Below are positions 1 to 64,000 of a DNA stretch of 64,000 bases, piece after piece; positions within the stretch are counted from its first letter, which is position 1; each line of letters begins with the position of its first letter. The notes under the pieces are model-generated. The model had not been told where the DNA came from and made no database searches. It worked only from the letters and a program-made list of their open reading frames with translations. Origin of the DNA: Antedon mediterranea (taxonomy: Eukaryota; Animalia; Echinodermata). The DNA lies in contig NC_092676.1 in assembly GCF_964355755.1 (NCBI RefSeq), positions 5,681,888 through 5,745,887 on the forward strand, given 5' to 3'. A program made the position numbers and the translations under genes.

Positions 1-153
1 AGTTAAGCTGTATAGCCTCTTGTAGTTTTCGTAAATGGATGACTAGAATCGATGATGTATCGGTAAATAGAAAGTATAGCATATCCAAGAGACTTTTAAA
101 AAAATATGATATACATACTACAATACAGCATATATATGCATATACCTACAGTA

Positions 154-335
154 CAGTCAACTCTCCCAATACCTGACACCCTTGGGTCGGCCTAATATAT
201 CTTGTTTTCTGGAAAGTTATTCGGAATGTATTTGTAATGGTAAAAATGAATTTGGGGCTTTTTGAACCTTGATAAAACTCTGGTTTTGGGAGAGTTTCCG
301 GTTTTCAGAGTGTCCGGTATTGGGAGATTCGACTA
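154..335. mobile_element. Tc1/mariner-like MITE
   Basis: TA-flanked inverted ends: cagtcaactctcccaatacctgacac ... gtgtccggtattgggagattcgact. A related left end (tacagtcgactctcccaatac) recurs at ~19352. Confidence 0.6.
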
Positions 336-1344
336 TATATACAGTACTTTCTGTATTGGTAAAGTACAATGTTGATATCTGTGTGATATATGGATAGTTC
401 AAAATTCTATGTTAACTCTATCTCCAATTGCGATTGCTAAATATTTATGCGCTAGAATTCATAAGCGAATTATCTTGTTGATAATTATTAGAGTCCTGAA
501 TTAGAGTATCGCGATCAACATATTCTTTTTAACTTCTTGGATATTAAACTGAACTTTATTTCCTGTGCTAGATTTCTAGCAGTATTAGGTCAACAGGAAG
601 TATTTAGTATTCTTCTGGGAAAAATAATTAGAACAATATTTCTACTTTAACTACTCATTTTAAAACATACAAGACAATTTAGATGTTAGCAACCCTTAAA
701 AGGGTTTAAGCTACACTAAAATGTACATGTCAACTTGTCTATACAACTCTTGTATATTTATTTTTAATTCATTAGTTTTAATTCATTCTGATTTGTTCAT
801 ACACTACAGTATGAAACTTAGATTATTATTATTATTTTTAAACCCCTAATTGATTCCTTTTCAGTGAAAAAATATGTCCAATGAATTATAATACTATTAT
901 AATTATATATAATTATATCTGGAATTATGTCAGTGTACTGTTTCCTTTAAGGACTGGTTTCTGCTTTGGACCATTGTTTAATCTTTCTTAAATAATGGAA
1001 AAAAGAAATGATTTTGCAAGCCATAGAAAAGTGAATCATCATCATTAGTCAGGTCATTGTATATGATCTGTTTATGTTCAATAGGCCTAGATCCAATTAT
1101 TTATTCATCTAACCTATTTAAACTCTAAGGACTGAACATAAGAAAGGGTACTGGAGGGTGTAACCTCTGTGGTATTTAGAACAACTATGTAATTTAACAT
1201 TAACTTTAACTACCGATGTAAGCAATGTATAAAGATGTTATTACAGCAGAAGCTCAGATAGTAGTACCGATAAATGGGTTTAGATGGGTGGTGGATTATT
1301 TCCATTGGTACTGTATTGAGTTGGTCGCAACATGTTGATATGGT

Positions 1345-1715
1345 ACTGTAGGAGAATAAGTGTGACTGAGTAGGGAAAAAGTGAGGGAAATGCAGGAGAA
1401 AAAGTATGAGAAGAAAGTGTAGAGAGATAATAGATGATGAGGAAGATATTGAAAGAAAGCAGTGGGGGCCCTGGAGGAGAAAGGCGAAAGGGAAAGTTAA
1501 AAGTGTAGGGAAAAGGTGCGAAGGAGAGAACGGAGAGAAGGGGAAGGAGAAGGGGCGGAGAAGACTGAAAGAGAGCGAAGGGGAGGAGATAGGCAAGGTA
1601 CTGTAGTAGCAGTAGGGAAAGGAGAGAATGGATAGAAAAGAAGGTAAGACTGAAATGAGGAGGTACAGTAGGAGAGAGACGGAAAAATATGTTTAGGGAA
1701 AGGTAAGACTGAGGA
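1345..1715 (+). repeat. Purine (GA)-rich low-complexity tract
   Basis: Strong A/G strand bias, which explains the S/F/L/P-rich and E/K/G/R-rich spurious ORFs. Confidence 0.75.
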
Positions 1716-2624
1716 CATGTTAAAGATACTGTAGCCAATAATGGAGTGACTAAAAATTAAGCATAAAAGCACTTTTAAAGGCTTAATTCGTGTAAGGCCA
1801 GATTGGGGAAAGACGACGGGAGCTTACAGTACTGAATACAGGTGTTTTGTATGGCCATTGATATTCAAATGTTTACCTATTTCCATAATGATTGTCTATT
1901 GTTTATAGACAATATTTCATTTTTACATTTTAAAGTTTATTTTAATTGTTGATTTAAGATTTTGCAGTCTTTGTATCTTTAATGGTCTATTTAATCTTTT
2001 CTACTTTGATATAGAATATTCCATTACAACAAAATAATACAACTTTATTCTTCTGGCTAATATAATTTATAGATCATTCATTCTATTATTAAAATTAATA
2101 CTTAATAACAGAAATATTTGATGACAGTCGGTACACTGACATGAGAGTGCAGCGATGCGTAACCATAGGAGTCGGGAGGATGAATCATAGTAATATTGAT
2201 TAATTTATTAATATTATTAAATGAATGATAGATTAATGAGCATTTGGATTTTGGTATTAAGAAGCTGCAGGAGATATTGAAATCAATATCATATTGATTA
2301 TGATTTGTACTAATTATGATGTTATGAACTGTCTGTTTAGAAATGTAACCTACATCTTGTTAAGGGGCTTTCACACTGACGTTTTTGCCAACATGCATCA
2401 ACAGTTTACAAAAACGCTGGCATCCACTGAACTTTTGATGTCATAAGGGTTCCTTTTTAAAACTTAAATTCATTCATTTTCAGTGTTTAAAATACGTTGA
2501 AGTAAATGTATACACTGAACTTGATGATTTCAGGTTCATTGAATTTTGAAGGCTCTCCAATACATTCCTTTTATATCTCGTTACCCATAATGCATCGCAT
2601 TATAGTCCAGAAGATTCCAGACAC

Positions 2625-2850
2625 TATCCAGTCCCTAGCCACAGAGTACCCCCTTTTTTTTCGTCTCTGTCATAGAGCACCCTTTCTTTAAAATGCCCTT
2701 ACCACAGAGTACCCCTTTCTTTCTTTTCGTCCCTGTCATAGAGCATCTTTTCTCTAAAATGTCCTTACCACAGAGTACCCCTTCTTTTCGTCCCTGTCAT
2801 AGAGCACACTTTCTTTAATATACTCTTATCACAGAGTGCCCCTTTTTATG
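2625..2850. repeat. ~60-65 bp tandem repeat, ~3.5 copies
   Basis: Recurring ccacagagtaccc...tttcgtc(c/t)ctgtcatagagca. Confidence 0.75.
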
Positions 2851-3704
2851 GGATGCCCCTATGTTGTACAAAGACAGTCATCCTTTAGATTCTTTAATCA
2901 TTGATACAGTTTAGAAGTTGCTACAGTAGGTATTCCATAGCAGGAGGGCAAACAATATCCTTGCATCTGTTTGGCAAAAGCTTAAGTTGCAGCATAAGTG
3001 AATTACAAAGTTAGTGTTAAGATACGTTCCAATTAATCCTATCTTAGCAGTGTAGATATTTTAAGACAGGTGAGTTAGATAGGTCTGGATGATTTGATTG
3101 CTCGTTTCACACCTGCGAGTAATTATTTAAAGAGACAGTAACTCCTCTTGTGAAGTTCATTTTTAAATGTTTAACTTTGGAAATGCTGCTCATTTTCAGA
3201 ACACCTGTTTTGGTCTGTGCCTATAAACACAGGGTTAATTTGTAAAGGTCATCAGACAAGGATCAAGTACTGATGACCATAATGTACAAGGTCATTTATA
3301 AGTACTTAAGGTCATGACCAAATAACCATGGTTCACATGAATCTAGTTAATATAGTATTAGTAAAATGAACAATTTGATGCATTTAAATTTGTTCAGAAG
3401 AAATTTATTGGAAACAAAAAGTTGAAGATTAGATTTCTGATGTACAGTAGTGCATTAATTTGTTTACATCAATCATGCATAATAACTTTAATGTGATGAT
3501 GTCAACTGTACTGTTTAAATGTTGGGCTATATGTTCAGACTAGTGACTTAATATATATGTTGTAATGGAATATATTCATTTATATGAATACTTTACACAA
3601 ACAATATAAACATCGCGTATATCTTTTGCTATAAATAAATTTGATGACGATGTGTTTACAAAATGGCATTTTCGCTACTTTTCGATGGAGCAAAATAGAG
3701 GTAT

Positions 3705-3960
3705 CCTTAGTTTTTGCTCCAAAACAACCGTTTAAATCAGTGAAAGGTCGCTGACAAAAATCGTGGGAATTACCCAAAATGCAATTGGTCCTGGTGGTTA
3801 ATTCAAACGTTAATGCTGTGACTCGATGTCAGCAGTCGTATAGTTTTGTGTTGCAGCTAAAAGTTTCCCAGCAAAAACCTGTTAAATGGCATTCTAACAC
3901 CAAATTGAATGGTTGTTTTTAACCTGTTATTTTGCTCTGCCTTTTAACCGGTTACCACAA
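3705..3960. repeat. Dispersed repeat (probable DNA-transposon relic); inverted copy at ~31075-31355
   Basis: cccaaaatgcaattggtcctggtggttaattcaaacgtt and ttttgtgttgcagctaaaagtttcccagc are reverse complements of sequence at 31200-31295. Confidence 0.75.
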
Positions 3961-5875
3961 AATTTTCCAAGAAATTGGAGATAATTTATTCACAACCTTT
4001 TTAACCAGTTATTTTTAGGCATCAGAAACAGGACCATAAAAATGGTATGTGACGGTAGGCAGTCTATATACACGTACTGTACAGCACATGATGTTATGAC
4101 AACATTTAAATTTAATAGTGTTTTTCTTTTATGACGACATATATTTAATTTGTTGCTATGGTAACTTATTACATCGTTTATTCTCTCAGTTGGTTGTCCA
4201 TGTTTTATCAAACAACATTTTAAAGTTTTTAATTTACCGACACAAATGAACGCTAGTGTAGTCTGTTTAAATTAATATTAAATTTAATTAAGTATGCATT
4301 GAATTAGAGTCTAAAGTATCTCCTAATTATAAATAAAAGCCTGAATACACTACAATATTAAGTGTATTTTTTGTTTTACCAACATTTCTAAAATGGTCAA
4401 TATCAGTTCCACAACTTCCTATATTTTTGTACAGTATGTTCAAATCTGTTAAAACATCAAGAATTTGGATAGGCACATAAAATTCTACTTTTTAGTAATT
4501 TCTTATTTTTTAAATTATTTTATTAATATTTCTTAATAATTAGATAAATAAAGAAAAAGATGCCAGGAACGAAACATGATACACATTTAAAATTTAGTAG
4601 TTTTTGTAAAAGTCATCCGAAGTAAACAAAAATTCAAATTTAATTAACCATATTTGGAAAATGTTCTATGACTATAGGGTATTTTGAAAATTGTCTTTGA
4701 CCATATATGGAAACTGTTCTTTTGACCATATTTGGGCAATTTTCTTTGACCATATTTGGAAAAGAAGTCTGTACAATCAATCAGTCTAAACTAATAATAT
4801 TTATTTTCTATGATGATATTTTTAAACTATTGAGCCAGGATAATATCTTTAGGTTGTTTTGCCTACTCTGGTCCCAGCAGACCATTTTATTACTAAGGTC
4901 AAGCCTCTCTTTATTCATACATTTGACAATGACCTGCTGAGAACTGTCTGTGATCTGAACATTTCACCTGGTCTATTCTAGGTGACCAGGCATGCTTGGT
5001 TAGTTGCACTGTCTTTTTGTCTTTTCACTAATGGTATGTAGTCAGCAAATCAGGCTTTTCATGAGGTCCAAAAGGTCCCAAATTGTTGTTTTTACTGTTG
5101 AAAACCTACTGTAGAAATATTTAGGCCAGCTCAATGGTGTCTGGTATTTGGAAAGCTTTACTTTTAGTTGAGATGCTTTAGACAAGTTTAGTTAGGCTGA
5201 ATATTTATTTACATCCATGTTATGCAATATTCTTAGGAACCATGTAAAAATTATTTATTATTTATTACAGTACTATTTTGTTTACTCTTTGACCTTATGC
5301 AAGTATTTAGCAAACATTTTTTTCATAATCATACACACTGTTTATTGTAGCCACTGCCTCAAACATCTTAAATTTGTAAAAGCATACTGTGCATTGCTGC
5401 AGTAAAAAGATTTAGTTACTTCAGTAACTGCAGTAGGCCTACAGTAGAATAATTTTGACATATCCCATAAAAATAATCATGTACTGTATTTTATCAAATG
5501 TGATTGAAAAGAAGGTCCCAAATGTGGTTCCTTCAAGAGAATGAAGAGGAAGAAAGAGATACAGTAGGAAGGAGGAGGGAGAGATAGGATTTCAGAGAAG
5601 TATAATAAGTCAAGTCTAGATAGTCTGCTTTGAAAGCTAATCAGATTAGCAATTCCCAGATTTACATTTACGACAACGCCATTGATTAAAGTTAGATCAA
5701 TTGTGATTTAGGCCGACATATTTAAGTAATGTTATGTACAGTATGTTGTGATAATGGTATAATATGCAAATTGTGATATATGATATTGAAATACATTAAT
5801 TAACCTTTATCAGAACAATATTACATTACATGATCTTTATAAAACTCCTCTGTACTTTCTGTGAGTTGGAACCTG

Positions 5876-6043
5876 AAGCTCTGTCTTCACTATCAAACTA
5901 GTTTGACAAAAAAGTATGATTTGCCCAAATATGATAGTAATATGCTTAAATATGGTAGTGCTATGACATCATTTATCATGTCCATATATGGGCACATCAC
6001 ATTTTTGTTGTCAGATAAAGTTTGATAAGTGTAGACAGAGCTT
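5876..6043. mobile_element. Palindromic MITE family A, copy 1
   Basis: aagctctgtct(a)cactatcaaact ... agtttgat(a)agtgtagacagagctt inverted ends, with an internal tgtgatgtgccca/tgggcacatcaca-type IR. Five copies in the window. Confidence 0.85.
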
Positions 6044-7584
6044 GTAGCAGTTACTGTATTCCTTTAAAGGTCAACGTCTTGTTTTGAGACAGTACGCATG
6101 ACACACTGTTCTATGTAGACTGCCTCATAAAATTGTACTGTACACTCAACTACTAAAAAAAGTTAGTTACTGCAGTAGTACAATAATTTTGACATGATCC
6201 CTAAATTGCTTTGATGCTCAATTATAATGTGTAAAAAACAGAAAAGAAACCGTGTTCTTTTCCTTTGCTTTTATTGAATTACAAAACGTGTTACATCTGA
6301 TATCAAAATGCATTACCGAATCTGATATTTAAAGCATCAGTTAATTTAATTAAGAAATGAAGATTGTTTAAATGTTAACTGCAGTACTGTGGTTTGATAT
6401 GGCCTTACTATATTAGCTACAGTATATTCTGATAAGGTTTCACTACAAATACGTTAAAAGGGCATTTTTTTAGTTATAAATTGTCATGCCTCATGCCTAC
6501 ACTAATATTGATACTTTATCATTTAATTTAATTACACACAAAAGGTTAATGTTTACGAAGGCCTATGTTTACATACTATACTGTGTACCTTTTAACATAG
6601 TTAGAATTGATATGGTTTCTGCGCAGATATCAAAAACCTTTCGTTATGTACTGTAGGAAACAGAGTTGGCATTATGAACATCGGGGAAATTAAATTTCCT
6701 TTACGAATGAGCTATCTGACCTCTAAAACGTTTCTAGCAATTTCTGCTCAATGATTTTAGTCACACACGGTAAGGATTGAGTGATCGGAATGAATACATT
6801 GGAATGAGAGGGTAACACTCGTTGCTGGAGTTATTTTAAAAAGGTATTTTAGTTAAGTGATAAGATAATATGAATTATCAATGTATGTACAGTTGATGTG
6901 AGTGGACAGATGCGATTAATGTGTCATTATGAAACAACTTTCATCTAGAGTGTACAGTAGTTAGTAAATTTAATTGATGCAACGTTTGTATGTGTAAATA
7001 TTATTCTTAACTTACTATCAAGAACAAGAAATATTCTTTACATTATACTGTATTTGATTCACCACTAGTATGTGTCTAGGCAAATATAACGTTTTATTGT
7101 TATAACATGTGCTTCTGTATCATGAAAGTTTCTTACAAAATACTGAACAAATTAAACAATATTATTATCCAGAGGACCATTGATGTGTCTGATTTGATTC
7201 CAAGGTCATATTATTAAACTTTTTAAAGTTTACATAACATACCTTTTCATACTGTGCAAAACATAATATTTAACAATACTGTAAATATGTTTAAAGAACA
7301 AACAAAGCCAATGTTTTCGATAATAATGTTTTCGATAATAAAAAGCAACCAGTTAAATTTTTGACTTTATACACCCCTCTTAAAAATAGCCTTGTAAATT
7401 AACAATTTTTCAATCTTCTCTTCCATTTGGTGCTTTGTACTTTGTTAATTTTATTCATTTGTTCTTGAGAATTGTTACATGATGGTTACGAAAATGTCAA
7501 TCTTTTTTGTCAATAAATTTTATTTTTAAAGTTATATAGTAAACTGTCTCTTAATTTCTTCTTATTTACTACAAACTGTTTTTA

Positions 7585-7855
7585 CATTAGCTGGAGGTTT
7601 TATTACATTACTGTAGCTGGAGGTGTTTCTACATTAGCTGGAGATGTTTCTACATTAGCTGGAGGTGTTTCTACATTAGCTGGAGGTTTTACTACATTAG
7701 CTGGAGGTTTTACTACATTAGCTGGAGGTTTTATTACATTACTATAGCTGGAGGTGTTTCTACATTAGCTGGAGGTGTTTCTACATTAGCTGGAGGTGTT
7801 TCTACATTAGCTGGAGGTTTTACTACATTAGCTGGAGGTTTTACTACATAAGCTG
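7585..7855. repeat. 21-bp minisatellite (ctacattagctggaggtgttt), ~12 copies
   Basis: Directly visible tandem units. Confidence 0.9.
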
Positions 7856-9197
7856 TTTGTGTTTATACATTAGCAGTGGAGTATTCTACAGTACATTAAC
7901 GATTGTTACTACATTAGCTGGCATTTTCTACATTACAAGTTCTAATAACACTCTTAAAATTACCCTTGTAAATACAAAAATAATGGTGTTTTTTTCAATT
8001 TTCTTATATTATATTCCCACTCCTGTCTACAGTGTCTGGAGCATGCAGTAGATTTTAATCCTTATTAAAGGAGACACCTTTGGGGCTTAACAAATCTCCC
8101 TTTAATAGAGGTGTCCCAAAAGAACGGTTTAGGCTAGCAAAGATTTAATTGTTCCCATAAAAAAAAACAACATTGAATATACTCAACATAATTCTCTTTA
8201 GTAGGCTTAGCCTCATTTCAGATTTTACATGTAAAATGTAATATTAGTAATCGGGTAAATTGCATAGTACTGGAAAGTTGCTTTGCATGTGATTTGATTT
8301 TCCGATTTGTACTTGTGCCCGAGGCCAACAAGGCAGTGTCCTTAAAAGATGTTTATTCCATTTTACGGTTCAGCGACATTAACAAAATAATGGTCAAGAT
8401 GTTTGGCAGAATGAACATTGGTACTATAGGATACCAAATTTTATCTCTAAATATCTATTGTTCCCAAGGTGATAATTTGGAAACTGTAAATTTTGTTGTA
8501 GGCAGAATTGATTTGGAAATGATGAGGTAATTCTTTGAATTTTGAAAAAAAGTTGTAGGAAATAATTGTGTGTTTGTGTAACAACAACAACAATGTATTT
8601 CATCCTCATTAAGGAAATAAGAACACATACAACTACTGTATATTGTATTTCAGATATCACTTATATATGACAAATAGGTTTATGCACATTGATACATAAT
8701 TTTAAAAAATGTACCGTTTAATACAAATATTTTTTAACTTGAAAGGTAAAAAAAAATGTACTATTAAAAGAAGCATTAAGGCCTACACTCACAGAAAAAA
8801 GTAAATCACAAATTGGACATTTTTCAATTAGTCATTCATAGTGCAATAATACACTATTGCATGGTATGTATCCCAATCATTAAAAATAGGAGAAGAAGGC
8901 ATAGCACATGATACAAAGTCAACCAATCAAATGATTGTAGATGTGTATACACAAACTATACAGTATTAGAGTTTATTGTAGAAGTAGAGTTGAACCAAGG
9001 ACCCTGGAATTAAGTGACAAGTTTTGCTTAATAATAATAATAATCAAGCACTTCTATCATTCACTAGTTAGTCCCCATGCAATAGTACACTAATGCACAG
9101 TGAATGTATCCCCAACCGTTAAAATGGGAGGAGAAGACGAGGGATTGCAAGTCTGTATTACAAGCTTTGCTTCTTAAAAATATGAAACAACACTCCT

Positions 9198-9349
9198 AAG
9201 CTCTGTCTACACTATCAAACAAGTGTGATGTGCCCAAATATGGTAGTGCTATGCCCACATATGGTAATAACATGACATCATCTTCGCTATATATGGGCAC
9301 ATCACATTTTTTGGTTGCATAAAGTTTGATTCAGTAGTGTAGACAGCTT
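9198..9349. mobile_element. Palindromic MITE family A, copy 2
   Basis: Same termini and internal IR as 5876-6043. Confidence 0.85.
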
Positions 9350-11897
9350 AAGGGAATAAGTTAACAGCTTTTCACATCAAGGTTGAACGCCTTAATTATT
9401 ACGGTATGCTCTGATCCACTTTGGTAAAAGGGGCTTGCTGTCGTCAAGGGATTTTATGTGTCATGGATTCATCTTTACCTCATTGATTTAGGTAATTTAT
9501 ATGCTTATGGTTCAAATGTCAAGTTTTTACTTTTGTCTTGTATTTTTAGTAATTATTAAAAAAAAAATTTGAATGCTGAAAGTTTATCTGAGGACACTGT
9601 TTTAAAAACTGTTTTTGTGGAGTACAGTAATTTTGAATCGCAATGGGATCATGGTCTCAATTGACCTTTGAAGGTCAAATAAATTTGCGAAACATTTTAG
9701 TATTATCTCTGTGGATAACATATGACATTATTTTAACAAACCGGTTTTATACCGTACAATATACGTCATAAAAATTTAGCTGTCAATGCCATCATCATCT
9801 ATAAACATACTACCAAAATCGGTTTTGACGAAAATTGTTTACGCTATCACACTGTAATTAGTTATATGTACTTTCGGAATTTATTTATAAGTGTATACAG
9901 TATTTATATTAATATTGAAGAGAGCAAGTGTAGATAATCTGATAGCACCATCTGTATACATAACTTGTATGACACCTTTTAATATTCAGCACCTGACGAA
10001 GATATATCACTTTGTCATTACCTATAGATATTTGATACAATATAAGTACAGTGTTATGATGATATAATATAAATATGATATATATGATATGAACTGCATT
10101 AATGAAAGGATACTCCTATGAAGGCCGTGTAATGTGATATCTGTTTAATACAATTATGTATCCATATTTCTATGGATCAATAATTTGCATTTGTTTAAAA
10201 GATTTCGGTCTTATTGTTTATCTGATCTAGTTTAAAACTAATTAATCATACTATGTCAATCACAGAAATGGTAGTCATCTTGAAAACCAACCAAACATTA
10301 TTGATATAGAAAACAAAATAAATAACCAGAGAAAAGTAAAATTTGCTTTTCTCTGATGTAATTTCAACATTCATAATAATTCACATTCAAAGTGACATTT
10401 ATTTACTTCAAAAAATGGCAGTAACAAGATGTAGGTAAAACAATAAATGAAGAAGGCATGTCCAAAAAAGCAGAAACACATGCCTATAGGCAAAGATGAT
10501 ATTTAAACAGATAGATAAAAATGTAAAGAGAAAAAAACACAAAAAATATCATATACATAACATAGGTGACTTACGACATATTTAGTTTGCATTGCCATTA
10601 ATTTGGATTTCAGTACTTTTAAAAAATTTAAGTGAAAGACCAGATTCTCACTGTAATATGTTCATTTATAAAATGTGCCATAACAAATTAAAAAAACTAT
10701 CCTCTCTTTTAATCGATTAAAACGACCTCATAGTTCACTAGAATGCTGGACCCCATTCAGTCAATTATAGTTTGCAACCCCTTGCCTGTTATTTTTACAA
10801 AGGCTGGATCCACTGTCCATGAATCTGCTTGCAGCACTTTCTTGCAATTTTAAATTTTAGCCTTAATAAAGTTTTCCCAATTTTACTGTTAACACTAAAC
10901 ACTACAGTTTTTCAGAATTAACACTGGGTGGTTTTCTATAGAGCTCTGCTCTCTTTAAATGCATTAAAATTCACTTTTCTGTTAGGTAACAGTCTAAAGA
11001 TTTATGTGTGTTTCAAATTCTCGTTAGCAGCTGTTTAAAAACTACTTAACAGTTATGTAAAATACATATTGCTCATATGAAATATTACTTATGATATACC
11101 AAGAGAACTGTTATATAAGTGTATTATATTACTTTAAATCCTTTGCAAATCTTTTGTGAATTATTAATAGGGTTTTTGTCTGATGTAATATCAAGTCTAG
11201 AGAAGTATACAAAGTGTTGCATGTTTCTGCTGGGAAAAAATAACTGCTTAATAATCGTGTGAATAAATTGAAAATTTCTTGGAGAAACAAGTTTTAAATA
11301 ACTGGTTTTAAATTATTGAATTTGATAAATTTTTATTTAACAGTTTTTCACTGATACTACTTTTATATTTGTATATGTAAAATAACGAATATTTGATTAA
11401 CTGCTCAACTAGTACCATTTTGGACATTTGACTGCATAGGCATATTGCATTTTGGGTAATGTTAACCACCCACTGATTTTAAAAAACAATTTTTTGGGGA
11501 GTACAAATTTAGAAGATATAAATTATATATTTTTGAAACGTATTTTAATGGGTATTCGCCATAATACAGGAGAAACTGGCCAAGAGAAATGTTGAAATCT
11601 CTTGAAAATATTATTAACATAGCTAGTAGAATCTGTTGACAAGATACATATTTCTATCGTAAAATCCCTATTGTATTAACAGCAGTTAGTTCTGGTATGT
11701 TTAATTTGCTTATTAATGTCAGCTATTTGCGTAATGGTATCTTAGTAACACAGATGCTATGCAAATTATCTTTAGACCACATGTTGGTTGGTTTGTTATT
11801 TTTTGTTGAATAATTCTTGTTGTATGTATTGCATTTATATCGTCTAAAAACTGAATCGAGAATTTAAAATAAAAAATTATACTTTGGGTATAAAAAT

Positions 11898-12150
11898 TGT
11901 GGCCCTGTGGCTTGGTGATTGACATGCTTGCTTAATAATCCCATGATCATTGGTTCAAATCCTATGCTCCACTACCCAAGCCTTTGGGTAATACAGTAGG
12001 TTTAAAAAGCATGGGTTTCCCATTGTGTGTTTGGCGAGTTTCGCTTACTGTTGGATCAGGGCTGTAGCCACCGGTTTGGTTCGTATTGGTTTCAACCTGA
12101 CCACTTTCACAGCCTGTGGCCCGAACAGAGATTGTTCCCTTTATGGATGG
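11898..12150 (+). mobile_element. Possible degenerate tRNA-derived SINE
   Basis: A-box-like tggcttggtg and B-box-like ggttcaaatcc at tRNA-like spacing in a locally GC-richer segment. Confidence 0.35.
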
Positions 12151-12790
12151 GGATGAAAGTACATCAACATTTAGAGTGAACCTACTGTACCACATTTTCA
12201 TTCAATAACAAAGAAATTCACAGTAAAATCAAAATTGAAATGTTTTGCACTGTTTATAGATATTATAATGATGTTGTTCATTTCTTACTAAAATCCCTGC
12301 TGATGTCCGTAGCACTAGGTTAATAAACAGATCAATTGTTAATCCCGTATCCCAGCTGGTTGCGAAATCCAGGTGTAAAAGGTTGCTATCCATCTCGTAA
12401 ACTCAACCATTATTTTGATGGGGTCAGGCGTAAACTGGTGTGCTACCCATTTACACCAATATTCTTGTCTATTTTTATTACTTCTTAACAAAAGAAGATG
12501 AGTCAGTCAATTGTCATATATTTATTCATGAAGGGTTGTCAGAAAGTTTGACCCATTTTTCTAGTATCAATTGTAAAACTAAAACCTTTCATTTGTTTGT
12601 TAAAAGTCAGTTGTTTGTGTTTGGTAAGTAAGTAAAAGTTCAGTAACAGTTTAGAAGGTGGGGCCTTTTAGTATTTTATATAAATCATTTATTTAAACAA
12701 AATATTTTTATTATACTATATTAAAAAAGCAGTGCATTTTAAAGTGAATATTCTTTTTAGAAATGCAAGCACTTTTGTTGTCAGAAGTAA

Positions 12791-13090
12791 GGGCGTGTGG
12801 TGCAGTGTGTTAGACGCTGGATTACAGATCGTGAGGTCGTGGTTCGAATCTAACTATCGCCACATTGCTTGTATCCTTAGGCAAGGCACTTTACTTACAT
12901 TTGCCTCTCCCCACCCAGGTGTAATAAATGGGTACCCAGTTAGATCAAGACACAACTTTGCACTGATTACTAGCTGTATTGGGAGTATGTTTCCATACAT
13001 TTTTGATCAAAAAAATGACCGGGGTAATAGTGCTCGTCACTCATGAAAAGGGCACGATATAAATGTGGTATTATGATTATTATATTATTA
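12791..13090 (+). mobile_element. tRNA-derived SINE
   Basis: tRNA-like head (A box tggtgcagtgtg, B box ggttcgaatc), CORE-like central segment (tccttaggcaaggcactttact...aaatggg), (tat/tta)n tail. Confidence 0.75.
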
Positions 13091-14533
13091 GCAAGAGAAT
13101 TTGGGATATGAAGTGATTAAAAGTTGCAACAGAGTTCTCAACTTTTACCTATAATTGATTTATTTATGTATTTTAATTTTACGATGACACTTTGTTGAAT
13201 TCCTGATTTTACTGTTTATTCATACAGTACCCATTTATACTCCTTGGTGTGATGATGTGTTTAAGATTTAATTGATGGATGACAGTGCCCTGTGTGCATT
13301 TCTTGCAAAAGGTGTTTGTACTTTGCTGATTCCAACGAGGGATGATTGCATTAATAATGTATTGTGTTGTATGATATCAGCATCCTGTTGGTTGTTATCA
13401 TGTCATGTGGGGAAATGTTGTTAATATCATTAGTATGTACTTTATTCAATTATGCTACAGTACATCTCATTTCTGTCTGTTCTTTTGTTTGAGTTTGAAT
13501 ATATTATATTCTATACAAGTCTTTATATGACGTCTTCCTTATTATAGCTTATTCTTATTAACTCAAAATTATTTTTACTAACAAACATATACTAATACTA
13601 TATTTATATGCCTAGTGTGTAAACATTATTGACATAATTTCATTATACATCCACATACAGTACAACAATTTTTTCAATCTTCTATCAACTAAAAGTCGTA
13701 GTTAGTCATGTCTCGGGTCACATTCTATGGTCACCGTACAGATAGGCTACTACATCAGTACTTCTGTGAATGAATGACTAGTTGGTGACAAGAACGCTAG
13801 TTGGTCATACCTAGTACCGTTTTGATTTTACGATCATTCGAAAAACCACCTCACAAAGAACAGAGCGCCTAACAATACTTATATATGGATCGATATACAA
13901 ATGGTTATCATCCTCAAACTGGTGACCATCCACCACCCACCATCACCAACACTCAATATATTTTGCCTTTTTTGAAAGATTAAAATTAATAGTTTTCCTC
14001 CATTACATGCCAGTAACCACTACTAAAATAACGCAATCATAGCAATAATTGATGGATATTTTCTTTCTTTTTTTGGACACAATTATTTAATTGCTATCTT
14101 GCAATTTTCATTCTGAGGGACATATTTAGGCCTACAGTAGTTCTATATTCGTCACTAATGCATACAACTGTCTGTTATTGATTATTTGTTAAGATCGAAA
14201 TCAAAAACAATTCATTTATTGAGACCACAACTGAATTGTCTAAACTTCAAACAAAAGCATTGTAAAGATGTCTATTTGTCCTTTTTCTCAACATACCACA
14301 TTGTGTTGGTTTAAGTATTGTTTATTCAGTTCTGTGTATGCTGAAAGTAAACATTTTGAATAGTGAGTCATGATAGAAAGTGAATGTATTTGGATCCTGC
14401 CGGAATTGCGCAACAACCTCTCGTAACTCAATTGACGATGTACCCAAGTGTCTGTTAAATCTGTTGAAAATGAGAAGCTACTATTGCGAATAACATTAGA
14501 TCTTTCTATCTAAGAAATACAGTAGAGACTTAA

Positions 14534-15115
14534 AGCTCAGGTACAGGCATGAATTTTAAATATATCTGGTTAATTGTACATAAATAAAATATTTGTAATG
14601 GAAATCATGACGAAAAAACATGAATTACCCTTAAAATGGTCGAATACAAAATTCTGCTATAAAAACAAAGAAGACTTTTTTTCATTAGTTAGGTAATTTA
14701 ACCTAATGTAATCTCATGACTCCCTAGAAGGTGAAAAAACGGATTGTGGATATCCGGTGGATAATTTTTGCTATAAGCATGAAAATAAAACTCTGAAGTT
14801 GAATAAAAATACTAGAAATTAAAAATTCAAGTTATATTGCCTATACTTAGTCATCTGATAACATTTTTTACCACAATGTTTTATTTTTCACAGTTTTTTA
14901 AAAATGCCTCTCTATTTACAACATTTGTGTATAAAAGAATAGAGATTTTACTGTGTAATTTGAACTTCCTCCCACTGATAAGAAAGTGCTTATTTTCAAC
15001 AAACTGGTGTAACACAAATAAAATCCCAAAACTTATGAAACATAGGGGAAACTATAGATCGTTGATAGTTATTGGAATGTATGATCAATAGAACTTTTTT
15101 GCCCGTACCTGGCCT
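14534..15115. mobile_element. Non-autonomous TIR element with TTAA target site (Kolobok-like)
   Basis: ttaa|agctcaggtacaggca ... tgcccgtacctggcct|ttaa. AG...CT termini with TTAA fit Kolobok better than piggyBac (CC...GG). Confidence 0.65.
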
Positions 15116-16987
15116 TTAAGCACTAGTGAATTTGGTCTTGTTCAATGATAGAAGTCTATTTTACATTTATTCAATATTCAGGGTGTAGTCCTCATTACAA
15201 GCTAAACATGGGTTTAGTAACTTTTGCAAAAGCGCACACATTTTTCAGAATTAGACTATTTCCAACAGCACCCTGACTTGAGATTGGAAGGCAAGTATGT
15301 TATCCACCAAGCCCCCTCACCTCGGCATTGAAAAGTTAATTTTCCAAGGTTTAAAGATTTATTGTTCCGCGGAAAAGATAATTTAAAATTGTTTTGTTGA
15401 ATATGCCATTTTAATGTCACATACTTTAATATAGTTATTCACTTTTACTAAAAATTGGATCGATAAAACAATTATTTTACCTGAAAAACTGCAAAAAAAT
15501 TGTCAAATTTAACCATTTATTTTTTCATAAGTGAAAATATTATTTTTTAGGGTTTTTTTTTTTTTCGAAAGTGATTAAGTTTGTTAAAACTAAAAAATAG
15601 CCTATTCAAAGTCTGATTTTATTGATCTTTATTTATCATGTAGTAGTACTATACTATATTTTAATTAATATAATTTTTCACTAAATCTTCAACTGAAGAA
15701 CAAATCAATTGAAATAACCTATACTTAAAAATCTATACAACAACTAAAGACGTATTTGATCATTCTTAGTAGCCAACAGCTGTTTACACTATAGATATTT
15801 ATTACTTGGACATATTTATGAGCTTCAGCCTATCATTTTAGCCAATCATCTTTCAGATAATATTTCTTATATCACTCATTAATATGCAGGGTGTCTAATT
15901 TGAAACAGATGGAAGTTAAAACAAAAAGAAACAATTCAGATCTTCTTTCACATTGAATATGGAAAACGTATATTTTAATATAAACCATATGACTACAATG
16001 CTCAGTTCACAAAATAGATAAATCCAGGGAAGATTCAATCTTCCCTGATAAATCTTGATCCCTCTCAACATCTCTAAATCTTGTTTTGTCGAAAATGTGC
16101 CAAAATTAGGATTTGCACTCAGAACTGTAGAATTGGTAGGCTAGCATGTTGACCACCAGGCCATGGTGTCAAAGTGACCCCTTGTCCTCTTTTTATACAA
16201 AAGTCAGGATTTGATCACAGAACTGTAGAATTGGTAGGCAAACATGACCACTACGCTAAGGTGTCATAGTGATCCCATCACAATTTACATCCCCTTCTGG
16301 CAATTTAGGGTGCTATCCCTGGTACCTTGCCTACTGTTGTGTATGGGCTTGTTCTTGTATGGTAGTACAGTACTATGAAAAATAGTAAATCAAAAGCAAA
16401 GTAATACAAATTTGTTTCATTAAACTAGGAATTATAAAATCTTTAGAAATTTAGACAAATCCTTTGGTGTTTTCTAGATTAGTTTTTAGATAATAACACT
16501 ATTAACTTAAACCAATGCTATTGTCAACAATTGCATGATTTTAAAAACGCTATTGTTCACATAATTCCATGGTACAATTTTCTTTACGTCATAGATATAA
16601 AATACTATATAAAATAATAAACAAGTTTAACTTCTTGAGCTTGAGTGTTAATGTAATGAATGTAACAGGATATAATTACAAAGGCCAGACTTATTGGAAT
16701 ATCTTTACATTGATCTTATAATTTTGGATTGTGGAATACGGTACATTTTTCCTTTTGTTCCTATACTCGATTACATACTAATAATGTCATGTCATAAACC
16801 ATGATTACATTACTTATTTCATTATATGTTAATGTTCTCTTATCTGAAAAAATGGTTTTTGTTAAATTGAATGTCATGAATTATGATTAATTATTTCTCA
16901 TTTTTTGTAATTACATATTATTTTTAATTACAGATTAAAGTCTGGTTTGACCAATTCATCAAACAAGGCGTGGTAGACGTTGAAACA

Positions 16988-17053
16988 ATGGCAACCACTT
17001 CGTGTGGCACGTGTGCCAAAATTGTTTTGTTTATAACAAATTTGATATTTTGG
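16988..17053 (+). CDS. Tetraspanin coding exon 1 (N-tail, start of TM1)
   Basis: acaATGG start and gtaagt donor. An upstream acceptor (ttacag, ending 16933) implies a further non-coding 5' exon. Confidence 0.93.
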
Positions 17054-20000
17054 GTAAGTATTTTTTTATTTTATCAGTTAAAATTAGTTGTCAATTCTTT
17101 GGCGCTAATTGTTTTAGAGAGTTGTTTAAAATTTGTTTTGTAAATATCGGAGACAATCTACTAATATTTTCTGATCCCTGATATTCCTTTTCTTGTTCTT
17201 TTTTCCAGATAACTGGGATAATACTGCTTGGAGTTGGAATATGGGTGACGATAGACAAAACAAGTTTAGAGTTTTTGACGTTGTTTTACCACCCTTCCCT
17301 TAAAGTATTAGCATATACGTTGATAGGCGTTGGAGGTTTCGTCACAATCTTGGGTTTCATTGGATGTTTCGGAGCTTGTCATGAACAAAAATGGATGATA
17401 ATTACTGTAAGATGAAATTGTGTTTATTGATATAGTATGTATAGATTTAATGTTTAATTCATTTCCTTTATTTCAGATAGTACATCCATATACAAAACAT
17501 ACAAAACAAAAAGACAAATTTCACCAGGAAATTAACAACAGCAACTTCCATAAAACCAGCTTACAATATCCTAAAAAATCTATTTGCACAATAATGCTGA
17601 TGTAGGTTGAATTGTGGAAGTACTGTACTTTAACTATGGTTTTAATCGGACTATTCAACTAATAATAGTATTTTGTGTTCTCTGTTCTGATTCTTAATGT
17701 GTAGCGCTCCTATTTACCTCTCAGGATTATTGATTGAAATACGGCTGATATAATGACTTATCTCAACCTGCTGTGTAAATACATGACTTTAATACCAGTG
17801 TACAGACTTTACAATTTTCATGATATGTCATTAGACTAGGCAGCTATCGAGTTGAAAAGTCTTTCTGCACATGCTCGGAATTACATTCAGCAAAGACAGA
17901 ATAGGCCTAATAACTGTAGTCTAGTATAGTGCCGTCAAAATTAAAGTCACCAGGACTTCACCCATTTCTAATTCAGAGAATATCTTGGTTACGTTTAATG
18001 GCCCTGTCAGAAAAAAGGGCAATGTTTTTGTAAATAAAATATGTTTTGATTATTGCAAACATTTGGTTAATACATTTTCTCAAATGAATAATGTACCAAA
18101 GTTTGGTTAAGACATTAAAAAGTTGATCACCGAGGTCACCGGTACCACTTGGTGGTGTCATGACATAATGGATCTTCAGTTTCCAGAAACCAGTAGTGAC
18201 GTTTGTACTGCCCAATGCACCACAGGATAGAAAGAAACCCATTGATTTCTCAGTTGGTATCATTCACCACATAATTTGCATAATTTAAAAACAGTTTGTT
18301 AAAATGTTTGTCATCACGAGTTATTACATTGTTACTGAACTAAAAGCTCTGTCTACACTATCAAACTAGTTTTACAAAAAATGTGATGTGCCCAAATATG
18401 GTAGTGATGTGTTCAAGTATGTTAGTGATATGACATCATCATGTCCATATATGGGCACATCACATTTTTTTGTCACATAAAAAATGTTATAGTGTAGACA
18501 GAGCTTAATACCACTTTGTGACCGAATATTTTTATTCTACTACACAATAATGCAAAGGTGGAAATAACTTTGCTGTCTAATGTCTTTGAAACAATCTGAT
18601 AAATTAGAATGATTCTTGGTGTTATTTATTCTTTATTGCATTAAACTATGATAAAGATACATAAAGTAGTATAAAGCTCTGTCTACACTATACAACTTTA
18701 TGTGACAAAATAATGTGATGTGCCCATATAATCGACATGATGTCCATTTCGGCACTACCATATTTGGGCACATCACACTTTGTTTAAGCAATAGCAATAT
18801 AGATCACCAATAAGAAATTCTTTGTTGTCAAATAGTTTGATAGTGTAGACAGTGCTTGATAAGTAAAAAGTAGTCATATTTGACAAGAAACAATTAACAA
18901 CATGCAGTGAGTCTATTGTTCCAGCTAATCAATTTATTTTTGCACACCATTAGCATTCTTTATTTTTTAAATACAGTATTTCATTGTTGTACTGTTACTG
19001 CTACTTGTGGAGATTGTCTGCGTTATTCTGGTCTTTGCTTTCCAATCTGAGGTGGAGAAGTATGTAGGAGATCAACTGGATGATTCAGTACAGAAAGAGT
19101 ATGGTCTTGATGGTTATGATGATGTCACTACTTCTATCGATGCCCTCCATATTACAGTAAGTGTCACTACCAAAGTTGTGAGAATTTTACCAGCTGCCTA
19201 AACTTACTTTTTCAAAACCTCAAAACCAGGTTTATAAGGTTGTCTCAGATCATTCGCATTTAACCATTGGTCATACCTTCTAATAAAAAAATGCAAGAAT
19301 ATAATATTACTCTGCTACAGTCGACATTCCCAATAACCTAATAAATATTACTACAGTCGACTCTCCCAATACTAAACTGTCTGAAAACTCTCCCCAATAC
19401 CAGCCTTTTCTTGAGGTCTAAATGGCCCCAATTCTTTTTTACTATTAAAAATACATTCAAAATTCCAGGATTTCTGGAAAACCATACGTCTTCCCAAGGG
19501 TGTCTAGTTTTTTACCATAATGATGTTGATAAAATGATGTTGGTTTAAATTATGTTTTGGACTCCGACATGAATGAATGACAACACACATTTGATCGTTG
19601 TGGTTGGTACGGTTTTATTTCTAATCGTCCTCAATACACAAAGTGCATCACATGTGCTCCATGTTGTCTCCTCCATTCTCTCTCTCTTTTATTTTACCGC
19701 CCTCTATCTGACGTTATTGCTATGCGATATTTGGAAGGATTACACTAACATTGAGAAAACATATTTTCAGTTGAAATGCTGCGGAAAAAATAACTTCACA
19801 GACTGGGAAACGTCGGCATGGAGTAAAGCGAAAATGAATGCATCAACACCGTTTCCAATCTCCTGTTGTACAACGAAAGAGGGTTCTCTTGAAAAATTGA
19901 TAAATAATGAGTCAGTCGAACCAATAGATCGAGAGGCATGCTATGCTGGATCACCGAATGATTTCATGAATAGTGAAGTAAGTCTGATAAATATTTTACC

Positions 20001-23000
20001 CAACTCTCGTGTACATTGGCCACTTGTTCCAAATAAACTCAAATACAAATCAAATACATAGCCTGGATATATATAAAGTAGTCTTGAATTAAAGGCCACT
20101 TGTTCCAAATAGACCTAAAAAATGAAACTTTATTAAAGCATAGCCAAACAATAGAGGTGCTAAGTTTTATCTTAACAATAGAGGGTGCTATTAATTTTTA
20201 TTTAAAAAATGCATCAAATACATAGCCTGGATATATATAGTCTTGAATTAAAGGCCACTTGTTCCAAATAGACCTAAAAAATGAAACTTTATTAAAGCAT
20301 AGCCAAACAATAGAGGCGCTATTAAGTTTTATCTTAACAATAGAGGGTGCTATTAATTTTTATTTAAAAAATGCATCAAATACATAGCCTGGATATATAT
20401 AGCCTTGAATTAAAGGCCACTTGTTCCAAATAGACCTAAAAAATGAAACTTTATTAAAGCATAGCCAAACAATAAAGGGTGCTATTAAGTTTTATCTTAA
20501 CAATAGAGGGTGCTATTAATTTTTATTTAAAAAATGCATCAAATACATAGCCTGGATATATATAGCCTTGAATTAAAGGCCACTTGTTCCAAATAGACCT
20601 AAAAAATGAAACTTTATTAAAGCATAGCCAAACAATAAAGGGTGCTATTAAGTTTTAACTTAACAATAGAGGGTGCTATTAAGTTTTATCTTAACAATAG
20701 AGGGTGTTATTAATTCTTATTTTAAAAATGCTTCAAATACATAGTGATATATAGTCTTGAATTAAAGGCCACTTGTTCCAAATAGACCTAAAAAATGAAA
20801 CTTTATTAAAGCATGGCCAAACAATAGAGGGACGTGCTAGAGGGTGCTATTAATTTTTATTTTAAAAATGCATCAAATACATAGTGATATATAGTCTTGA
20901 AATATCAGAAAACTTCTGTGATTATCGGCAGAGGGGGAGGGGGGGGGGACAACATCCTCCAAATCTAGACCATTAACCTTAAATTTAAAACCATTAATAA
21001 ACAATCTTTAGCTGCACTAAAGACCAAAAGATTATTTTTTTTTTTACTTGCCATAATGAGTTGTGAAATTAGTATGCAATGACAACCAATAGTATTATAT
21101 GTCTATTCATAAATGTATAAAATATGAATACATACATCCTAAGTACATTGAATAATTTTTCTTTTTTATAGGGATGTTATGATACATTATATGAATATTT
21201 TATTGATAATTTGTGGATAATTGGAGGTATTGGTATAGGAATTGCAGTTTTACAGGTAAATGATCAAATAAATCATATATAGACGGAACAAAATTCTATT
21301 ATTTAACTAATTTTGTTTCTTCTTTTTCTGTCAGGGTTATAAGATTTTTTTTCAGAAATAGATTTTTTTTTATTAACTATTATATATCAATGTTTTGCTT
21401 AAGTTAAGAGTGCTTAAGTGAAAACTGAAACTTTATTTATTAAACAAGTTCTTTCTATCATAAGAAAATTTACCTTTGTCATCTAAGATTAAGAATAAAA
21501 ATATGCACACATATTTGCTTATATTATGTTGATACAAACTTTTAGATATGCGTATCTGAGGGTAGGGGTGTTATTTCCTAATGTCTAAAGAGACCATATT
21601 TTACAACCCTCAAAATGACAAACTTTTCAAACATATTGCGTTTAATTGAATGATTTTGATATGGTATTGAAATTAAATAGTGAGTTTTCCCCATTAAAGA
21701 AAAATATGAAACGAAAAAATTTTTTTTTGTTTTCTTCAATTTAATCCATTAAGTAATAAAATAATCATAATTTTAGGTATTTTTATTTTAGTTTGGTTAG
21801 AAAAGAAGTTGTTTTCTTGCAGGTTCACACACTTTTCATAACAACCATTTTCCTGGCAAAATTGAGAAATGATCGGTACATTTACGTTCGAAGTCCTCGT
21901 AACTACCGATCAATCCTTGCGCCAACCGATGATAAAACATACGAAAACAGCACATATATGCGCGACACACGATGCTAATATGCTATTTGGTATATATTGC
22001 TACCTTGCATGCATGAATGCACACGCATAAGTTGAATGCTGGGATAGCATGGTTAATACTGCGACATACACCCTTTTAAATGTGATGAATAAGTAAGACG
22101 TTAAAATGCAAGAAACCCAATTCTAAAGTGTTGTATCTCCTCATATGACAATTTTTGTCCAGTGTAATTGGCAAATTCCGTAATACAGCATCTCATGTGT
22201 TTCACACGTGATGCTTGTATCATGGAAAGTTAGGGTTAGGTTAAGGTCTATGATACAACATCACATACGCTTCATGTGTGAAGCTGTATCACATTACATC
22301 TTATCCAAAGGACGGCGCAATGAGTATCTTGTATCTGCTAGTTATCCGCACTCCTTGTAATTGTCCGATCTCTCTTTTGGATACAAGCAATGCCTCAGAC
22401 AGTTCTCAAACCCATGCCTTTCAAGTGCAATGGTACGATTACCACCGCAGCATACAGTTTTTTAAAGTAGGACAAATGAATATATTTAAATATAAATGTA
22501 GTAATGATTTTTAGTTTGACTTTAACCTAGTGAAATTCATATTAGGCTCTCTACAGTGCAGCTCCTATTATCTTCCTATATAATTATATACCAAGTTCTC
22601 TATTATTTATTATACATACACTGGACCAATGGCTTTACATCTTATCCAAAGGACGAGGCAATGAGAGTAAATATCTTGGATATCTGCACTATGTGGATAA
22701 CTTCTTGTAATTTTCCGGTCTCTTTTTTTGGATACAAGCAATGGCTCAGACAGGTCTCGAACACATGCCTTTCAAATGCTAGTCCGAAACCCTTCACCAT
22801 TATGCCGTGTATCGCTCGATTGCATGAATATAACTCCGACGAATGTTCCTTGAAAAATTGTGCAAATGCTATAATGATGCCTAGACGTAATCAACCTGCA
22901 TGTGACATGAACAAGTCAGGTGCATTGAAGAACAGTATCACTTGCAGCATGTATGTATACACATGAAAGAACCATAATGGAAGACACCATACCTCCCAGC

Positions 23001-23309
23001 TTGCATGACTTTCTAAGAACCAAGCACCTTCTGTATGGCTCCATTCAGGCTTTGTTTACCCGCATAAGTTGGTTTCATGGGCCAATTATCGCTCACTTTT
23101 GTGGCTAACTAACAACTTATCTGGGTAACTAAGCCTCAATGTGACATATATGTATACCTGTTGGTTCAACTCCTCTCCACCTTGTGAGGTCACCGATGAG
23201 GGTCCATCATTATTCTTCCTTTGACTAATTCTATGTTTTTCTTTTGCAGCTTTTCGTCTTAGTCTTAGCTCTTTCATTGTTACGCAATTTAAAAGATGAT
23301 TATGAATGA
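16988..23309 (+). CDS. Tetraspanin, 264 aa, 6 coding exons: 16988-17053, 17209-17406, 18977-19156, 19771-19977, 21172-21255, 23250-23309
   Basis: All introns GT-AG and phase 0. Spliced product MATTSCGTCAKIVLFITNLIFW/ITGIILLGVGIWV...LGFIGCFGACHEQKWMIIT/YFIVVLLLLLVEIVCVILVFAF.../LKCCG...DW...PISCC...C.../GCYDTL...IIGGIGIGIAVLQ/LFVLVLALSLLRNLKDDYE*. Four TMs, GCxGA motif, EC2 with CCG, PxSCC and GC (6 Cys). Confidence 0.96.
17209..17406 (+). CDS. Tetraspanin coding exon 2 (TM1-EC1-TM2)
   Basis: ttttccag acceptor, gtaaga donor, 66 codons, GFIGCFGA. Confidence 0.95.
18344..18506. mobile_element. Palindromic MITE family A, copy 3 (tetraspanin intron)
   Basis: aagctctgtctacacta ... tagtgtagacagagctt. 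Confidence 0.85.
18674..18857. mobile_element. Palindromic MITE family A, copy 4 (tetraspanin intron)
   Basis: aagctctgtctacacta ... tagtgtagacagtgctt. Confidence 0.8.
18977..19156 (+). CDS. Tetraspanin coding exon 3 (TM3, EC2 helices)
   Basis: atacag acceptor, gtaagt donor, 60 codons. Confidence 0.95.
19771..19977 (+). CDS. Tetraspanin coding exon 4 (EC2 variable region)
   Basis: ttttcag acceptor, gtaagt donor; LKCCG and PISCC motifs. Confidence 0.95.
20015..20900. repeat. ~163-bp intronic tandem repeat, ~5 copies
   Basis: gcctggatatata recurs at 20061, 20225, 20387, 20550; ggccacttgttccaaatagacc repeated. Confidence 0.9.
21172..21255 (+). CDS. Tetraspanin coding exon 5 (end of EC2, TM4 start)
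   Basis: tttatag acceptor, gtaaat donor; GCYDTLYEYFIDNLWIIGGIGIGIAVLQ. Confidence 0.94.
23250..23309 (+). CDS. Tetraspanin coding exon 6 (TM4 end, C-tail, stop)
   Basis: ttttgcag acceptor; LFVLVLALSLLRNLKDDYE-TGA completes TM4. Confidence 0.88.
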   Translation, partial: LFVLVLALSLLRNLKDDYE

Positions 23310-23699
23310 AGAAACTTTTCAATCCTAACCAATCGAGAAGAAGCTGAGATAACGATTACCCAAGATGCATTCGTGCAATTTTATTCATTTATTTTCGAAA
23401 AATTATACAAAGAAGAACAAAAAGGCTAGGACTGATATTGAGTCTAGGCTTATACTTACTTGGATAAACATATTTTTTTTACCACAATAGAAACTTAATA
23501 CCTAAGATTAGTTTATCAGAGGATGTTCTATTTACTTGATAGGGGTTTTATTTATAAATTATAGGCTTTTCAGTACTGTACTGTAAATAATCAGTTTATC
23601 CATGTAAGTATTCCCAAAATAGTTTTTAATAATTTTAAGATACACATCTTCAGTTTAACATTTATTTTTATTTTATGTCATGATCATGTATAGAATAAA

Positions 23700-24020
23700 T
23701 AATATGATGTCATAGAATAATTAGTATGATGTCATAGTATTAATATGATGTCATAGTATTAATATGATGTCATAGTATTAATATGATGTCATAGTATTAA
23801 TATGATGTCATAGTACAGTATTAATATGATGTCATAGGACTAACATGATGTCATTAATTAATATGATGCCAAAGGATATGTCATAGTAGGCCTATTAAGA
23901 TGATGTTATGACATTGATATAATGTAATAGAATAATTGGAAATATCATGTCATGGGATTAGTATGATGTCATAGGATAATTATTATGATGTCATAGGATA
24001 ATTAATATGATGTCATAGCT
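23700..24020. repeat. ~19-21-bp minisatellite (atatgatgtcatagtatta) downstream of the tetraspanin stop
   Basis: Directly visible tandem units, degenerate at the edges. Confidence 0.85.
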
Positions 24021-24237
24021 ATGATGGAGAAAGGTTATCCAAGGTGTTTTAAATGATTACAGTAATTAAAAATGACTTAAAAATCACAAATTAATTGAAC
24101 AAATCTGACCTTCCAATGATTGTTATATGTGGTGTATTCATATTTGGATAATATTGTAAATAATTTTTAAAATTGTCTAGTGTATGTAAATGGAGTCAAT
24201 TTTTCAATTACCGTATAATAATTTCCACAAAAATTCT

Positions 24238-24428
24238 TTAAAGATGTGTTGTCCCCAAACACTTTTGCAGTTTTAATAAGGTTATTCACTTAATTCAATT
24301 TAACCCAAAACCAAACAATTCGACTTTCAATTACAGTTTTTTTATAATTTGTATAATTCAATATTTATTCAAAATTCAACAAATGTATTGTAAGCAATAT
24401 TTTTTTTTAGGGGGACAATATATCTTTA
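24238..24428. mobile_element. Short Kolobok-like TIR element (family B)
   Basis: ttaaagatgtgttgtcccc ... ggggacaatatatcttta; TIR similar to 32747-33280. Confidence 0.55.
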
Positions 24429-26204
24429 TAGGTTTATTTGTATAGCGTGTAAGCATTAAGGTGCACTAGATTTTTACATTTTTCCAAACTACTGTATATA
24501 ACAAAAAATTGTAAAACTTTAGTATTTGATATGCTAAATTAGTGTTTTGTTTGCTAGACTCTATAGAATAAATGGTTTGTTTTTTTAAAGCACTATTTAG
24601 GTTAATATACATTTTGGAAATACGCTGATTGCTTTACAATTTTTAAAGTAGTTTATCAGCTACATTACATTAACAAACACCAAATAAAAAATACTCTAAA
24701 ACTTTACGTGAAAAATTTAAAAGATGTGTTGCATAGAAATAGTCAGACATTTTAATGCACTAAATAGGCTGTTTTATGAGGAGTACCTTAATATTTTTTT
24801 TTTATTTGCGGTACCAGACGTAATAATACCAGTCTAATTAGCAAATAAAAGTAAAAATATCAAATAGAAATAAAAAGTAACAAAAGTGAACTCTATTAAA
24901 GGTGCTTGGCTATATACATAAAAACCAGTCTACCTTCACACTAGCACCGATGATGATTTTTAACTGAAAGCTTCCTGGCTGTTTATTTTATATCGTTTTA
25001 ATTTAGCTTTTTACTTATTTGTATCTCCATTGTTATTCAGCCATTGTTACCCAAGCATTGTTCAGTAGTTTGCCGTTTGGTTAATAAACATACACAAACC
25101 CAGTATAGTTGTGTACATTTAAGGTGCTTTGAGAAAGAATACGTTTTTAGCATGATATTTATTATTAAAATATGGATCTCGAACTTAAGAATAATTAATT
25201 TATAATATAAAAATAATAGCAATGTACTGAATAAAATTTTAAATCATCTTATTAAATAATTATGACTTAAAAATACAGGTATAATTTGTCATTTTCATTT
25301 TAAAGTTTGATTAATTTAACAATTTTGAAGTGGGGAAGTAGATTTAAAGAGGTTAATACCAAACAATAACATTTAAAATATAATAAAATTAATTTATATT
25401 TACATTAATTATTAATTAATTTGATGTTAGGGCAATTGATGAAGATGTTTGATCAATTGAGGGCGCTTTTGAACAATAGAGGGCGTTGTTTTATCTTGTG
25501 GAATGCTGTGTTCTAGAGATGTTTTATTTTTGTATCCTTGTAAATAACTGTTTTGAAATATAAAAGTTTGGTCCTTCGTTGTTTTTATTATGTTATATAT
25601 TTTAATGTAGTAACATTTTACCTCTGATATATAAAATTATATATGTATTTTTGGTTTATTGAATATTATGTTTCATTACTAATAATTTTAACTATATTTA
25701 TGTTGTATTAAGGCAATGAATATTTTAACTACGATCAATTATTCACATTTCTAAAAGGAATTAGTTTTGTGTTAAATCTTTACTTGTTTGTGTCAATTTT
25801 CATCATCATCTAGAATTCGAATTACGCCACCTCGTTTTTCAAATTTTTGTTTATTTTAAAAATGTCATACGCATCCAACAACGAGCCAATAACAGGTCGT
25901 CTCCTAGCATTATAAATCAAGCAGTCTAGATCAGCGTTCAACTTAGATCATGACGTCACGATCATATTATTCATATCTCGCGAACGAACGTACTATACAA
26001 TTCGTGTCTTGTGATTTCAACTTGCGAACGTGTCATTTTTCAAAAACATTGTACCGTTACATTTTGATCAGCAATTGTGTTCATCCATTAAATTGGTGGA
26101 GACTTTATTTGATTTTCTTTATTGATGCTTTATTGATAGTGATAATAGTAACCCACTACAATCAACAAAACATTTTCTTTTTCAAGGTTATAAGATAAGT
26201 AAAA

Positions 26205-26385
26205 TAATATACAAATAATGAATGTTTATGAGTGTAATGGTTCAGATAATGGCATGAGGTGAATGATGAAAGGTTATATATTTCAACGAGGTGAAACCGA
26301 GTTGATATATAACCTTTTATCATTCACCAAATGCCATTATTTGTACCATTACAACGAATATAAAACATTCATTATTTGTTTTATA
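26205..26385. repeat. ~180-bp near-perfect palindrome (probable MITE or TE end)
   Basis: aatggttcagataatggcat..ggtgaatgatgaaaggttatata / tatataaccttttatcattcacc..atgccattatttgtaccatt. Confidence 0.75.
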
Positions 26386-27849
26386 TATCTAAATAGATTC
26401 CTGTCATTTGAATTAAATAAAAGGTAGGCCTAGCCCAATGTCTACATTTGATTCACATTGATTAAAACATACACACACATACAAAACATAATATAAGGAT
26501 TTTATAAGCACTACTGTAGTGTTAATTATGTCAACAAACGACCTAACAATTCTATGCTAAAACGATTACATCTCCCTGATATATCTCTCCAAAAATGTAC
26601 TTATATCGCGAAACAATCATAACATTCAATCTTCGCGGCGAAAGTACAAAATAGGTGGCGCTTTTGTATTTTCAAAAGCAATAGTATAAACAAATTTTTT
26701 TCCAAACGCGAAAAGATTATTTTTTTCGTACACACAAAAAATACTATTAAACGATCGTTTATTAAGGCGTACTATTGCACGCCATGTAACCCACAATCGT
26801 CCAATCAAATGACAGGGATTTATTTAGGTGTTATATTATAAGATTTATAGAGCGCACATATCCACAAAAGTGCTCAAGTCGTTATACAGAGTTTTTTTAT
26901 ATTTACACCCATCGCAAGTGTGAGTGCATTTAATGGAGTTTTAGGTTTTATAAAATATCTTTATATGGAAAGGGGTTGGTGGGGGGGGGGGGGGATGTGG
27001 CGATTAAAACTATTAGAACCCCATATGCCTACTCATCATCCTTCCGATAGGACTAGAAAATTTCCGAATCAAACATTTTCTCCAAGTTACCACTTTATTT
27101 TCAAGAAACTTTTAAGAAAAAAAAAGAAGATTTATTTTATTTGGTCATGCTTATCGTCACAAATGCAAATTAAAATTAAAATCTCGAGTTTTCTTTATTT
27201 TAAATATGGGCCGAAATTATAAATAGCACGCCTTCTTTATTTTGTCATGTATTTCAACTGCGCGTTTAATTTATTAAAACTATTAAAACGCCATATTCAT
27301 CTTATCCTTATCTAAGGTAGGCCTACGTAATTCCTGAGGGCAGGTTCGAATCCCATATGTTATATTCATCTTTTGCTACTACAGTTGAACTTCCGTAAGC
27401 CGCCGCTAAACATTAGATTTTTTGTATGTTAAATTAGGCCTACCTCCCGTAAGCTCCCACCCAAAAAATTGACTTTTGGCAAAAAAAAATACAATTTTGA
27501 TACTGTGCTTTATATAATATTTGCTTTATTTCGAAAAACATTTAGTGAAGAACATTCCTGTGTTTTTATATGAGATGATAGAGAAAACTACACATATTTT
27601 GACCGACCATTTTCAAATTATTATTATCGTTTCCGTCAAAGTGAAGAGTTCACATCTAGTGCTATTAATTGATTTTTTCAAAAGTACTGTATTTCATTTT
27701 TTAGTGTAAAACCAATGCAAGTGTATGTTGATGTTTATTTCTATATATGTTTTCATGTATACAAGATTATCGCCATTTATTTACACCAAATTAAGCGATA
27801 ACTGTACCCATGAAACCAACCAAACCTACATTAAACGTCAATGCCGTTC

Positions 27850-30307
27850 TAGTACAGGAAAGATATGCTCAGAATCAGTAAAAGGTTGAAAAAATTGCAA
27901 CAGAATTTTTTTCACCACAATGCATTTCTGTAAGGTCCCTATATGAACATACTAAAAGTCTAGAAAAATCCAGGTAGGGGAAATAGGTTTTTTTTAAACA
28001 AAATGGCCGCCAATGGTGAAAAATGTCTAAAAATGAACAAAAAACATATATTGTATATCTAATTACCACTTGATAGCAGTTTTTATAATGCTTTTTATAT
28101 TTCTTTAGTGTCAAACATTTAAACTGCAATATACATATTAATTTAAGTGCTATTTAGCAGCAAAAACACACATTTAAGTATCAAGATATCACCACGGTTA
28201 TAATAACAGACAACGTAGTCCTATGCATTATAATGCAGGACTACGGTGTCTAATAAAACAGTTCATTTACAATAGAATTATACAACCTTACAATCTATTA
28301 ATCCATTCATTTTCATTGTCCAGTTTTTATCATCCTCTGTCTATAGGTAGGAATTAAGCATGTGCTGATGATGCCGTGGTATTCGTCACAAACAGTGGTA
28401 ACTGGTGGTAAATTTATCATCAATGGACACATCACGCCATTTGTAACTTTCCATCCCCCAGTCTGTGGGTTGAAGAGTATTTTCTATCCACTGCTGTACC
28501 ATGGTAATATACACACGCAGGGAATGCCATTTTGCAGCATTTGTTGTTGGGGGGAATAGACTTTATTTCAAGTGCTGTTTTGCTTTTTGCTACTTTCTCC
28601 CAGAACGTATTCCTCCATAGCGCTACCAATGCCAATTCCTCTGATGCGATGGTTTCTTTTTTTTTGGAGACGTTTGGTTTTACAGTGTTTGTAAGCATAC
28701 TACTGCCCAGGTGTTATGACTTTTTAAGACTAACACCTTTTTTTTACCAAATAGATGGGATGTAGCAACACATCCCTGGATTCCATTTATAAAAAGCAAA
28801 TTAATTTTTACAGAGCTTCACACCAAGGAAAGACTTTACATGCATTCACAGTGCTCCCCCATCGAGAACATACAGTATTAAATCAATGAATGAAGCAACC
28901 GTGACAGAATATTAATTTAAGAGGAAAGAACATATTATTACACATGGGTCAAAATCAACCATATTCATCAATAGAGAAGCAGTGCACATTCCCTCACATA
29001 TACTATTTCATCATTGATGGCTATGTGAGACAGTCATACACAATGCATCATTTGTTGAAAAAGAACCTTGTACTTTTCCTGCAGCCCTTTTTTACTCCAT
29101 TGACTCCATACACACTGCTAGACTACTCAGAAACCTTCATCTCACTGCCCACTGTATGTTATCAATGGGGGAGCACTGCTACATCAAACCTCTTGGCCCG
29201 AAACAGCAACATTTCAAGACATTTATTATGTACCATGTATGTTTGTTACGTTATTTGAAGGCAGAGTAAACTCTTGTGTTTAATGGCTATAATTATGGGC
29301 CGTAAGTAAATTTGGTTTAGGAAAAGGTGTTAGTCTTAAAAATCATCACAGTTGGAGTTGTATGTCAAATTTTGTAAACCAAACAGTTTCCAAAAAAAGA
29401 GAAAACATTGCATCAGGAATTTGGCATTGGTAGCTATATATGGAGGGAAGTCAATGGAGACTTTAGACAGCCTACTTTTCTTTGAGAAAGTTGCAAAAAG
29501 CAAATCTATTCCCTTGCTGCAAAATTTTATTTCGTGAGTCTTTATTACCAGGTATAGCAGTGGATAGGAAATACTCTTTAACCCACAGACTAGGGATGGA
29601 AAGTATTGATGACAAATTTACTCCCAGCACCAGAGAAACTATTAAAGTTGATTAGATGTACCTGAAATAAGGTTGTAGTAAAATGAATTGCAGTTGCAGA
29701 AAATATGGTTTGGACTGCTGCTCCACTATTTTTTAAGAGTGCCACGGCATCAGCACATGCTCAATTCCCCACCAATAGACTCCCTCACCCTTCCCATATG
29801 ATCTCCCATCCCTATACCCCTCCCCACTGGCACCACCATATGTTGTAATATATTGTTAATAACAGTACAAATGTAAATGAACTGATTTATTATATAGACA
29901 CCGTAATCCTATGCATTAAGCATAGAAAGGACTGCGTTTTATGTATTATAACAATAGAGATATATCTAGATACTTAAACATTTGTTTTGCGGCCATTTTC
30001 TAATTAACAGCACTTAAAATAATGTGTATATTGTAGTTCAGATCTTCGAAACTGTAAAGAAATATAAAAATCATTGTAAAAACCGCTATAAAGTGGTAAT
30101 TAGATCTACTATTTATGTTTTTTTGTCTTTTTTTAGGCATTTTCTACATTGGCGGCCATTTTGTTTAAAAAAAACTATTTCCCCTACCTGGATTTTTCTA
30201 GACTTTTAATATGTTCATATAGGGACCTTATAGAAATGCATTGTGGTGAAATAAATTCTGTTGCAATTTTTTCAACCATATTTCATAGTTTTCCTGTAGG
30301 CCTACTA
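27850..30307. mobile_element. Academ-like (AcademX) non-autonomous DNA transposon with very long inverted arms
   Basis: Termini TAG...CTA flanked by ttc on both sides (3-bp TSD). 27884-28270 is an inverted copy of 29870-30277. Decayed coding remnant at 29580-29770 reads PTD*GWK...APEKLLKLIRC...CSKMNCSCRKYGLDC...ECHG, like the Cys-rich C-terminal zinc finger of AcademX proteins. Confidence 0.75.
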
Positions 30308-30373
30308 TTCATGTCTTAATAATTATGATTTTCATTATTAATTTTAAAAATCGTCATCGTCCGTGTGAATGTA

Positions 30374-30505
30374 AAGCTCTGTCTACACTATCAAACTAGT
30401 TTGACACAAAAGGTGTGGTATGCCCAAATAATGGTAGTGATATGCCCACAAATGGTATAGTGATATGACTTCATCATGTCCAAATGAGCACATCACATTT
30501 TTTTT
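30374..30505. mobile_element. Palindromic MITE family A, copy 5 (right-truncated)
   Basis: aagctctgtctacactatcaaactagtttgac start; the right TIR is missing. Confidence 0.8.
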
Positions 30506-30519
30506 GGAAAAAGCTTTAC

Positions 30520-31060
30520 CTGGGTAAAAACTAAGCCGGGCCCTATAATTTGAGTGAGTATACGAACTTTGGTAAACTGTATATATACAATATTTCGTCT
30601 TGGGAACATCAACAAATTCAGGATTACAAAAATTTACGTTAAAAAATACATCATGGGGTGCACGGTAACCCCTTCTTTCTACTTTTCTACTAGACTAGTA
30701 TAGAAGCAACAGAAGACAGAAAACATCTTGATATACCGTGTGGAGCAATGCGCGTGATCGTCTAAAAGCAGGTGGTAGCATTGGCGAAACAGGATCGACC
30801 AAGCTCACGATATAGCTGTATTTTAAAATTCCTTTTTGATAACTAAAATTATAAAACAAATCAAAATGGTTTTCGTAATGCTGTTTTAATAGTAATAATA
30901 AATACTAATAATAATAATAATGGTCGAATAACAGTATATAATATAATCGGAAGTTTGATTAAATACTCTTTATGTTTTTCGCATAAAAAATCTTACAAAA
31001 GTAGTAAAAATCATTAACAAACAACATTAATCATTTCTTAGTCTACTTTATCTACTGTTT
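30520..31060. repeat. Diverged third copy of the LGR 3'-flank (cf. 34775-35280 and 49955-50455)
   Basis: Shared collinear blocks: aagacagaaaacatctt(g/a)atataccgtgtggag, ctcacgata, atcgga(a/g)gtttgattaaatactc, aatcttac..aagtagta. Confidence 0.7.
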
Positions 31061-32746
31061 CTGCTGCATCAACATAACCGGTTAAAATCGGTGTGAATAA
31101 ATTAACTCCATTTTCTTAGGAGTAGAAACAGGACAAATTTGTGGTGACAGCGCAAAATAACCTGTTCAATTCGGTGTTAGACGCCGTTTAACCGGTTATC
31201 GCTGGGAAACTTTTAGCTGCAACACAAAATAACGGTTATTGACACACGGCAGTAACGTTTGAATTAACCGCCAGGACCAATTGCATTTTGGGTGATTCTA
31301 ACGATTTTTTTTCAACTATCACCCATGATTTAACCGGTTATTTCGGAGCACAAAAAAAAGGGTCATAGATATGATATAAAGAGTATATCCGACAGAGATC
31401 CTTTCAAATGTTAAGGGTTTAAAAAAATGTTGTAGGCATTAATGGCCAATGAAATTAACTTATACCAACTTTGAACCATAAAAAAAAAGAGTTTCTTGGA
31501 ATTACAATTAGGCCTAAGCGAATAACAAAAAAATGTGAGAAGGTGGTATCTGCAAAGTTAGAAAACAATGAATGAACAAAATTATTGCTATATTCTTAAT
31601 AATGTATAGAGGGCGTTACATTATGGCTCATTTTGATTCATATCTATATAAAACAAGCTTATGACGATTATTTTTATGTTTTTCTTTTAATTAAAAGAAA
31701 AATTATTTTGTTTCAGTTTTAGGTAGGGAAGTAGTTAAAAGTAAACAAAATTGATTGGTAAGCAGGAGTTCAAATTAACAGAAAAAAAAATACAAGTGTA
31801 AATCAGTGTAAGAAATAAAATTGACGCAGGTATAACAATCACATGTGTATTTCTAATATGAATTTAGGTGTTATTATGACTTATGCATATAACATAATGG
31901 ATTTGATGAAGTAACGATCGTCGTAAACAAAGTTAAAAATACGCAGGTGGAACGTCATTTCCACGTCAGCCAATCAACGACTGACAACGGTAAATGAAGA
32001 TTCAGCCAATAAAATTTAAGCAAAAGCATGTTAATGTTTTAGTGAAATATGTTAAGGTCATTATCAAATCCATTTTGCTATGTGCATAATTGATAACAAT
32101 GCACTAACATTATTCTCATTTTCCTGTGTCACAACTTTAATCCTGTTGGAAATAAGTCCTTGTGTACAGTACTTTGATATTTTGTCTTGGCTTATATATA
32201 CGTTGTGTTGACGTTAATAAGAAAAATGACTCTGTTCAACTACTTTGCGCCTTTTTTGTTTTGTTTGATGCTCTTAAAAAATTAAATGTATAACATGTCT
32301 CCGTCTATTTAAAGACTTATAGTAGCTCTATATGTCTCTAATTATAATCCTTCCAACTAAAGACCGGCACTAGAGATGGTCTTTAAATTACCATATTTAG
32401 ACGTCAAATAAAGATTTTATCAAAATGGTTATTTTGCATTAGAAGGATGAGGGTAAATGTAATCAGGTTGGTTTATCTGTCCTGCTGTCCATTTGTGTGA
32501 TTTTTTTCCTCCAATTTTCACAATGACTGTTGACTTGAAAATGCATTAATAAGTTTATTTTAAAGTGGTCTTTAATTATAGGCAACATTTGAACGAAAAT
32601 GTTCAGTTGGATACAACCCAATTAGCGTCCAAAATAATAATAAGAGAGTGGAGGAGGGCGTAGATAATTGTACAGCGATCTGATTGAAGTTATTCTTTAC
32701 TTGGAGGTAGATTGTGTTATATACGCGATTTAGTAAGTACTATTAA

Positions 32747-33280
32747 AGATGTAATGTCCCGCTGAAAATATATATATTTTTTTCACAATTTTTGGTTGAA
32801 TATGCCATTTTAATGTCACATAATAGTTATCCATTTTGACCAAAAATTGGATTAAAAAAAATTATTTATCTGAAAAAGACTGTAATTTAAAGCAAAAATA
32901 GTCAAATTGGCTGCCAGCCATAGGATTTTTGGTTTATTTATATTATTTATTTATTTTATAAGTGAAAACATTGTTTTTTCCCCGTTTTTCTACTGAAGTC
33001 ATTTAAGGGCCTTTCACACCTGCTCCGGCACGGTTCCGGTCCGGCGACGGCAAATCCAATCGAACGTCAATTTTTCGTTTTTACGCGGCTACGCGCATAT
33101 CGATTGGTGCTTGGCCGCGTGGAGCGTCGTGAAAACGAAAGATTGGCGTTCGATTCGCCGGACCGGAACCGTGCCGGAACAGGTTAATCAATTAACTTTA
33201 TTAAAACTACAAAATAACCTATTAAAAGTCTTATTTTAAGTAAAATCTTCATTTTTCATGTTTTTGGGGACAGTACATCT
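32747..33280. mobile_element. Kolobok-like TIR element (family B) with nested MITE
   Basis: ttaa|agatgtaatgtccc ... gggacagtacatct|ttaa. Paralogous copy at 48679-49007; partial copy at ~15351-15640. Confidence 0.7.
33007..33184. mobile_element. GC-rich palindromic MITE (PIF/Harbinger-like), unique to duplication unit 1
   Basis: taa|gggcctttcacacctgctccggcacggttccggtccggcga ... tcgccggaccggaaccgtgccggaacaggt. The site is empty at ~48925 in unit 2. Confidence 0.7.
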
Positions 33281-34062
33281 TTAATAGTAAAGTATTATTT
33301 AAACACTGTTTTATGTTTGTACCGTATAACCTCATAATATGTATTAGTTTATTTCATCTGTTTTGTTTTACTATCAAATGTTATTTCGTTCGGACCCCAT
33401 AATTGATGCATGGCTTACACAGTTCTCATTATATAACTTACAAATTTATCCAAAGATTGTTTTATCTTTGTTTAAAGTTTGTTTTGTTGACGTTTTATAT
33501 ATTATTATAATTTTAATAAGGAGTTTTTTTATATAAGGAGTTATAGTTAACTCCTTGTTACTGTCCTGTTTCTTATTGTTTATTATCATCCTTTCCTTCT
33601 CCTACGTTTTTGTATCTCAAGTATCTCTAAAACGTGTACACATAACATTTCATAATTTTGTCAACATTTGAACATTTACATTTGTATATTGTATACCGTA
33701 TATTGATGATATGCAGTAGAAACTTCCAATAGTTAATGTTGCCCATTAAGTTGTAAGGTTGATCGTAAAAATCAAAACGATTATGAATATTATCACTAGC
33801 GTTCTGATTTTTACCAGCTTATAGCAACCCATTCAGGAATGATAACGACATCTATATGTACGGCGACTGTAGAATAGACCCGAGATATGCCATACTTCGG
33901 TTTTTAGACGATAGAAGATTGGAATATTTTGTATAATAAAGAGTGATACAATGCGTTCTGTTCGTTTTACTTTTACTAATTTTGCAAATTGCAGTATTTA
34001 CCATTATTATAAATATTGCCTGCCACGTTTTACATATTCAATATTGATCTTGACCTACCCAC

Positions 34063-34320
34063 CAAAGTTATCGATCACTCTGCTAATAATATCATGAAAC
34101 AAACTAAAGTTATCGATCACTCTGCTAATAATATCATGAAACAAACTAAAGTTATCGATCACTCTGCTAATAATATCATGAAACAAACTAAAGTTATCGA
34201 TCACTCTGCTAATAATATCATGAAACAAACTAAAGTTATCGATCACTATGCTAATAATATCATGAAACAAACTAAAGTTATCGATCACTCCGCTAATAAT
34301 ATCATGAAACAAACTAAAGT
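34063..34320. repeat. 42-bp minisatellite x6 (single copy in the paralogous region ~49803-49846)
   Basis: aaagttatcgatcactctgctaataatatcatgaaacaaact repeated six times. Confidence 0.95.
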
Positions 34321-34429
34321 CACATTCACACTAATGTTTTATTTTACGGAAGGGAAGACGGCGTCGTTATTTTTTACCAAAACGGTATCGTCTTCCGTTC
34401 CGTGAAATGGAATTTTGAATGGGAGTATT

Positions 34430-34700
34430 AAATGGAAGCAGTATCCAGATAAATAAAAACTTGTTATTCTATAACTATAAGAATAACCATATATGCTTTC
34501 TTTGATGAAAATTATATTTTCACACGTCCAATCAAATGACGTCATGATGAGTAAGAACAATAATATCGTGACAATACAACGATGTTATTGTTTTTATTTA
34601 TCATGACGTCATTTGATTGGAATTTTAAAAATATCATTTTTATCAAAGACAGCACAAATGATTATCCTATAGTTCTAGAACGGAAACCTTTCTAATTTCT
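34430..34700. repeat. Imperfect palindrome / MITE-like segment present only in unit 1
   Basis: ccaatcaaatgacgtcatgat ... atcatgacgtcatttgattgg with extended flanking IR; absent after 49935. Confidence 0.55.
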
Positions 34701-36176
34701 TTTGTTTTATGTAAAAACAATCCAAGCTTATATATTCATCGTCGATCGTTATCGTCCTGGTGTAAATGAGCCTTTACCAGGATAAATAATTAAGCCTGAA
34801 CGGGTCCTATGATTTAAGTGAATATGCGAACTTTTGTAAAAGGTACTTCAAGCTGTACCTTAAAGAAACCGAAGACAGAAAACATCTTAATATACCGTGT
34901 GGAGAAATATAGCTGTGTGTGTCCTTTGGCGAAGCAACCTCACGATAAAGAAATATTATATATATATGTTTTTGGCGAACTGTGTTGTGATGTTTTTGTT
35001 TGAAAACTCAAATTATAACACAATGCCCTCTAATTTATTTTCTTACTGCTGCTTTTAATAATAATAATAAATAGTAATGACAATTCAAATATATGGAATA
35101 TAAATAATGAAATAACAGAATACTGTATATCGGAGGTTTGATTAAATACTCCTTAAGTTGTTCGCATTTAAGTTTGGTACTCCTTAAGTTACTTTTCAAA
35201 TTCCTTAATCTTACGTAAGTAGTACGTCAAAACATTACCAAACAAAATGAATCAATTCCTTCTTCTTTAAATCTACTAAATCGTCAAATAATTAATAATA
35301 TTCAAAAATTGTCGAATTGTTTAAATCTACCTAAATCTTCACATTATTTTACGTAACGGAAAATTTCAGTAAATCGAGCATTAACTTCTTAAGTCTTTAC
35401 TCAATGTTGTAGACAATTGGTACATTACATACTTCAGAACCAATTTTTACCAATTTAAAACAACTTTGTCAAAAAATATTCGTTTTTGTGCACAAATTTT
35501 CAAACAAATAAAGATTCACAAACCCACTTATAATGTATATAAAATACAATTGAACTTCAATCGATGAAATTCAACACATTGTGATCAGATATTCAAAATA
35601 ATTAATCATTATTAAGAATGTATGTTTAAGTTTTCAGTTTAAATTTAATTCACGTTTTATCACCTTGTTCTTTTCATACCTATCTAACATACAATCATCA
35701 CCATATCTGGTTAATTTTAAATTGTCTTAGTACAGTATAAGTAAAGTGTTAAATAAAATTGACTGAGAAACAATGAAATAAAATTTGATACTTCCATAAT
35801 ATTATTTACTTGTCATATGCGTATTTAAACGTTTAGCAAATAAACATCGTTTTTACAGATGTCAAAAAACTTGATAAGTTAACTCGAGAAATTAAAAGAC
35901 ATTAAATAATTTATCAAGTGTATTGTTAAAAACCAGTGAACGTATATAGAACTGATACAATCCTAAGATATAAACAAACAGTATTTGACAATTTTAACTT
36001 AACGTTCTGTATAACATTTGAAATAGATTACAATAAATTTAAACCATTGTTGTAAAATATAATTATAATACATTTAAATCCCAAAGCGGGTGCTAAAGAT
36101 TACATGAATACGATAAATGAACATTTAATAGGCAAAAACAAGACCAAGTGTAGAGTTTGCACAATAAACAATTAAA

Positions 36177-37191
36177 TCACAATGTATTAAGTGGAATCTG
36201 TACAACTGCCGGTTGACGCACTTTGCACTTAAACATATATACAATTGTGTAAAGATAAGGATTGACTGAGGAGTTGATGGGGATGATGAATGTCGCCGCC
36301 CAAACATATATGTCATCAGGAATCGTCATCCAACCCATCTCAGAACCAATTGCCATTACTATAATCGGACCCCAGCAACAGAAATCAGTGAAAACTATTA
36401 AGCCTAGTTTCCTCGCCATTTTCAACTGTTCTTTCCTCATCTGTCGTCTATTGACAGTGGCCCCCGATCTCTTAACCGATAAGAAGATTACGAGGTAGCT
36501 CACTGTTATTACAATGAACCCGATTCCGTTAAATACAACAAACATGGCGACTGCATACTCCCAGCCTTGCCAATGACTTTTTGTCAGAGGTAGTGCGAGG
36601 CACACACTCTCTTTGCCATAGTAATTATCCCCAAAATATGAAATATCTGTTATTGGAAGAAAACTCAGCACAATCCAGAAAAGCCATGCGAAGCCGATAA
36701 TGATTCGACATTTTGTACGATTGAGGCGTTTCGTACTAAATGGATTAACAATGTTAATAGCTCGATCCACACTCAGCAGCATCAGTGTAAACACTGAGCA
36801 TTGCCCAGAGAGTGTAGAAATTGCCCCGGCAAAGCTGCAAAGGAAACTGCTCTTCCAATCCCTTGCAACTTTGGCATACCGTCCACGATAGTGTACATCC
36901 GCACTCGCAATGATGATCAAGTAGACAGCCATTAGCAAGTCAGACACGGCAAGATTAGTAATGAGTGTGGTTTGAACCTTATTTACATTGTTACCTGAAT
37001 CATTATCCTTTTTAAACTTTCGTGATATGATGACAATCAAATTTCCAATGACTGATGACACCCCAATGATCATCATCAATACACGGAGAACTTCGCTTTT
37101 TAGTAAGTCGTCACAAGAAGCAAATGCATCAACGGGTTCGCAGACATCAATGACACCAACAAGGCAACAGAGACGAGAAAAATCCGATTTC
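36177..37191 (-). CDS. LGR copy 1 terminal exon: hinge + rhodopsin-class 7TM
   Basis: LCC...CEPVDAFASCDDLL hinge, GNLIVI, NLAVSDLLM, SVDR, VCLALP, FTDFCCWGPI, INSSVNPYLYT; acceptor ctcatag, stop TGA. Confidence 0.97.
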
Positions 37192-40100
37192 CTATGAGAG
37201 TAAAGTAAACTTGGCAAATGAATTTGAATAGTTATTTTTTTCGGAGGCCCAAATTGTTACTCTTCGATCCCTAAAATAATGAGTAAAGGTTTAGAATAGT
37301 CGAAGATTAATTGTGAAAGTACATTTTTATGATACTTTCGGATAAATAAGAATAATAAAATACTATCTGTTTATAAGCATAATAACACATCGAATATCAT
37401 GATTGTAACATAGCCGAATTAACTATTAATTTTAATATATCTATTTAAATTGAACATAATTAAAACATTTACCACATTCAAATTATCAAATGTAACTTAC
37501 TTAACTAAAACACCGACATATTTAACATTCAATAAAATTATTTACTGTACATATAGCAAAGAGAATAAATACTAATAGCTGCATAAGTTTGTATGAGCAT
37601 CTCTCATACTTCTATCATACTTACAATTCTTTTAAATTGTTCAGTTCTTCAAAAGTTCTATCTCTGTAATTCTGTAAGTTCTTCCCTTGTAACCATCTAT
37701 AGGATAACACATTAGAAATGAATTAGGAACAGGCTAATACATTTTGAAAAAAGTAAAGTTTTCAAACTATGGTTTATGTATGCTTTTCTTGAAGAAAATA
37801 CATTAACTATGTATATTTTAACTGTTATGAATCCTCTTTATCTTTATCTTTGAATGTGGTCTGTATATTTTTGTATTGTTTTTAAGAGGGCCTCTTCAAG
37901 TCAGCTGTACTGCTGTAGTACTGTTAGAGCTACCCTTGTAAAACAAATTTGAATGAATAAATAAATATATTAATATTTTATTTATCTGTACATAACACTA
38001 TTCTAAATTCAAGACCCCTGATGAAAACCAAATAAACTTTATTTGTTTACTTGTTTGCGAAGTTTTCCATTCAAATTCAGTGGTTGAATACATCCGTTGT
38101 GTTCGAAGTTCTTATTATTATTGTATGTTTTTTAACGTTTTGTACTGTAAGGCCTATAGAACGGATACATATAACTATTCAAATGCAAAGCTTCCTCACA
38201 TTTTGACATTGAATCGTACAGCAAAAACTTTATTTTTTATTTTATTTGTTTACAGCAATAACTCCTTTACGGCTTCACAAGTGTGTTATAAAATCATGTT
38301 AACTTACAAACGTGAAAGTGTTGAAGCAAAAGAAGAAAATGCACCTGGTTTTATGGTAGTTATAGCGTTTTCCTGTAAATACCTGTTAAGATAACCAATA
38401 TGTATTATTACATATCTTGTTTTTCACATTACATTAAGTAAAGTACAGATACAAGTATTATTGTATTACACATTGCATAATATTCAATACTCTCCTATAC
38501 ATTAATTCCTTGTCTCTTCTGGGTATTTTTTTTTTAATAAGGGGACAAAAAGTTTACTTTTTTATTGAATCTCATCAAATAATTGTTTGTTAATTATTGT
38601 TTGTTAATCTTAATATTCAATTGATTTTTTTACAACAATTGATAACACAGTGATTAGTAGACTGGTTATAATACAACAAATGTAAATTAGACTGGATCAT
38701 ATAGAAAGTAGTTCTGTTTCTGGGATGTACGTTTATTATATATATATGAATATTATCTACATAGTAAATTCTGATGGCCTGGGTATACTTTAATCAGGCT
38801 TAAATATATGTTTTATTTTGTTATTCTCATAAACACAATTTTTATAGGAAATCATAACAATTTGTTATCATCTTTATGTATTTAATAATACATAAAGATG
38901 ATAACAAATTGTTATGATTTCCTATTATTTAATTTACCTAAATAATGACCAATACACAATTATTAATATCTTTAAACAATGAATAATTTAATGAAAATTG
39001 TTAATACTGTATGTGATTTTTTTTTAAATACTGTTTTTTGATCAAATTATGAATGATAAACTGCATAATATTCATTATTATGAATTATTTCATTTGTTTT
39101 CTTTTTAAATAAATTAAAACAAACAAATTAATTTTAGAAAAATACTTACAGTTCTGTCAGTGCTGTCAATCTATCAAATACATTGGCTGGCAATGTACTT
39201 ATTTGGTTGCTGCTCAAACTCCTTCAAAATAAAAGAAAGGTACAGTAACAACTACAATATTCAAGTTGTTTTAAATGTCAACTTTTATTTTCGAAATACA
39301 TTTTGAATTATTTTAATAGTCTTTCAGTCAATGATAGGGACATTATCTACATAGTAAATGCTGACAAGTATTCTTTAATTAGGCAAAAATTAACTGTTAA
39401 AATAATAATGTGTTATTCTCATTATCACAAATTCTATAGAAAATTTTAAATATTTATTATCATCCAAATGTATTTAACATTTTATGTATTTAATTAAATC
39501 TCTAATGATCAATGAACAATTATAGATAATCTTTAAAAAATGAATAATTTATTAATAATGGTTAAATAATGTTACTGCATAATATTAAATGCTGATAAGT
39601 ATTCTTTAATTAGGTAAAAATTAACTGTTAAAATAATAATGTTTTATTCTCATTATCACAAATTCTATAGAAGATTCTTAATATTTATTATCATCTTAAT
39701 GTCTTTATCATTTTTATGTATTTAATTAAATCTCTTTAAATAATGATCAATGAACAATTATTGATAATCTTTAAAAAATTAATAATTTAATAACAATGCC
39801 AACAGCCATAAGTTGCGTAATAATATGCATAGTGATACCGGACCGACAGACCGACAGACCGACAGACAGACCGACCGACATAGGGAACTATAGAGTCGCG
39901 TCCACGCGACTAATAATGGTTAAATAATGTTACTGCATAATATTCAGTATTATAAATTATTTTATTATTTATTTTAAAACAAATTAAACGAAGGAATTAA
40001 TATGAGTCAAAATACTTACAGCTCTGTCAATGCTGTCAATCTATCAAATACATTGGCTGGCAATGTACTTATTTGGTTACCCCACAAATCCCTTCAAAGT

Positions 40101-43100
40101 AAAAACAATGTACAGTAACAATTACAATATTTAAGCTGTTTGATATGTCAACTTTTATTTTCGAAATACATTTTTGAATTATTTTAATAATCTTTCAGTC
40201 AATGATAAGGACATTATCTACATAGTAAATGCTGATGAGTATTCTTGAATTAGGCAAAAATTAACTGTTAAAATAATAATGTGTTATTCTCATTATCACA
40301 AATTCTATAGAAAATTCAAAATATTTATTATCTACTTAATGTATTTATCATTTTTATGTATTTAATTAAATCTCTTTAAATAATGACCAATAAAAAATTA
40401 TTGATAATCTTTAAAAAAATAAATAATTTATTAATAATGGTTAAATGTTACCGCATAATATTCAGTATTATAAATTATTTTATTATTTATTTAAAAACAA
40501 ATTCAACGAAGGAATCAATATGAGTCAAAATACTTACAGGCGTTTCAGTGCTATCAATCTATCAAATACATTGGCTGGCAATGTACTTATTTGGTTGCTG
40601 CTCAAACTCCTTCAAAATAAAAGAAAGGTACAGTAACAACTACAATATTCAAGTTGTTTGAAATGTCAACTTTTATTTTCGAAATACATTTTGAATTATT
40701 TTAATAGTCTTTCAGTCAATGATAGGGACATTATCTACATAGTAAATGCTGACAAGTATTCTTTAATTAGGCAAAAATTAACTGTTAAAATAATAATGTG
40801 TTATTCTCATTATCACAAATTCTATAGAAAATTTTAAATATTTATTATCATCCTAATGTTTTTAACATTTTATGTATTTAATTAAATTTCTAATGATCAA
40901 TGAACAATTATAGATAATCTTTAAAAAATGAATAATTTATTAATAATGGTTAAATAATGTTACTGCATAATATTCAGTATTATTAATTATTGTATTGTTT
41001 ATTTAAAAACAAATTAAACGAAGGAATTAATATGAGTCAAAATACTTACAATATTGTCAGTGCTGTCAATCTATCAAATGAATTGGCTGGCAATGTACGT
41101 ATTTTATTAAAGCCCCAATGCCTTCAAAGTAAAAACAATGTACAGTAACAATTACAATATTCAAGTTGTTTGATATTTCAACTTTTATTTTTCGATATAC
41201 ATTTTTGAATTATTTTAATAGTCTTTCAGTCAATGATAGGGACATTATCTACATAGTAAATGCTGATGAGTATTCTTTAACTAGGTAAAAATTAACTGTT
41301 AAAATAATAATGTGTTATTCTCATTATCACAAATTCTATAGAAGATTCTTAATATTTATTATCATCTTAATGTATTTATCATTTTTATGTATTTAATTAA
41401 ATCTCTTTAAATATTGACCAATGAACAATTATTGATAATCTTTAAAAAATTAATAATTTATTAACAAGGCCAACAGCCATAAGTTGCGTAATAAAATGCA
41501 TAGTGATACCGGACCGACAGACCGACAGACCGACCGACCGACATAGGGAACTATAGAGTCGCGTCCACGCGACTAATAATGGTTAAATAATGTTACTGCC
41601 TAATAATATTCAGTATTATAAACTATTTTATTATTTATTTTAAAACAAATAAAACGAAGGAATTAATATGAGTCAAAATACTTACAGTAATGTCAGTGCT
41701 GTCAGTCTATCAAATACATTGGCTGGCAATGTACTTATTTTGTTTCTGTACAAATCCCTTCAAAGTAAAAACAATGTGCAGTAACAATTACAATATTCAA
41801 GCTGTTTAGAATCTCAACTTTTATTTTCGATATACATTTTTGAATTATTTTGTATAGTCTTTCAGTCAATGATAGGAACATTATCTACATAGTAAATGCT
41901 GATGAGTATTTTTTATTTAGGCAAAAAGTAACTGGTAAAATGATAATGTGTTATTCTCATTATCACAAATTCTATAGAAAATTCAAAATATTTATTATCA
42001 TCTTAATGTATTTATCATTTTTATGTATTTAATTAAATCTCTTTAAATAATGATCAATGAACTTTTATTGATAATCTTTACAAAAAATGAATAATTTATT
42101 AATAATGGTTAAATGTTACCGCATAATATTCAGTATTATAAATTATTTTATTATTTATTTAAAAACAAATTAAACGAAGGAATCAATATGAGTCAAAATA
42201 CTTACAGCCATGTCAATGCTGTCAATCTATCAAATACATTGGCTGGCAATGTACTTATTTGGTTGATTCTCAAACTCCTTCAAAATAAAAGAAAGGTACA
42301 GTAACAACTACAATATTCAAGTTGTTTGAAATGTCAACTTTTATTTTCGAAATACATTTGGAATGATTGTAATAGTCTTTCAGTCAAAGATAGGGACATT
42401 ATCTACATAGTAAATGCTGATAAGTATTCTTTAATTAGGCAAAAATTAACTGTTAAAATAATAATGTGTTATTCTCATTATCACAAATTCTATAGAAAAT
42501 TCAAAATATTTATTATCATCTTAATGTATTTATCATTTTTATGTATTTAATTAAATCTCTTTAAATAATAATCAATGAACAATTATTGATAATCTTTAAA
42601 AATGAATAATTTATTAATAATGGTTAAATAATGTTACTGCATAATATTCAGTAGTATAATTTATTTTATTATTTAATTAAAAACAAATTAAACGAAGGAA
42701 TTGATATGAGTCAAAATACTTACAGATGTGTCAGTGCTGTCAATCTATCAAATACATTGGCTGGCAATGTGCTTATTTGGTTATTGTACAAAAACCTTCA
42801 AAGTAAAAACAATGTACAGTAACAATTACAATATTCAAGCTGTTTGATATGTTAACTTTATTTCTCATATACATTTTGAATTATTATAATAGTTTTTCAG
42901 TCAATGGTAGGGACATTATCTACATAGTAAATGCTGATGAGTATTTTTTAATTAGGCAAAAATTAACTGTTACAATAATAATGTGTTATTCCCATTATCA
43001 CAATTTCTGTAGAAAATAATTCTAAATATTTATTATCATCTTCATGTATTTATCATTTTTATGTATTTAATTAAATCTTTTTAAATAATGATCAATGAAC

Positions 43101-44331
43101 AAGTATTGATAATCTGTAAAAAAGGAATAATTTATTAATAATGGTTAAATAATGTTACTGCATAATATTCAGTATTATAAATTATTTTCTTATTTATTTA
43201 AAAACAAATTAAACGAAGGAATTAATATGAGTCAAAATACTTACAGGTGTGTCAATGCTGTCAATCTATCAAATACATTGGCTGGCAATGTACTTATCCG
43301 GTTAAAACTCAAATCCCTTCAATGTAAAAGAAAAGTACATTAACAATTACAATATTTGATATTCCATTCATACAGGTATAGGCCTACAGTGATTGTGCTT
43401 GGGGTATATAAAGTGACCCCACAAAATGAAATTATTTCTGATAACTCTAAGTACTAAATTTCAAATTGTCATTAGGTCATTATTACATATTTTAAAATAT
43501 ATATTATATATATTTTTAAATTCCACGTTTTATAATAAACTTACAATGAAATGTTTGCACTGACAATAACCATATACTTACAACTCTGTTACTGGAATAT
43601 GATCATTATACTCGTTGATGGTTGCGATGTTATTAATACTCCATGGAGGACGACATTCCACTCTGTGACCGTAAGTAGACCAATTAGGCGCACCACATTC
43701 ACAGTCGGCTGGACATTCTGCATTTGGACAACTCGGAGATACATCAGGAAAGAAAAAGGGGAAACTGTCTTGTATTCAAAATATATGTAGTGTTACAAAT
43801 GCAATCAAATCAAATATAATGTCTAGCTGTGACCGCTCAATTAAATATAATTCGAATCAGATAAAAAAAAATGAATTCACAATCACGTAAAAATAAATAC
43901 TGTATAGTACTGTATATAAACAAAAGTTGAACATTAACATTTAAATCAGATTGTCTTCGAAGTTTAATAACAGTACTGTTGTTTTAAACCAACAAAACAG
44001 TATAGTTTGTATGAGGCATACTGTTCAAAGACAGGGCTAAAACATACTAACAAATAGTATCAAATACTAAACAGTTAGTTAATGAAAATAACACACTCAT
44101 TAGTATAATTATTATACTGTATTACTTATCAATGCATAAAGAAAATTTAAAGAATGAAGCAATCATACCGGAAAGGGCGAAGTCACTGCCACTACTATCA
44201 TAGTCAGACTGATAAGTGTAAATGGTAAAGTTACCAGAATAACTGAAATAGTAACTAAAACAACGAGAACAAGGTAATACAGCCAATATAACAATACAAT
44301 ACAGTAGTATGATTCCTCTCAAGATGAACAT
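36177..44331 (-). CDS. LRR-containing GPCR (type C LGR, RXFP/GRL101-like), copy 1, ~695 aa, 13 coding exons
   Basis: Exons in transcript order: 44331-44169 (signal peptide MFILRGIILLYCIVILAVLPCSRC), 43768-43582 (LRRNT CPADCECG...VEC), eight 72-nt LRR exons (43316-43245, 42795-42724, 42277-42206, 41757-41686, 41121-41050, 40609-40538, 40091-40020, 39221-39150), 38382-38308, 37696-37625, 37191-36177 (hinge + 7TM). All GT-AG; total 2088 nt in frame. The exon 1/2 junction is the least certain. Confidence 0.9.
37625..37696 (-). CDS. LGR copy 1 last LRR exon (72 nt)
   Basis: WLQGKNLQNYRDRTFEELNNLKEL, AG/GT flanks, phase 2-2. Confidence 0.9.
38308..38382 (-). CDS. LGR copy 1 penultimate LRR exon (75 nt)
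   Basis: YLQENAITTIKPGAFSSFASTLSRL, AG/GT flanks, phase 2-2. Confidence 0.9.
39792..39913. mobile_element. Small Helentron/DINE-like insertion in an array intron
   Basis: aacaa..ccaacagccataagttgcgt, (gacc/gaca)n microsatellite, terminal hairpin agtcgcg-tcca-cgcgact; interrupts the standard intron unit. Confidence 0.65.
41463..41576. mobile_element. Second copy of the Helentron/DINE-like insertion at the homologous intron position
   Basis: Same sequence and insertion point as 39792-39913, with a shorter microsatellite. Confidence 0.65.
43582..43768 (-). CDS. LGR copy 1 exon 2: LRR N-terminal cap
   Basis: SFPFFFPDVSPSCPNAECPADCECGAPNWSTYGHRVECRPPWSINNIATINEYNDHIPVTEL; gtaagt donor, phase 2. 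Acceptor is either 43768 (phase 1) or 43764 (phase 2). Confidence 0.85.
44169..44331 (-). CDS. LGR copy 1 exon 1: signal peptide and Ser/Tyr-rich N-terminus
   Basis: aagATG, hydrophobic core IILLYCIVILAVL; donor G|gtatga is phase compatible with exon 2. Confidence 0.75.
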
Positions 44332-44676
44332 CTTCTTCAATCGTAATCAATTTAATAAACTTTACTTCTGCGAGTCCACTCAGTATATGAACAATATACT
44401 TTGTTACTATCTTTATTTACCTGTATTTATTAAACTTTTTTTAAAATATTAAACATTTAGATACCGTCACCGGATGCATTAATAAAATTATGAGTTGTTA
44501 ATATTTTATAATATTTTTTTATCCATGTGAGCACAAGATTTTTAAAACACATGGACCCAGAATTGTTGAAAAGTGCTAAGTTTGATTAAAGAGAATACAT
44601 TTTGTAGGTATAATCTAGACTGGGTGCTAAGCGAATAACAAACAAATGGGAGAAGGTGGTATCTGAAAAGTTAGAA

Positions 44677-47675
44677 ATAGATGGTACGCTCGCTTCGCTC
44701 GCGTACCATCTAGGTCGTGCCCACAGATGGTTCTCGAATACACTGTAATTTCAGGGTAAAAAATCTGGCGATTTCAAATGCACGTACCGCAGGACTATAA
44801 TACATTGTCGTTTACAGAAACGAATAAGTAGACACAATGATTTATGTAGTCAACCAAAATTAGCACCCTGGGAATTACTTCCGAAAGAGAAACTTACCAC
44901 AAAATGAGTCCAAATTGTTTATTCATTTAAAGAAACCCAATTAGGGTTGAGGGATGGGAAAGAGGATAGGTACAAAGAGGAACAATTTTTAAATATATTC
45001 TTTATCCACGTCAGTAACGAAATATTGTTTTCATTTTTTATAGGCCTATAAATAATATACCACTAACGGTGACTAAATATAGTAAAACATTTGCGATTTA
45101 ATAATTTGTTAAAACTGTCACTGTCATAGTCGATTGAAATAGTAAAGTACATGTAACAATACACCACTACGACGTTTATATTTTTTGTAATTATTAATTA
45201 ATGCAAACGTTGAGAAGCAACTGTCAGTAATAAAGTTTATTTGTATATTACGTGTGTATATATCTAACAGTAGAGCCTACCCATAATCACACTAATAAAG
45301 TTTATTTGTATATATTTTTTTACATCTAACAGTATTCACAGTAAGAAATGTTTGTATATATTTTTTTACATCTAACAGTATTCACAGTAAGAAATGTTCG
45401 ATTCAAATGACGACCAAAAATGGTTAATATGTATTTGCAGTACTGTATTGTCAAAGTATTGCAAGTTTATTCTCCAAGGGCTCATAAATTTACCTACTTG
45501 TGTTAAACCAAACTGGCAGACTGAGAGATTGGAATGTTCCATTCATCGCAAATCAATACATTTGTAAAAACGTAAATTAAATCTATCAAAATATTATTTT
45601 TTAAAGAAAATCGGCCTGTCTTCAACATTATGATGCTGTACTCGAGCAGTTCAACCGGTTTTCAGCTATTAAAAACAATTATCGTAGGAGGAGATAGGAA
45701 AATACGAAGCGTCCTCGTATTATTGTGTGCGGGTATTTTTCAAGTTGGACATCCATTAGACAGTGTATACCACGATCGGAAAACACCCCTATTTGGGGCA
45801 AATCGTTGAACCTAAATTCGTTTTAATCGTCAATAACTAATTATCTAACTCAATTTAATTAGTAAACAGGGTTACATCAGGTGGTTAAAATCAGTACCGA
45901 AAGTATGAACCAACTTTATATACCATCGAGTAAAAATTCTAGAAATAAACCGCGTTTTATCGAATTTTGCCCTTACGTAAATTTATATAACTAGATGGCA
46001 CGCTCGCTTCGCTCGCGTACCATCTAGGTCGTGCCCACAGATGGTTCTCGAATACACAGTATTTCCAGCGAGAAAAAAATGGAGATATCAAATGTACGTA
46101 CCGCAGGACTATAATACATTGTCGTTTACAGAAACGAATAAATATACACAATGATTTATGTAGTCAACCAAAATTAGCACCCTGGGAATTACTTCCGAGA
46201 GAGAAACAAAATGAGTCAAATTTTTTTATTTGGACTCATTTAAACAAACCCAATTTGTGTTTTGTATGTAACATTAAGGGTTGAGGGATGGGGGAAGAAT
46301 ATAGGTACAAAGAGGAAACATTTTAAAATATATTCTTATCCACTCAGTAACGAAATATTGTTTTTAATGTTTTATAGGCCTATAAATAATATACCACTAA
46401 ATACAGTAAAACATTTACGATTTAATACGGTACTTTGTTAAAACTCTCACTGTCATAGTCGATTGAAATAGTAAAGTACATGTAACGATACACCACTACG
46501 ACGTTTATATATTTTTAAATTATTAATTAATACAAACGTTGAGAAGCAACTGTCAGTAATAACGTTTATTTATTTGTATATTATATGTTTATAATCTAAC
46601 AGCAGGGCCTACCCACACTCACAGTAATAAAGATTATTTGTATATATTTTTATATTACATCTAACAGTACCAACACTCACAGTAAGAAATTTGCGATTCA
46701 AATTGCGATCAAAAGTGGTTAATACCTTAACAGTATTGTACAGCATTGCAATACTATTTATGTTTATTCTCCAAGGGGGCCCATAAATCTAAATCTATAC
46801 CTCTATGGTTAAACCAAATAATTTGGAATGTTTATTTGTATATTATATGTTTATAATCTAACAGTAGGGCCTACCCACACTCACAGTAATAAAGTTTATT
46901 TGTATATATTTTTATATTACATCTAACAGTACCAACACTCACAGTAAGAAATTTGCGATTCAAATTGCGATCAAAAGTGGTTAATACCTTAACAGTATTG
47001 TACAGCATTGCAATACTATTTATTTTTGTGGATTTTTACTTTTATGTTAAACCAAGACAACGAAAAGGAATAAAATTACCTTCGTGACGTTTCGCCGACA
47101 ATCTGTCAGCTGCTTCAGACTAATGCCTGGGTTGGAATACTATTTATGTTTATTCTCCAAGGGGGCCCATAAATCTAAATATATACCTGTATGGTTAAAC
47201 CAAATAATTTGGAATGTTCCATTCATCACAAATCAATACATTTGTAAAAACGTATATTAAATGTATCAAAATAGTATTTTTTAAAGAAAATCGGCCTGTC
47301 TTCAACATTATGATGCTGTACTCGAACTGTTCAACCGGTTTTCAGCTATTAAAAACAATTATCGTAGGAGGAGATAGGAAAATGCGAAGCCTCCTCGCAT
47401 TTTTGTGGCGGGTATTTTTCAAGATGGACATCCATTAGACAGTGTATACCACGATCGGAAAACACCCCTATTTGGGGCAAATCGTTGAACCTAAATTCGT
47501 TTTAATCGTCAATAACTAATTATCTAACTTAATTTAATTAGTAAACAGGGTTACATCAGGTGGTTAAAATCAGTACCGAAAGTACGAACCAACTTTATAT
47601 ACCATCGAGTAAAAATTCTAGAAGTAAGGCGCGATTTACCGAATTTTGCCCTTACGTAAATTTATATATAGAAGA
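44677..47675 (-). mobile_element. Head-to-tail dimer of a non-autonomous Helitron (44677-45990 and 45991-47675)
   Basis: On -: 5' a|TCTTCTATATATA, 3' hairpin tagatggtacgc-gagcgaagcga-gcgtgccatCTAG. The two units are collinear. The element is absent from the paralogous site at ~31565-31590. Confidence 0.8.
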
Positions 47676-48678
47676 TTCCTAATACTGTATAGAGGTCGTT
47701 ATATTATTGCACATTTTGATTCATATCTATATAAAACAAGCTTATGACGATTATTTTTCATGTTTTTCTTTTAATTAAAGTAAAAATTATTTTGTTTCAG
47801 TTTTAGGTAAAATAGGGAAGTAGTTAAAAGTAAAGAATACTGATTGGTAAGCAGGAGCTGAAATTAACAGAAAAAAAATTACAGGTGTAAATCAGTGTAA
47901 GAAATAAAGTTGACGCAGGTATAACAATCACATGTGTATTTCTAATATAGATGTAGGTGTTATTATGAATTACGCATATAACATAATGAATTTGATGAAG
48001 TATTGATCGTTGTAATCAAAGTTAAAAATACGCAGGTGGAACGCCATTGCCACGTCAGCCAATCAACGACTGACAACGGTAAATGAAGATTCAGCCAATA
48101 AAATTTAAGCAGAAACATGTTAATTTTTTAGTGAAATGTGTTATGGTCATTATCAAAGCCATTTTGCTATGTGCATAATTGATAACAATGCACTAACATT
48201 ATTTTCATATGTCACAACTTTAAATCGATATATTGAATTCAAATTGTTCGTCTTTTCGATGCTACAGATTTGAGATTTTGTTTTGAAAATTCCCAGATTT
48301 GTGTACTATTAGTTAGTTTAAAATGTAAATATCTTTTCAACTACATTATTTTCTTTATATTTCTTACGAGCTTTCCTATGTTAATCTTTTATAGGTGATG
48401 ATATTCCGATCCTGTTGGAAATAAGTCCTTGTGTACTTTGATATCTTGGCTTAACCACCCCCTCCCCCGGATATACGCTGTGTTGACGTTTACAAGAAAA
48501 ATGATAACTTTACTGTTATGTTCATAACCCTTTACCGGTACGCCTTTCTTGTTTTGTTTTTCAATTCCTGGCTGCTTGATACTCTTAAAAAATTAATTTT
48601 CTGCTATACGTTTATACATTTATAGCTTGTCTCCCTCTAATTAAAGACCGATATACGCGATTTAATAAGTACTATTAA

Positions 48679-49007
48679 AGATGTAATTGTCCGCCTATAT
48701 TTTTTTCAAAATGTTTGGTTGAATATGCCATCCTAATTTCACATAATAGTTATCCATTTTTACCAAAAATTGGATCGAAAAAAAAAATTATTTATCCGAA
48801 AAAACTGTAATTTAAAGCAAACATAGTCAGCCAATGGATTTTTGGTTGTATAGGCTATAACCATTTTTTTGTCATTTCATAAGTGAAAACATTGTTTTTT
48901 CCTCTTTTTTTTTCTACTGAAGTGATTAACTTTATTAAAACTACAAAATAATTAAAAGTCTTATTTAAGTAATCTTCATTTTTCATGTTTTTGGGGACAA
49001 TACATAT
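48679..49007. mobile_element. Kolobok-like TIR element (family B), paralogue of 32747-33280 without the nested MITE
   Basis: ttaa|agatgtaattgtcc ... ggggacaatacatat|ttaa. Confidence 0.65.
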
Positions 49008-51334
49008 TTAATAGTAAAGGATTATTTAAACACTGTTTTATGTTTGTACCGTATAACCTCATAATATGTAATAGTTTATTTCATCTGTTTTGTTTTACTA
49101 TCAAATGTTATTTCGTTCGGACCCCATAATTGATGCATGGCTTACACAGTTCTCATTATATAACTTACAAATTTATCCAAAGATTGTTTTATCTTTGTTT
49201 AAAGTTTGTTTTGTTGACGTTTTATATATTATTATAATTTTAATAAGGAGTTTTTTTATATAAGGAGTTATAGTTAACTCCTTGTTACTATCCTGTTTCT
49301 TATTGTATATTATCATCCTTTCCTTCTCCTACGTTTTTGTATCTCGAGTATCTCTAAAACGTGTACACATAACATTTCATAATTTTGTCAACATTTGAAC
49401 ATTTACATTTGTATATTGTATATCTTATATTGATGATATGCAGCAGAAACTTCCAATAGTTAGGCTAATGTTGCCCATTAAGTTGTAAGGTTGATCGTGA
49501 AAATCAAAACGATAATGAATATTATCACTAGCGTTCTGATTTTTACCAGCTTATAGCAACCCATTCATGGAATGATAAAGAAATCTATCTGTACGGCGAC
49601 TGTAGAATAAACCCGAGATATGCCTTACTTCTTACTACTTTTTAGACGATAAAAGATTAGAATATTTTGTATAGTAAAGAGTTATACAATGCATACTGTA
49701 CGTTTTATTTTTAATAAATTGTGCAATTTGCGGTATTTACCATTATTATCAATATTGCCAGCCACGTTTTACATATTCAATATTGATCTTGACCTACCCA
49801 CCAAAGTTATCGATCACTCTGCTAATAATATCATGAAACAAACTAAAATTACATTCACACGAATATTTTATTTTACGGAAGGGAAGACGGCGTCGTTATT
49901 ATTTACCAAAACGGTATCGTCTTCCGTTCCGTGAAGTATAATGTAAGCGGTATCCGGATAAATAACTAAGCCTGTGTCCTATGATTTAAGTGAGCATACG
50001 ATCGTTGGTAAAAGTTACTGCAAGCTGTATGTTAAAGCAACACTAAGAAGACAGAAAACATCTTAATATACTGTGTGGAGCAAGCTGTGTGTGTCATTTG
50101 GCGGAGCAACCTCACGATAAAGAAATATTGTATGTATAGTTTTTTGGCGAACTGTGTTGTGTTGTTTTTGTTTGAAAACTCAAATTATAACACAATGCCC
50201 TCTTCTTTATTTTCTTAATGCTGCTTTTAATAGCAATACAAATATTAATGACAATCAAGTAAGAACATAATATAAATAATGGAATAACAGAATAATACTG
50301 TATATCGGAAGTTTGATTAAATACTCCTTAAGTTGTTCGCATTTAAGTTTGATACTCCTTAAGTTACTTTTAAAATTCCTTAATCTTACAAAAGTAGTAC
50401 GTCAAAACATTCCCAAGCAAAATGAATCAATTCCTTCTTCTTTAAATCTACTAAATCGTCAAATAATTAATAATATTACAAAAATTGTCGAATTGTTTAA
50501 ATCTACCTAAATCTTCACATTATTTTACGTAACGGAAAATTTCAGTAAATCGAGCCTTAACTTCTTAAGTCTTTACTCAATGGTACATTGCATACTTCAG
50601 AACCAATTTTTACCAATTTAAAACAACTTTGTCAAAAAGTATTCGTTTTTGTGCACAAATTTTCAAACAAATAAAGATTCACAAACTCACTTATAATGTA
50701 TACAAAATACAATTAAACTTAAATCGATGAAATTCAACACATTGTGATCAGATATTCAAAATAATTAATCATTATTAAGAATGTATGTTTAAGTTTTTAG
50801 CTTAAATTTAATTCACGTTTTATCACATTGTTCTTTTCATACCTATCTAACATACAATCATCACCATATCTGGTTAAATTTAAATTGTCTTAGTACAGTA
50901 TAAGTAAAGTGTTAAATAAAATTGATTTAGAAACAATGAAATAAAATTTGATACTTCCATAATATTATTTACTTGTCATATGCGTATTTAAACGTTAAGC
51001 AAATAAATATCGTTTTTACAGATGTCAAACAACTTGATAGGTTAACTCGAGAAATTAAAAGCCATTAAATAATTTATCAAGTGTATTGTTATAAACCAGT
51101 GAACGTATATAGGACTGATAAAATCCTAAGATATAAACGAACAGTGTTTGAAAATTTTAACTTAACGTTCTGTATAATATTTGAAATAGATTACAATAAA
51201 TTTAAACCATTGTTATAAAATATATAATACATTTAAATCCCAAAGCGGGTGCTAAAGATTACATGAATACGATAAATGAACATTTAATAGGCAAAAACAA
51301 GACCAAAGTGTAGAGTTTGCACAATACAATTAAA

Positions 51335-52349
51335 TTACAATGTATTAAGTGGAATCTGTACAACTGCCGGTTGACGCACTTTGCACTTAAACATATATAC
51401 AATTGTGTAAAGATAAGGATTGACTGAGGAGTTGATGGGGATGATGAATGTCGCCGCCCAAGCATATATGTCATCAGGAATTGTCATCCAACCCATCTCA
51501 GAACCAATTGCCATTACTATAATCGGACCCCAGCAACAGAAATCTGTGAAAACTATTAAGCCTAGTTTCCTCACCATTTTCAACTGTTCTTTCCTCATCT
51601 GTCGTCTATTGACAGTGGCCCCCGATCTCTTAACCGATAAGAAGATTACGAGGTAGCTCACTGTTATTACAATGAACCCGATTCCGTTAAATACAACAAA
51701 CATGGCGACTGCATACTCCCAGCCTTGCCAATGACTTTTTGTCAGAGGTAGTGCGAGGCACACACTCTCTTTGCCATAGTAATTATCCCCAAAATATGAA
51801 ATATCTGTTATTGGAAGAAAACTCAGCACAATCCAGAAAAGCCATGCGAAGCCGATAATGATTCGACATTTTGTACGATTGAGGCGTTTCGTACTAAATG
51901 GATTAACAATGTTAATAGCTCGATCCACACTCAGCAGCATCAGTGTAAACACTGAGCATTGCCCAGAGAGTGTAGAAATTGCCCCGGCAAAGCTGCAAAG
52001 GAAACTGCTCTTCCAATCCCTTGCAACTTTGGCATACCGTCCACGATAGTGTACATCCACACTCGCAATGATGATTAAGTAGACAGCCATTAGCAAGTCA
52101 GACACGGCAAGATTAGTAATGAGTGTGGTTTGAACCTTATTTACATTGTTACCTGAATCATTATCCTTTTTAAACTTTCGTGATATGATGACAATCAAAT
52201 TTCCAATGACTGATGACACCCCAATGATCATCATCAATACACGGAGAACTTCGCTTTTTAGTAAGTCTTCACAAGAAGCAAATGCATCAACGGGTTCGCA
52301 GACATCAATGACACCAACAAGGCAACAGAGACGAGAAAAATCCGATTTC
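51335..52349 (-). CDS. LGR copy 2 terminal exon: hinge + 7TM
   Basis: Near-identical to copy 1. Three visible aa changes: SAD>SVD, MAR>MVR, YVW>YAW; stop TAA. Confidence 0.97.
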
Positions 52350-55300
52350 CTATGAGAGAGTAAAGTAAACTTGTCAAATGAATTTGAATAGTTATTTTTT
52401 TCGGAGGCCCAAATTGTTACTCTTCGATCCCTAAAATAATGAGTAAAGGTTTAGAATAGTCGAAGATTAATTGTGAAAGTACATTTTTATGATACTTTCG
52501 GATAAATAAGAATAATAAAATACTATCTGTTTATAAGCATAATAACACATCGAATATCATGATTGTAACATAGCCGAATTAACTATTAATTTTAATATAT
52601 CTATTTAAATTGAACATAATTAAAACATTTACCACATTCAAATTATCAAATGTAACTTACTTAACTAAAACACCGACATATTTAACATTCAATAAAATTA
52701 TTTACTGTTCATATAGCAATAAGAATAAAACAGTAGCTGCATAAGTTTGTATGAGAATCTCTCATACTTTTATCATACTTACAATTCTTTTAAATTGTTC
52801 AGTTCTTCAAAAGTTCTATCTCTGTAATTCTGTAAGTTGTTCCCTTGTAACCATCTATAGGATAACATATTAGAAATAAATTAAGAATAGGCTAATACAT
52901 TTTGAAAATAGTAAAGTTTTAAAACTATGGTTTATGTATGCTTTTCTTGAAGAAAATACATGAACTATGTATATTTTAACTGTTATGAATCCTCTTTATC
53001 TTTATCTTTGAATTTGGTCTGTATATTTTTGTATTGTTTTTAAGAGGGCCTCTTCAAGTCAGCTGTACTGCTGTAGTACTGTTAGAGCTACCCTTGTAAA
53101 ACAAATTTGAATGAATAAATAAATATATTAATATTTTATTTATCTGTACATAACACTATTCTAAATTCAAGACCCCTGATGAAAACAAAATACACTTTCT
53201 TTGTTTACTTGTTTGCGAAGTTTTCCATTCAAATTCAGTGGTTGAATACATCCTTTGTGTTCGAAGTTCTTATTATTATTGTATGTTTTTACGTTACGTT
53301 TTGTACTGTAATGCCTATAGCACTGATACATATAACTATTCAAATGCAAAGCTTCCTCACATTTTGACATTGAATCGTACAGCAAAAACTTTATTTTTTA
53401 TTTTATTTGTTTACAGCAATAACTCCTTTACGGCTTCACAAGTGTGTTATAAAATCATGTTAACTTACAAATGTGAAAGTGATGAAGCAAAAGAAGAAAA
53501 TGCACCTGGTTCTATGGTAGTTATAGCGTTTTCCTGTAAATACCTGTTAAGATAACCAATATGTATTATTATATATCTTGTTTTTCACATTACATTAAGT
53601 ACAGTACAGATACAAGTATTATTGTATTACAAATTGCATAATATTCAATACTCTCATATACATTAATTCCTTGTCTATTCTGGGTATTTTTTTTTTAATA
53701 AGGGGACAAAAAGTTCACTTTTTTATTGAATCTCATCAAATAATTGTTTGTTAATTATTGTTTGTTAATCTTAATATTAAATTGATTTTTTTTACAACAA
53801 TTGATAACACAGTGATTAGTAGACTGGTTATAATACAACAAATATAAATTAGACTGGATCATAATAATAGAAAGTAGTTCTGTTTCTGGGATGTACGTTT
53901 ATTATCTACATGTAAATGCTGATGGCCTGGGTATACTTTAATAAGGCTTAAATATATGTTTTATTTTGTTATTCTCATAAACACAATTTTTATAGGAAAT
54001 CATAACAATTTGTTATCATCTTTATGTATTTAATAATATAGTTATTTAATTTACCTAAATAATGACCAATACACAATTATTAATATCTTTAAACAATGAA
54101 TAATTTAATGAAAATTGTTAATACTGTATGTGATTTTTTTTTTAAATACTGTGTTTGTTGATCAAATTATGAATGATAAACTGCATTATATTCATTGTTA
54201 TGAATTATTTCATTTGTTTTCTTTTTAAGTAAATTAAAACAAATAAATTAATTTTAGAAAAATACTTACAGTTTTGTCAGTGCTGTCAATCTTTCAAATA
54301 CATTGGCTGACAATGTACTTATTTGGTTATAACCCAAATGCCTTCAAAGTGAAAACAATGTACAGTAACAATTACAATATTCAAGCTGTTCGATATGTCA
54401 ACTTTTATTTTCAATATACATTTTTTAAATATTTGTATAGTCTTTCAGTCAATGATAGGGACATTATCTACATAGTAAATGCTGATGAGTATACTTTAAT
54501 TAGGCAAACATAAACTATAATGGTTAAATAATGTTAATGCATAATATTCAGTATTATAAATTATTTTATTATTTATTTCAAAAACAAATTTAACGAAGGA
54601 ATTAATATGAGTCAAAATACTTACAGTAATGTCAGTGCTGTCAATCCATCAAATACATTGGCTGGCAATGTACTTATTTGGTTACGGTTCAAATACCTTC
54701 AAAGTAAAAGAAAGATACAGTAACAATTACAATAGTCAAGTTGTTTGAAATGTCAACTTTTATTTTAGATATATATTTTTGAATTATTTGTATAGTCTTT
54801 CAGTTAATGATAGGGACATTATCTACATAGTAAATGCTGATGAGTATTCTTTAATTAGGCAAAAATTAACTGTTAAAATGACAATGTTTTATTCTCATTA
54901 TCACAAATTCTATAGAAAATTCTAAATATTTATTATCATCCTAATGTATTTAACATTTTATGTATTTAATTAAATCTCTAATGATCAATGAACAATTATA
55001 GATAATCTTTAAAAAATGAATAATTTATTAATAATGGTTAAATAATGTTACTGCATAATATTCAGTATTATAAATTATTTTATTATTTATCTAAAAACAA
55101 ATTAAACGAAGGAATTAATATGAGTCACAATACTTACAGTTCTCTTAGTGCTGTCAATCTATCAAATACATTGGCTGGCAATGTACTTATTTGGGTACGG
55201 TTCAAATACCTTCAAAATAAAAGAAAGATACAGTAACAATTACAATATTCAAGCTGTTTGATATGTCAACTTTTATTTTAGATATACATTTTTGAATTAT

Positions 55301-58300
55301 TTGTATAGTCTTTCAGTTAATGATAGGGACATTATCTACATAGTAAATGCTGATGAGTATTCTTTAATTAGGCAAAAATTAACTGTTAAAATGATAATGT
55401 GTTATTCTCATTATCACAAATTCTATAGAAAATTCTAAATATTTATTATCATCCTAATGTATTTAACATTTTATGTATTTAATTAAATCTCTAATGATCA
55501 ATGATCTTTAAAAAATGAATAATTTATTAATAATGGTTAAATAATGTTACTGCATAATATTCAGTATTATAAATTATTTTATTAATTATTTATTTAAAAA
55601 CAAATTAAACGAAGGAATTAATATGAGTCAAAATACTTACAGTTTTCTCAGTGCTGTCAATCTATCAAAAACATTGGCTGGCAATGTACTTATTTTGTTA
55701 GCATTCAAAGTCCTTCAAAGTAAAAACAATGTACAGTAACAATTACAATATTTAAGCTTTTTGATATGTCAACTTTTATTTTCGAAATACATTTTGAATT
55801 ATTTTAATAGTCTTTCAGTCAATAATAGGGACATTATCTACACAGTAAATGCTGATGAGTATTCTTTAATTAGGCAAAAAGTAACTGTTAAAATAATAAT
55901 GTGTTATTCTCATTATCACAAATTCTATAGAAGATTCTAAATATTTATTATCATCTTAATGTATTTATCATTTATATGTATTTAGTTAAATCTCTTTAAA
56001 TAATGACCAATGAAAAATTATTGATAATCTTTAAAAAATGAATAATTTATTAATAATGGTTAAATAATGTTACTGCATAATATTCAGTATTATAAATTAT
56101 TTTATTATTTATTTAAAAACAAATTAAACGAAGGAATTAATATGAGCAAAATACTTACAGGATTGTCAGTACTGTCAATCTATCAAATACATTTGCAGGC
56201 AATGTACTTATTTTGTTCCAGCCCAAACTCCTTCAAAGTAAAAGAAAGATACAGTAACAATTACAATATTCAAGTTGTTTGACATGTCAACTTTTATTTT
56301 TCTTATACATTTTGAATTATTTTTTATTGTCTTTCAGTCAATGATAAGGACATTATCTACATAGTAAATGCTGATGAGTATTCTTTAATTAAGCAAAAAG
56401 TAACTGTTAAAATAATAATGTGTTATTCTCATTATCACAAATTCTATAGCAAATTCTAAATATTTATTATCATCTTAATGTATTTATCATTTTTATGTAT
56501 TTAATTAAATCTCTTTAGATAATGATCAATGAACAATTATTGATAATCTTTAAAAAATGATTAATTTATTAATAATGGTTAAATAATGTCACTGTATAAT
56601 ATTCAGTATTATAAATAATTTTATTATTTATTTAAAAACAAATTAAACGAAGGAATTAATATGAGAAAAATACTTACAGTCCTGTCAGTGCTGTCAATCT
56701 ATCAAATACATTGGCTGGCAATGTTCTTATTCTGTTACCATGCAAATACCTTCAAAGTAAAAACAATGTACAGTATCAATTACAATATTCAAGTTGTTTG
56801 ATATGTCAACTTTTATTTTCGATATACATTTTTGAATTATTTGTATAGTCTTTCAGTCAATGATAGGGACATTATCTACATAGTAAATGCTGATGAGTAT
56901 TCTTTATTTAGGCAAAAATTAACTGTTAAAATAATAATGTGTTATTCTCATTATCACAAATTCTATAGCAAATTCGAAATATTTATTATCATCCTAATGT
57001 ATTTATCATTTAAATGTATTTAATTAAATCTCTTTAAAAAATGACCACTCAAACCCCTTCAAAATAAAAGAAAGGTGCAGTAACAAGTACAATGTTTGAT
57101 ATTCTATTCATACACAATGAACTGTAAAAATTACAATAATATTCAAGCTGTTCGATATGTCAACTTTTTCTTTTTTTATACATTTTTAATTATTTTTATT
57201 GTCTTTCAGTCAATGATAGGGACATTATCTACATAGTAAATGCTGATAAGTATTCTTTAATTAGTCAAAAATTAACTGTTAAAATAATAATGTGTTATTC
57301 TCATTATCACAAATTCTATAGCAAATTCTAAATATGTATTATCATCTTAATGTATTTATCATTTTTATGTATTTAATTAAATCTCTTTAGATAATGATCA
57401 ATGAACAATTATTGATAATCTTTAAAAAAATGATTAATTTATTAATAATGGTTAAATAATGTTACTGTATAATATTCAGTATTATAAATAATTTTATTAT
57501 TTATTTAAAAACAAATTAAACGAAGGAATTAATATGAGAAAAATACTTACAGTAATGTCAGTGCTGTCAATCTATCAAAAACATTGGCTGGCAATGTACT
57601 TATTTGGTTAAAGTCCAAATACCTTCAAAGTAAAAAATAATGTACAGTATCAATTACAATATTCAAGTTGTTTGATATGTCAACTTTTATTTTCGATATA
57701 CATTTTTGAATTATTTGTATAGTCTTTCAGTCAATGATAGGGACATTATCTACATAGTAAATGCTGATGAGTATTCTTTATTTAGGCAAAAATTAACTGT
57801 TAAAATAATAATGTGTTATTCTCATTATCACAAATTCTATAGCAAATTCGAAATATTTATTATCATCCTAATGTATTTATCATTTAAATGTATTTAGTTA
57901 AATCTCTTTAAATAATGACCAATGAACAATTATTGATAATCTTTAAAAAATGAATAATTTATCAATAATGGTTAAATAATGTTACTGCATAATATTCAGT
58001 ATTATAAATTATTTTATTATTTATTTAAAAACAAATTAAACGAAGGAATTAATATGAGTCAAAATACTTACAGATGTGTCAGTGCGGTCAATCTATCAAA
58101 TACATTGGCTGGCAATGTACGTATTTGGTTGCTGAACAAATACCTTCAAAGTAAAAGAAAGATACAGTAACAATTACAATATTCAAGCTGTTTGAAATGT
58201 CAACTTTTATTTTTCTTATACATTTTGAATTATTTTATAGTCTTTCAGTCAATGATAGGGACATTATCTACATAGTAAATGCTGATGAGTATACATTAAT

Positions 58301-61300
58301 TAGGCAAAAATTAACTGTTAAAATAATAATGTGTTATTCTCATTATCACAAATTCTATAGCAAATTCTAAATATTTATTATCATCCTAATGTATTTAACA
58401 TTTTATGTATTTAATTAAATCTCTAATGATCAATGATCTTTAAAAAATGAATAATTTATTAATAATGGTTAAATAATGTTACTGCATAATATTCAGTATT
58501 ATAAATTATTTTATTAATTATTTATTTAAAAACAAATTAAACGAAGGAATTAATATGAGTCAAAATACTTACAGTTTTCTCAGTGCTGTCAATCTATCAA
58601 AAACATTGGCTGGCAATGTACTTATTTTGTTAGCATTCAAAGTCCTTCAAAGTAAAAACAATGTACAGTAACAATTACAATATTTAAGCTTTTTGATATG
58701 TCAACTTTTATTTTCGAAATACATTTTGAATTATTTTAATAGTCTTTCAGTCAATAATAGGGACATTATCTACACAGTAAATGCTGATGAGTATTCTTTA
58801 ATTAGGCAAAAAGTAACTGTTAAAATAATAATGTGTTATTCTCATTATCACAAATTCTATAGAAGATTCTAAATATTTATTATCATCTTAATGTATTTAT
58901 CATTTATATGTATTTAGTTAAATCTCTTTAAATAATGACCAATGAAAAATTATTGATAATCTTTAAAAAATGAATAATTTATTAATAATGGTTAAATAAT
59001 GTTACTGCATAATATTCAGTATTATAAATTATTTTATTATTTATTTAAAAACAAATTAAACGAAGGAATTAATATGAGCAAAATACTTACAGGATTGTCA
59101 GTACTGTCAATCTATCAAATACATTTGCAGGCAATGTACTTATTTTGTTCCAGCCCAAACTCCTTCAAAGTAAAAGAAAGATACAGTAACAATTACAATA
59201 TTCAAGTTGTTTGACATGTCAACTTTTATTTTTCTTATACATTTTGAATTATTTTTTATTGTCTTTCAGTCAATGATAAGGACATTATCTACATAGTAAA
59301 TGCTGATGAGTATTCTTTAATTAAGCAAAAAGTAACTGTTAAAATAATAATGTGTTATTCTCATTATCACAAATTCTATAGCAAATTCTAAATATTTATT
59401 ATCATCTTAATGTATTTATCATTTTTATGTATTTAATTAAATCTCTTTAGATAATGATCAATGAACAATTATTGATAATCTTTAAAAAAATGATTAATTT
59501 ATTAATAATGGTTAAATAATGTCACTGTATAATATTCAGTATTATAAATAATTTTATTATTTATTTAAAAACAAATTAAACGAAGGAATTAATATGAGAA
59601 AAATACTTACAGTAATGTCAGTGCTGTCAATCTATCAAAAACATTGGCTGGCAATGTACTTATTTGGTTAAAGTCCAAATACCTTCAAAGTAAAAAACAA
59701 TGTACAGTATCAATTACAATATTCAAGTTGTTTGATATGTCAACTTTTATTTTCGATATACATTTTTGAATTATTTGTATAGTCTTTCAGTCAATGATAG
59801 GGACATTATCTACATAGTAAATGCTGATGAGTATTCTTTATTTAGGCAAAAATTAACTGTTAAAATAATAATGTGTTATTCTCATTATCACAAATTCTAT
59901 AGCAAATTCGAAATATTTATTATCATCCTAATGTATTTATCATTTAAATGTATTTAGTTAAATCTCTTTAAATAATGACCAATGAACAATTATTGATAAT
60001 CTTTAAAAAATGAATAATTTATCAATAATGGTTAAATAATGTTACTGCATAATATTCAGTAATATAAATTATTTTATTATTTATTTAAAAACAAATTAAA
60101 CGAAGGAATTAATATGAGTCAAAATACTTACAGATGTGTCAGTGCGGTCAATCTATCAAATACATTGGCTGGCAATGTACGTATTTGGTTGCTGAACAAA
60201 TACCTTCAAAGTAAAAGAAAGATACAGTAACAATTACAATATTCAAGCTGTTTGAAATGTCAACTTTTATTTTTCTTATACATTTTGAATTATTTTATAG
60301 TCTTTCAGTCAATGATAGGGACATTATCTACATAGTAAATGCTGATTATCATCTTAATGTATTTACCATTTAATGTATTTAATTAAATCTCTTTAAAAAA
60401 TGACCACTCAAACCCCTTCAAAATAAAAGAAAGGTGCAGTAACAAGTACAATGTTTGATATTCTATTCATACACAATGAACTGTAAAAATTACAATAATA
60501 TTCAAGCTGTTCGATATGTCAACTTTTTTCTTTTTTTATACATTTTTAATTATTTTTATTGTCTTTCAGTCAATGATAGGGACATTATCTACATAGTAAA
60601 TGCTGATAAGTATTCTTTAATTAGTCAAAAATTAACTGTTAAAATAATAATGTGTTATTCTCATTATCACAAATTCTATAGCAAATTCTAAATATTTATT
60701 ATCATCTTAATGTATTTATCATTTTTATGTATTTAGTTAAATCTCTTTAGATAAGGATCAATGAACAGTTATTGATAATCTTTAAAAAAATGATTAATTT
60801 ATTAATAATGGTTAAATAATGTTACTGTATAATATTCAGTATTATAAATAATTTTATTATTTATTTAAAAACAAATTAAACGAAGGAATTAATATGAGAA
60901 AAATACTTACAGTCCTGTCAGTGCTGTCAATCTATCAAATACATTGGCTGGCAATGTACTTATTTTGTTATCACCCAAACTCCTTCAAAGTAAAAACAAT
61001 GTACAGTATCAATTACAATATTCAAGTTGTTTGATATGTCAACTTTTATTTTCGATATACATTTTTGAATTATTTGTATAGTCTTTCAGTCAATGATAGG
61101 GACATTATCTACATAGTAAATGCTGATGAGTATTCTTTATTTAGGCAAAAATTAACTGTTAAAATAATAATGTGTTATTCTCATTATCACAAATTCTATA
61201 GCAAATTCGAATTATTTATTATCATCCTAATGTATGTCAACTTTTTTCTTTTTTTATACATTTTTAATTATTTTTATTGTCTTTCAGTCAATGATAGGGA

Positions 61301-63628
61301 CATTATCTACATAGTAAATGCTGATAAGTATTCTTTAATTAGTCAAAAATTAACTGTTAAAATAATAATGTGTTATTCTCATTATCACAAATTCTATAGC
61401 AAATTCTAAATATTTATTATCATCTTAATGTATTTATCATTTTTATGTATTTAGTTAAATCTCTTTAGATAATGATCAATGAACAATTATTGATAATCTT
61501 TAAAAAAATGATTAATTTATTAATAATGGTTAAATAATGTTACTGTATAATATTCAGTATTATAAATAATTTTATTATTTATTTAAAAACAAATTAAACG
61601 AAGGAATTAATATGAGAAAAATACTTACAGTCCTGTCAGTGCTGTCAATCTATCAAATACATTGGCTGGCAATGTACTTATTTTGTTATCATTCAAACTC
61701 CTTCAAAGTAAAAACAATGTACAGTAACAATTACAATATTTAAGCTTTTTGATATGTCAACTTTTATTTTCGAAATACATTTTGAATTATTTTAATAGTC
61801 TTTCAGTCAATAATAGGGACATTATCTACACAGTAAATGCTGATGAGTATTCTTTAATTAGGCAAAAAGTAACTGTTAAAATAATAATGTGTTATTCTCA
61901 TTATCACAAATTCTATAGAAGATTCTAAATATTTATTATCATCTTAATGTATTTATCATTTATATGTATTTAGTTAAATCTCTTTAAATAATGACCAATG
62001 AAAAATTATTGATAATCTTTAAAAAATGAATAATTTATTAATAATGGTTAAATAATGTTACTGCATAATATTCAGTATTATAAATTATTTTATTATTTAT
62101 TTAAAAACAAATTAAACGAAGGAATTAATATGAGTCAAAATACTTACAGATGTGTCAGTGCTGTCAATCTATCAAATACATTGGCTGGCAATGTGCTTAT
62201 TTGGTTACCGTACAAATACCTTCAAAGTAAACATATATACTTATACATTTTGAATTATTTTAATAGTCTTTCAGTCAATGATAGTGACATTATCTACATA
62301 GTAAATGCTGATGAGTATTCTTTATTTAGGCAAAAAGTAACTGTTAAAATGATAATGTGTTATTCTCATTATCACAAATTCTATAGAAAATTCAAAATAT
62401 TTATTATCATCTTAATGTATTGATCATTTTTATGTATTTAATTAAATCTCTTTAAATAATAATCAATGAACAATTATTGATAATCTTTAAAAAATGAATA
62501 ATTTATTAATAAATACTGGTTAAATAATGTTACTGCATAATATTCAGTATTATAAATTATTTTATTATTTATTTAAAAACAAATTACACGAAGGAATTAA
62601 TATGAGTCAAAATACTTACAGCTGTGTCAGTGCTGTCAATCTATCAAATACATTGGCTGGCAATGTGCTTATTTGGTTACTGTTCAACCTCCTTCAAAGT
62701 AAAAACAATGTACAGTAACAATTACAATATTCAAGCTGTTTGATATGTCAACTTTTATTTTCGGTATACATTTTTTTTTAATTATTTGTATAGTCTTTCA
62801 GTCAATGATAGGGACATTATCTACATAGTAAATGCTGATGAGTATTCTTTAATTAGGCAAAAATTAACTGTTAAAATAATAATGTGTTATTTATTATCAC
62901 AAATTCTATAGTAAATTCTAAATATTTATTATCATCTTTATGTATTTATCATTTTTATGTATTTAATTAAATCTCTATAATGACCAATGAACAATTATCG
63001 ATAATCTTTTAAAAATGAAAAATGTATGAATAATGGCCTCTTCAAGTCAGCTGTATACTGCTCTAGTACTCTTATAGATACCATTGTAAAACAAATTTGA
63101 ATTAATAAATAAATTTATTTTTTATAGCAAATTCTAATTATTATTTGTTTTATTATTATCCTAATGTTTTATTATCATTTATCATTTATTATCTACATAA
63201 TAAATACTGATGGCCTGGGTATACTTTAATTAGGCTAAAATATATGTTTTATTTTGTTATTCTCATGAACATAATTTTTATAGGAAATCATACAAATTTG
63301 TTATCATCTTTATGTATTTAATAATATAATTATTTAATTTACCTAAATAATGACCAATAAACAATTATTAATATCTTTAAACAATGAATAATGTAATGAA
63401 AATTGTTAATACTGTATGTGATTTTTTTTTAAATACTGTGTTTGTTGATCAAATTATGAATGATAAACTGCATTATATTCATTGTTATGAATTATTTCAT
63501 TTGTTTTCTTTTTAAGTAAATTAAAACAAATAAATTAATTTTAGAAAAATACTTACAGTTTTGTCAGTGCTGTCAATCTATCAAATACATTGGCTGGCAA
63601 TGTACTTATTTGGTTACTGTTCAACCTC
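51335..63628 (-). CDS. LRR-containing GPCR (type C LGR, RXFP/GRL101-like), copy 2, 5' end outside the window
   Basis: Terminal exon 52349-51335 (1015 nt, as in copy 1), LRR exons 52854-52783 and 53543-53469, and 17 array exons of 72 nt with low coordinates 54270, 54625, 55138, 55641, 56159, 56678, 57551, 58072, 58573, 59091, 59611, 60132, 60911, 61629, 62148, 62620, 63557. All open with AG/GT flanks. Confidence 0.9.
52783..52854 (-). CDS. LGR copy 2 last LRR exon
   Basis: WLQGNNLQNYRDRTFEELNNLKEL. Confidence 0.9.
53469..53543 (-). CDS. LGR copy 2 penultimate LRR exon
   Basis: YLQENAITTIEPGAFSSFASSLSHL. Confidence 0.9.
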
Positions 63629-64000
63629 CTTCAAAGTAAAAACAATGTACAGTAACAATTACAATATTCAAGGTGTTTGAAATGTCAACTTTTATTTTCA
63701 ATATACATTTTTGAATTATTTCTATAGTCTTTCAGTCAATGATAGGGACATTATCTACATAGTAAATGCTGATGAGTATTCTTTAATTAGGCAAAAATTA
63801 ACTGTTAAAATGATAATGTGTTATTCTCATTATCACAAATTCTATAGAAAATTCTAAATATTTATTATCATCTTAATGTATTTATCATTTTTATGTATTT
63901 AATTAAATCTCTTTAAATAATGATCAATGAACAATTATTGATAATCTTTAAAAAATGAATAATTTATTAATACTGGTTAAATAATGTTACTGCATAATAT
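54270..64000 (-). repeat. Tandem array of ~515-bp exon+intron units, at least 17 LRR exons (copy 2), open at the window end
   Basis: Variants by ascending coordinate (5' end/3' end): HLGY/TK, YLNR/TL, YLNR/RE, TLNA/RK, SLGW/TI, YLHG/TG, YLDF/TL, YLFS/TH, TLNA/RK, SLGW/TI, YLDF/TL, YLFS/TH, SLGD/TG, SLND/TG, YLYG/TH, RLNS/TQ, RLNS/TK. Confidence 0.95.

Follow-up and report, generated by a model that had tools for sequence, protein, structure and literature searches.

The window, a 64,000-nucleotide stretch of Antedon mediterranea DNA, contains two tandem copies of one GPCR gene on the minus strand (Table 1). In each copy an array of 72-nt exons is followed by two unique LRR exons and then by a last exon of 1015 nt that encodes the hinge and 7TM, an order described in a first-pass annotation and seen in both copies. 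The 7TM is intact in both, with the hinge/7TM exons open to the stop codon and matched by Pfam 7tm_1 (E about 3e-33). Beyond the duplicated segment an extra matching flank is present (31592-34406 vs 47675-49935). The two 7TM exons differ at 8 of 1015 nt, comprising four replacement changes, three silent changes and one change in the stop codon, a divergence of 0.8% compared with 1.6-2.6% in the adjoining introns. A frameshift in the last exon of copy 1, hinted at by the six-frame ORFs, was rejected as the indel is intronic; near 37197 the copies differ by 2 nt (ct) within the intron, and the model of paralogue P0193 uses the downstream AG as its acceptor.

Table 1. Features of the two GPCR gene copies, with positions in the window
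Feature	Position	Strand	Remarks
Duplicated segment	34780..39395 vs 49956-54516	.	94.5% over 4641 columns; tandem gene duplication
Copy 1 last exon: last-LRR end, short type C hinge, 7TM, short tail, stop TGA	36177..37191	-	Identical to P0004 over 299 aa
Copy 1 unique LRR exon B, 72 nt, phase 2	37625..37696	-	Matches last LRR of paralogues
Copy 1 unique LRR exon A, 75 nt, phase 2	38308..38382	-	
Copy 1 array, 8 exons x 72 nt, AT-rich units of ~515 nt	39150..43316	-	
Copy 1 array exon starts	43316, 42795, 42277, 41757, 41121, 40609, 40091, 39221	-	
Copy 1 Cys-rich LRRNT-like exon	43582..43744	-	Acceptor TG, not AG; CPxxCxC motif
Copy 1 predicted first coding exon: ATG and hydrophobic signal-peptide-like stretch	44169..44331	-	Inferred
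Copy 2 last exon: hinge and 7TM	51335..52349	-	Identical to P0194 over 299 aa
Copy 2 unique LRR exon B	52783..52854	-	
Copy 2 unique LRR exon A	53469..53543	-	
Copy 2 array, 17 exons x 72 nt, block duplications inside	54270..63628	-	Runs past window end
Copy 2 array exon starts, first part	63628, 62691, 62219, 61700, 60982, 60203, 59682, 59162, 58644	-	
Copy 2 array exon starts, remainder	58143, 57622, 56749, 56230, 55712, 55209, 54696, 54341	-	
Truncated 26th exon relic: acceptor and ~13 nt, then intron sequence	60403..60415 (start 60415)	-	
Junction intron after exon 63628	62692..63556	-	Array-end intron, unique-exon intron piece, array sequence

Joined in silico, the exons of copy 1 give an open reading frame of 687-695 amino acids and those of copy 2 one of 794 amino acids, counted from its first array exon. 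An LRR ectodomain and a 7TM can thus be joined in frame in one protein and are found together in paralogue models, but the models of the window omit this arrangement. The database models P0004 (copy 1) and P0194 (copy 2) are 7TM-only proteins of 299 amino acids with every LRR exon left out, and the model of P0193, a third near-identical copy, includes just the last LRR exon. The lack of LRR exons in these models, nearly complete in P0193, counts against a receptor spliced from the array. Contigs from four sequencing runs over 35500-45500 cover exons and introns alike; one run (X5) was considered as RNA and rejected, as its pieces cross exon-intron borders and resemble DNA. An Rfam search gave no match.

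The 5' end of the gene lies within the window for copy 1, where the signal-peptide and LRRNT exons claimed in the first-pass annotation are both predicted, the latter with a non-canonical acceptor. The putative first exon has a phase-1 donor at 44168 (alternative donor 44234) and its signal-peptide-like stretch has a mean hydropathy of 3.4 over 12 residues. The CPxxCxC motif of the LRRNT-like exon resembles paralogue P0117 (weak match, E 0.005), and Pfam gave no match to this exon. The polypyrimidine tract preceding it ends in TG at 43746-43745 where AG is expected. Five AGs were tested in the 100 nt before the first Cys codon, and those in frame are just a weak aag (43769), 24 nt upstream, which offers an alternative acceptor, and a distant tag (43823). 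The acceptor of this exon in copy 1 may be damaged, which counts against the copy encoding a working receptor.

All 25 array exons (8 in copy 1 and 17 in copy 2) are 72 nt long and of phase 2/2, with an acceptor ending in gaag and a gtaagtatt donor, and none contains a stop (0/25). The earlier count of 25 intact minus-strand exons with 21 peptides is reproduced, with AG/GT ends throughout and 21 distinct DNA sequences encoding 21 distinct peptides. A short-word BLAST search with one exon and its flanks as the query returned exactly the same 25 sites in the window; the 5' end of copy 2 lies beyond the window, making its count of 17 a lower bound. Four pairs of exons are exactly identical (60203 and 58143, 59682 and 57622, 59162 and 56230, 58644 and 55712), and a core residue is changed in two exons, Leu to Trp at 41121 and Asn to Thr at 55209. 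The repeat unit of about 515 bp initially proposed describes 15 of the 23 within-array spacings (501-521 nt) but not the other eight, which range from 355 to 937 nt. Because every exon is 72 nt long and of phase 2, any number or order of exons keeps the frame.

The introns record how the arrays have been rearranged. The start of the junction intron that follows exon 63628 is 96.5% identical to the array-end intron, which follows position 54270, and its next 85 nt come from the intron between the unique exons. The succession of an array-end intron, a piece of unique-exon intron and a resumed array suggests that the 17 exons of copy 2 are probably two arrays fused together, with the junction intron as the scar of an unequal crossover. 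Units are block-duplicated, truncated and fused, and exon halves are found in new combinations. Identical 200-nt upstream introns precede exons that nonetheless differ by 6-7 nt (61700/58644 and 60982/56749), and the variable sites display multi-state incompatibility, with 3' ends shared between exons having different 5' ends. An assembly artefact was rejected as the source of the block duplications, the duplicated blocks being 96.9-98.1% identical overall; some unit flanks are nevertheless identical over 200 nt.

The differences between the array exons are concentrated on one face of the repeat. Amino acid heterozygosity is 0.83-0.91 at codons 1, 3, 4 and 23, 0.55 at codon 6 and at most 0.27 elsewhere. 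Variation is near saturation in the codons for the outward strand positions x3, x5, x7 and x8 and, to a smaller extent, x2 and x10 of the LxxLxLxxNxL motif, and the six positions assigned a priori to the concave face rank 1st of 5005 six-position sets drawn from 15 non-core positions. In the structure predicted for paralogue P0202 the strand formed by residues 41-45 spans x3 to x7; this is a single-sequence prediction in which the LRR part is usable (pLDDT about 70-92) and the 7TM is below 50. A fold search with it returned LGR4 and generic LRR proteins. The value of pN is 0.48 at concave codons compared with 0.029 in the framework, where pS is 0.10, and the intron p-distance between units is 0.075 and 0.049 (about 5-7.5%). 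The value of pS at concave codons is also high, at 0.36, and the codons between the hypervariable ones are fixed even at silent sites (TTG at codon 2 in 20 of 21, ATA at codon 7 in 21 of 21). In a tree-free count, three or more bases occur at 9 of 12 concave first and second positions compared with 4.9% of 223 intron columns (P 3e-10).

A fixed-sites codon model of our own with two classes, concave and framework, gives a concave omega of 5.7 on the exon tree and 10.3 on the unit tree, tree-based values that recombination inflates, and a framework omega of 0.27. An omega of 1 is rejected for the concave class (P below 1e-10) and for the framework (P about 1e-3), and with the concave class given its own rate its omega is still 2.3-3.1 (P 0.044 and 0.006). 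The array is thus, as first proposed, expandable and fast-diversifying, with variation restricted to the concave face and signs of diversifying selection. In the tree-free comparison, first and second positions of the framework carry 0.32 extra bases per site and introns about 0.33 (P 0.6), so that the framework is no less variable. That the exons are free of indels is weak evidence (P about 0.09), so the case for current purifying selection comes solely from the codon model and pN/pS.

This result bears on a reading, considered rather improbable, in which both copies arose by recent duplication and are decaying, or serve as silent stores of exons, and the selection signal is inherited from, or feeds, active paralogues. 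Framework variation that is not under the intron level would fit such decay, as would the TG acceptor, the truncated relic, the fused array, the two changed-core exons, the 7TM-only models and replacements making up 4 of the 7 codon changes between the 7TM exons. However, the frame and both splice sites are kept in 25 of 25 exons, both 7TM exons are open and have diverged less than the adjoining introns, the framework omega differs from 1, and copy 1 retains an in-frame alternative acceptor.

The two genes belong to a lineage-specific expansion. The Antedon relatives in this crinoid clade amount to at least 30 gene models on 9 contigs, and the check for paralogues suggested at the outset shows different arrays in paralogues. 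A quick tree, in which types A and C1 had few references and type B none, unites 23 Antedon rows in one clade with an SH-aLRT of 100; 6 Anneissia rows are its sister group, and together they sit within LDLa-bearing, GRL101-like crinoid receptors. Assignment of LDLa by Pfam finds repeats in the nearest basal crinoid relatives (P0114, P0116, P0118 and P0119) and none in P0009, P0010, P0115, P0117, P0198, P0202 and P0212. A tblastn search with five LDLa-bearing relatives as queries found no LDLa exon in the window, the 5' end of copy 2 lying outside it. On sequence grounds the clade is a set of GRL101-derived LGRs after loss of LDLa. The original assignment to relaxin-receptor/GRL101 type C therefore holds for the 7TM and short hinge and fails for the N-terminal LDLa module(s) by which type C LGRs are defined (PMC11863921). 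P0202, P0198, P0117 and P0195 have the most homogeneous frameworks among 49 scored proteins, with three differing consensus units and variable concave sites. The framework score of the window arrays is 0.09-0.11, and none of 15 further proteins falls below 0.61. The arrays predicted in other Antedon paralogues are homogenised separately.

RXFP1 is the best PDB sequence match of P0202 (E 6e-86), and across the hinge end and 7TM there is 32% identity to a ray LHCGR-like protein. A 7TM and hinge of relaxin/GRL101 type, with RXFP1 as the best solved relative of P0202, would suit a receptor for a conserved hormone, with LRR exons carried along by neutral satellite expansion or diversified by a local mutation hot spot, for which the raised silent divergence at variable codons could also be cited. 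Neither process gives variation at outward codons only with fixed codons between them, the crinoid LGRs for insulin-like peptides are reported as single orthologues (bioRxiv 2021.04.15.440029) and the clade is a derived LDLa-less expansion; the hormone-receptor reading is largely refuted and very unlikely.

The explanation preferred here, which we regard as moderately probable from the sequence, is that these are crinoid GRL101-derived GPCRs with a germline-encoded binding face that the array provides and that selection diversifies in response to rapidly changing ligands, probably foreign ones. Splicing is predicted to assemble the ectodomain from consecutive, interchangeable single-LRR exons. 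Short-tract conversion and unequal crossover would copy and reshuffle the units, homogenising the scaffold, and selection would retain new surface residues. Every β-strand straddles an exon junction, with one part encoded by the preceding exon and the rest by the following one, and reshuffling would therefore yield new surfaces. A ligand bound to the arc of LRRs would, by analogy with other LGRs, signal via the short hinge to the intact class A 7TM. The two changed-core exons, like the TG acceptor of copy 1, count against this explanation. A further point against it is that LDLa loss abolishes signalling in RXFP-type receptors (PMC2396169), and activation here would need another route.

As to the ligands, microbial or parasite surfaces are favoured as a guess by analogy, because known non-self receptors bear the same evolutionary signature. 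The same diversification could instead be directed at own or environmental ligands such as gamete or spawning signals, allorecognition markers or chemosensory cues, a reading held to be unlikely. In Acanthaster, GRL101-like transcripts are more abundant in the sensory tentacles (PMC6267866), and in Charonia they are specific to the tentacles (PMC13403566), an enrichment that points away from immunity; a GPCR output fits sensory cells, and HET-E, with the same signature, serves fungal allorecognition (PMC1805685). The tentacle papers, however, cover LDLa-bearing or unspecified GRL101-like genes and not homogenised arrays, and many surfaces per ectodomain with at least 30 paralogues would fit a broad repertoire better than a single partner.

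Combinatorial exon skipping, giving many isoforms per gene on top of germline change, would be compatible with selection for foreign-ligand recognition and is an analogy that is conceivable though doubtful. Every exon of the arrays is symmetric (phase 2/2), has a length divisible by three and is flanked by near-identical splice sites, and ROCO genes of the same layout have up to nine splice forms (PMC11378527). A docking-type (Dscam-like) element sought among the inverted repeats of copy 1 was not found, with no shared inverted repeat and AT-rich chance matches; the lone perfect hairpin, of 39 nt (38844-38925), occurs in copy 1 only, and the paralogue models, which are predictions, string many repeats together. 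Exon skipping is also part of the most far-reaching proposal, an anticipatory immune repertoire that crinoids would have made from a GPCR of hormone-receptor type, and in which dozens of LGR genes, each having its own homogenised VLR-like cassette array, would combine germline crossover and selection, combinatorial exon skipping and direct G-protein signalling. This is speculative and unlikely to hold in full; if true, it would add a third route to LRR-based variable receptors among deuterostomes, with a GPCR as the carrier for the first time.

The ectodomain of a GPCR normally offers an unchanging surface for binding hormones. The ectodomain described here evolves like a non-self receptor, with a constant scaffold, four to six hypervariable residues per repeat and a changing number of repeats. 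Expression in immune cells would make these genes a new class among echinoderm innate receptor repertoires, supply a specific mechanism behind orphan GRL101-like clusters, among them the snail cluster tied to schistosome resistance, and show that an invertebrate deuterostome has converged on a VLR-like module. Annotation pipelines read the arrays as satellites and miss them, so that gene numbers for this family may be too low in many genomes. The array modules also form a natural library of LRR binders. The literature search found no report of a homogenised, diversified exon-array mechanism for a GPCR, and the main texts of three echinoderm genome papers (PMC13228809, PMC11310086 and PMC11959729) do not mention GRL101 or LRR.

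What is new in the predicted receptors is the homogenised hypervariable array on a GPCR. The exon layout itself is already known, as gonadotropin receptor genes likewise encode each LRR in a single phase-2 exon (PMC11378527). The 7TM, short hinge and predicted LRR ectodomain are shared with GRL101/type C2 LGRs and RXFP1/2 (type C1). In contrast with these, copy 1 and the scanned clade members are without LDLa, the number of LRRs varies by copy (8+2 vs at least 17+2), the repeats are near-identical outside the concave face and the family is large and lineage-specific.

In Biomphalaria sudanica, the SudRes2 cluster holds 12 GRL101-like GPCR genes in tandem, shows presence/absence variation and is associated with schistosome resistance; these receptors keep LDLa and add a C-type lectin, and the available text describes no hypervariable LRR exon array (PMC12297450). 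The Ciona LDLRR-GPCRs, a lineage-specific expansion with a relaxin-receptor-like 7TM and a variable number of ectodomain repeats, form the mirror case, with LDLa repeats kept and LRRs lost (PMC2396169).

The jawless-fish VLRs share with the window arrays a 24-residue LRRV-type module with a variable concave face, the VLR concave β-sheet being variable and the genes being assembled somatically in a gene-conversion-like process with cytosine deaminases (PMC3900441). With one exon as the query against the PDB, VLRA/B/C chains and VLR-based designs make up most of the top 45 of 63 matches. None of the single-repeat matches is significant alone, and the likeness is therefore best read as convergence on a typical LRR. 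The VLR resemblance noted at first stands at the level of sequence, with no sign of somatic assembly. The VLR germline gene is incomplete and its product ends in a connecting peptide and LRRCT cap with no 7TM, whereas here the modules are spliceable exons of a complete germline gene, and the LRRs lead into an LGR hinge and 7TM.

Two parallels in evolutionary mode are intracellular. The NWD genes het-d and het-e of Podospora combine concerted evolution, four surface residues per repeat under diversifying selection and a variable repeat number in non-self recognition (PMC1805685), in WD40 repeats of fungal proteins rather than LRR exons of a GPCR. The brown-algal ROCO genes, for which the Ectocarpus likeness was first suggested, are a close parallel, with 72-bp phase-2 single-LRR exons arranged in tandem, four positively selected concave sites (14, 16, 18 and 19), alternatively spliced LRR exons in Ectocarpus and a proposed immune role (PMC11378527). 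The 2-2-1 spacing of the selected sites is that of x3, x5, x7 and x8 in the window arrays. The ROCO proteins are intracellular ROC-COR GTPases of a stramenopile, whereas here the repeats would form the extracellular ectodomain of a GPCR with a 7TM in place of ROC-COR and, unlike the ROCO genes, the introns of the arrays are homogenised too.

The array exons read by the first-pass annotation are borne out by a six-frame motif scan and an AG...GT segment scan, which return 25 LRR exons, each 72 nt long and phase 2 at both ends, with 21 distinct sequences, 8 belonging to copy 1 and 17 to copy 2 of two tandem GPCR genes (coordinates in the table); short-word BLAST found no other full-length exon copies in the window. 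The within-array spacing is 501-521 nt in 15 of 23 cases. Downstream of each array come two unique LRR exons, 75 and 72 nt long, and then a last exon of 1015 nt. Both copies belong to a tandem duplication (94.5% identity); between them the last exon has 8 mismatches in 1015 nt, and the pair of introns preceding it diverges by 1.6% and 2.6%. When the exons are concatenated by coordinate, the reading frame of copy 1 stays open over 687 amino acids (695 with an upstream acceptor) and copy 2, whose first exons lie beyond the window, over 794. The predicted product has a signal peptide, an LRRNT, LRRs (10 in copy 1 and at least 19 in copy 2), a short hinge and a class A 7TM domain. A frameshift in copy 1 was rejected, as the 2-nt indel is intronic with an acceptor just downstream, the same as in database model P0193, a third near-identical A. 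mediterranea copy. The polypyrimidine tract ahead of the copy 1 LRRNT exon ends in TG instead of AG; the alternatives are an in-frame aag 24 nt upstream and a nearer cag that is out of frame, and skipping of the exon shifts the frame.

Coordinates of features in the window
Feature	Position	Strand	Remark
7TM exon, copy 1	36177-37191	minus	8 array exons upstream
7TM exon, copy 2	51335-52349	minus	17 array exons upstream
Plausible signal-peptide exon, copy 1	44331-44169	minus	
LRRNT-like exon, copy 1	43744-43582	minus	Cys-rich
Tandem duplication	34780-39395 and 49956-54516		the two gene copies belong to it
GC-richer insertions	about 39800-39910 and 41460-41575		array introns
Inverted repeat	38844-38925		intron past last array exon of copy 1
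High-copy repeats	44672-47668		upstream of copy 1, in locally duplicated segments
Tetraspanin gene exons	17182-20058	plus	three fragments with Pfam Tetraspanin matches
Ordinary minisatellite	7583-7935		period 21 nt
Ordinary minisatellite	20049-20904		period 163 nt
Ordinary minisatellite	23700-24018		period 19 nt
Ordinary minisatellite	34064-34320		period 42 nt; 6 units adjoining copy 1, about one at corresponding site by copy 2

Variation among the 21 distinct exons is concentrated in a few codons, with 7, 9, 10 and 9 amino acids at codons 1, 3, 4 and 23, 3 each at codons 6 and 22 and 2 at codon 8, all others being fixed or having a single singleton. Codons 1, 3, 4, 23, 6 and 22 correspond to x5, x7, x8, x3, x10 and x2 of LxxLxLxxNxL, spanning the exon junction, and these are the concave-face positions of the established LRR structure; in the predicted model of paralogue P0202 the strand spans x3-x7. 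The concave set, defined a priori, ranks first for variability among 5005 six-position sets. Uncorrected pN is 0.48 at concave codons and 0.029 at framework codons, where pS is 0.10; between units, the introns diverge by 0.049-0.075 (based on the 19 and 18 units, out of 21, that have standard flanks). In a tree-free count, at least three bases occur at 9 of 12 concave first and second positions compared with 4.9% of 223 intron columns (drawn from 17 and 18 of 21 units), and framework first and second positions are not below intron variability. In a fixed-sites codon model, omega is 5.7-10.3 at concave codons and 0.27 at framework codons; when a separate rate is allowed for the concave class, its omega is 2.3-3.1. 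All these values are inflated by recombination. The exons carry no indels, but this has little statistical weight (P about 0.09). Silent divergence is also high at concave codons (pS 0.36); a regional mutation hot spot is nevertheless unlikely because codons 2, 5 and 7, lying amid the variable ones, hardly change even at silent sites. The array feature is real and not neutral.

Block duplications account for the four exact exon pairs. Some units share an identical upstream intron yet have exons 6-7 nt apart, identical exon 3' ends occur with differing 5' ends, and the variable sites are mutually incompatible. The copy 2 array also holds a truncated exon relic starting at 60415, and it is probably the end of one array fused to another, because the intron following exon 63628 is of array-end type, then has 85 nt of inter-unique-exon intron and then array sequence again. 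Together these features point to unequal crossover and short-tract conversion as the processes that would reshuffle the units. A GC-richer insertion of about 115 nt, which includes a short stretch of (GACCGACA)n, occurs in two array introns; since it matches very high-depth contigs, it is likely to be a small mobile repeat that was copied together with its unit. The inverted repeat is perfect, with 39-nt arms and a 4-nt loop, and copy 2 has one arm only.

The closest relatives are A. mediterranea proteins with GRL101-like names, and two database models, P0004 and P0194, match copy 1 and copy 2 respectively without a difference over 299 amino acids and comprise the 7TM part alone. At least 30 Antedon models of this type occur on 9 contigs distinguished by length, a lower bound made up of 15 clusters with 29 members plus P0117. 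A quick maximum likelihood tree of 73 hinge/7TM rows, hand-picked from 212 proteins and with SH-aLRT support only, has some long-branch joins among outgroups and contains a crinoid clade (SH-aLRT 100) whose basal members bear LDLa, CUB, SRCR or lectin domains; inside it, a further clade (SH-aLRT 99) splits into a group of 6 Anneissia rows and one of 23 Antedon rows. The receptor type first assigned holds in that the genes nest among GRL101-type crinoid receptors, but LDLa, by which type C LGRs are defined (PMC11863921), is absent from all seven Pfam-scanned members of the Anneissia/Antedon clade, and tblastn found no LDLa exon in the window. Tree and domain content indicate GRL101-type ancestry, loss of LDLa and separate expansions in the two crinoids. 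For GRL101, and likewise for each of the two receptors that are its sisters, ambulacrarians are credited with a single orthologue in the available part of Veenstra (bioRxiv 2021.04.15.440029), which has no mention of the Antedon/Anneissia expansion. As predicted, four Antedon gene models (P0119, P0116, P0010 and P0117) join lectin, SRCR, CUB, proline-rich or long unknown N-terminal parts to the shared 7TM, which suggests wide ectodomain swapping.

In the paralogue protein models P0202, P0198/P0195 and P0117 the concave sites are likewise variable, on frameworks that have been homogenised separately. These four are the most homogeneous of 49 proteins with at least five distinct 24-residue repeats; a further 138 representatives included 15 such proteins, none of them comparable. 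Scallops and some partly intronless expansions also have long LRR-7TM proteins, though with repeats that are less uniform, indicating that LRR gain on the GRL101-type 7TM is recurrent, with extreme homogenisation seen in Antedon only. Five GRL101-like proteins (P0127, P0128, P0132, P0144 and P0170), from scallop or grouping with brittle-star proteins, represent independent LRR expansions on the shared 7TM, with semi-homogeneous motifs numbering as many as about 25. Related LRR-7TM receptors are encoded on 20 contigs of one metagenome assembly (L001-L020), 8 of which have 14-17 LRR motifs in a single uninterrupted frame, mostly with a 7TM, indicating an intronless expansion in another animal.

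From LGR biology, the concave face would bind the ligand and the signal would pass through the hinge. The hinge end aligns with the matching segment of a gonadotropin receptor, a tethered agonist, and might stand in for the LDLa module. By analogy alone, non-self ligands are favored.

The nearest solved relatives of one array exon are VLRs and VLR-based designs, so the likeness first remarked upon is confirmed for the module; the genes themselves are not VLRs, because their modules are spliceable exons inside complete genes whereas VLRs are somatically built (PMC3900441). Elsewhere, LRR numbers vary in sponge and ctenophore LGRs (PMC4079206), LDLa-only relatives have expanded in Ciona (PMC2396169), GRL101-like genes are enriched in sensory tentacles of Acanthaster (PMC6267866) and Charonia (PMC13403566), and schistosome resistance is associated with a 12-gene GRL101-like cluster (PMC12297450). 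Full-text searches, which covered the main texts of mostly non-subscription papers outside the crinoid genome literature, found neither a GPCR described as bearing a homogenised, hypervariable array of LRR exons nor any account of this crinoid expansion; prior mention of either is possible. The parallel drawn with brown-algal ROCO genes stands, as both have 72-bp phase-2 exons and selected concave sites, four in ROCO, where alternative splicing also occurs (PMC11378527, which further points out that gonadotropin receptor genes have phase-2 exons of one LRR each). Fungal het-d/e genes show the same concerted evolution with selected sites, again four (PMC1805685). In the arrays, a diversification mechanism already known from ROCO and HET-E occurs on a carrier that was not expected, namely a GPCR derived from GRL101.

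Follow-up and report, generated by a model that had tools for sequence, protein, structure and literature searches.

Homogenised LRR exons with four hypervariable codons per repeat in two predicted GRL101-like receptor genes of the crinoid Antedon mediterranea

A regime that joins concerted evolution with diversifying selection is already known from the LRR exons of Ectocarpus ROCO genes and from fungal NLR repeats, as described in the passages cited here. In the ROCO LRR-GTPases of Ectocarpus siliculosus, each 24-residue LRR is coded by one 72-nt exon in a shuffled array, recently duplicated loci are near-identical outside the LRR region, inactivated exons lie within introns, and four concave-face sites are positively selected under M8 (Zambounis et al., PMC3341825). 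In Podospora, the WD40 arrays of HET-E/nwd and the ANK/TPR arrays evolve in concert within and between genes, while a few positions of each repeat on the interaction face (four in WD) are under diversifying selection and repeat number varies (PMC4986451). Agnathan variable lymphocyte receptors (VLRs), by comparison, are LRR-only proteins (PMC4731796) that arise by somatic, conversion-like assembly of cassettes (PMC3900441, PMC12264053).

The window analysed here, a 64-kb stretch of DNA from A. mediterranea, contains 25 copies of an LRR exon, all on the minus strand. A preliminary description made from the sequence had treated them as 25 exons in one stretch; the count stands, but the copies belong to two tandem minus-strand genes, A (eight copies) and B (17 copies), with 11 kb between them, and 21 of the 25 are distinct (Table 1). 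The main block of the segmental duplication spans 4.6 kb at 94.5% identity, and the hinge/7TM exons of the two genes differ at 8 of 1014 nt (four non-synonymous differences and four synonymous, including the stop). With predicted splicing, gene A is open from end to end, in-frame 75-bp exon included, and carries a predicted signal peptide, LRRs, a hinge and a rhodopsin-class 7TM domain in one reading frame, as expected of an LGR. An apparent frameshift ahead of the gene A hinge was gone when a downstream acceptor was used. A public sequencing run over the gene A region, presumed to be RNA but silent on expression, covers the introns and has no exon-exon joint among the best 15 of 58 joints; both genes are presumably expressed and spliced as modelled. 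Public protein records of A and B hold the 299-residue 7TM part only, so that current annotation does not show the variable ectodomains.

Table 1. Features of genes A and B in the window (positions counted from its first nucleotide)
Feature	Position	Strand	Remark
Gene A exon 1: start codon and predicted signal peptide, phase-1 end	44169..44331	-	hydrophobic N-terminus in sequence; without Pfam match
Gene A exon 2: putative cysteine-rich LRR N-terminal cap, without LDLa match	43582..43768	-	cap judged from Cys spacing
Gene A array: 8 homogenised 72-bp LRR exons, ~445-bp introns; hypervariable codons 23, 1, 3, 4	39150..43316	-	
Gene A penultimate LRR exon, 75 bp, outside array homogenisation	38308..38382	-	exon type recurs in named paralogs
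Gene A last LRR exon; conserved Asn to Lys	37625..37696	-	
Gene A final exon: short hinge and rhodopsin-class 7TM, intact	36177..37191	-	junction into exon matches named paralog P0145
Gene B array: at least 17 LRR exons, 13 distinct; 5' end outside window	54270..63628	-	
Gene B penultimate LRR exon, 75 bp	53469..53543	-	
Gene B last LRR exon	52783..52854	-	
Gene B hinge and 7TM exon	51335..52349	-	
Dead exon head: intact acceptor, ~4 codons, then fused to intron	60400..60415	-	
Dead exon head, second copy; identical to first over 30 nt compared	57041..57056	-	
Segmental duplication giving rise to genes A and B	31592..54516	.	31592-39395 similar to 47675-54516

All 25 exons are 72 bp long, phase-2 at both ends and stop-free, with an acceptor ending in TGAAG and the donor GTAAGTAT. 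Introns of ~445 bp had been described as homogenised; 15 of 23 unit spacings fall within 501-521 bp, the remainder ranging over 355-937 bp. That variation is concentrated in coding sequence on a homogenised background is borne out by per-site nucleotide diversity, which is 0.60 at codons 1, 3, 4 and 23, 0.17 at codons 6, 8 and 22, and 0.049 at the remaining 17 codons (the scaffold), compared with 0.065 over 440 intron columns with non-homologous stretches masked (0.13 unmasked). Codons 1, 3, 4 and 23 contain all eight of the unit's most variable columns, and diversity exceeds 0.5 in 7 of the 440 intron columns. Nine interleaved synonymous-capable sites are intron-like, with a mean diversity of 0.06. 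At the scaffold codons pN is 0.028 against a pS of 0.11, while at the four variable codons Nei-Gojobori pS and pN are 0.51 and 0.62. The residues previously listed at codons 1, 3, 4, 6, 22 and 23 match exactly on recount; as to diversification, codon 6 is intermediate and codon 22 does not exceed background, which leaves four of the six. Against an AT-rich neutral expectation, the variable positions are enriched in aromatic, Asp and Arg residues (25 of 84, 16 expected; 13 of 84, 5 expected), and genes A and B have no four-residue signature in common.

The proposed background of concerted evolution is upheld. Mean column identity across repeats is 82%, and in a recombination test none of 2000 permutations was as extreme as the data. 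Among 69 informative sites, pairwise incompatibility climbs with distance, from 0.06 to 0.27, and distances in the upstream and downstream flanks are nearly uncorrelated (rho 0.11). Given this signal, and since intron distance between A and B (0.070) equals that within A (0.072) and within B (0.060), exchange has occurred both within and between the two genes. The array units are recombinant, and concerted evolution is supported. Gene B contains four identical exon pairs, which may be duplications of the assembly; one member of each was removed for tree-based tests, and the free-recombination model described below was run both with and without them.

The site tests draw on an alignment of 23 codons, and recombination inflates tree-based tests; the codon-model code and the simulations are our own and crude. 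The comparisons M1a/M2a, M7/M8 and M8a/M8 are all significant (p <= 2e-20), with M8a rejected at p <= 1e-21. M2a and M8 place omega at 13.1-14.0, with a posterior of 1.0 only at codons 1, 3, 4 and 23 (two trees, 21 distinct exons), codons 6 and 22 lying outside the positive class. Selection is still significant with multi-nucleotide mutations allowed (p <= 1.4e-11, four trees), and a conditional-sampling model with free recombination gives omega 21-28 (p <= 1e-12). When the four codons are given their own synonymous rate, dN/dS is 1.5-2.2 on fixed trees (p 0.07-0.39) and 1.5-3.1 under free recombination (p 0.23-0.6), neither being significant. The dN/dS comparison therefore clears the earlier claim of diversifying selection only in part. 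We conclude that diversifying selection on four codons per repeat is supported, with an omega that exceeds 1 under a shared synonymous rate.

What process could generate this pattern? We consider it likely that the evolutionary mechanism and the receptor identity hold jointly, that is, homogenised LRR units, a selected binding face and GRL101-like GPCRs, a judgement that excludes ligand class. Relaxed constraint at exposed positions, or an assembly artefact, seems scarcely credible, and drift is largely refuted: LRR proteins all vary at such positions, but neutrality predicts intron-level diversity, and a neutral conversion simulation reached a mean of 0.057 and a maximum of 0.17 in 25 runs, far from the observed 0.60; M8a is likewise rejected. 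Near-identical units are hard to assemble, and A and B may be two haplotypes that the assembly placed in tandem; however, sequencing errors would neither leave all 25 exons in frame nor follow codon position, and contigs from four public runs, representing two organisms, cover the gene A region. That old variants have been retained because selection rejects conversions erasing the variable codons, with little new substitution, is very unlikely. Such a model attains the observed diversity (0.63-0.64), and differing exons between identical flanks follow from it naturally, as in units 59611 and 56678, which differ at 0 of 438 intron and 10 of 72 exon positions; yet it dragged linked synonymous sites to at least 0.17 in 12 of 12 runs, against 0.06 observed, unless splicing constraint on neighbouring sites masks hitchhiking. 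Conversion rejection may nonetheless contribute, because a weak version combined with accelerated substitution fits the simulations.

Large exon differences between units with identical flanks would also be expected if the variable codons arose through a local rise in mutation rate or through targeted diversification, whether or not selection also acted, an explanation we judge decidedly unlikely. Fixed-tree estimates put the synonymous rate of the four codons at 7-10x background (p 1e-5 to 0.06), but this excess is non-significant under free recombination (p 0.05-0.23). Where two exons share an amino acid, their codons differ in 28 of 101 pairs at the four variable codons versus 252 of 3604 elsewhere, a level that selection alone reached in only 3 of 30 simulation runs, and a mixed model (omega 12, mutation x4) accounts for the simulation statistics no less well than selection by itself. 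Against this, block hypermutation lifts neighbouring synonymous sites to 0.27 and matched codons 2 and 5 in 0 of 20 runs, which disfavours the regional form of the targeted diversification that the preliminary description had offered as an option. Hypermutation limited to the codons reached the observed excess of first and second over third positions in 0 of 30 runs, and at codon 1 the first two bases are saturated, yet 23 of 25 exons have T as the third. In our simulations both neutral drift and regional hypermutation fail, and the main effect of selection would be to accelerate new substitutions, not simply to resist homogenisation.

The 7TM exons match Pfam 7tm_1 (E 3e-33), and their best solved relative is relaxin receptor 1 (RXFP1; E 5e-46, versus 6e-33 for FSHR and 6e-15 for LGR4), which places them nearer the relaxin receptors than type A or B LGRs. 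The nearest named proteins are GRL101-like proteins of A. mediterranea. In a 7TM tree of 161 sequences, A and B fall inside a 30-tip clade of Antedon only (support 1.0), nested in a 45-tip clade restricted to crinoids; the Antedon clade comprises 28 distinct proteins, because tips P0001 and P0146 are the products of A and B themselves. Exons 1-2 of gene A gave no Pfam match, and a search of the window starting from LDLa-bearing paralogs matched no LDLa-type exon, the 5' end of gene B being outside the window. Gene A therefore departs from a strict definition of GRL101 or type C2 receptors, which carry multiple N-terminal LDLa modules. Judged by sequence, A and B are GRL101-like type C LRR-GPCRs without detectable LDLa, in an Antedon-only clade of at least 28 receptors.

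Do the four codons mark a surface? The variable residues had been described as exposed concave-strand positions. In the AlphaFold model of paralog P0155 the beta-strand spans positions 23, 1 and 3, and position 4 follows in the turn. Codon 6 sits on the flank, off the main strand; across paralog models the four variable positions lie on or adjoin the strand. These models suggest that the four form the predicted concave binding face. Replication among paralogs is at the protein level only: P0155, with 12 repeats on a different scaffold, has a heterozygosity of 0.80 at the four positions versus 0.25 at eight convex positions. In 6 of the 13 proteins profiled, concave and convex positions differ by <=0.1.

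Segmental and tandem duplication produced two GRL101-like genes with LRR ectodomains, in which recombination among ~520-bp exon-plus-intron units keeps introns and scaffold codons alike while positive selection probably fixes new residues repeatedly at four sites of each repeat, on its predicted concave face. Each receptor would then probably present a binding surface of its own to an external ligand that changes fast and most likely comes from microbes or parasites. In other LGRs, ligand binding at the LRR face is relayed to the 7TM domain; by analogy, binding here may be relayed through the short hinge. For an immune-related ligand the chances seem about evenly balanced. Granted this mechanism, it is a real if less favoured possibility that the ligands are instead chemical cues or conspecific molecules (gamete, settlement, insulin-like peptide). 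In starfish, the sensory tentacles show enrichment of a GRL101-like gene, and insulin-like peptides have been suggested as ligands of type C2 LGRs (PMC6267866, in the parts cited), and none of our data favour immune-cell expression. A conserved hormone, however, would be unlikely to drive omega above 10 or a repeat number from 8 to at least 17; a snail region with an association to schistosome resistance contains a cluster of 12 GRL101-like genes (PMC12297450), and the concave face of an amphioxus protein built from VLR-type repeats is its binding site for Gram-positive bacteria (PMC4731796).

The usual reading of type C LGRs is as receptors for hormones or peptides. At least 28 Antedon receptors with ectodomains that evolve like algal and fungal non-self receptors and resemble lamprey VLR modules point to GPCRs as variable recognition receptors, here in a basal echinoderm. 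The four named residues per repeat are testable positions, and the pattern supplies a concrete hypothesis for the snail GRL101-like cluster tied to parasite resistance. The genes share signal peptide, LRRs, short hinge and 7TM with type C LGRs (RXFP1, GRL101; PMC4079206, PMC6267866, PMC12297450) and form a lineage-specific clustered expansion like Biomphalaria SudRes2 (PMC12297450), but no LDLa or C-type lectin module was found in gene A, and homogenised, positively selected repeats set them apart from type C LGRs as reported in those passages. A literature search, with most subscription journals and supplements outside its coverage, found no report of such LRR exons in any LGR or GPCR.

High repeat identity, exchange within and between genes and positive selection at few face positions (by M2a/M8 and free-recombination models, the own-rate test being non-significant and the face taken from paralog models) recall HET-E and ROCO. 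With the passages on Ectocarpus ROCO the locus has in common 72-nt LRR exons, shuffling, duplicate loci, four selected sites and dead exons; it differs in being animal rather than brown algal, with extracellular repeats of VLR-type consensus and 7TM output rather than a plant-type consensus and intracellular GTPase output, and in that its introns are themselves homogenised. Fungal NLR repeats likewise combine concerted evolution, few selected face positions and varying repeat number, but in different folds, in cytoplasmic NOD receptors whose role in non-self recognition has been shown; exon-intron units for each repeat are an Antedon feature undescribed in the passages of PMC4986451.

The likeness to VLRs drawn in the preliminary description applies to the repeat unit, while the genes are LRR-GPCRs. 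The repeats follow the 24-residue LRRV consensus quoted in PMC4731796, and aromatic, Asp and Arg residues are enriched at the variable positions as in VLRs and repebodies. Whereas VLRs are LRR-only products of incomplete germline genes and somatic cassette assembly, the Antedon genes are germline-complete (gene A entire in the assembly), split by introns, and followed in frame by a 7TM exon. It is unlikely that they form a VLR-like crinoid repertoire wired directly to G proteins, in which symmetric one-repeat exons of dozens of LDLa-less LGR genes would be combined by exon skipping or somatic exchange into many antibody-like surfaces per animal or cell. Among solved structures, the exon profile matches best an engineered LRRTM, VLR-derived repebodies and VLRs, with the 24-residue register exactly kept. 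By fold, VLRs do not stand out: in Foldseek the Nogo receptor, LRRTM2 and LGR5 all outrank hagfish VLR (rank 36). A protein search with the LRR region of a paralog returned generic LRR proteins.

On the minus strand, the conserved core of the leucine-rich repeat (LRR) occurs in 25 copies falling into two groups, each copy lying inside a stop-free 72-bp exon that is bounded by canonical splice sites and is in phase 2 at both ends. One exon codes for one 24-residue LRR, with the intron splitting the first leucine. Re-extraction reproduced exactly the residues listed per codon in the preliminary description, and its claim that variation is concentrated in coding codons is borne out: across the 25 exons, per-site diversity is 0.60 at codons 1, 3, 4 and 23, against 0.065 over 440 columns of homologous intron (0.13 before insertions and non-homologous flanks were masked) and 0.049 at the 17 codons it had not named. 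At codons 6, 8 and 22 it is 0.17. Twenty-one exons are distinct, the four exact duplicates all being in the gene B array. Two exons that depart from the core may be decaying or skipped.

Self-comparison reveals a segmental duplication; in each copy, an array is followed downstream by a long open frame for a 7TM domain. The gene A model begins with a signal-peptide exon and a cysteine-rich cap exon; these are followed by the 8 exons of the array, an LRR exon of 75 bp, a last LRR exon and a hinge-plus-7TM exon. The model encodes 670 residues without the 75-bp exon and, by arithmetic, 695 with it. Gene B shares this 3' exon set, and its 5' end lies beyond the window. The 7TM frames carry DRY-like and NPxxY motifs. 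Although the two 7TM exons differ at only 8 of 1014 bases, the arrays have no four-residue variable signature in common. The closest named proteins are A. mediterranea GRL101-like receptors, and the closest solved 7TM structure is relaxin receptor 1. In a FastTree phylogeny of 161 7TM regions (matches covering at least 240 query residues), both genes group with other Antedon sequences alone, in a clade of 28 distinct proteins whose sister group comprises 12 Anneissia proteins. A search of gene A for an LDLa module found none, and the gene is therefore type C-like rather than a GRL101 as strictly defined in PMC4079206. The public records for the two products (P0001 and P0146) comprise 299 residues each, the 7TM region alone, and lack the LRR arrays. 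At 37681, contigs aligned from four runs all carry the Asn base; these may originate from gene B or a paralog.

Features of the window and their coordinates
Feature	Position	Strand	Remark
Gene A array	39150-43316	-	8 core copies
Gene B array	54270-63628	-	17 core copies
Departing exon	41050-41121	-	Leu2 to Trp, Val14 to Ser
Departing exon	55138-55209	-	Asn5 to Thr
Segmental duplication	31592-39395 vs 47675-54516		
~120-bp element	39790-39913; 41463-41579		GACCGACA repeats
Internal gene B unit, then terminal-type intron	63035-63556		Deletion skips 75-bp exon region
Gene A last LRR	37681		Lys at conserved Asn
Exon-like frames	16928-20061	+	Transmembrane segments, CCG motif
Tandem repeat	20049-20904		Period 163
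Tandem repeat	34064-34320		Period 42
Tandem repeat	7583-7935		Period 21

Exchange among units is evident from 69 informative intron and scaffold sites, where incompatibility climbs from 0.06 to 0.27 with distance (0 of 2000 permutations equally ordered). Upstream and downstream flank distances are almost unrelated (262 of 300 pairs, those with both flanks comparable), and intron distances between genes equal those within genes. Units 59611 and 56678 have flanks identical over 438 columns and exons differing at 10 of 72 bases. Traces of unequal exchange include a repeated four-exon block in gene B, two mutually identical dead exon heads, and the ~120-bp element, which occupies the matching intron site in two gene A units and is probably a high-copy repeat, since in each of the four runs contig depth over it greatly exceeds that of its surroundings. 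A further trace, the internal gene B unit followed by a terminal-type intron, suggests that this array was lengthened through fusion with another copy's 3' end.

Our own implementations of codon site models, applied to the 21 distinct exons, favour a class with omega (dN/dS) of 13-14 in all comparisons (M1a/M2a, M7/M8 and M8a/M8; p <= 2e-20, two trees). Only codons 1, 3, 4 and 23 belong to it, so that of the six codons originally named as variable, 6 and 22 drop out. Omega remains about 12-14 when double and triple mutations are allowed (p <= 1.4e-11, four trees), and is 21-28 in a model giving each codon its own genealogy. The scaffold (pN 0.028, pS 0.11) is under purifying selection. Two results count against positive selection: when these four codons are allowed a separate synonymous rate, they give dN/dS of only 1.5-3.1 and no test is significant, and among same-residue pairs codon mismatch is four times as frequent there as elsewhere. 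Four codons are too few to fix that rate, which under free recombination is distinguishable from neither background nor dN.

Crude simulations of conversion among 25 units bear on the mechanism. Neutrality yields diversity of at most 0.17 (25 runs), and selection solely resisting conversion leaves neighbouring synonymous sites at 0.17 or more in each of 12 runs (observed value, 0.06). Regional hypermutation reproduces the quiet neighbouring codons 2 and 5 in 0 of 20 runs; hypermutation limited to the variable codons never reproduces the excess of first and second over third positions (0/30). Accelerated amino-acid substitution matches this excess in 13 of 30 runs and the same-residue statistic in 3, and mixing in four-fold mutation gives 8 and 7 of 30, respectively, both models having mean diversity (0.51-0.55) slightly below that observed. 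Positive selection on new substitutions is the best single account of the variable codons, and a modest local mutation excess may act beside it.

The exon profile aligns in register with engineered LRRTM, repebodies and VLRs. The VLR comparison drawn initially holds for the module but not for the genes, which are not VLRs, a 7TM frame lying downstream of the array. In place of the spliced products of the window we used AlphaFold models, each built from a single sequence, for two paralogs from Antedon. The P0155 model (mean pLDDT 79) has its strand at positions 23 to 3; position 4 belongs to the turn that comes next, 6 lies on the flank and 22 immediately precedes the strand. The P0087 model (mean pLDDT 66) is assigned a shorter strand (23 to 1). 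With this sheet taken, after PMC4731796, as the concave ligand face, the variable positions are predicted to lie on or beside the concave-face strand; the strand placement in the preliminary description suits 23, 1 and 3 in the P0155 model but not 4, 6 and 22. Among 13 proteins with at least five recognised repeats (automated gene models), the pattern recurs independently most clearly in P0155, on a different scaffold (heterozygosity 0.80 at these positions vs 0.25 at eight convex ones), and more weakly in P0083 and P0087; in six of the 13 the concave-convex gap is at most 0.1. A GRL101-like protein of the brittle star Amphiura filiformis (P0116) has a run of ~12 similar repeats built on a scaffold of its own, which may be an older homogenised array of independent origin.

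In the most likely mechanism, symmetric one-repeat exons set in near-identical introns allow repeats to be gained, lost and exchanged through unequal crossover and conversion with the frame intact; selection would purge scaffold changes and favour new binding-face residues; predicted ligand binding would then signal via the hinge and 7TM. Ectocarpus ROCO LRR exons (PMC3341825) and fungal NLR repeats (PMC4986451) follow the same evolutionary regime. We found no case of homogenised, positively selected repeats in a GPCR in the open-licence literature searched. Our preferred guess, with about an even chance of being right, is a microbial or parasite-derived ligand, because a snail schistosome-resistance region contains a GRL101-like cluster (PMC12297450); the enrichment of a GRL101-like gene in starfish sensory tentacles (PMC6267866) is an opposing point.

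Elsewhere in the window are three unrelated tandem repeats, and the plus-strand frames resemble a tetraspanin gene.
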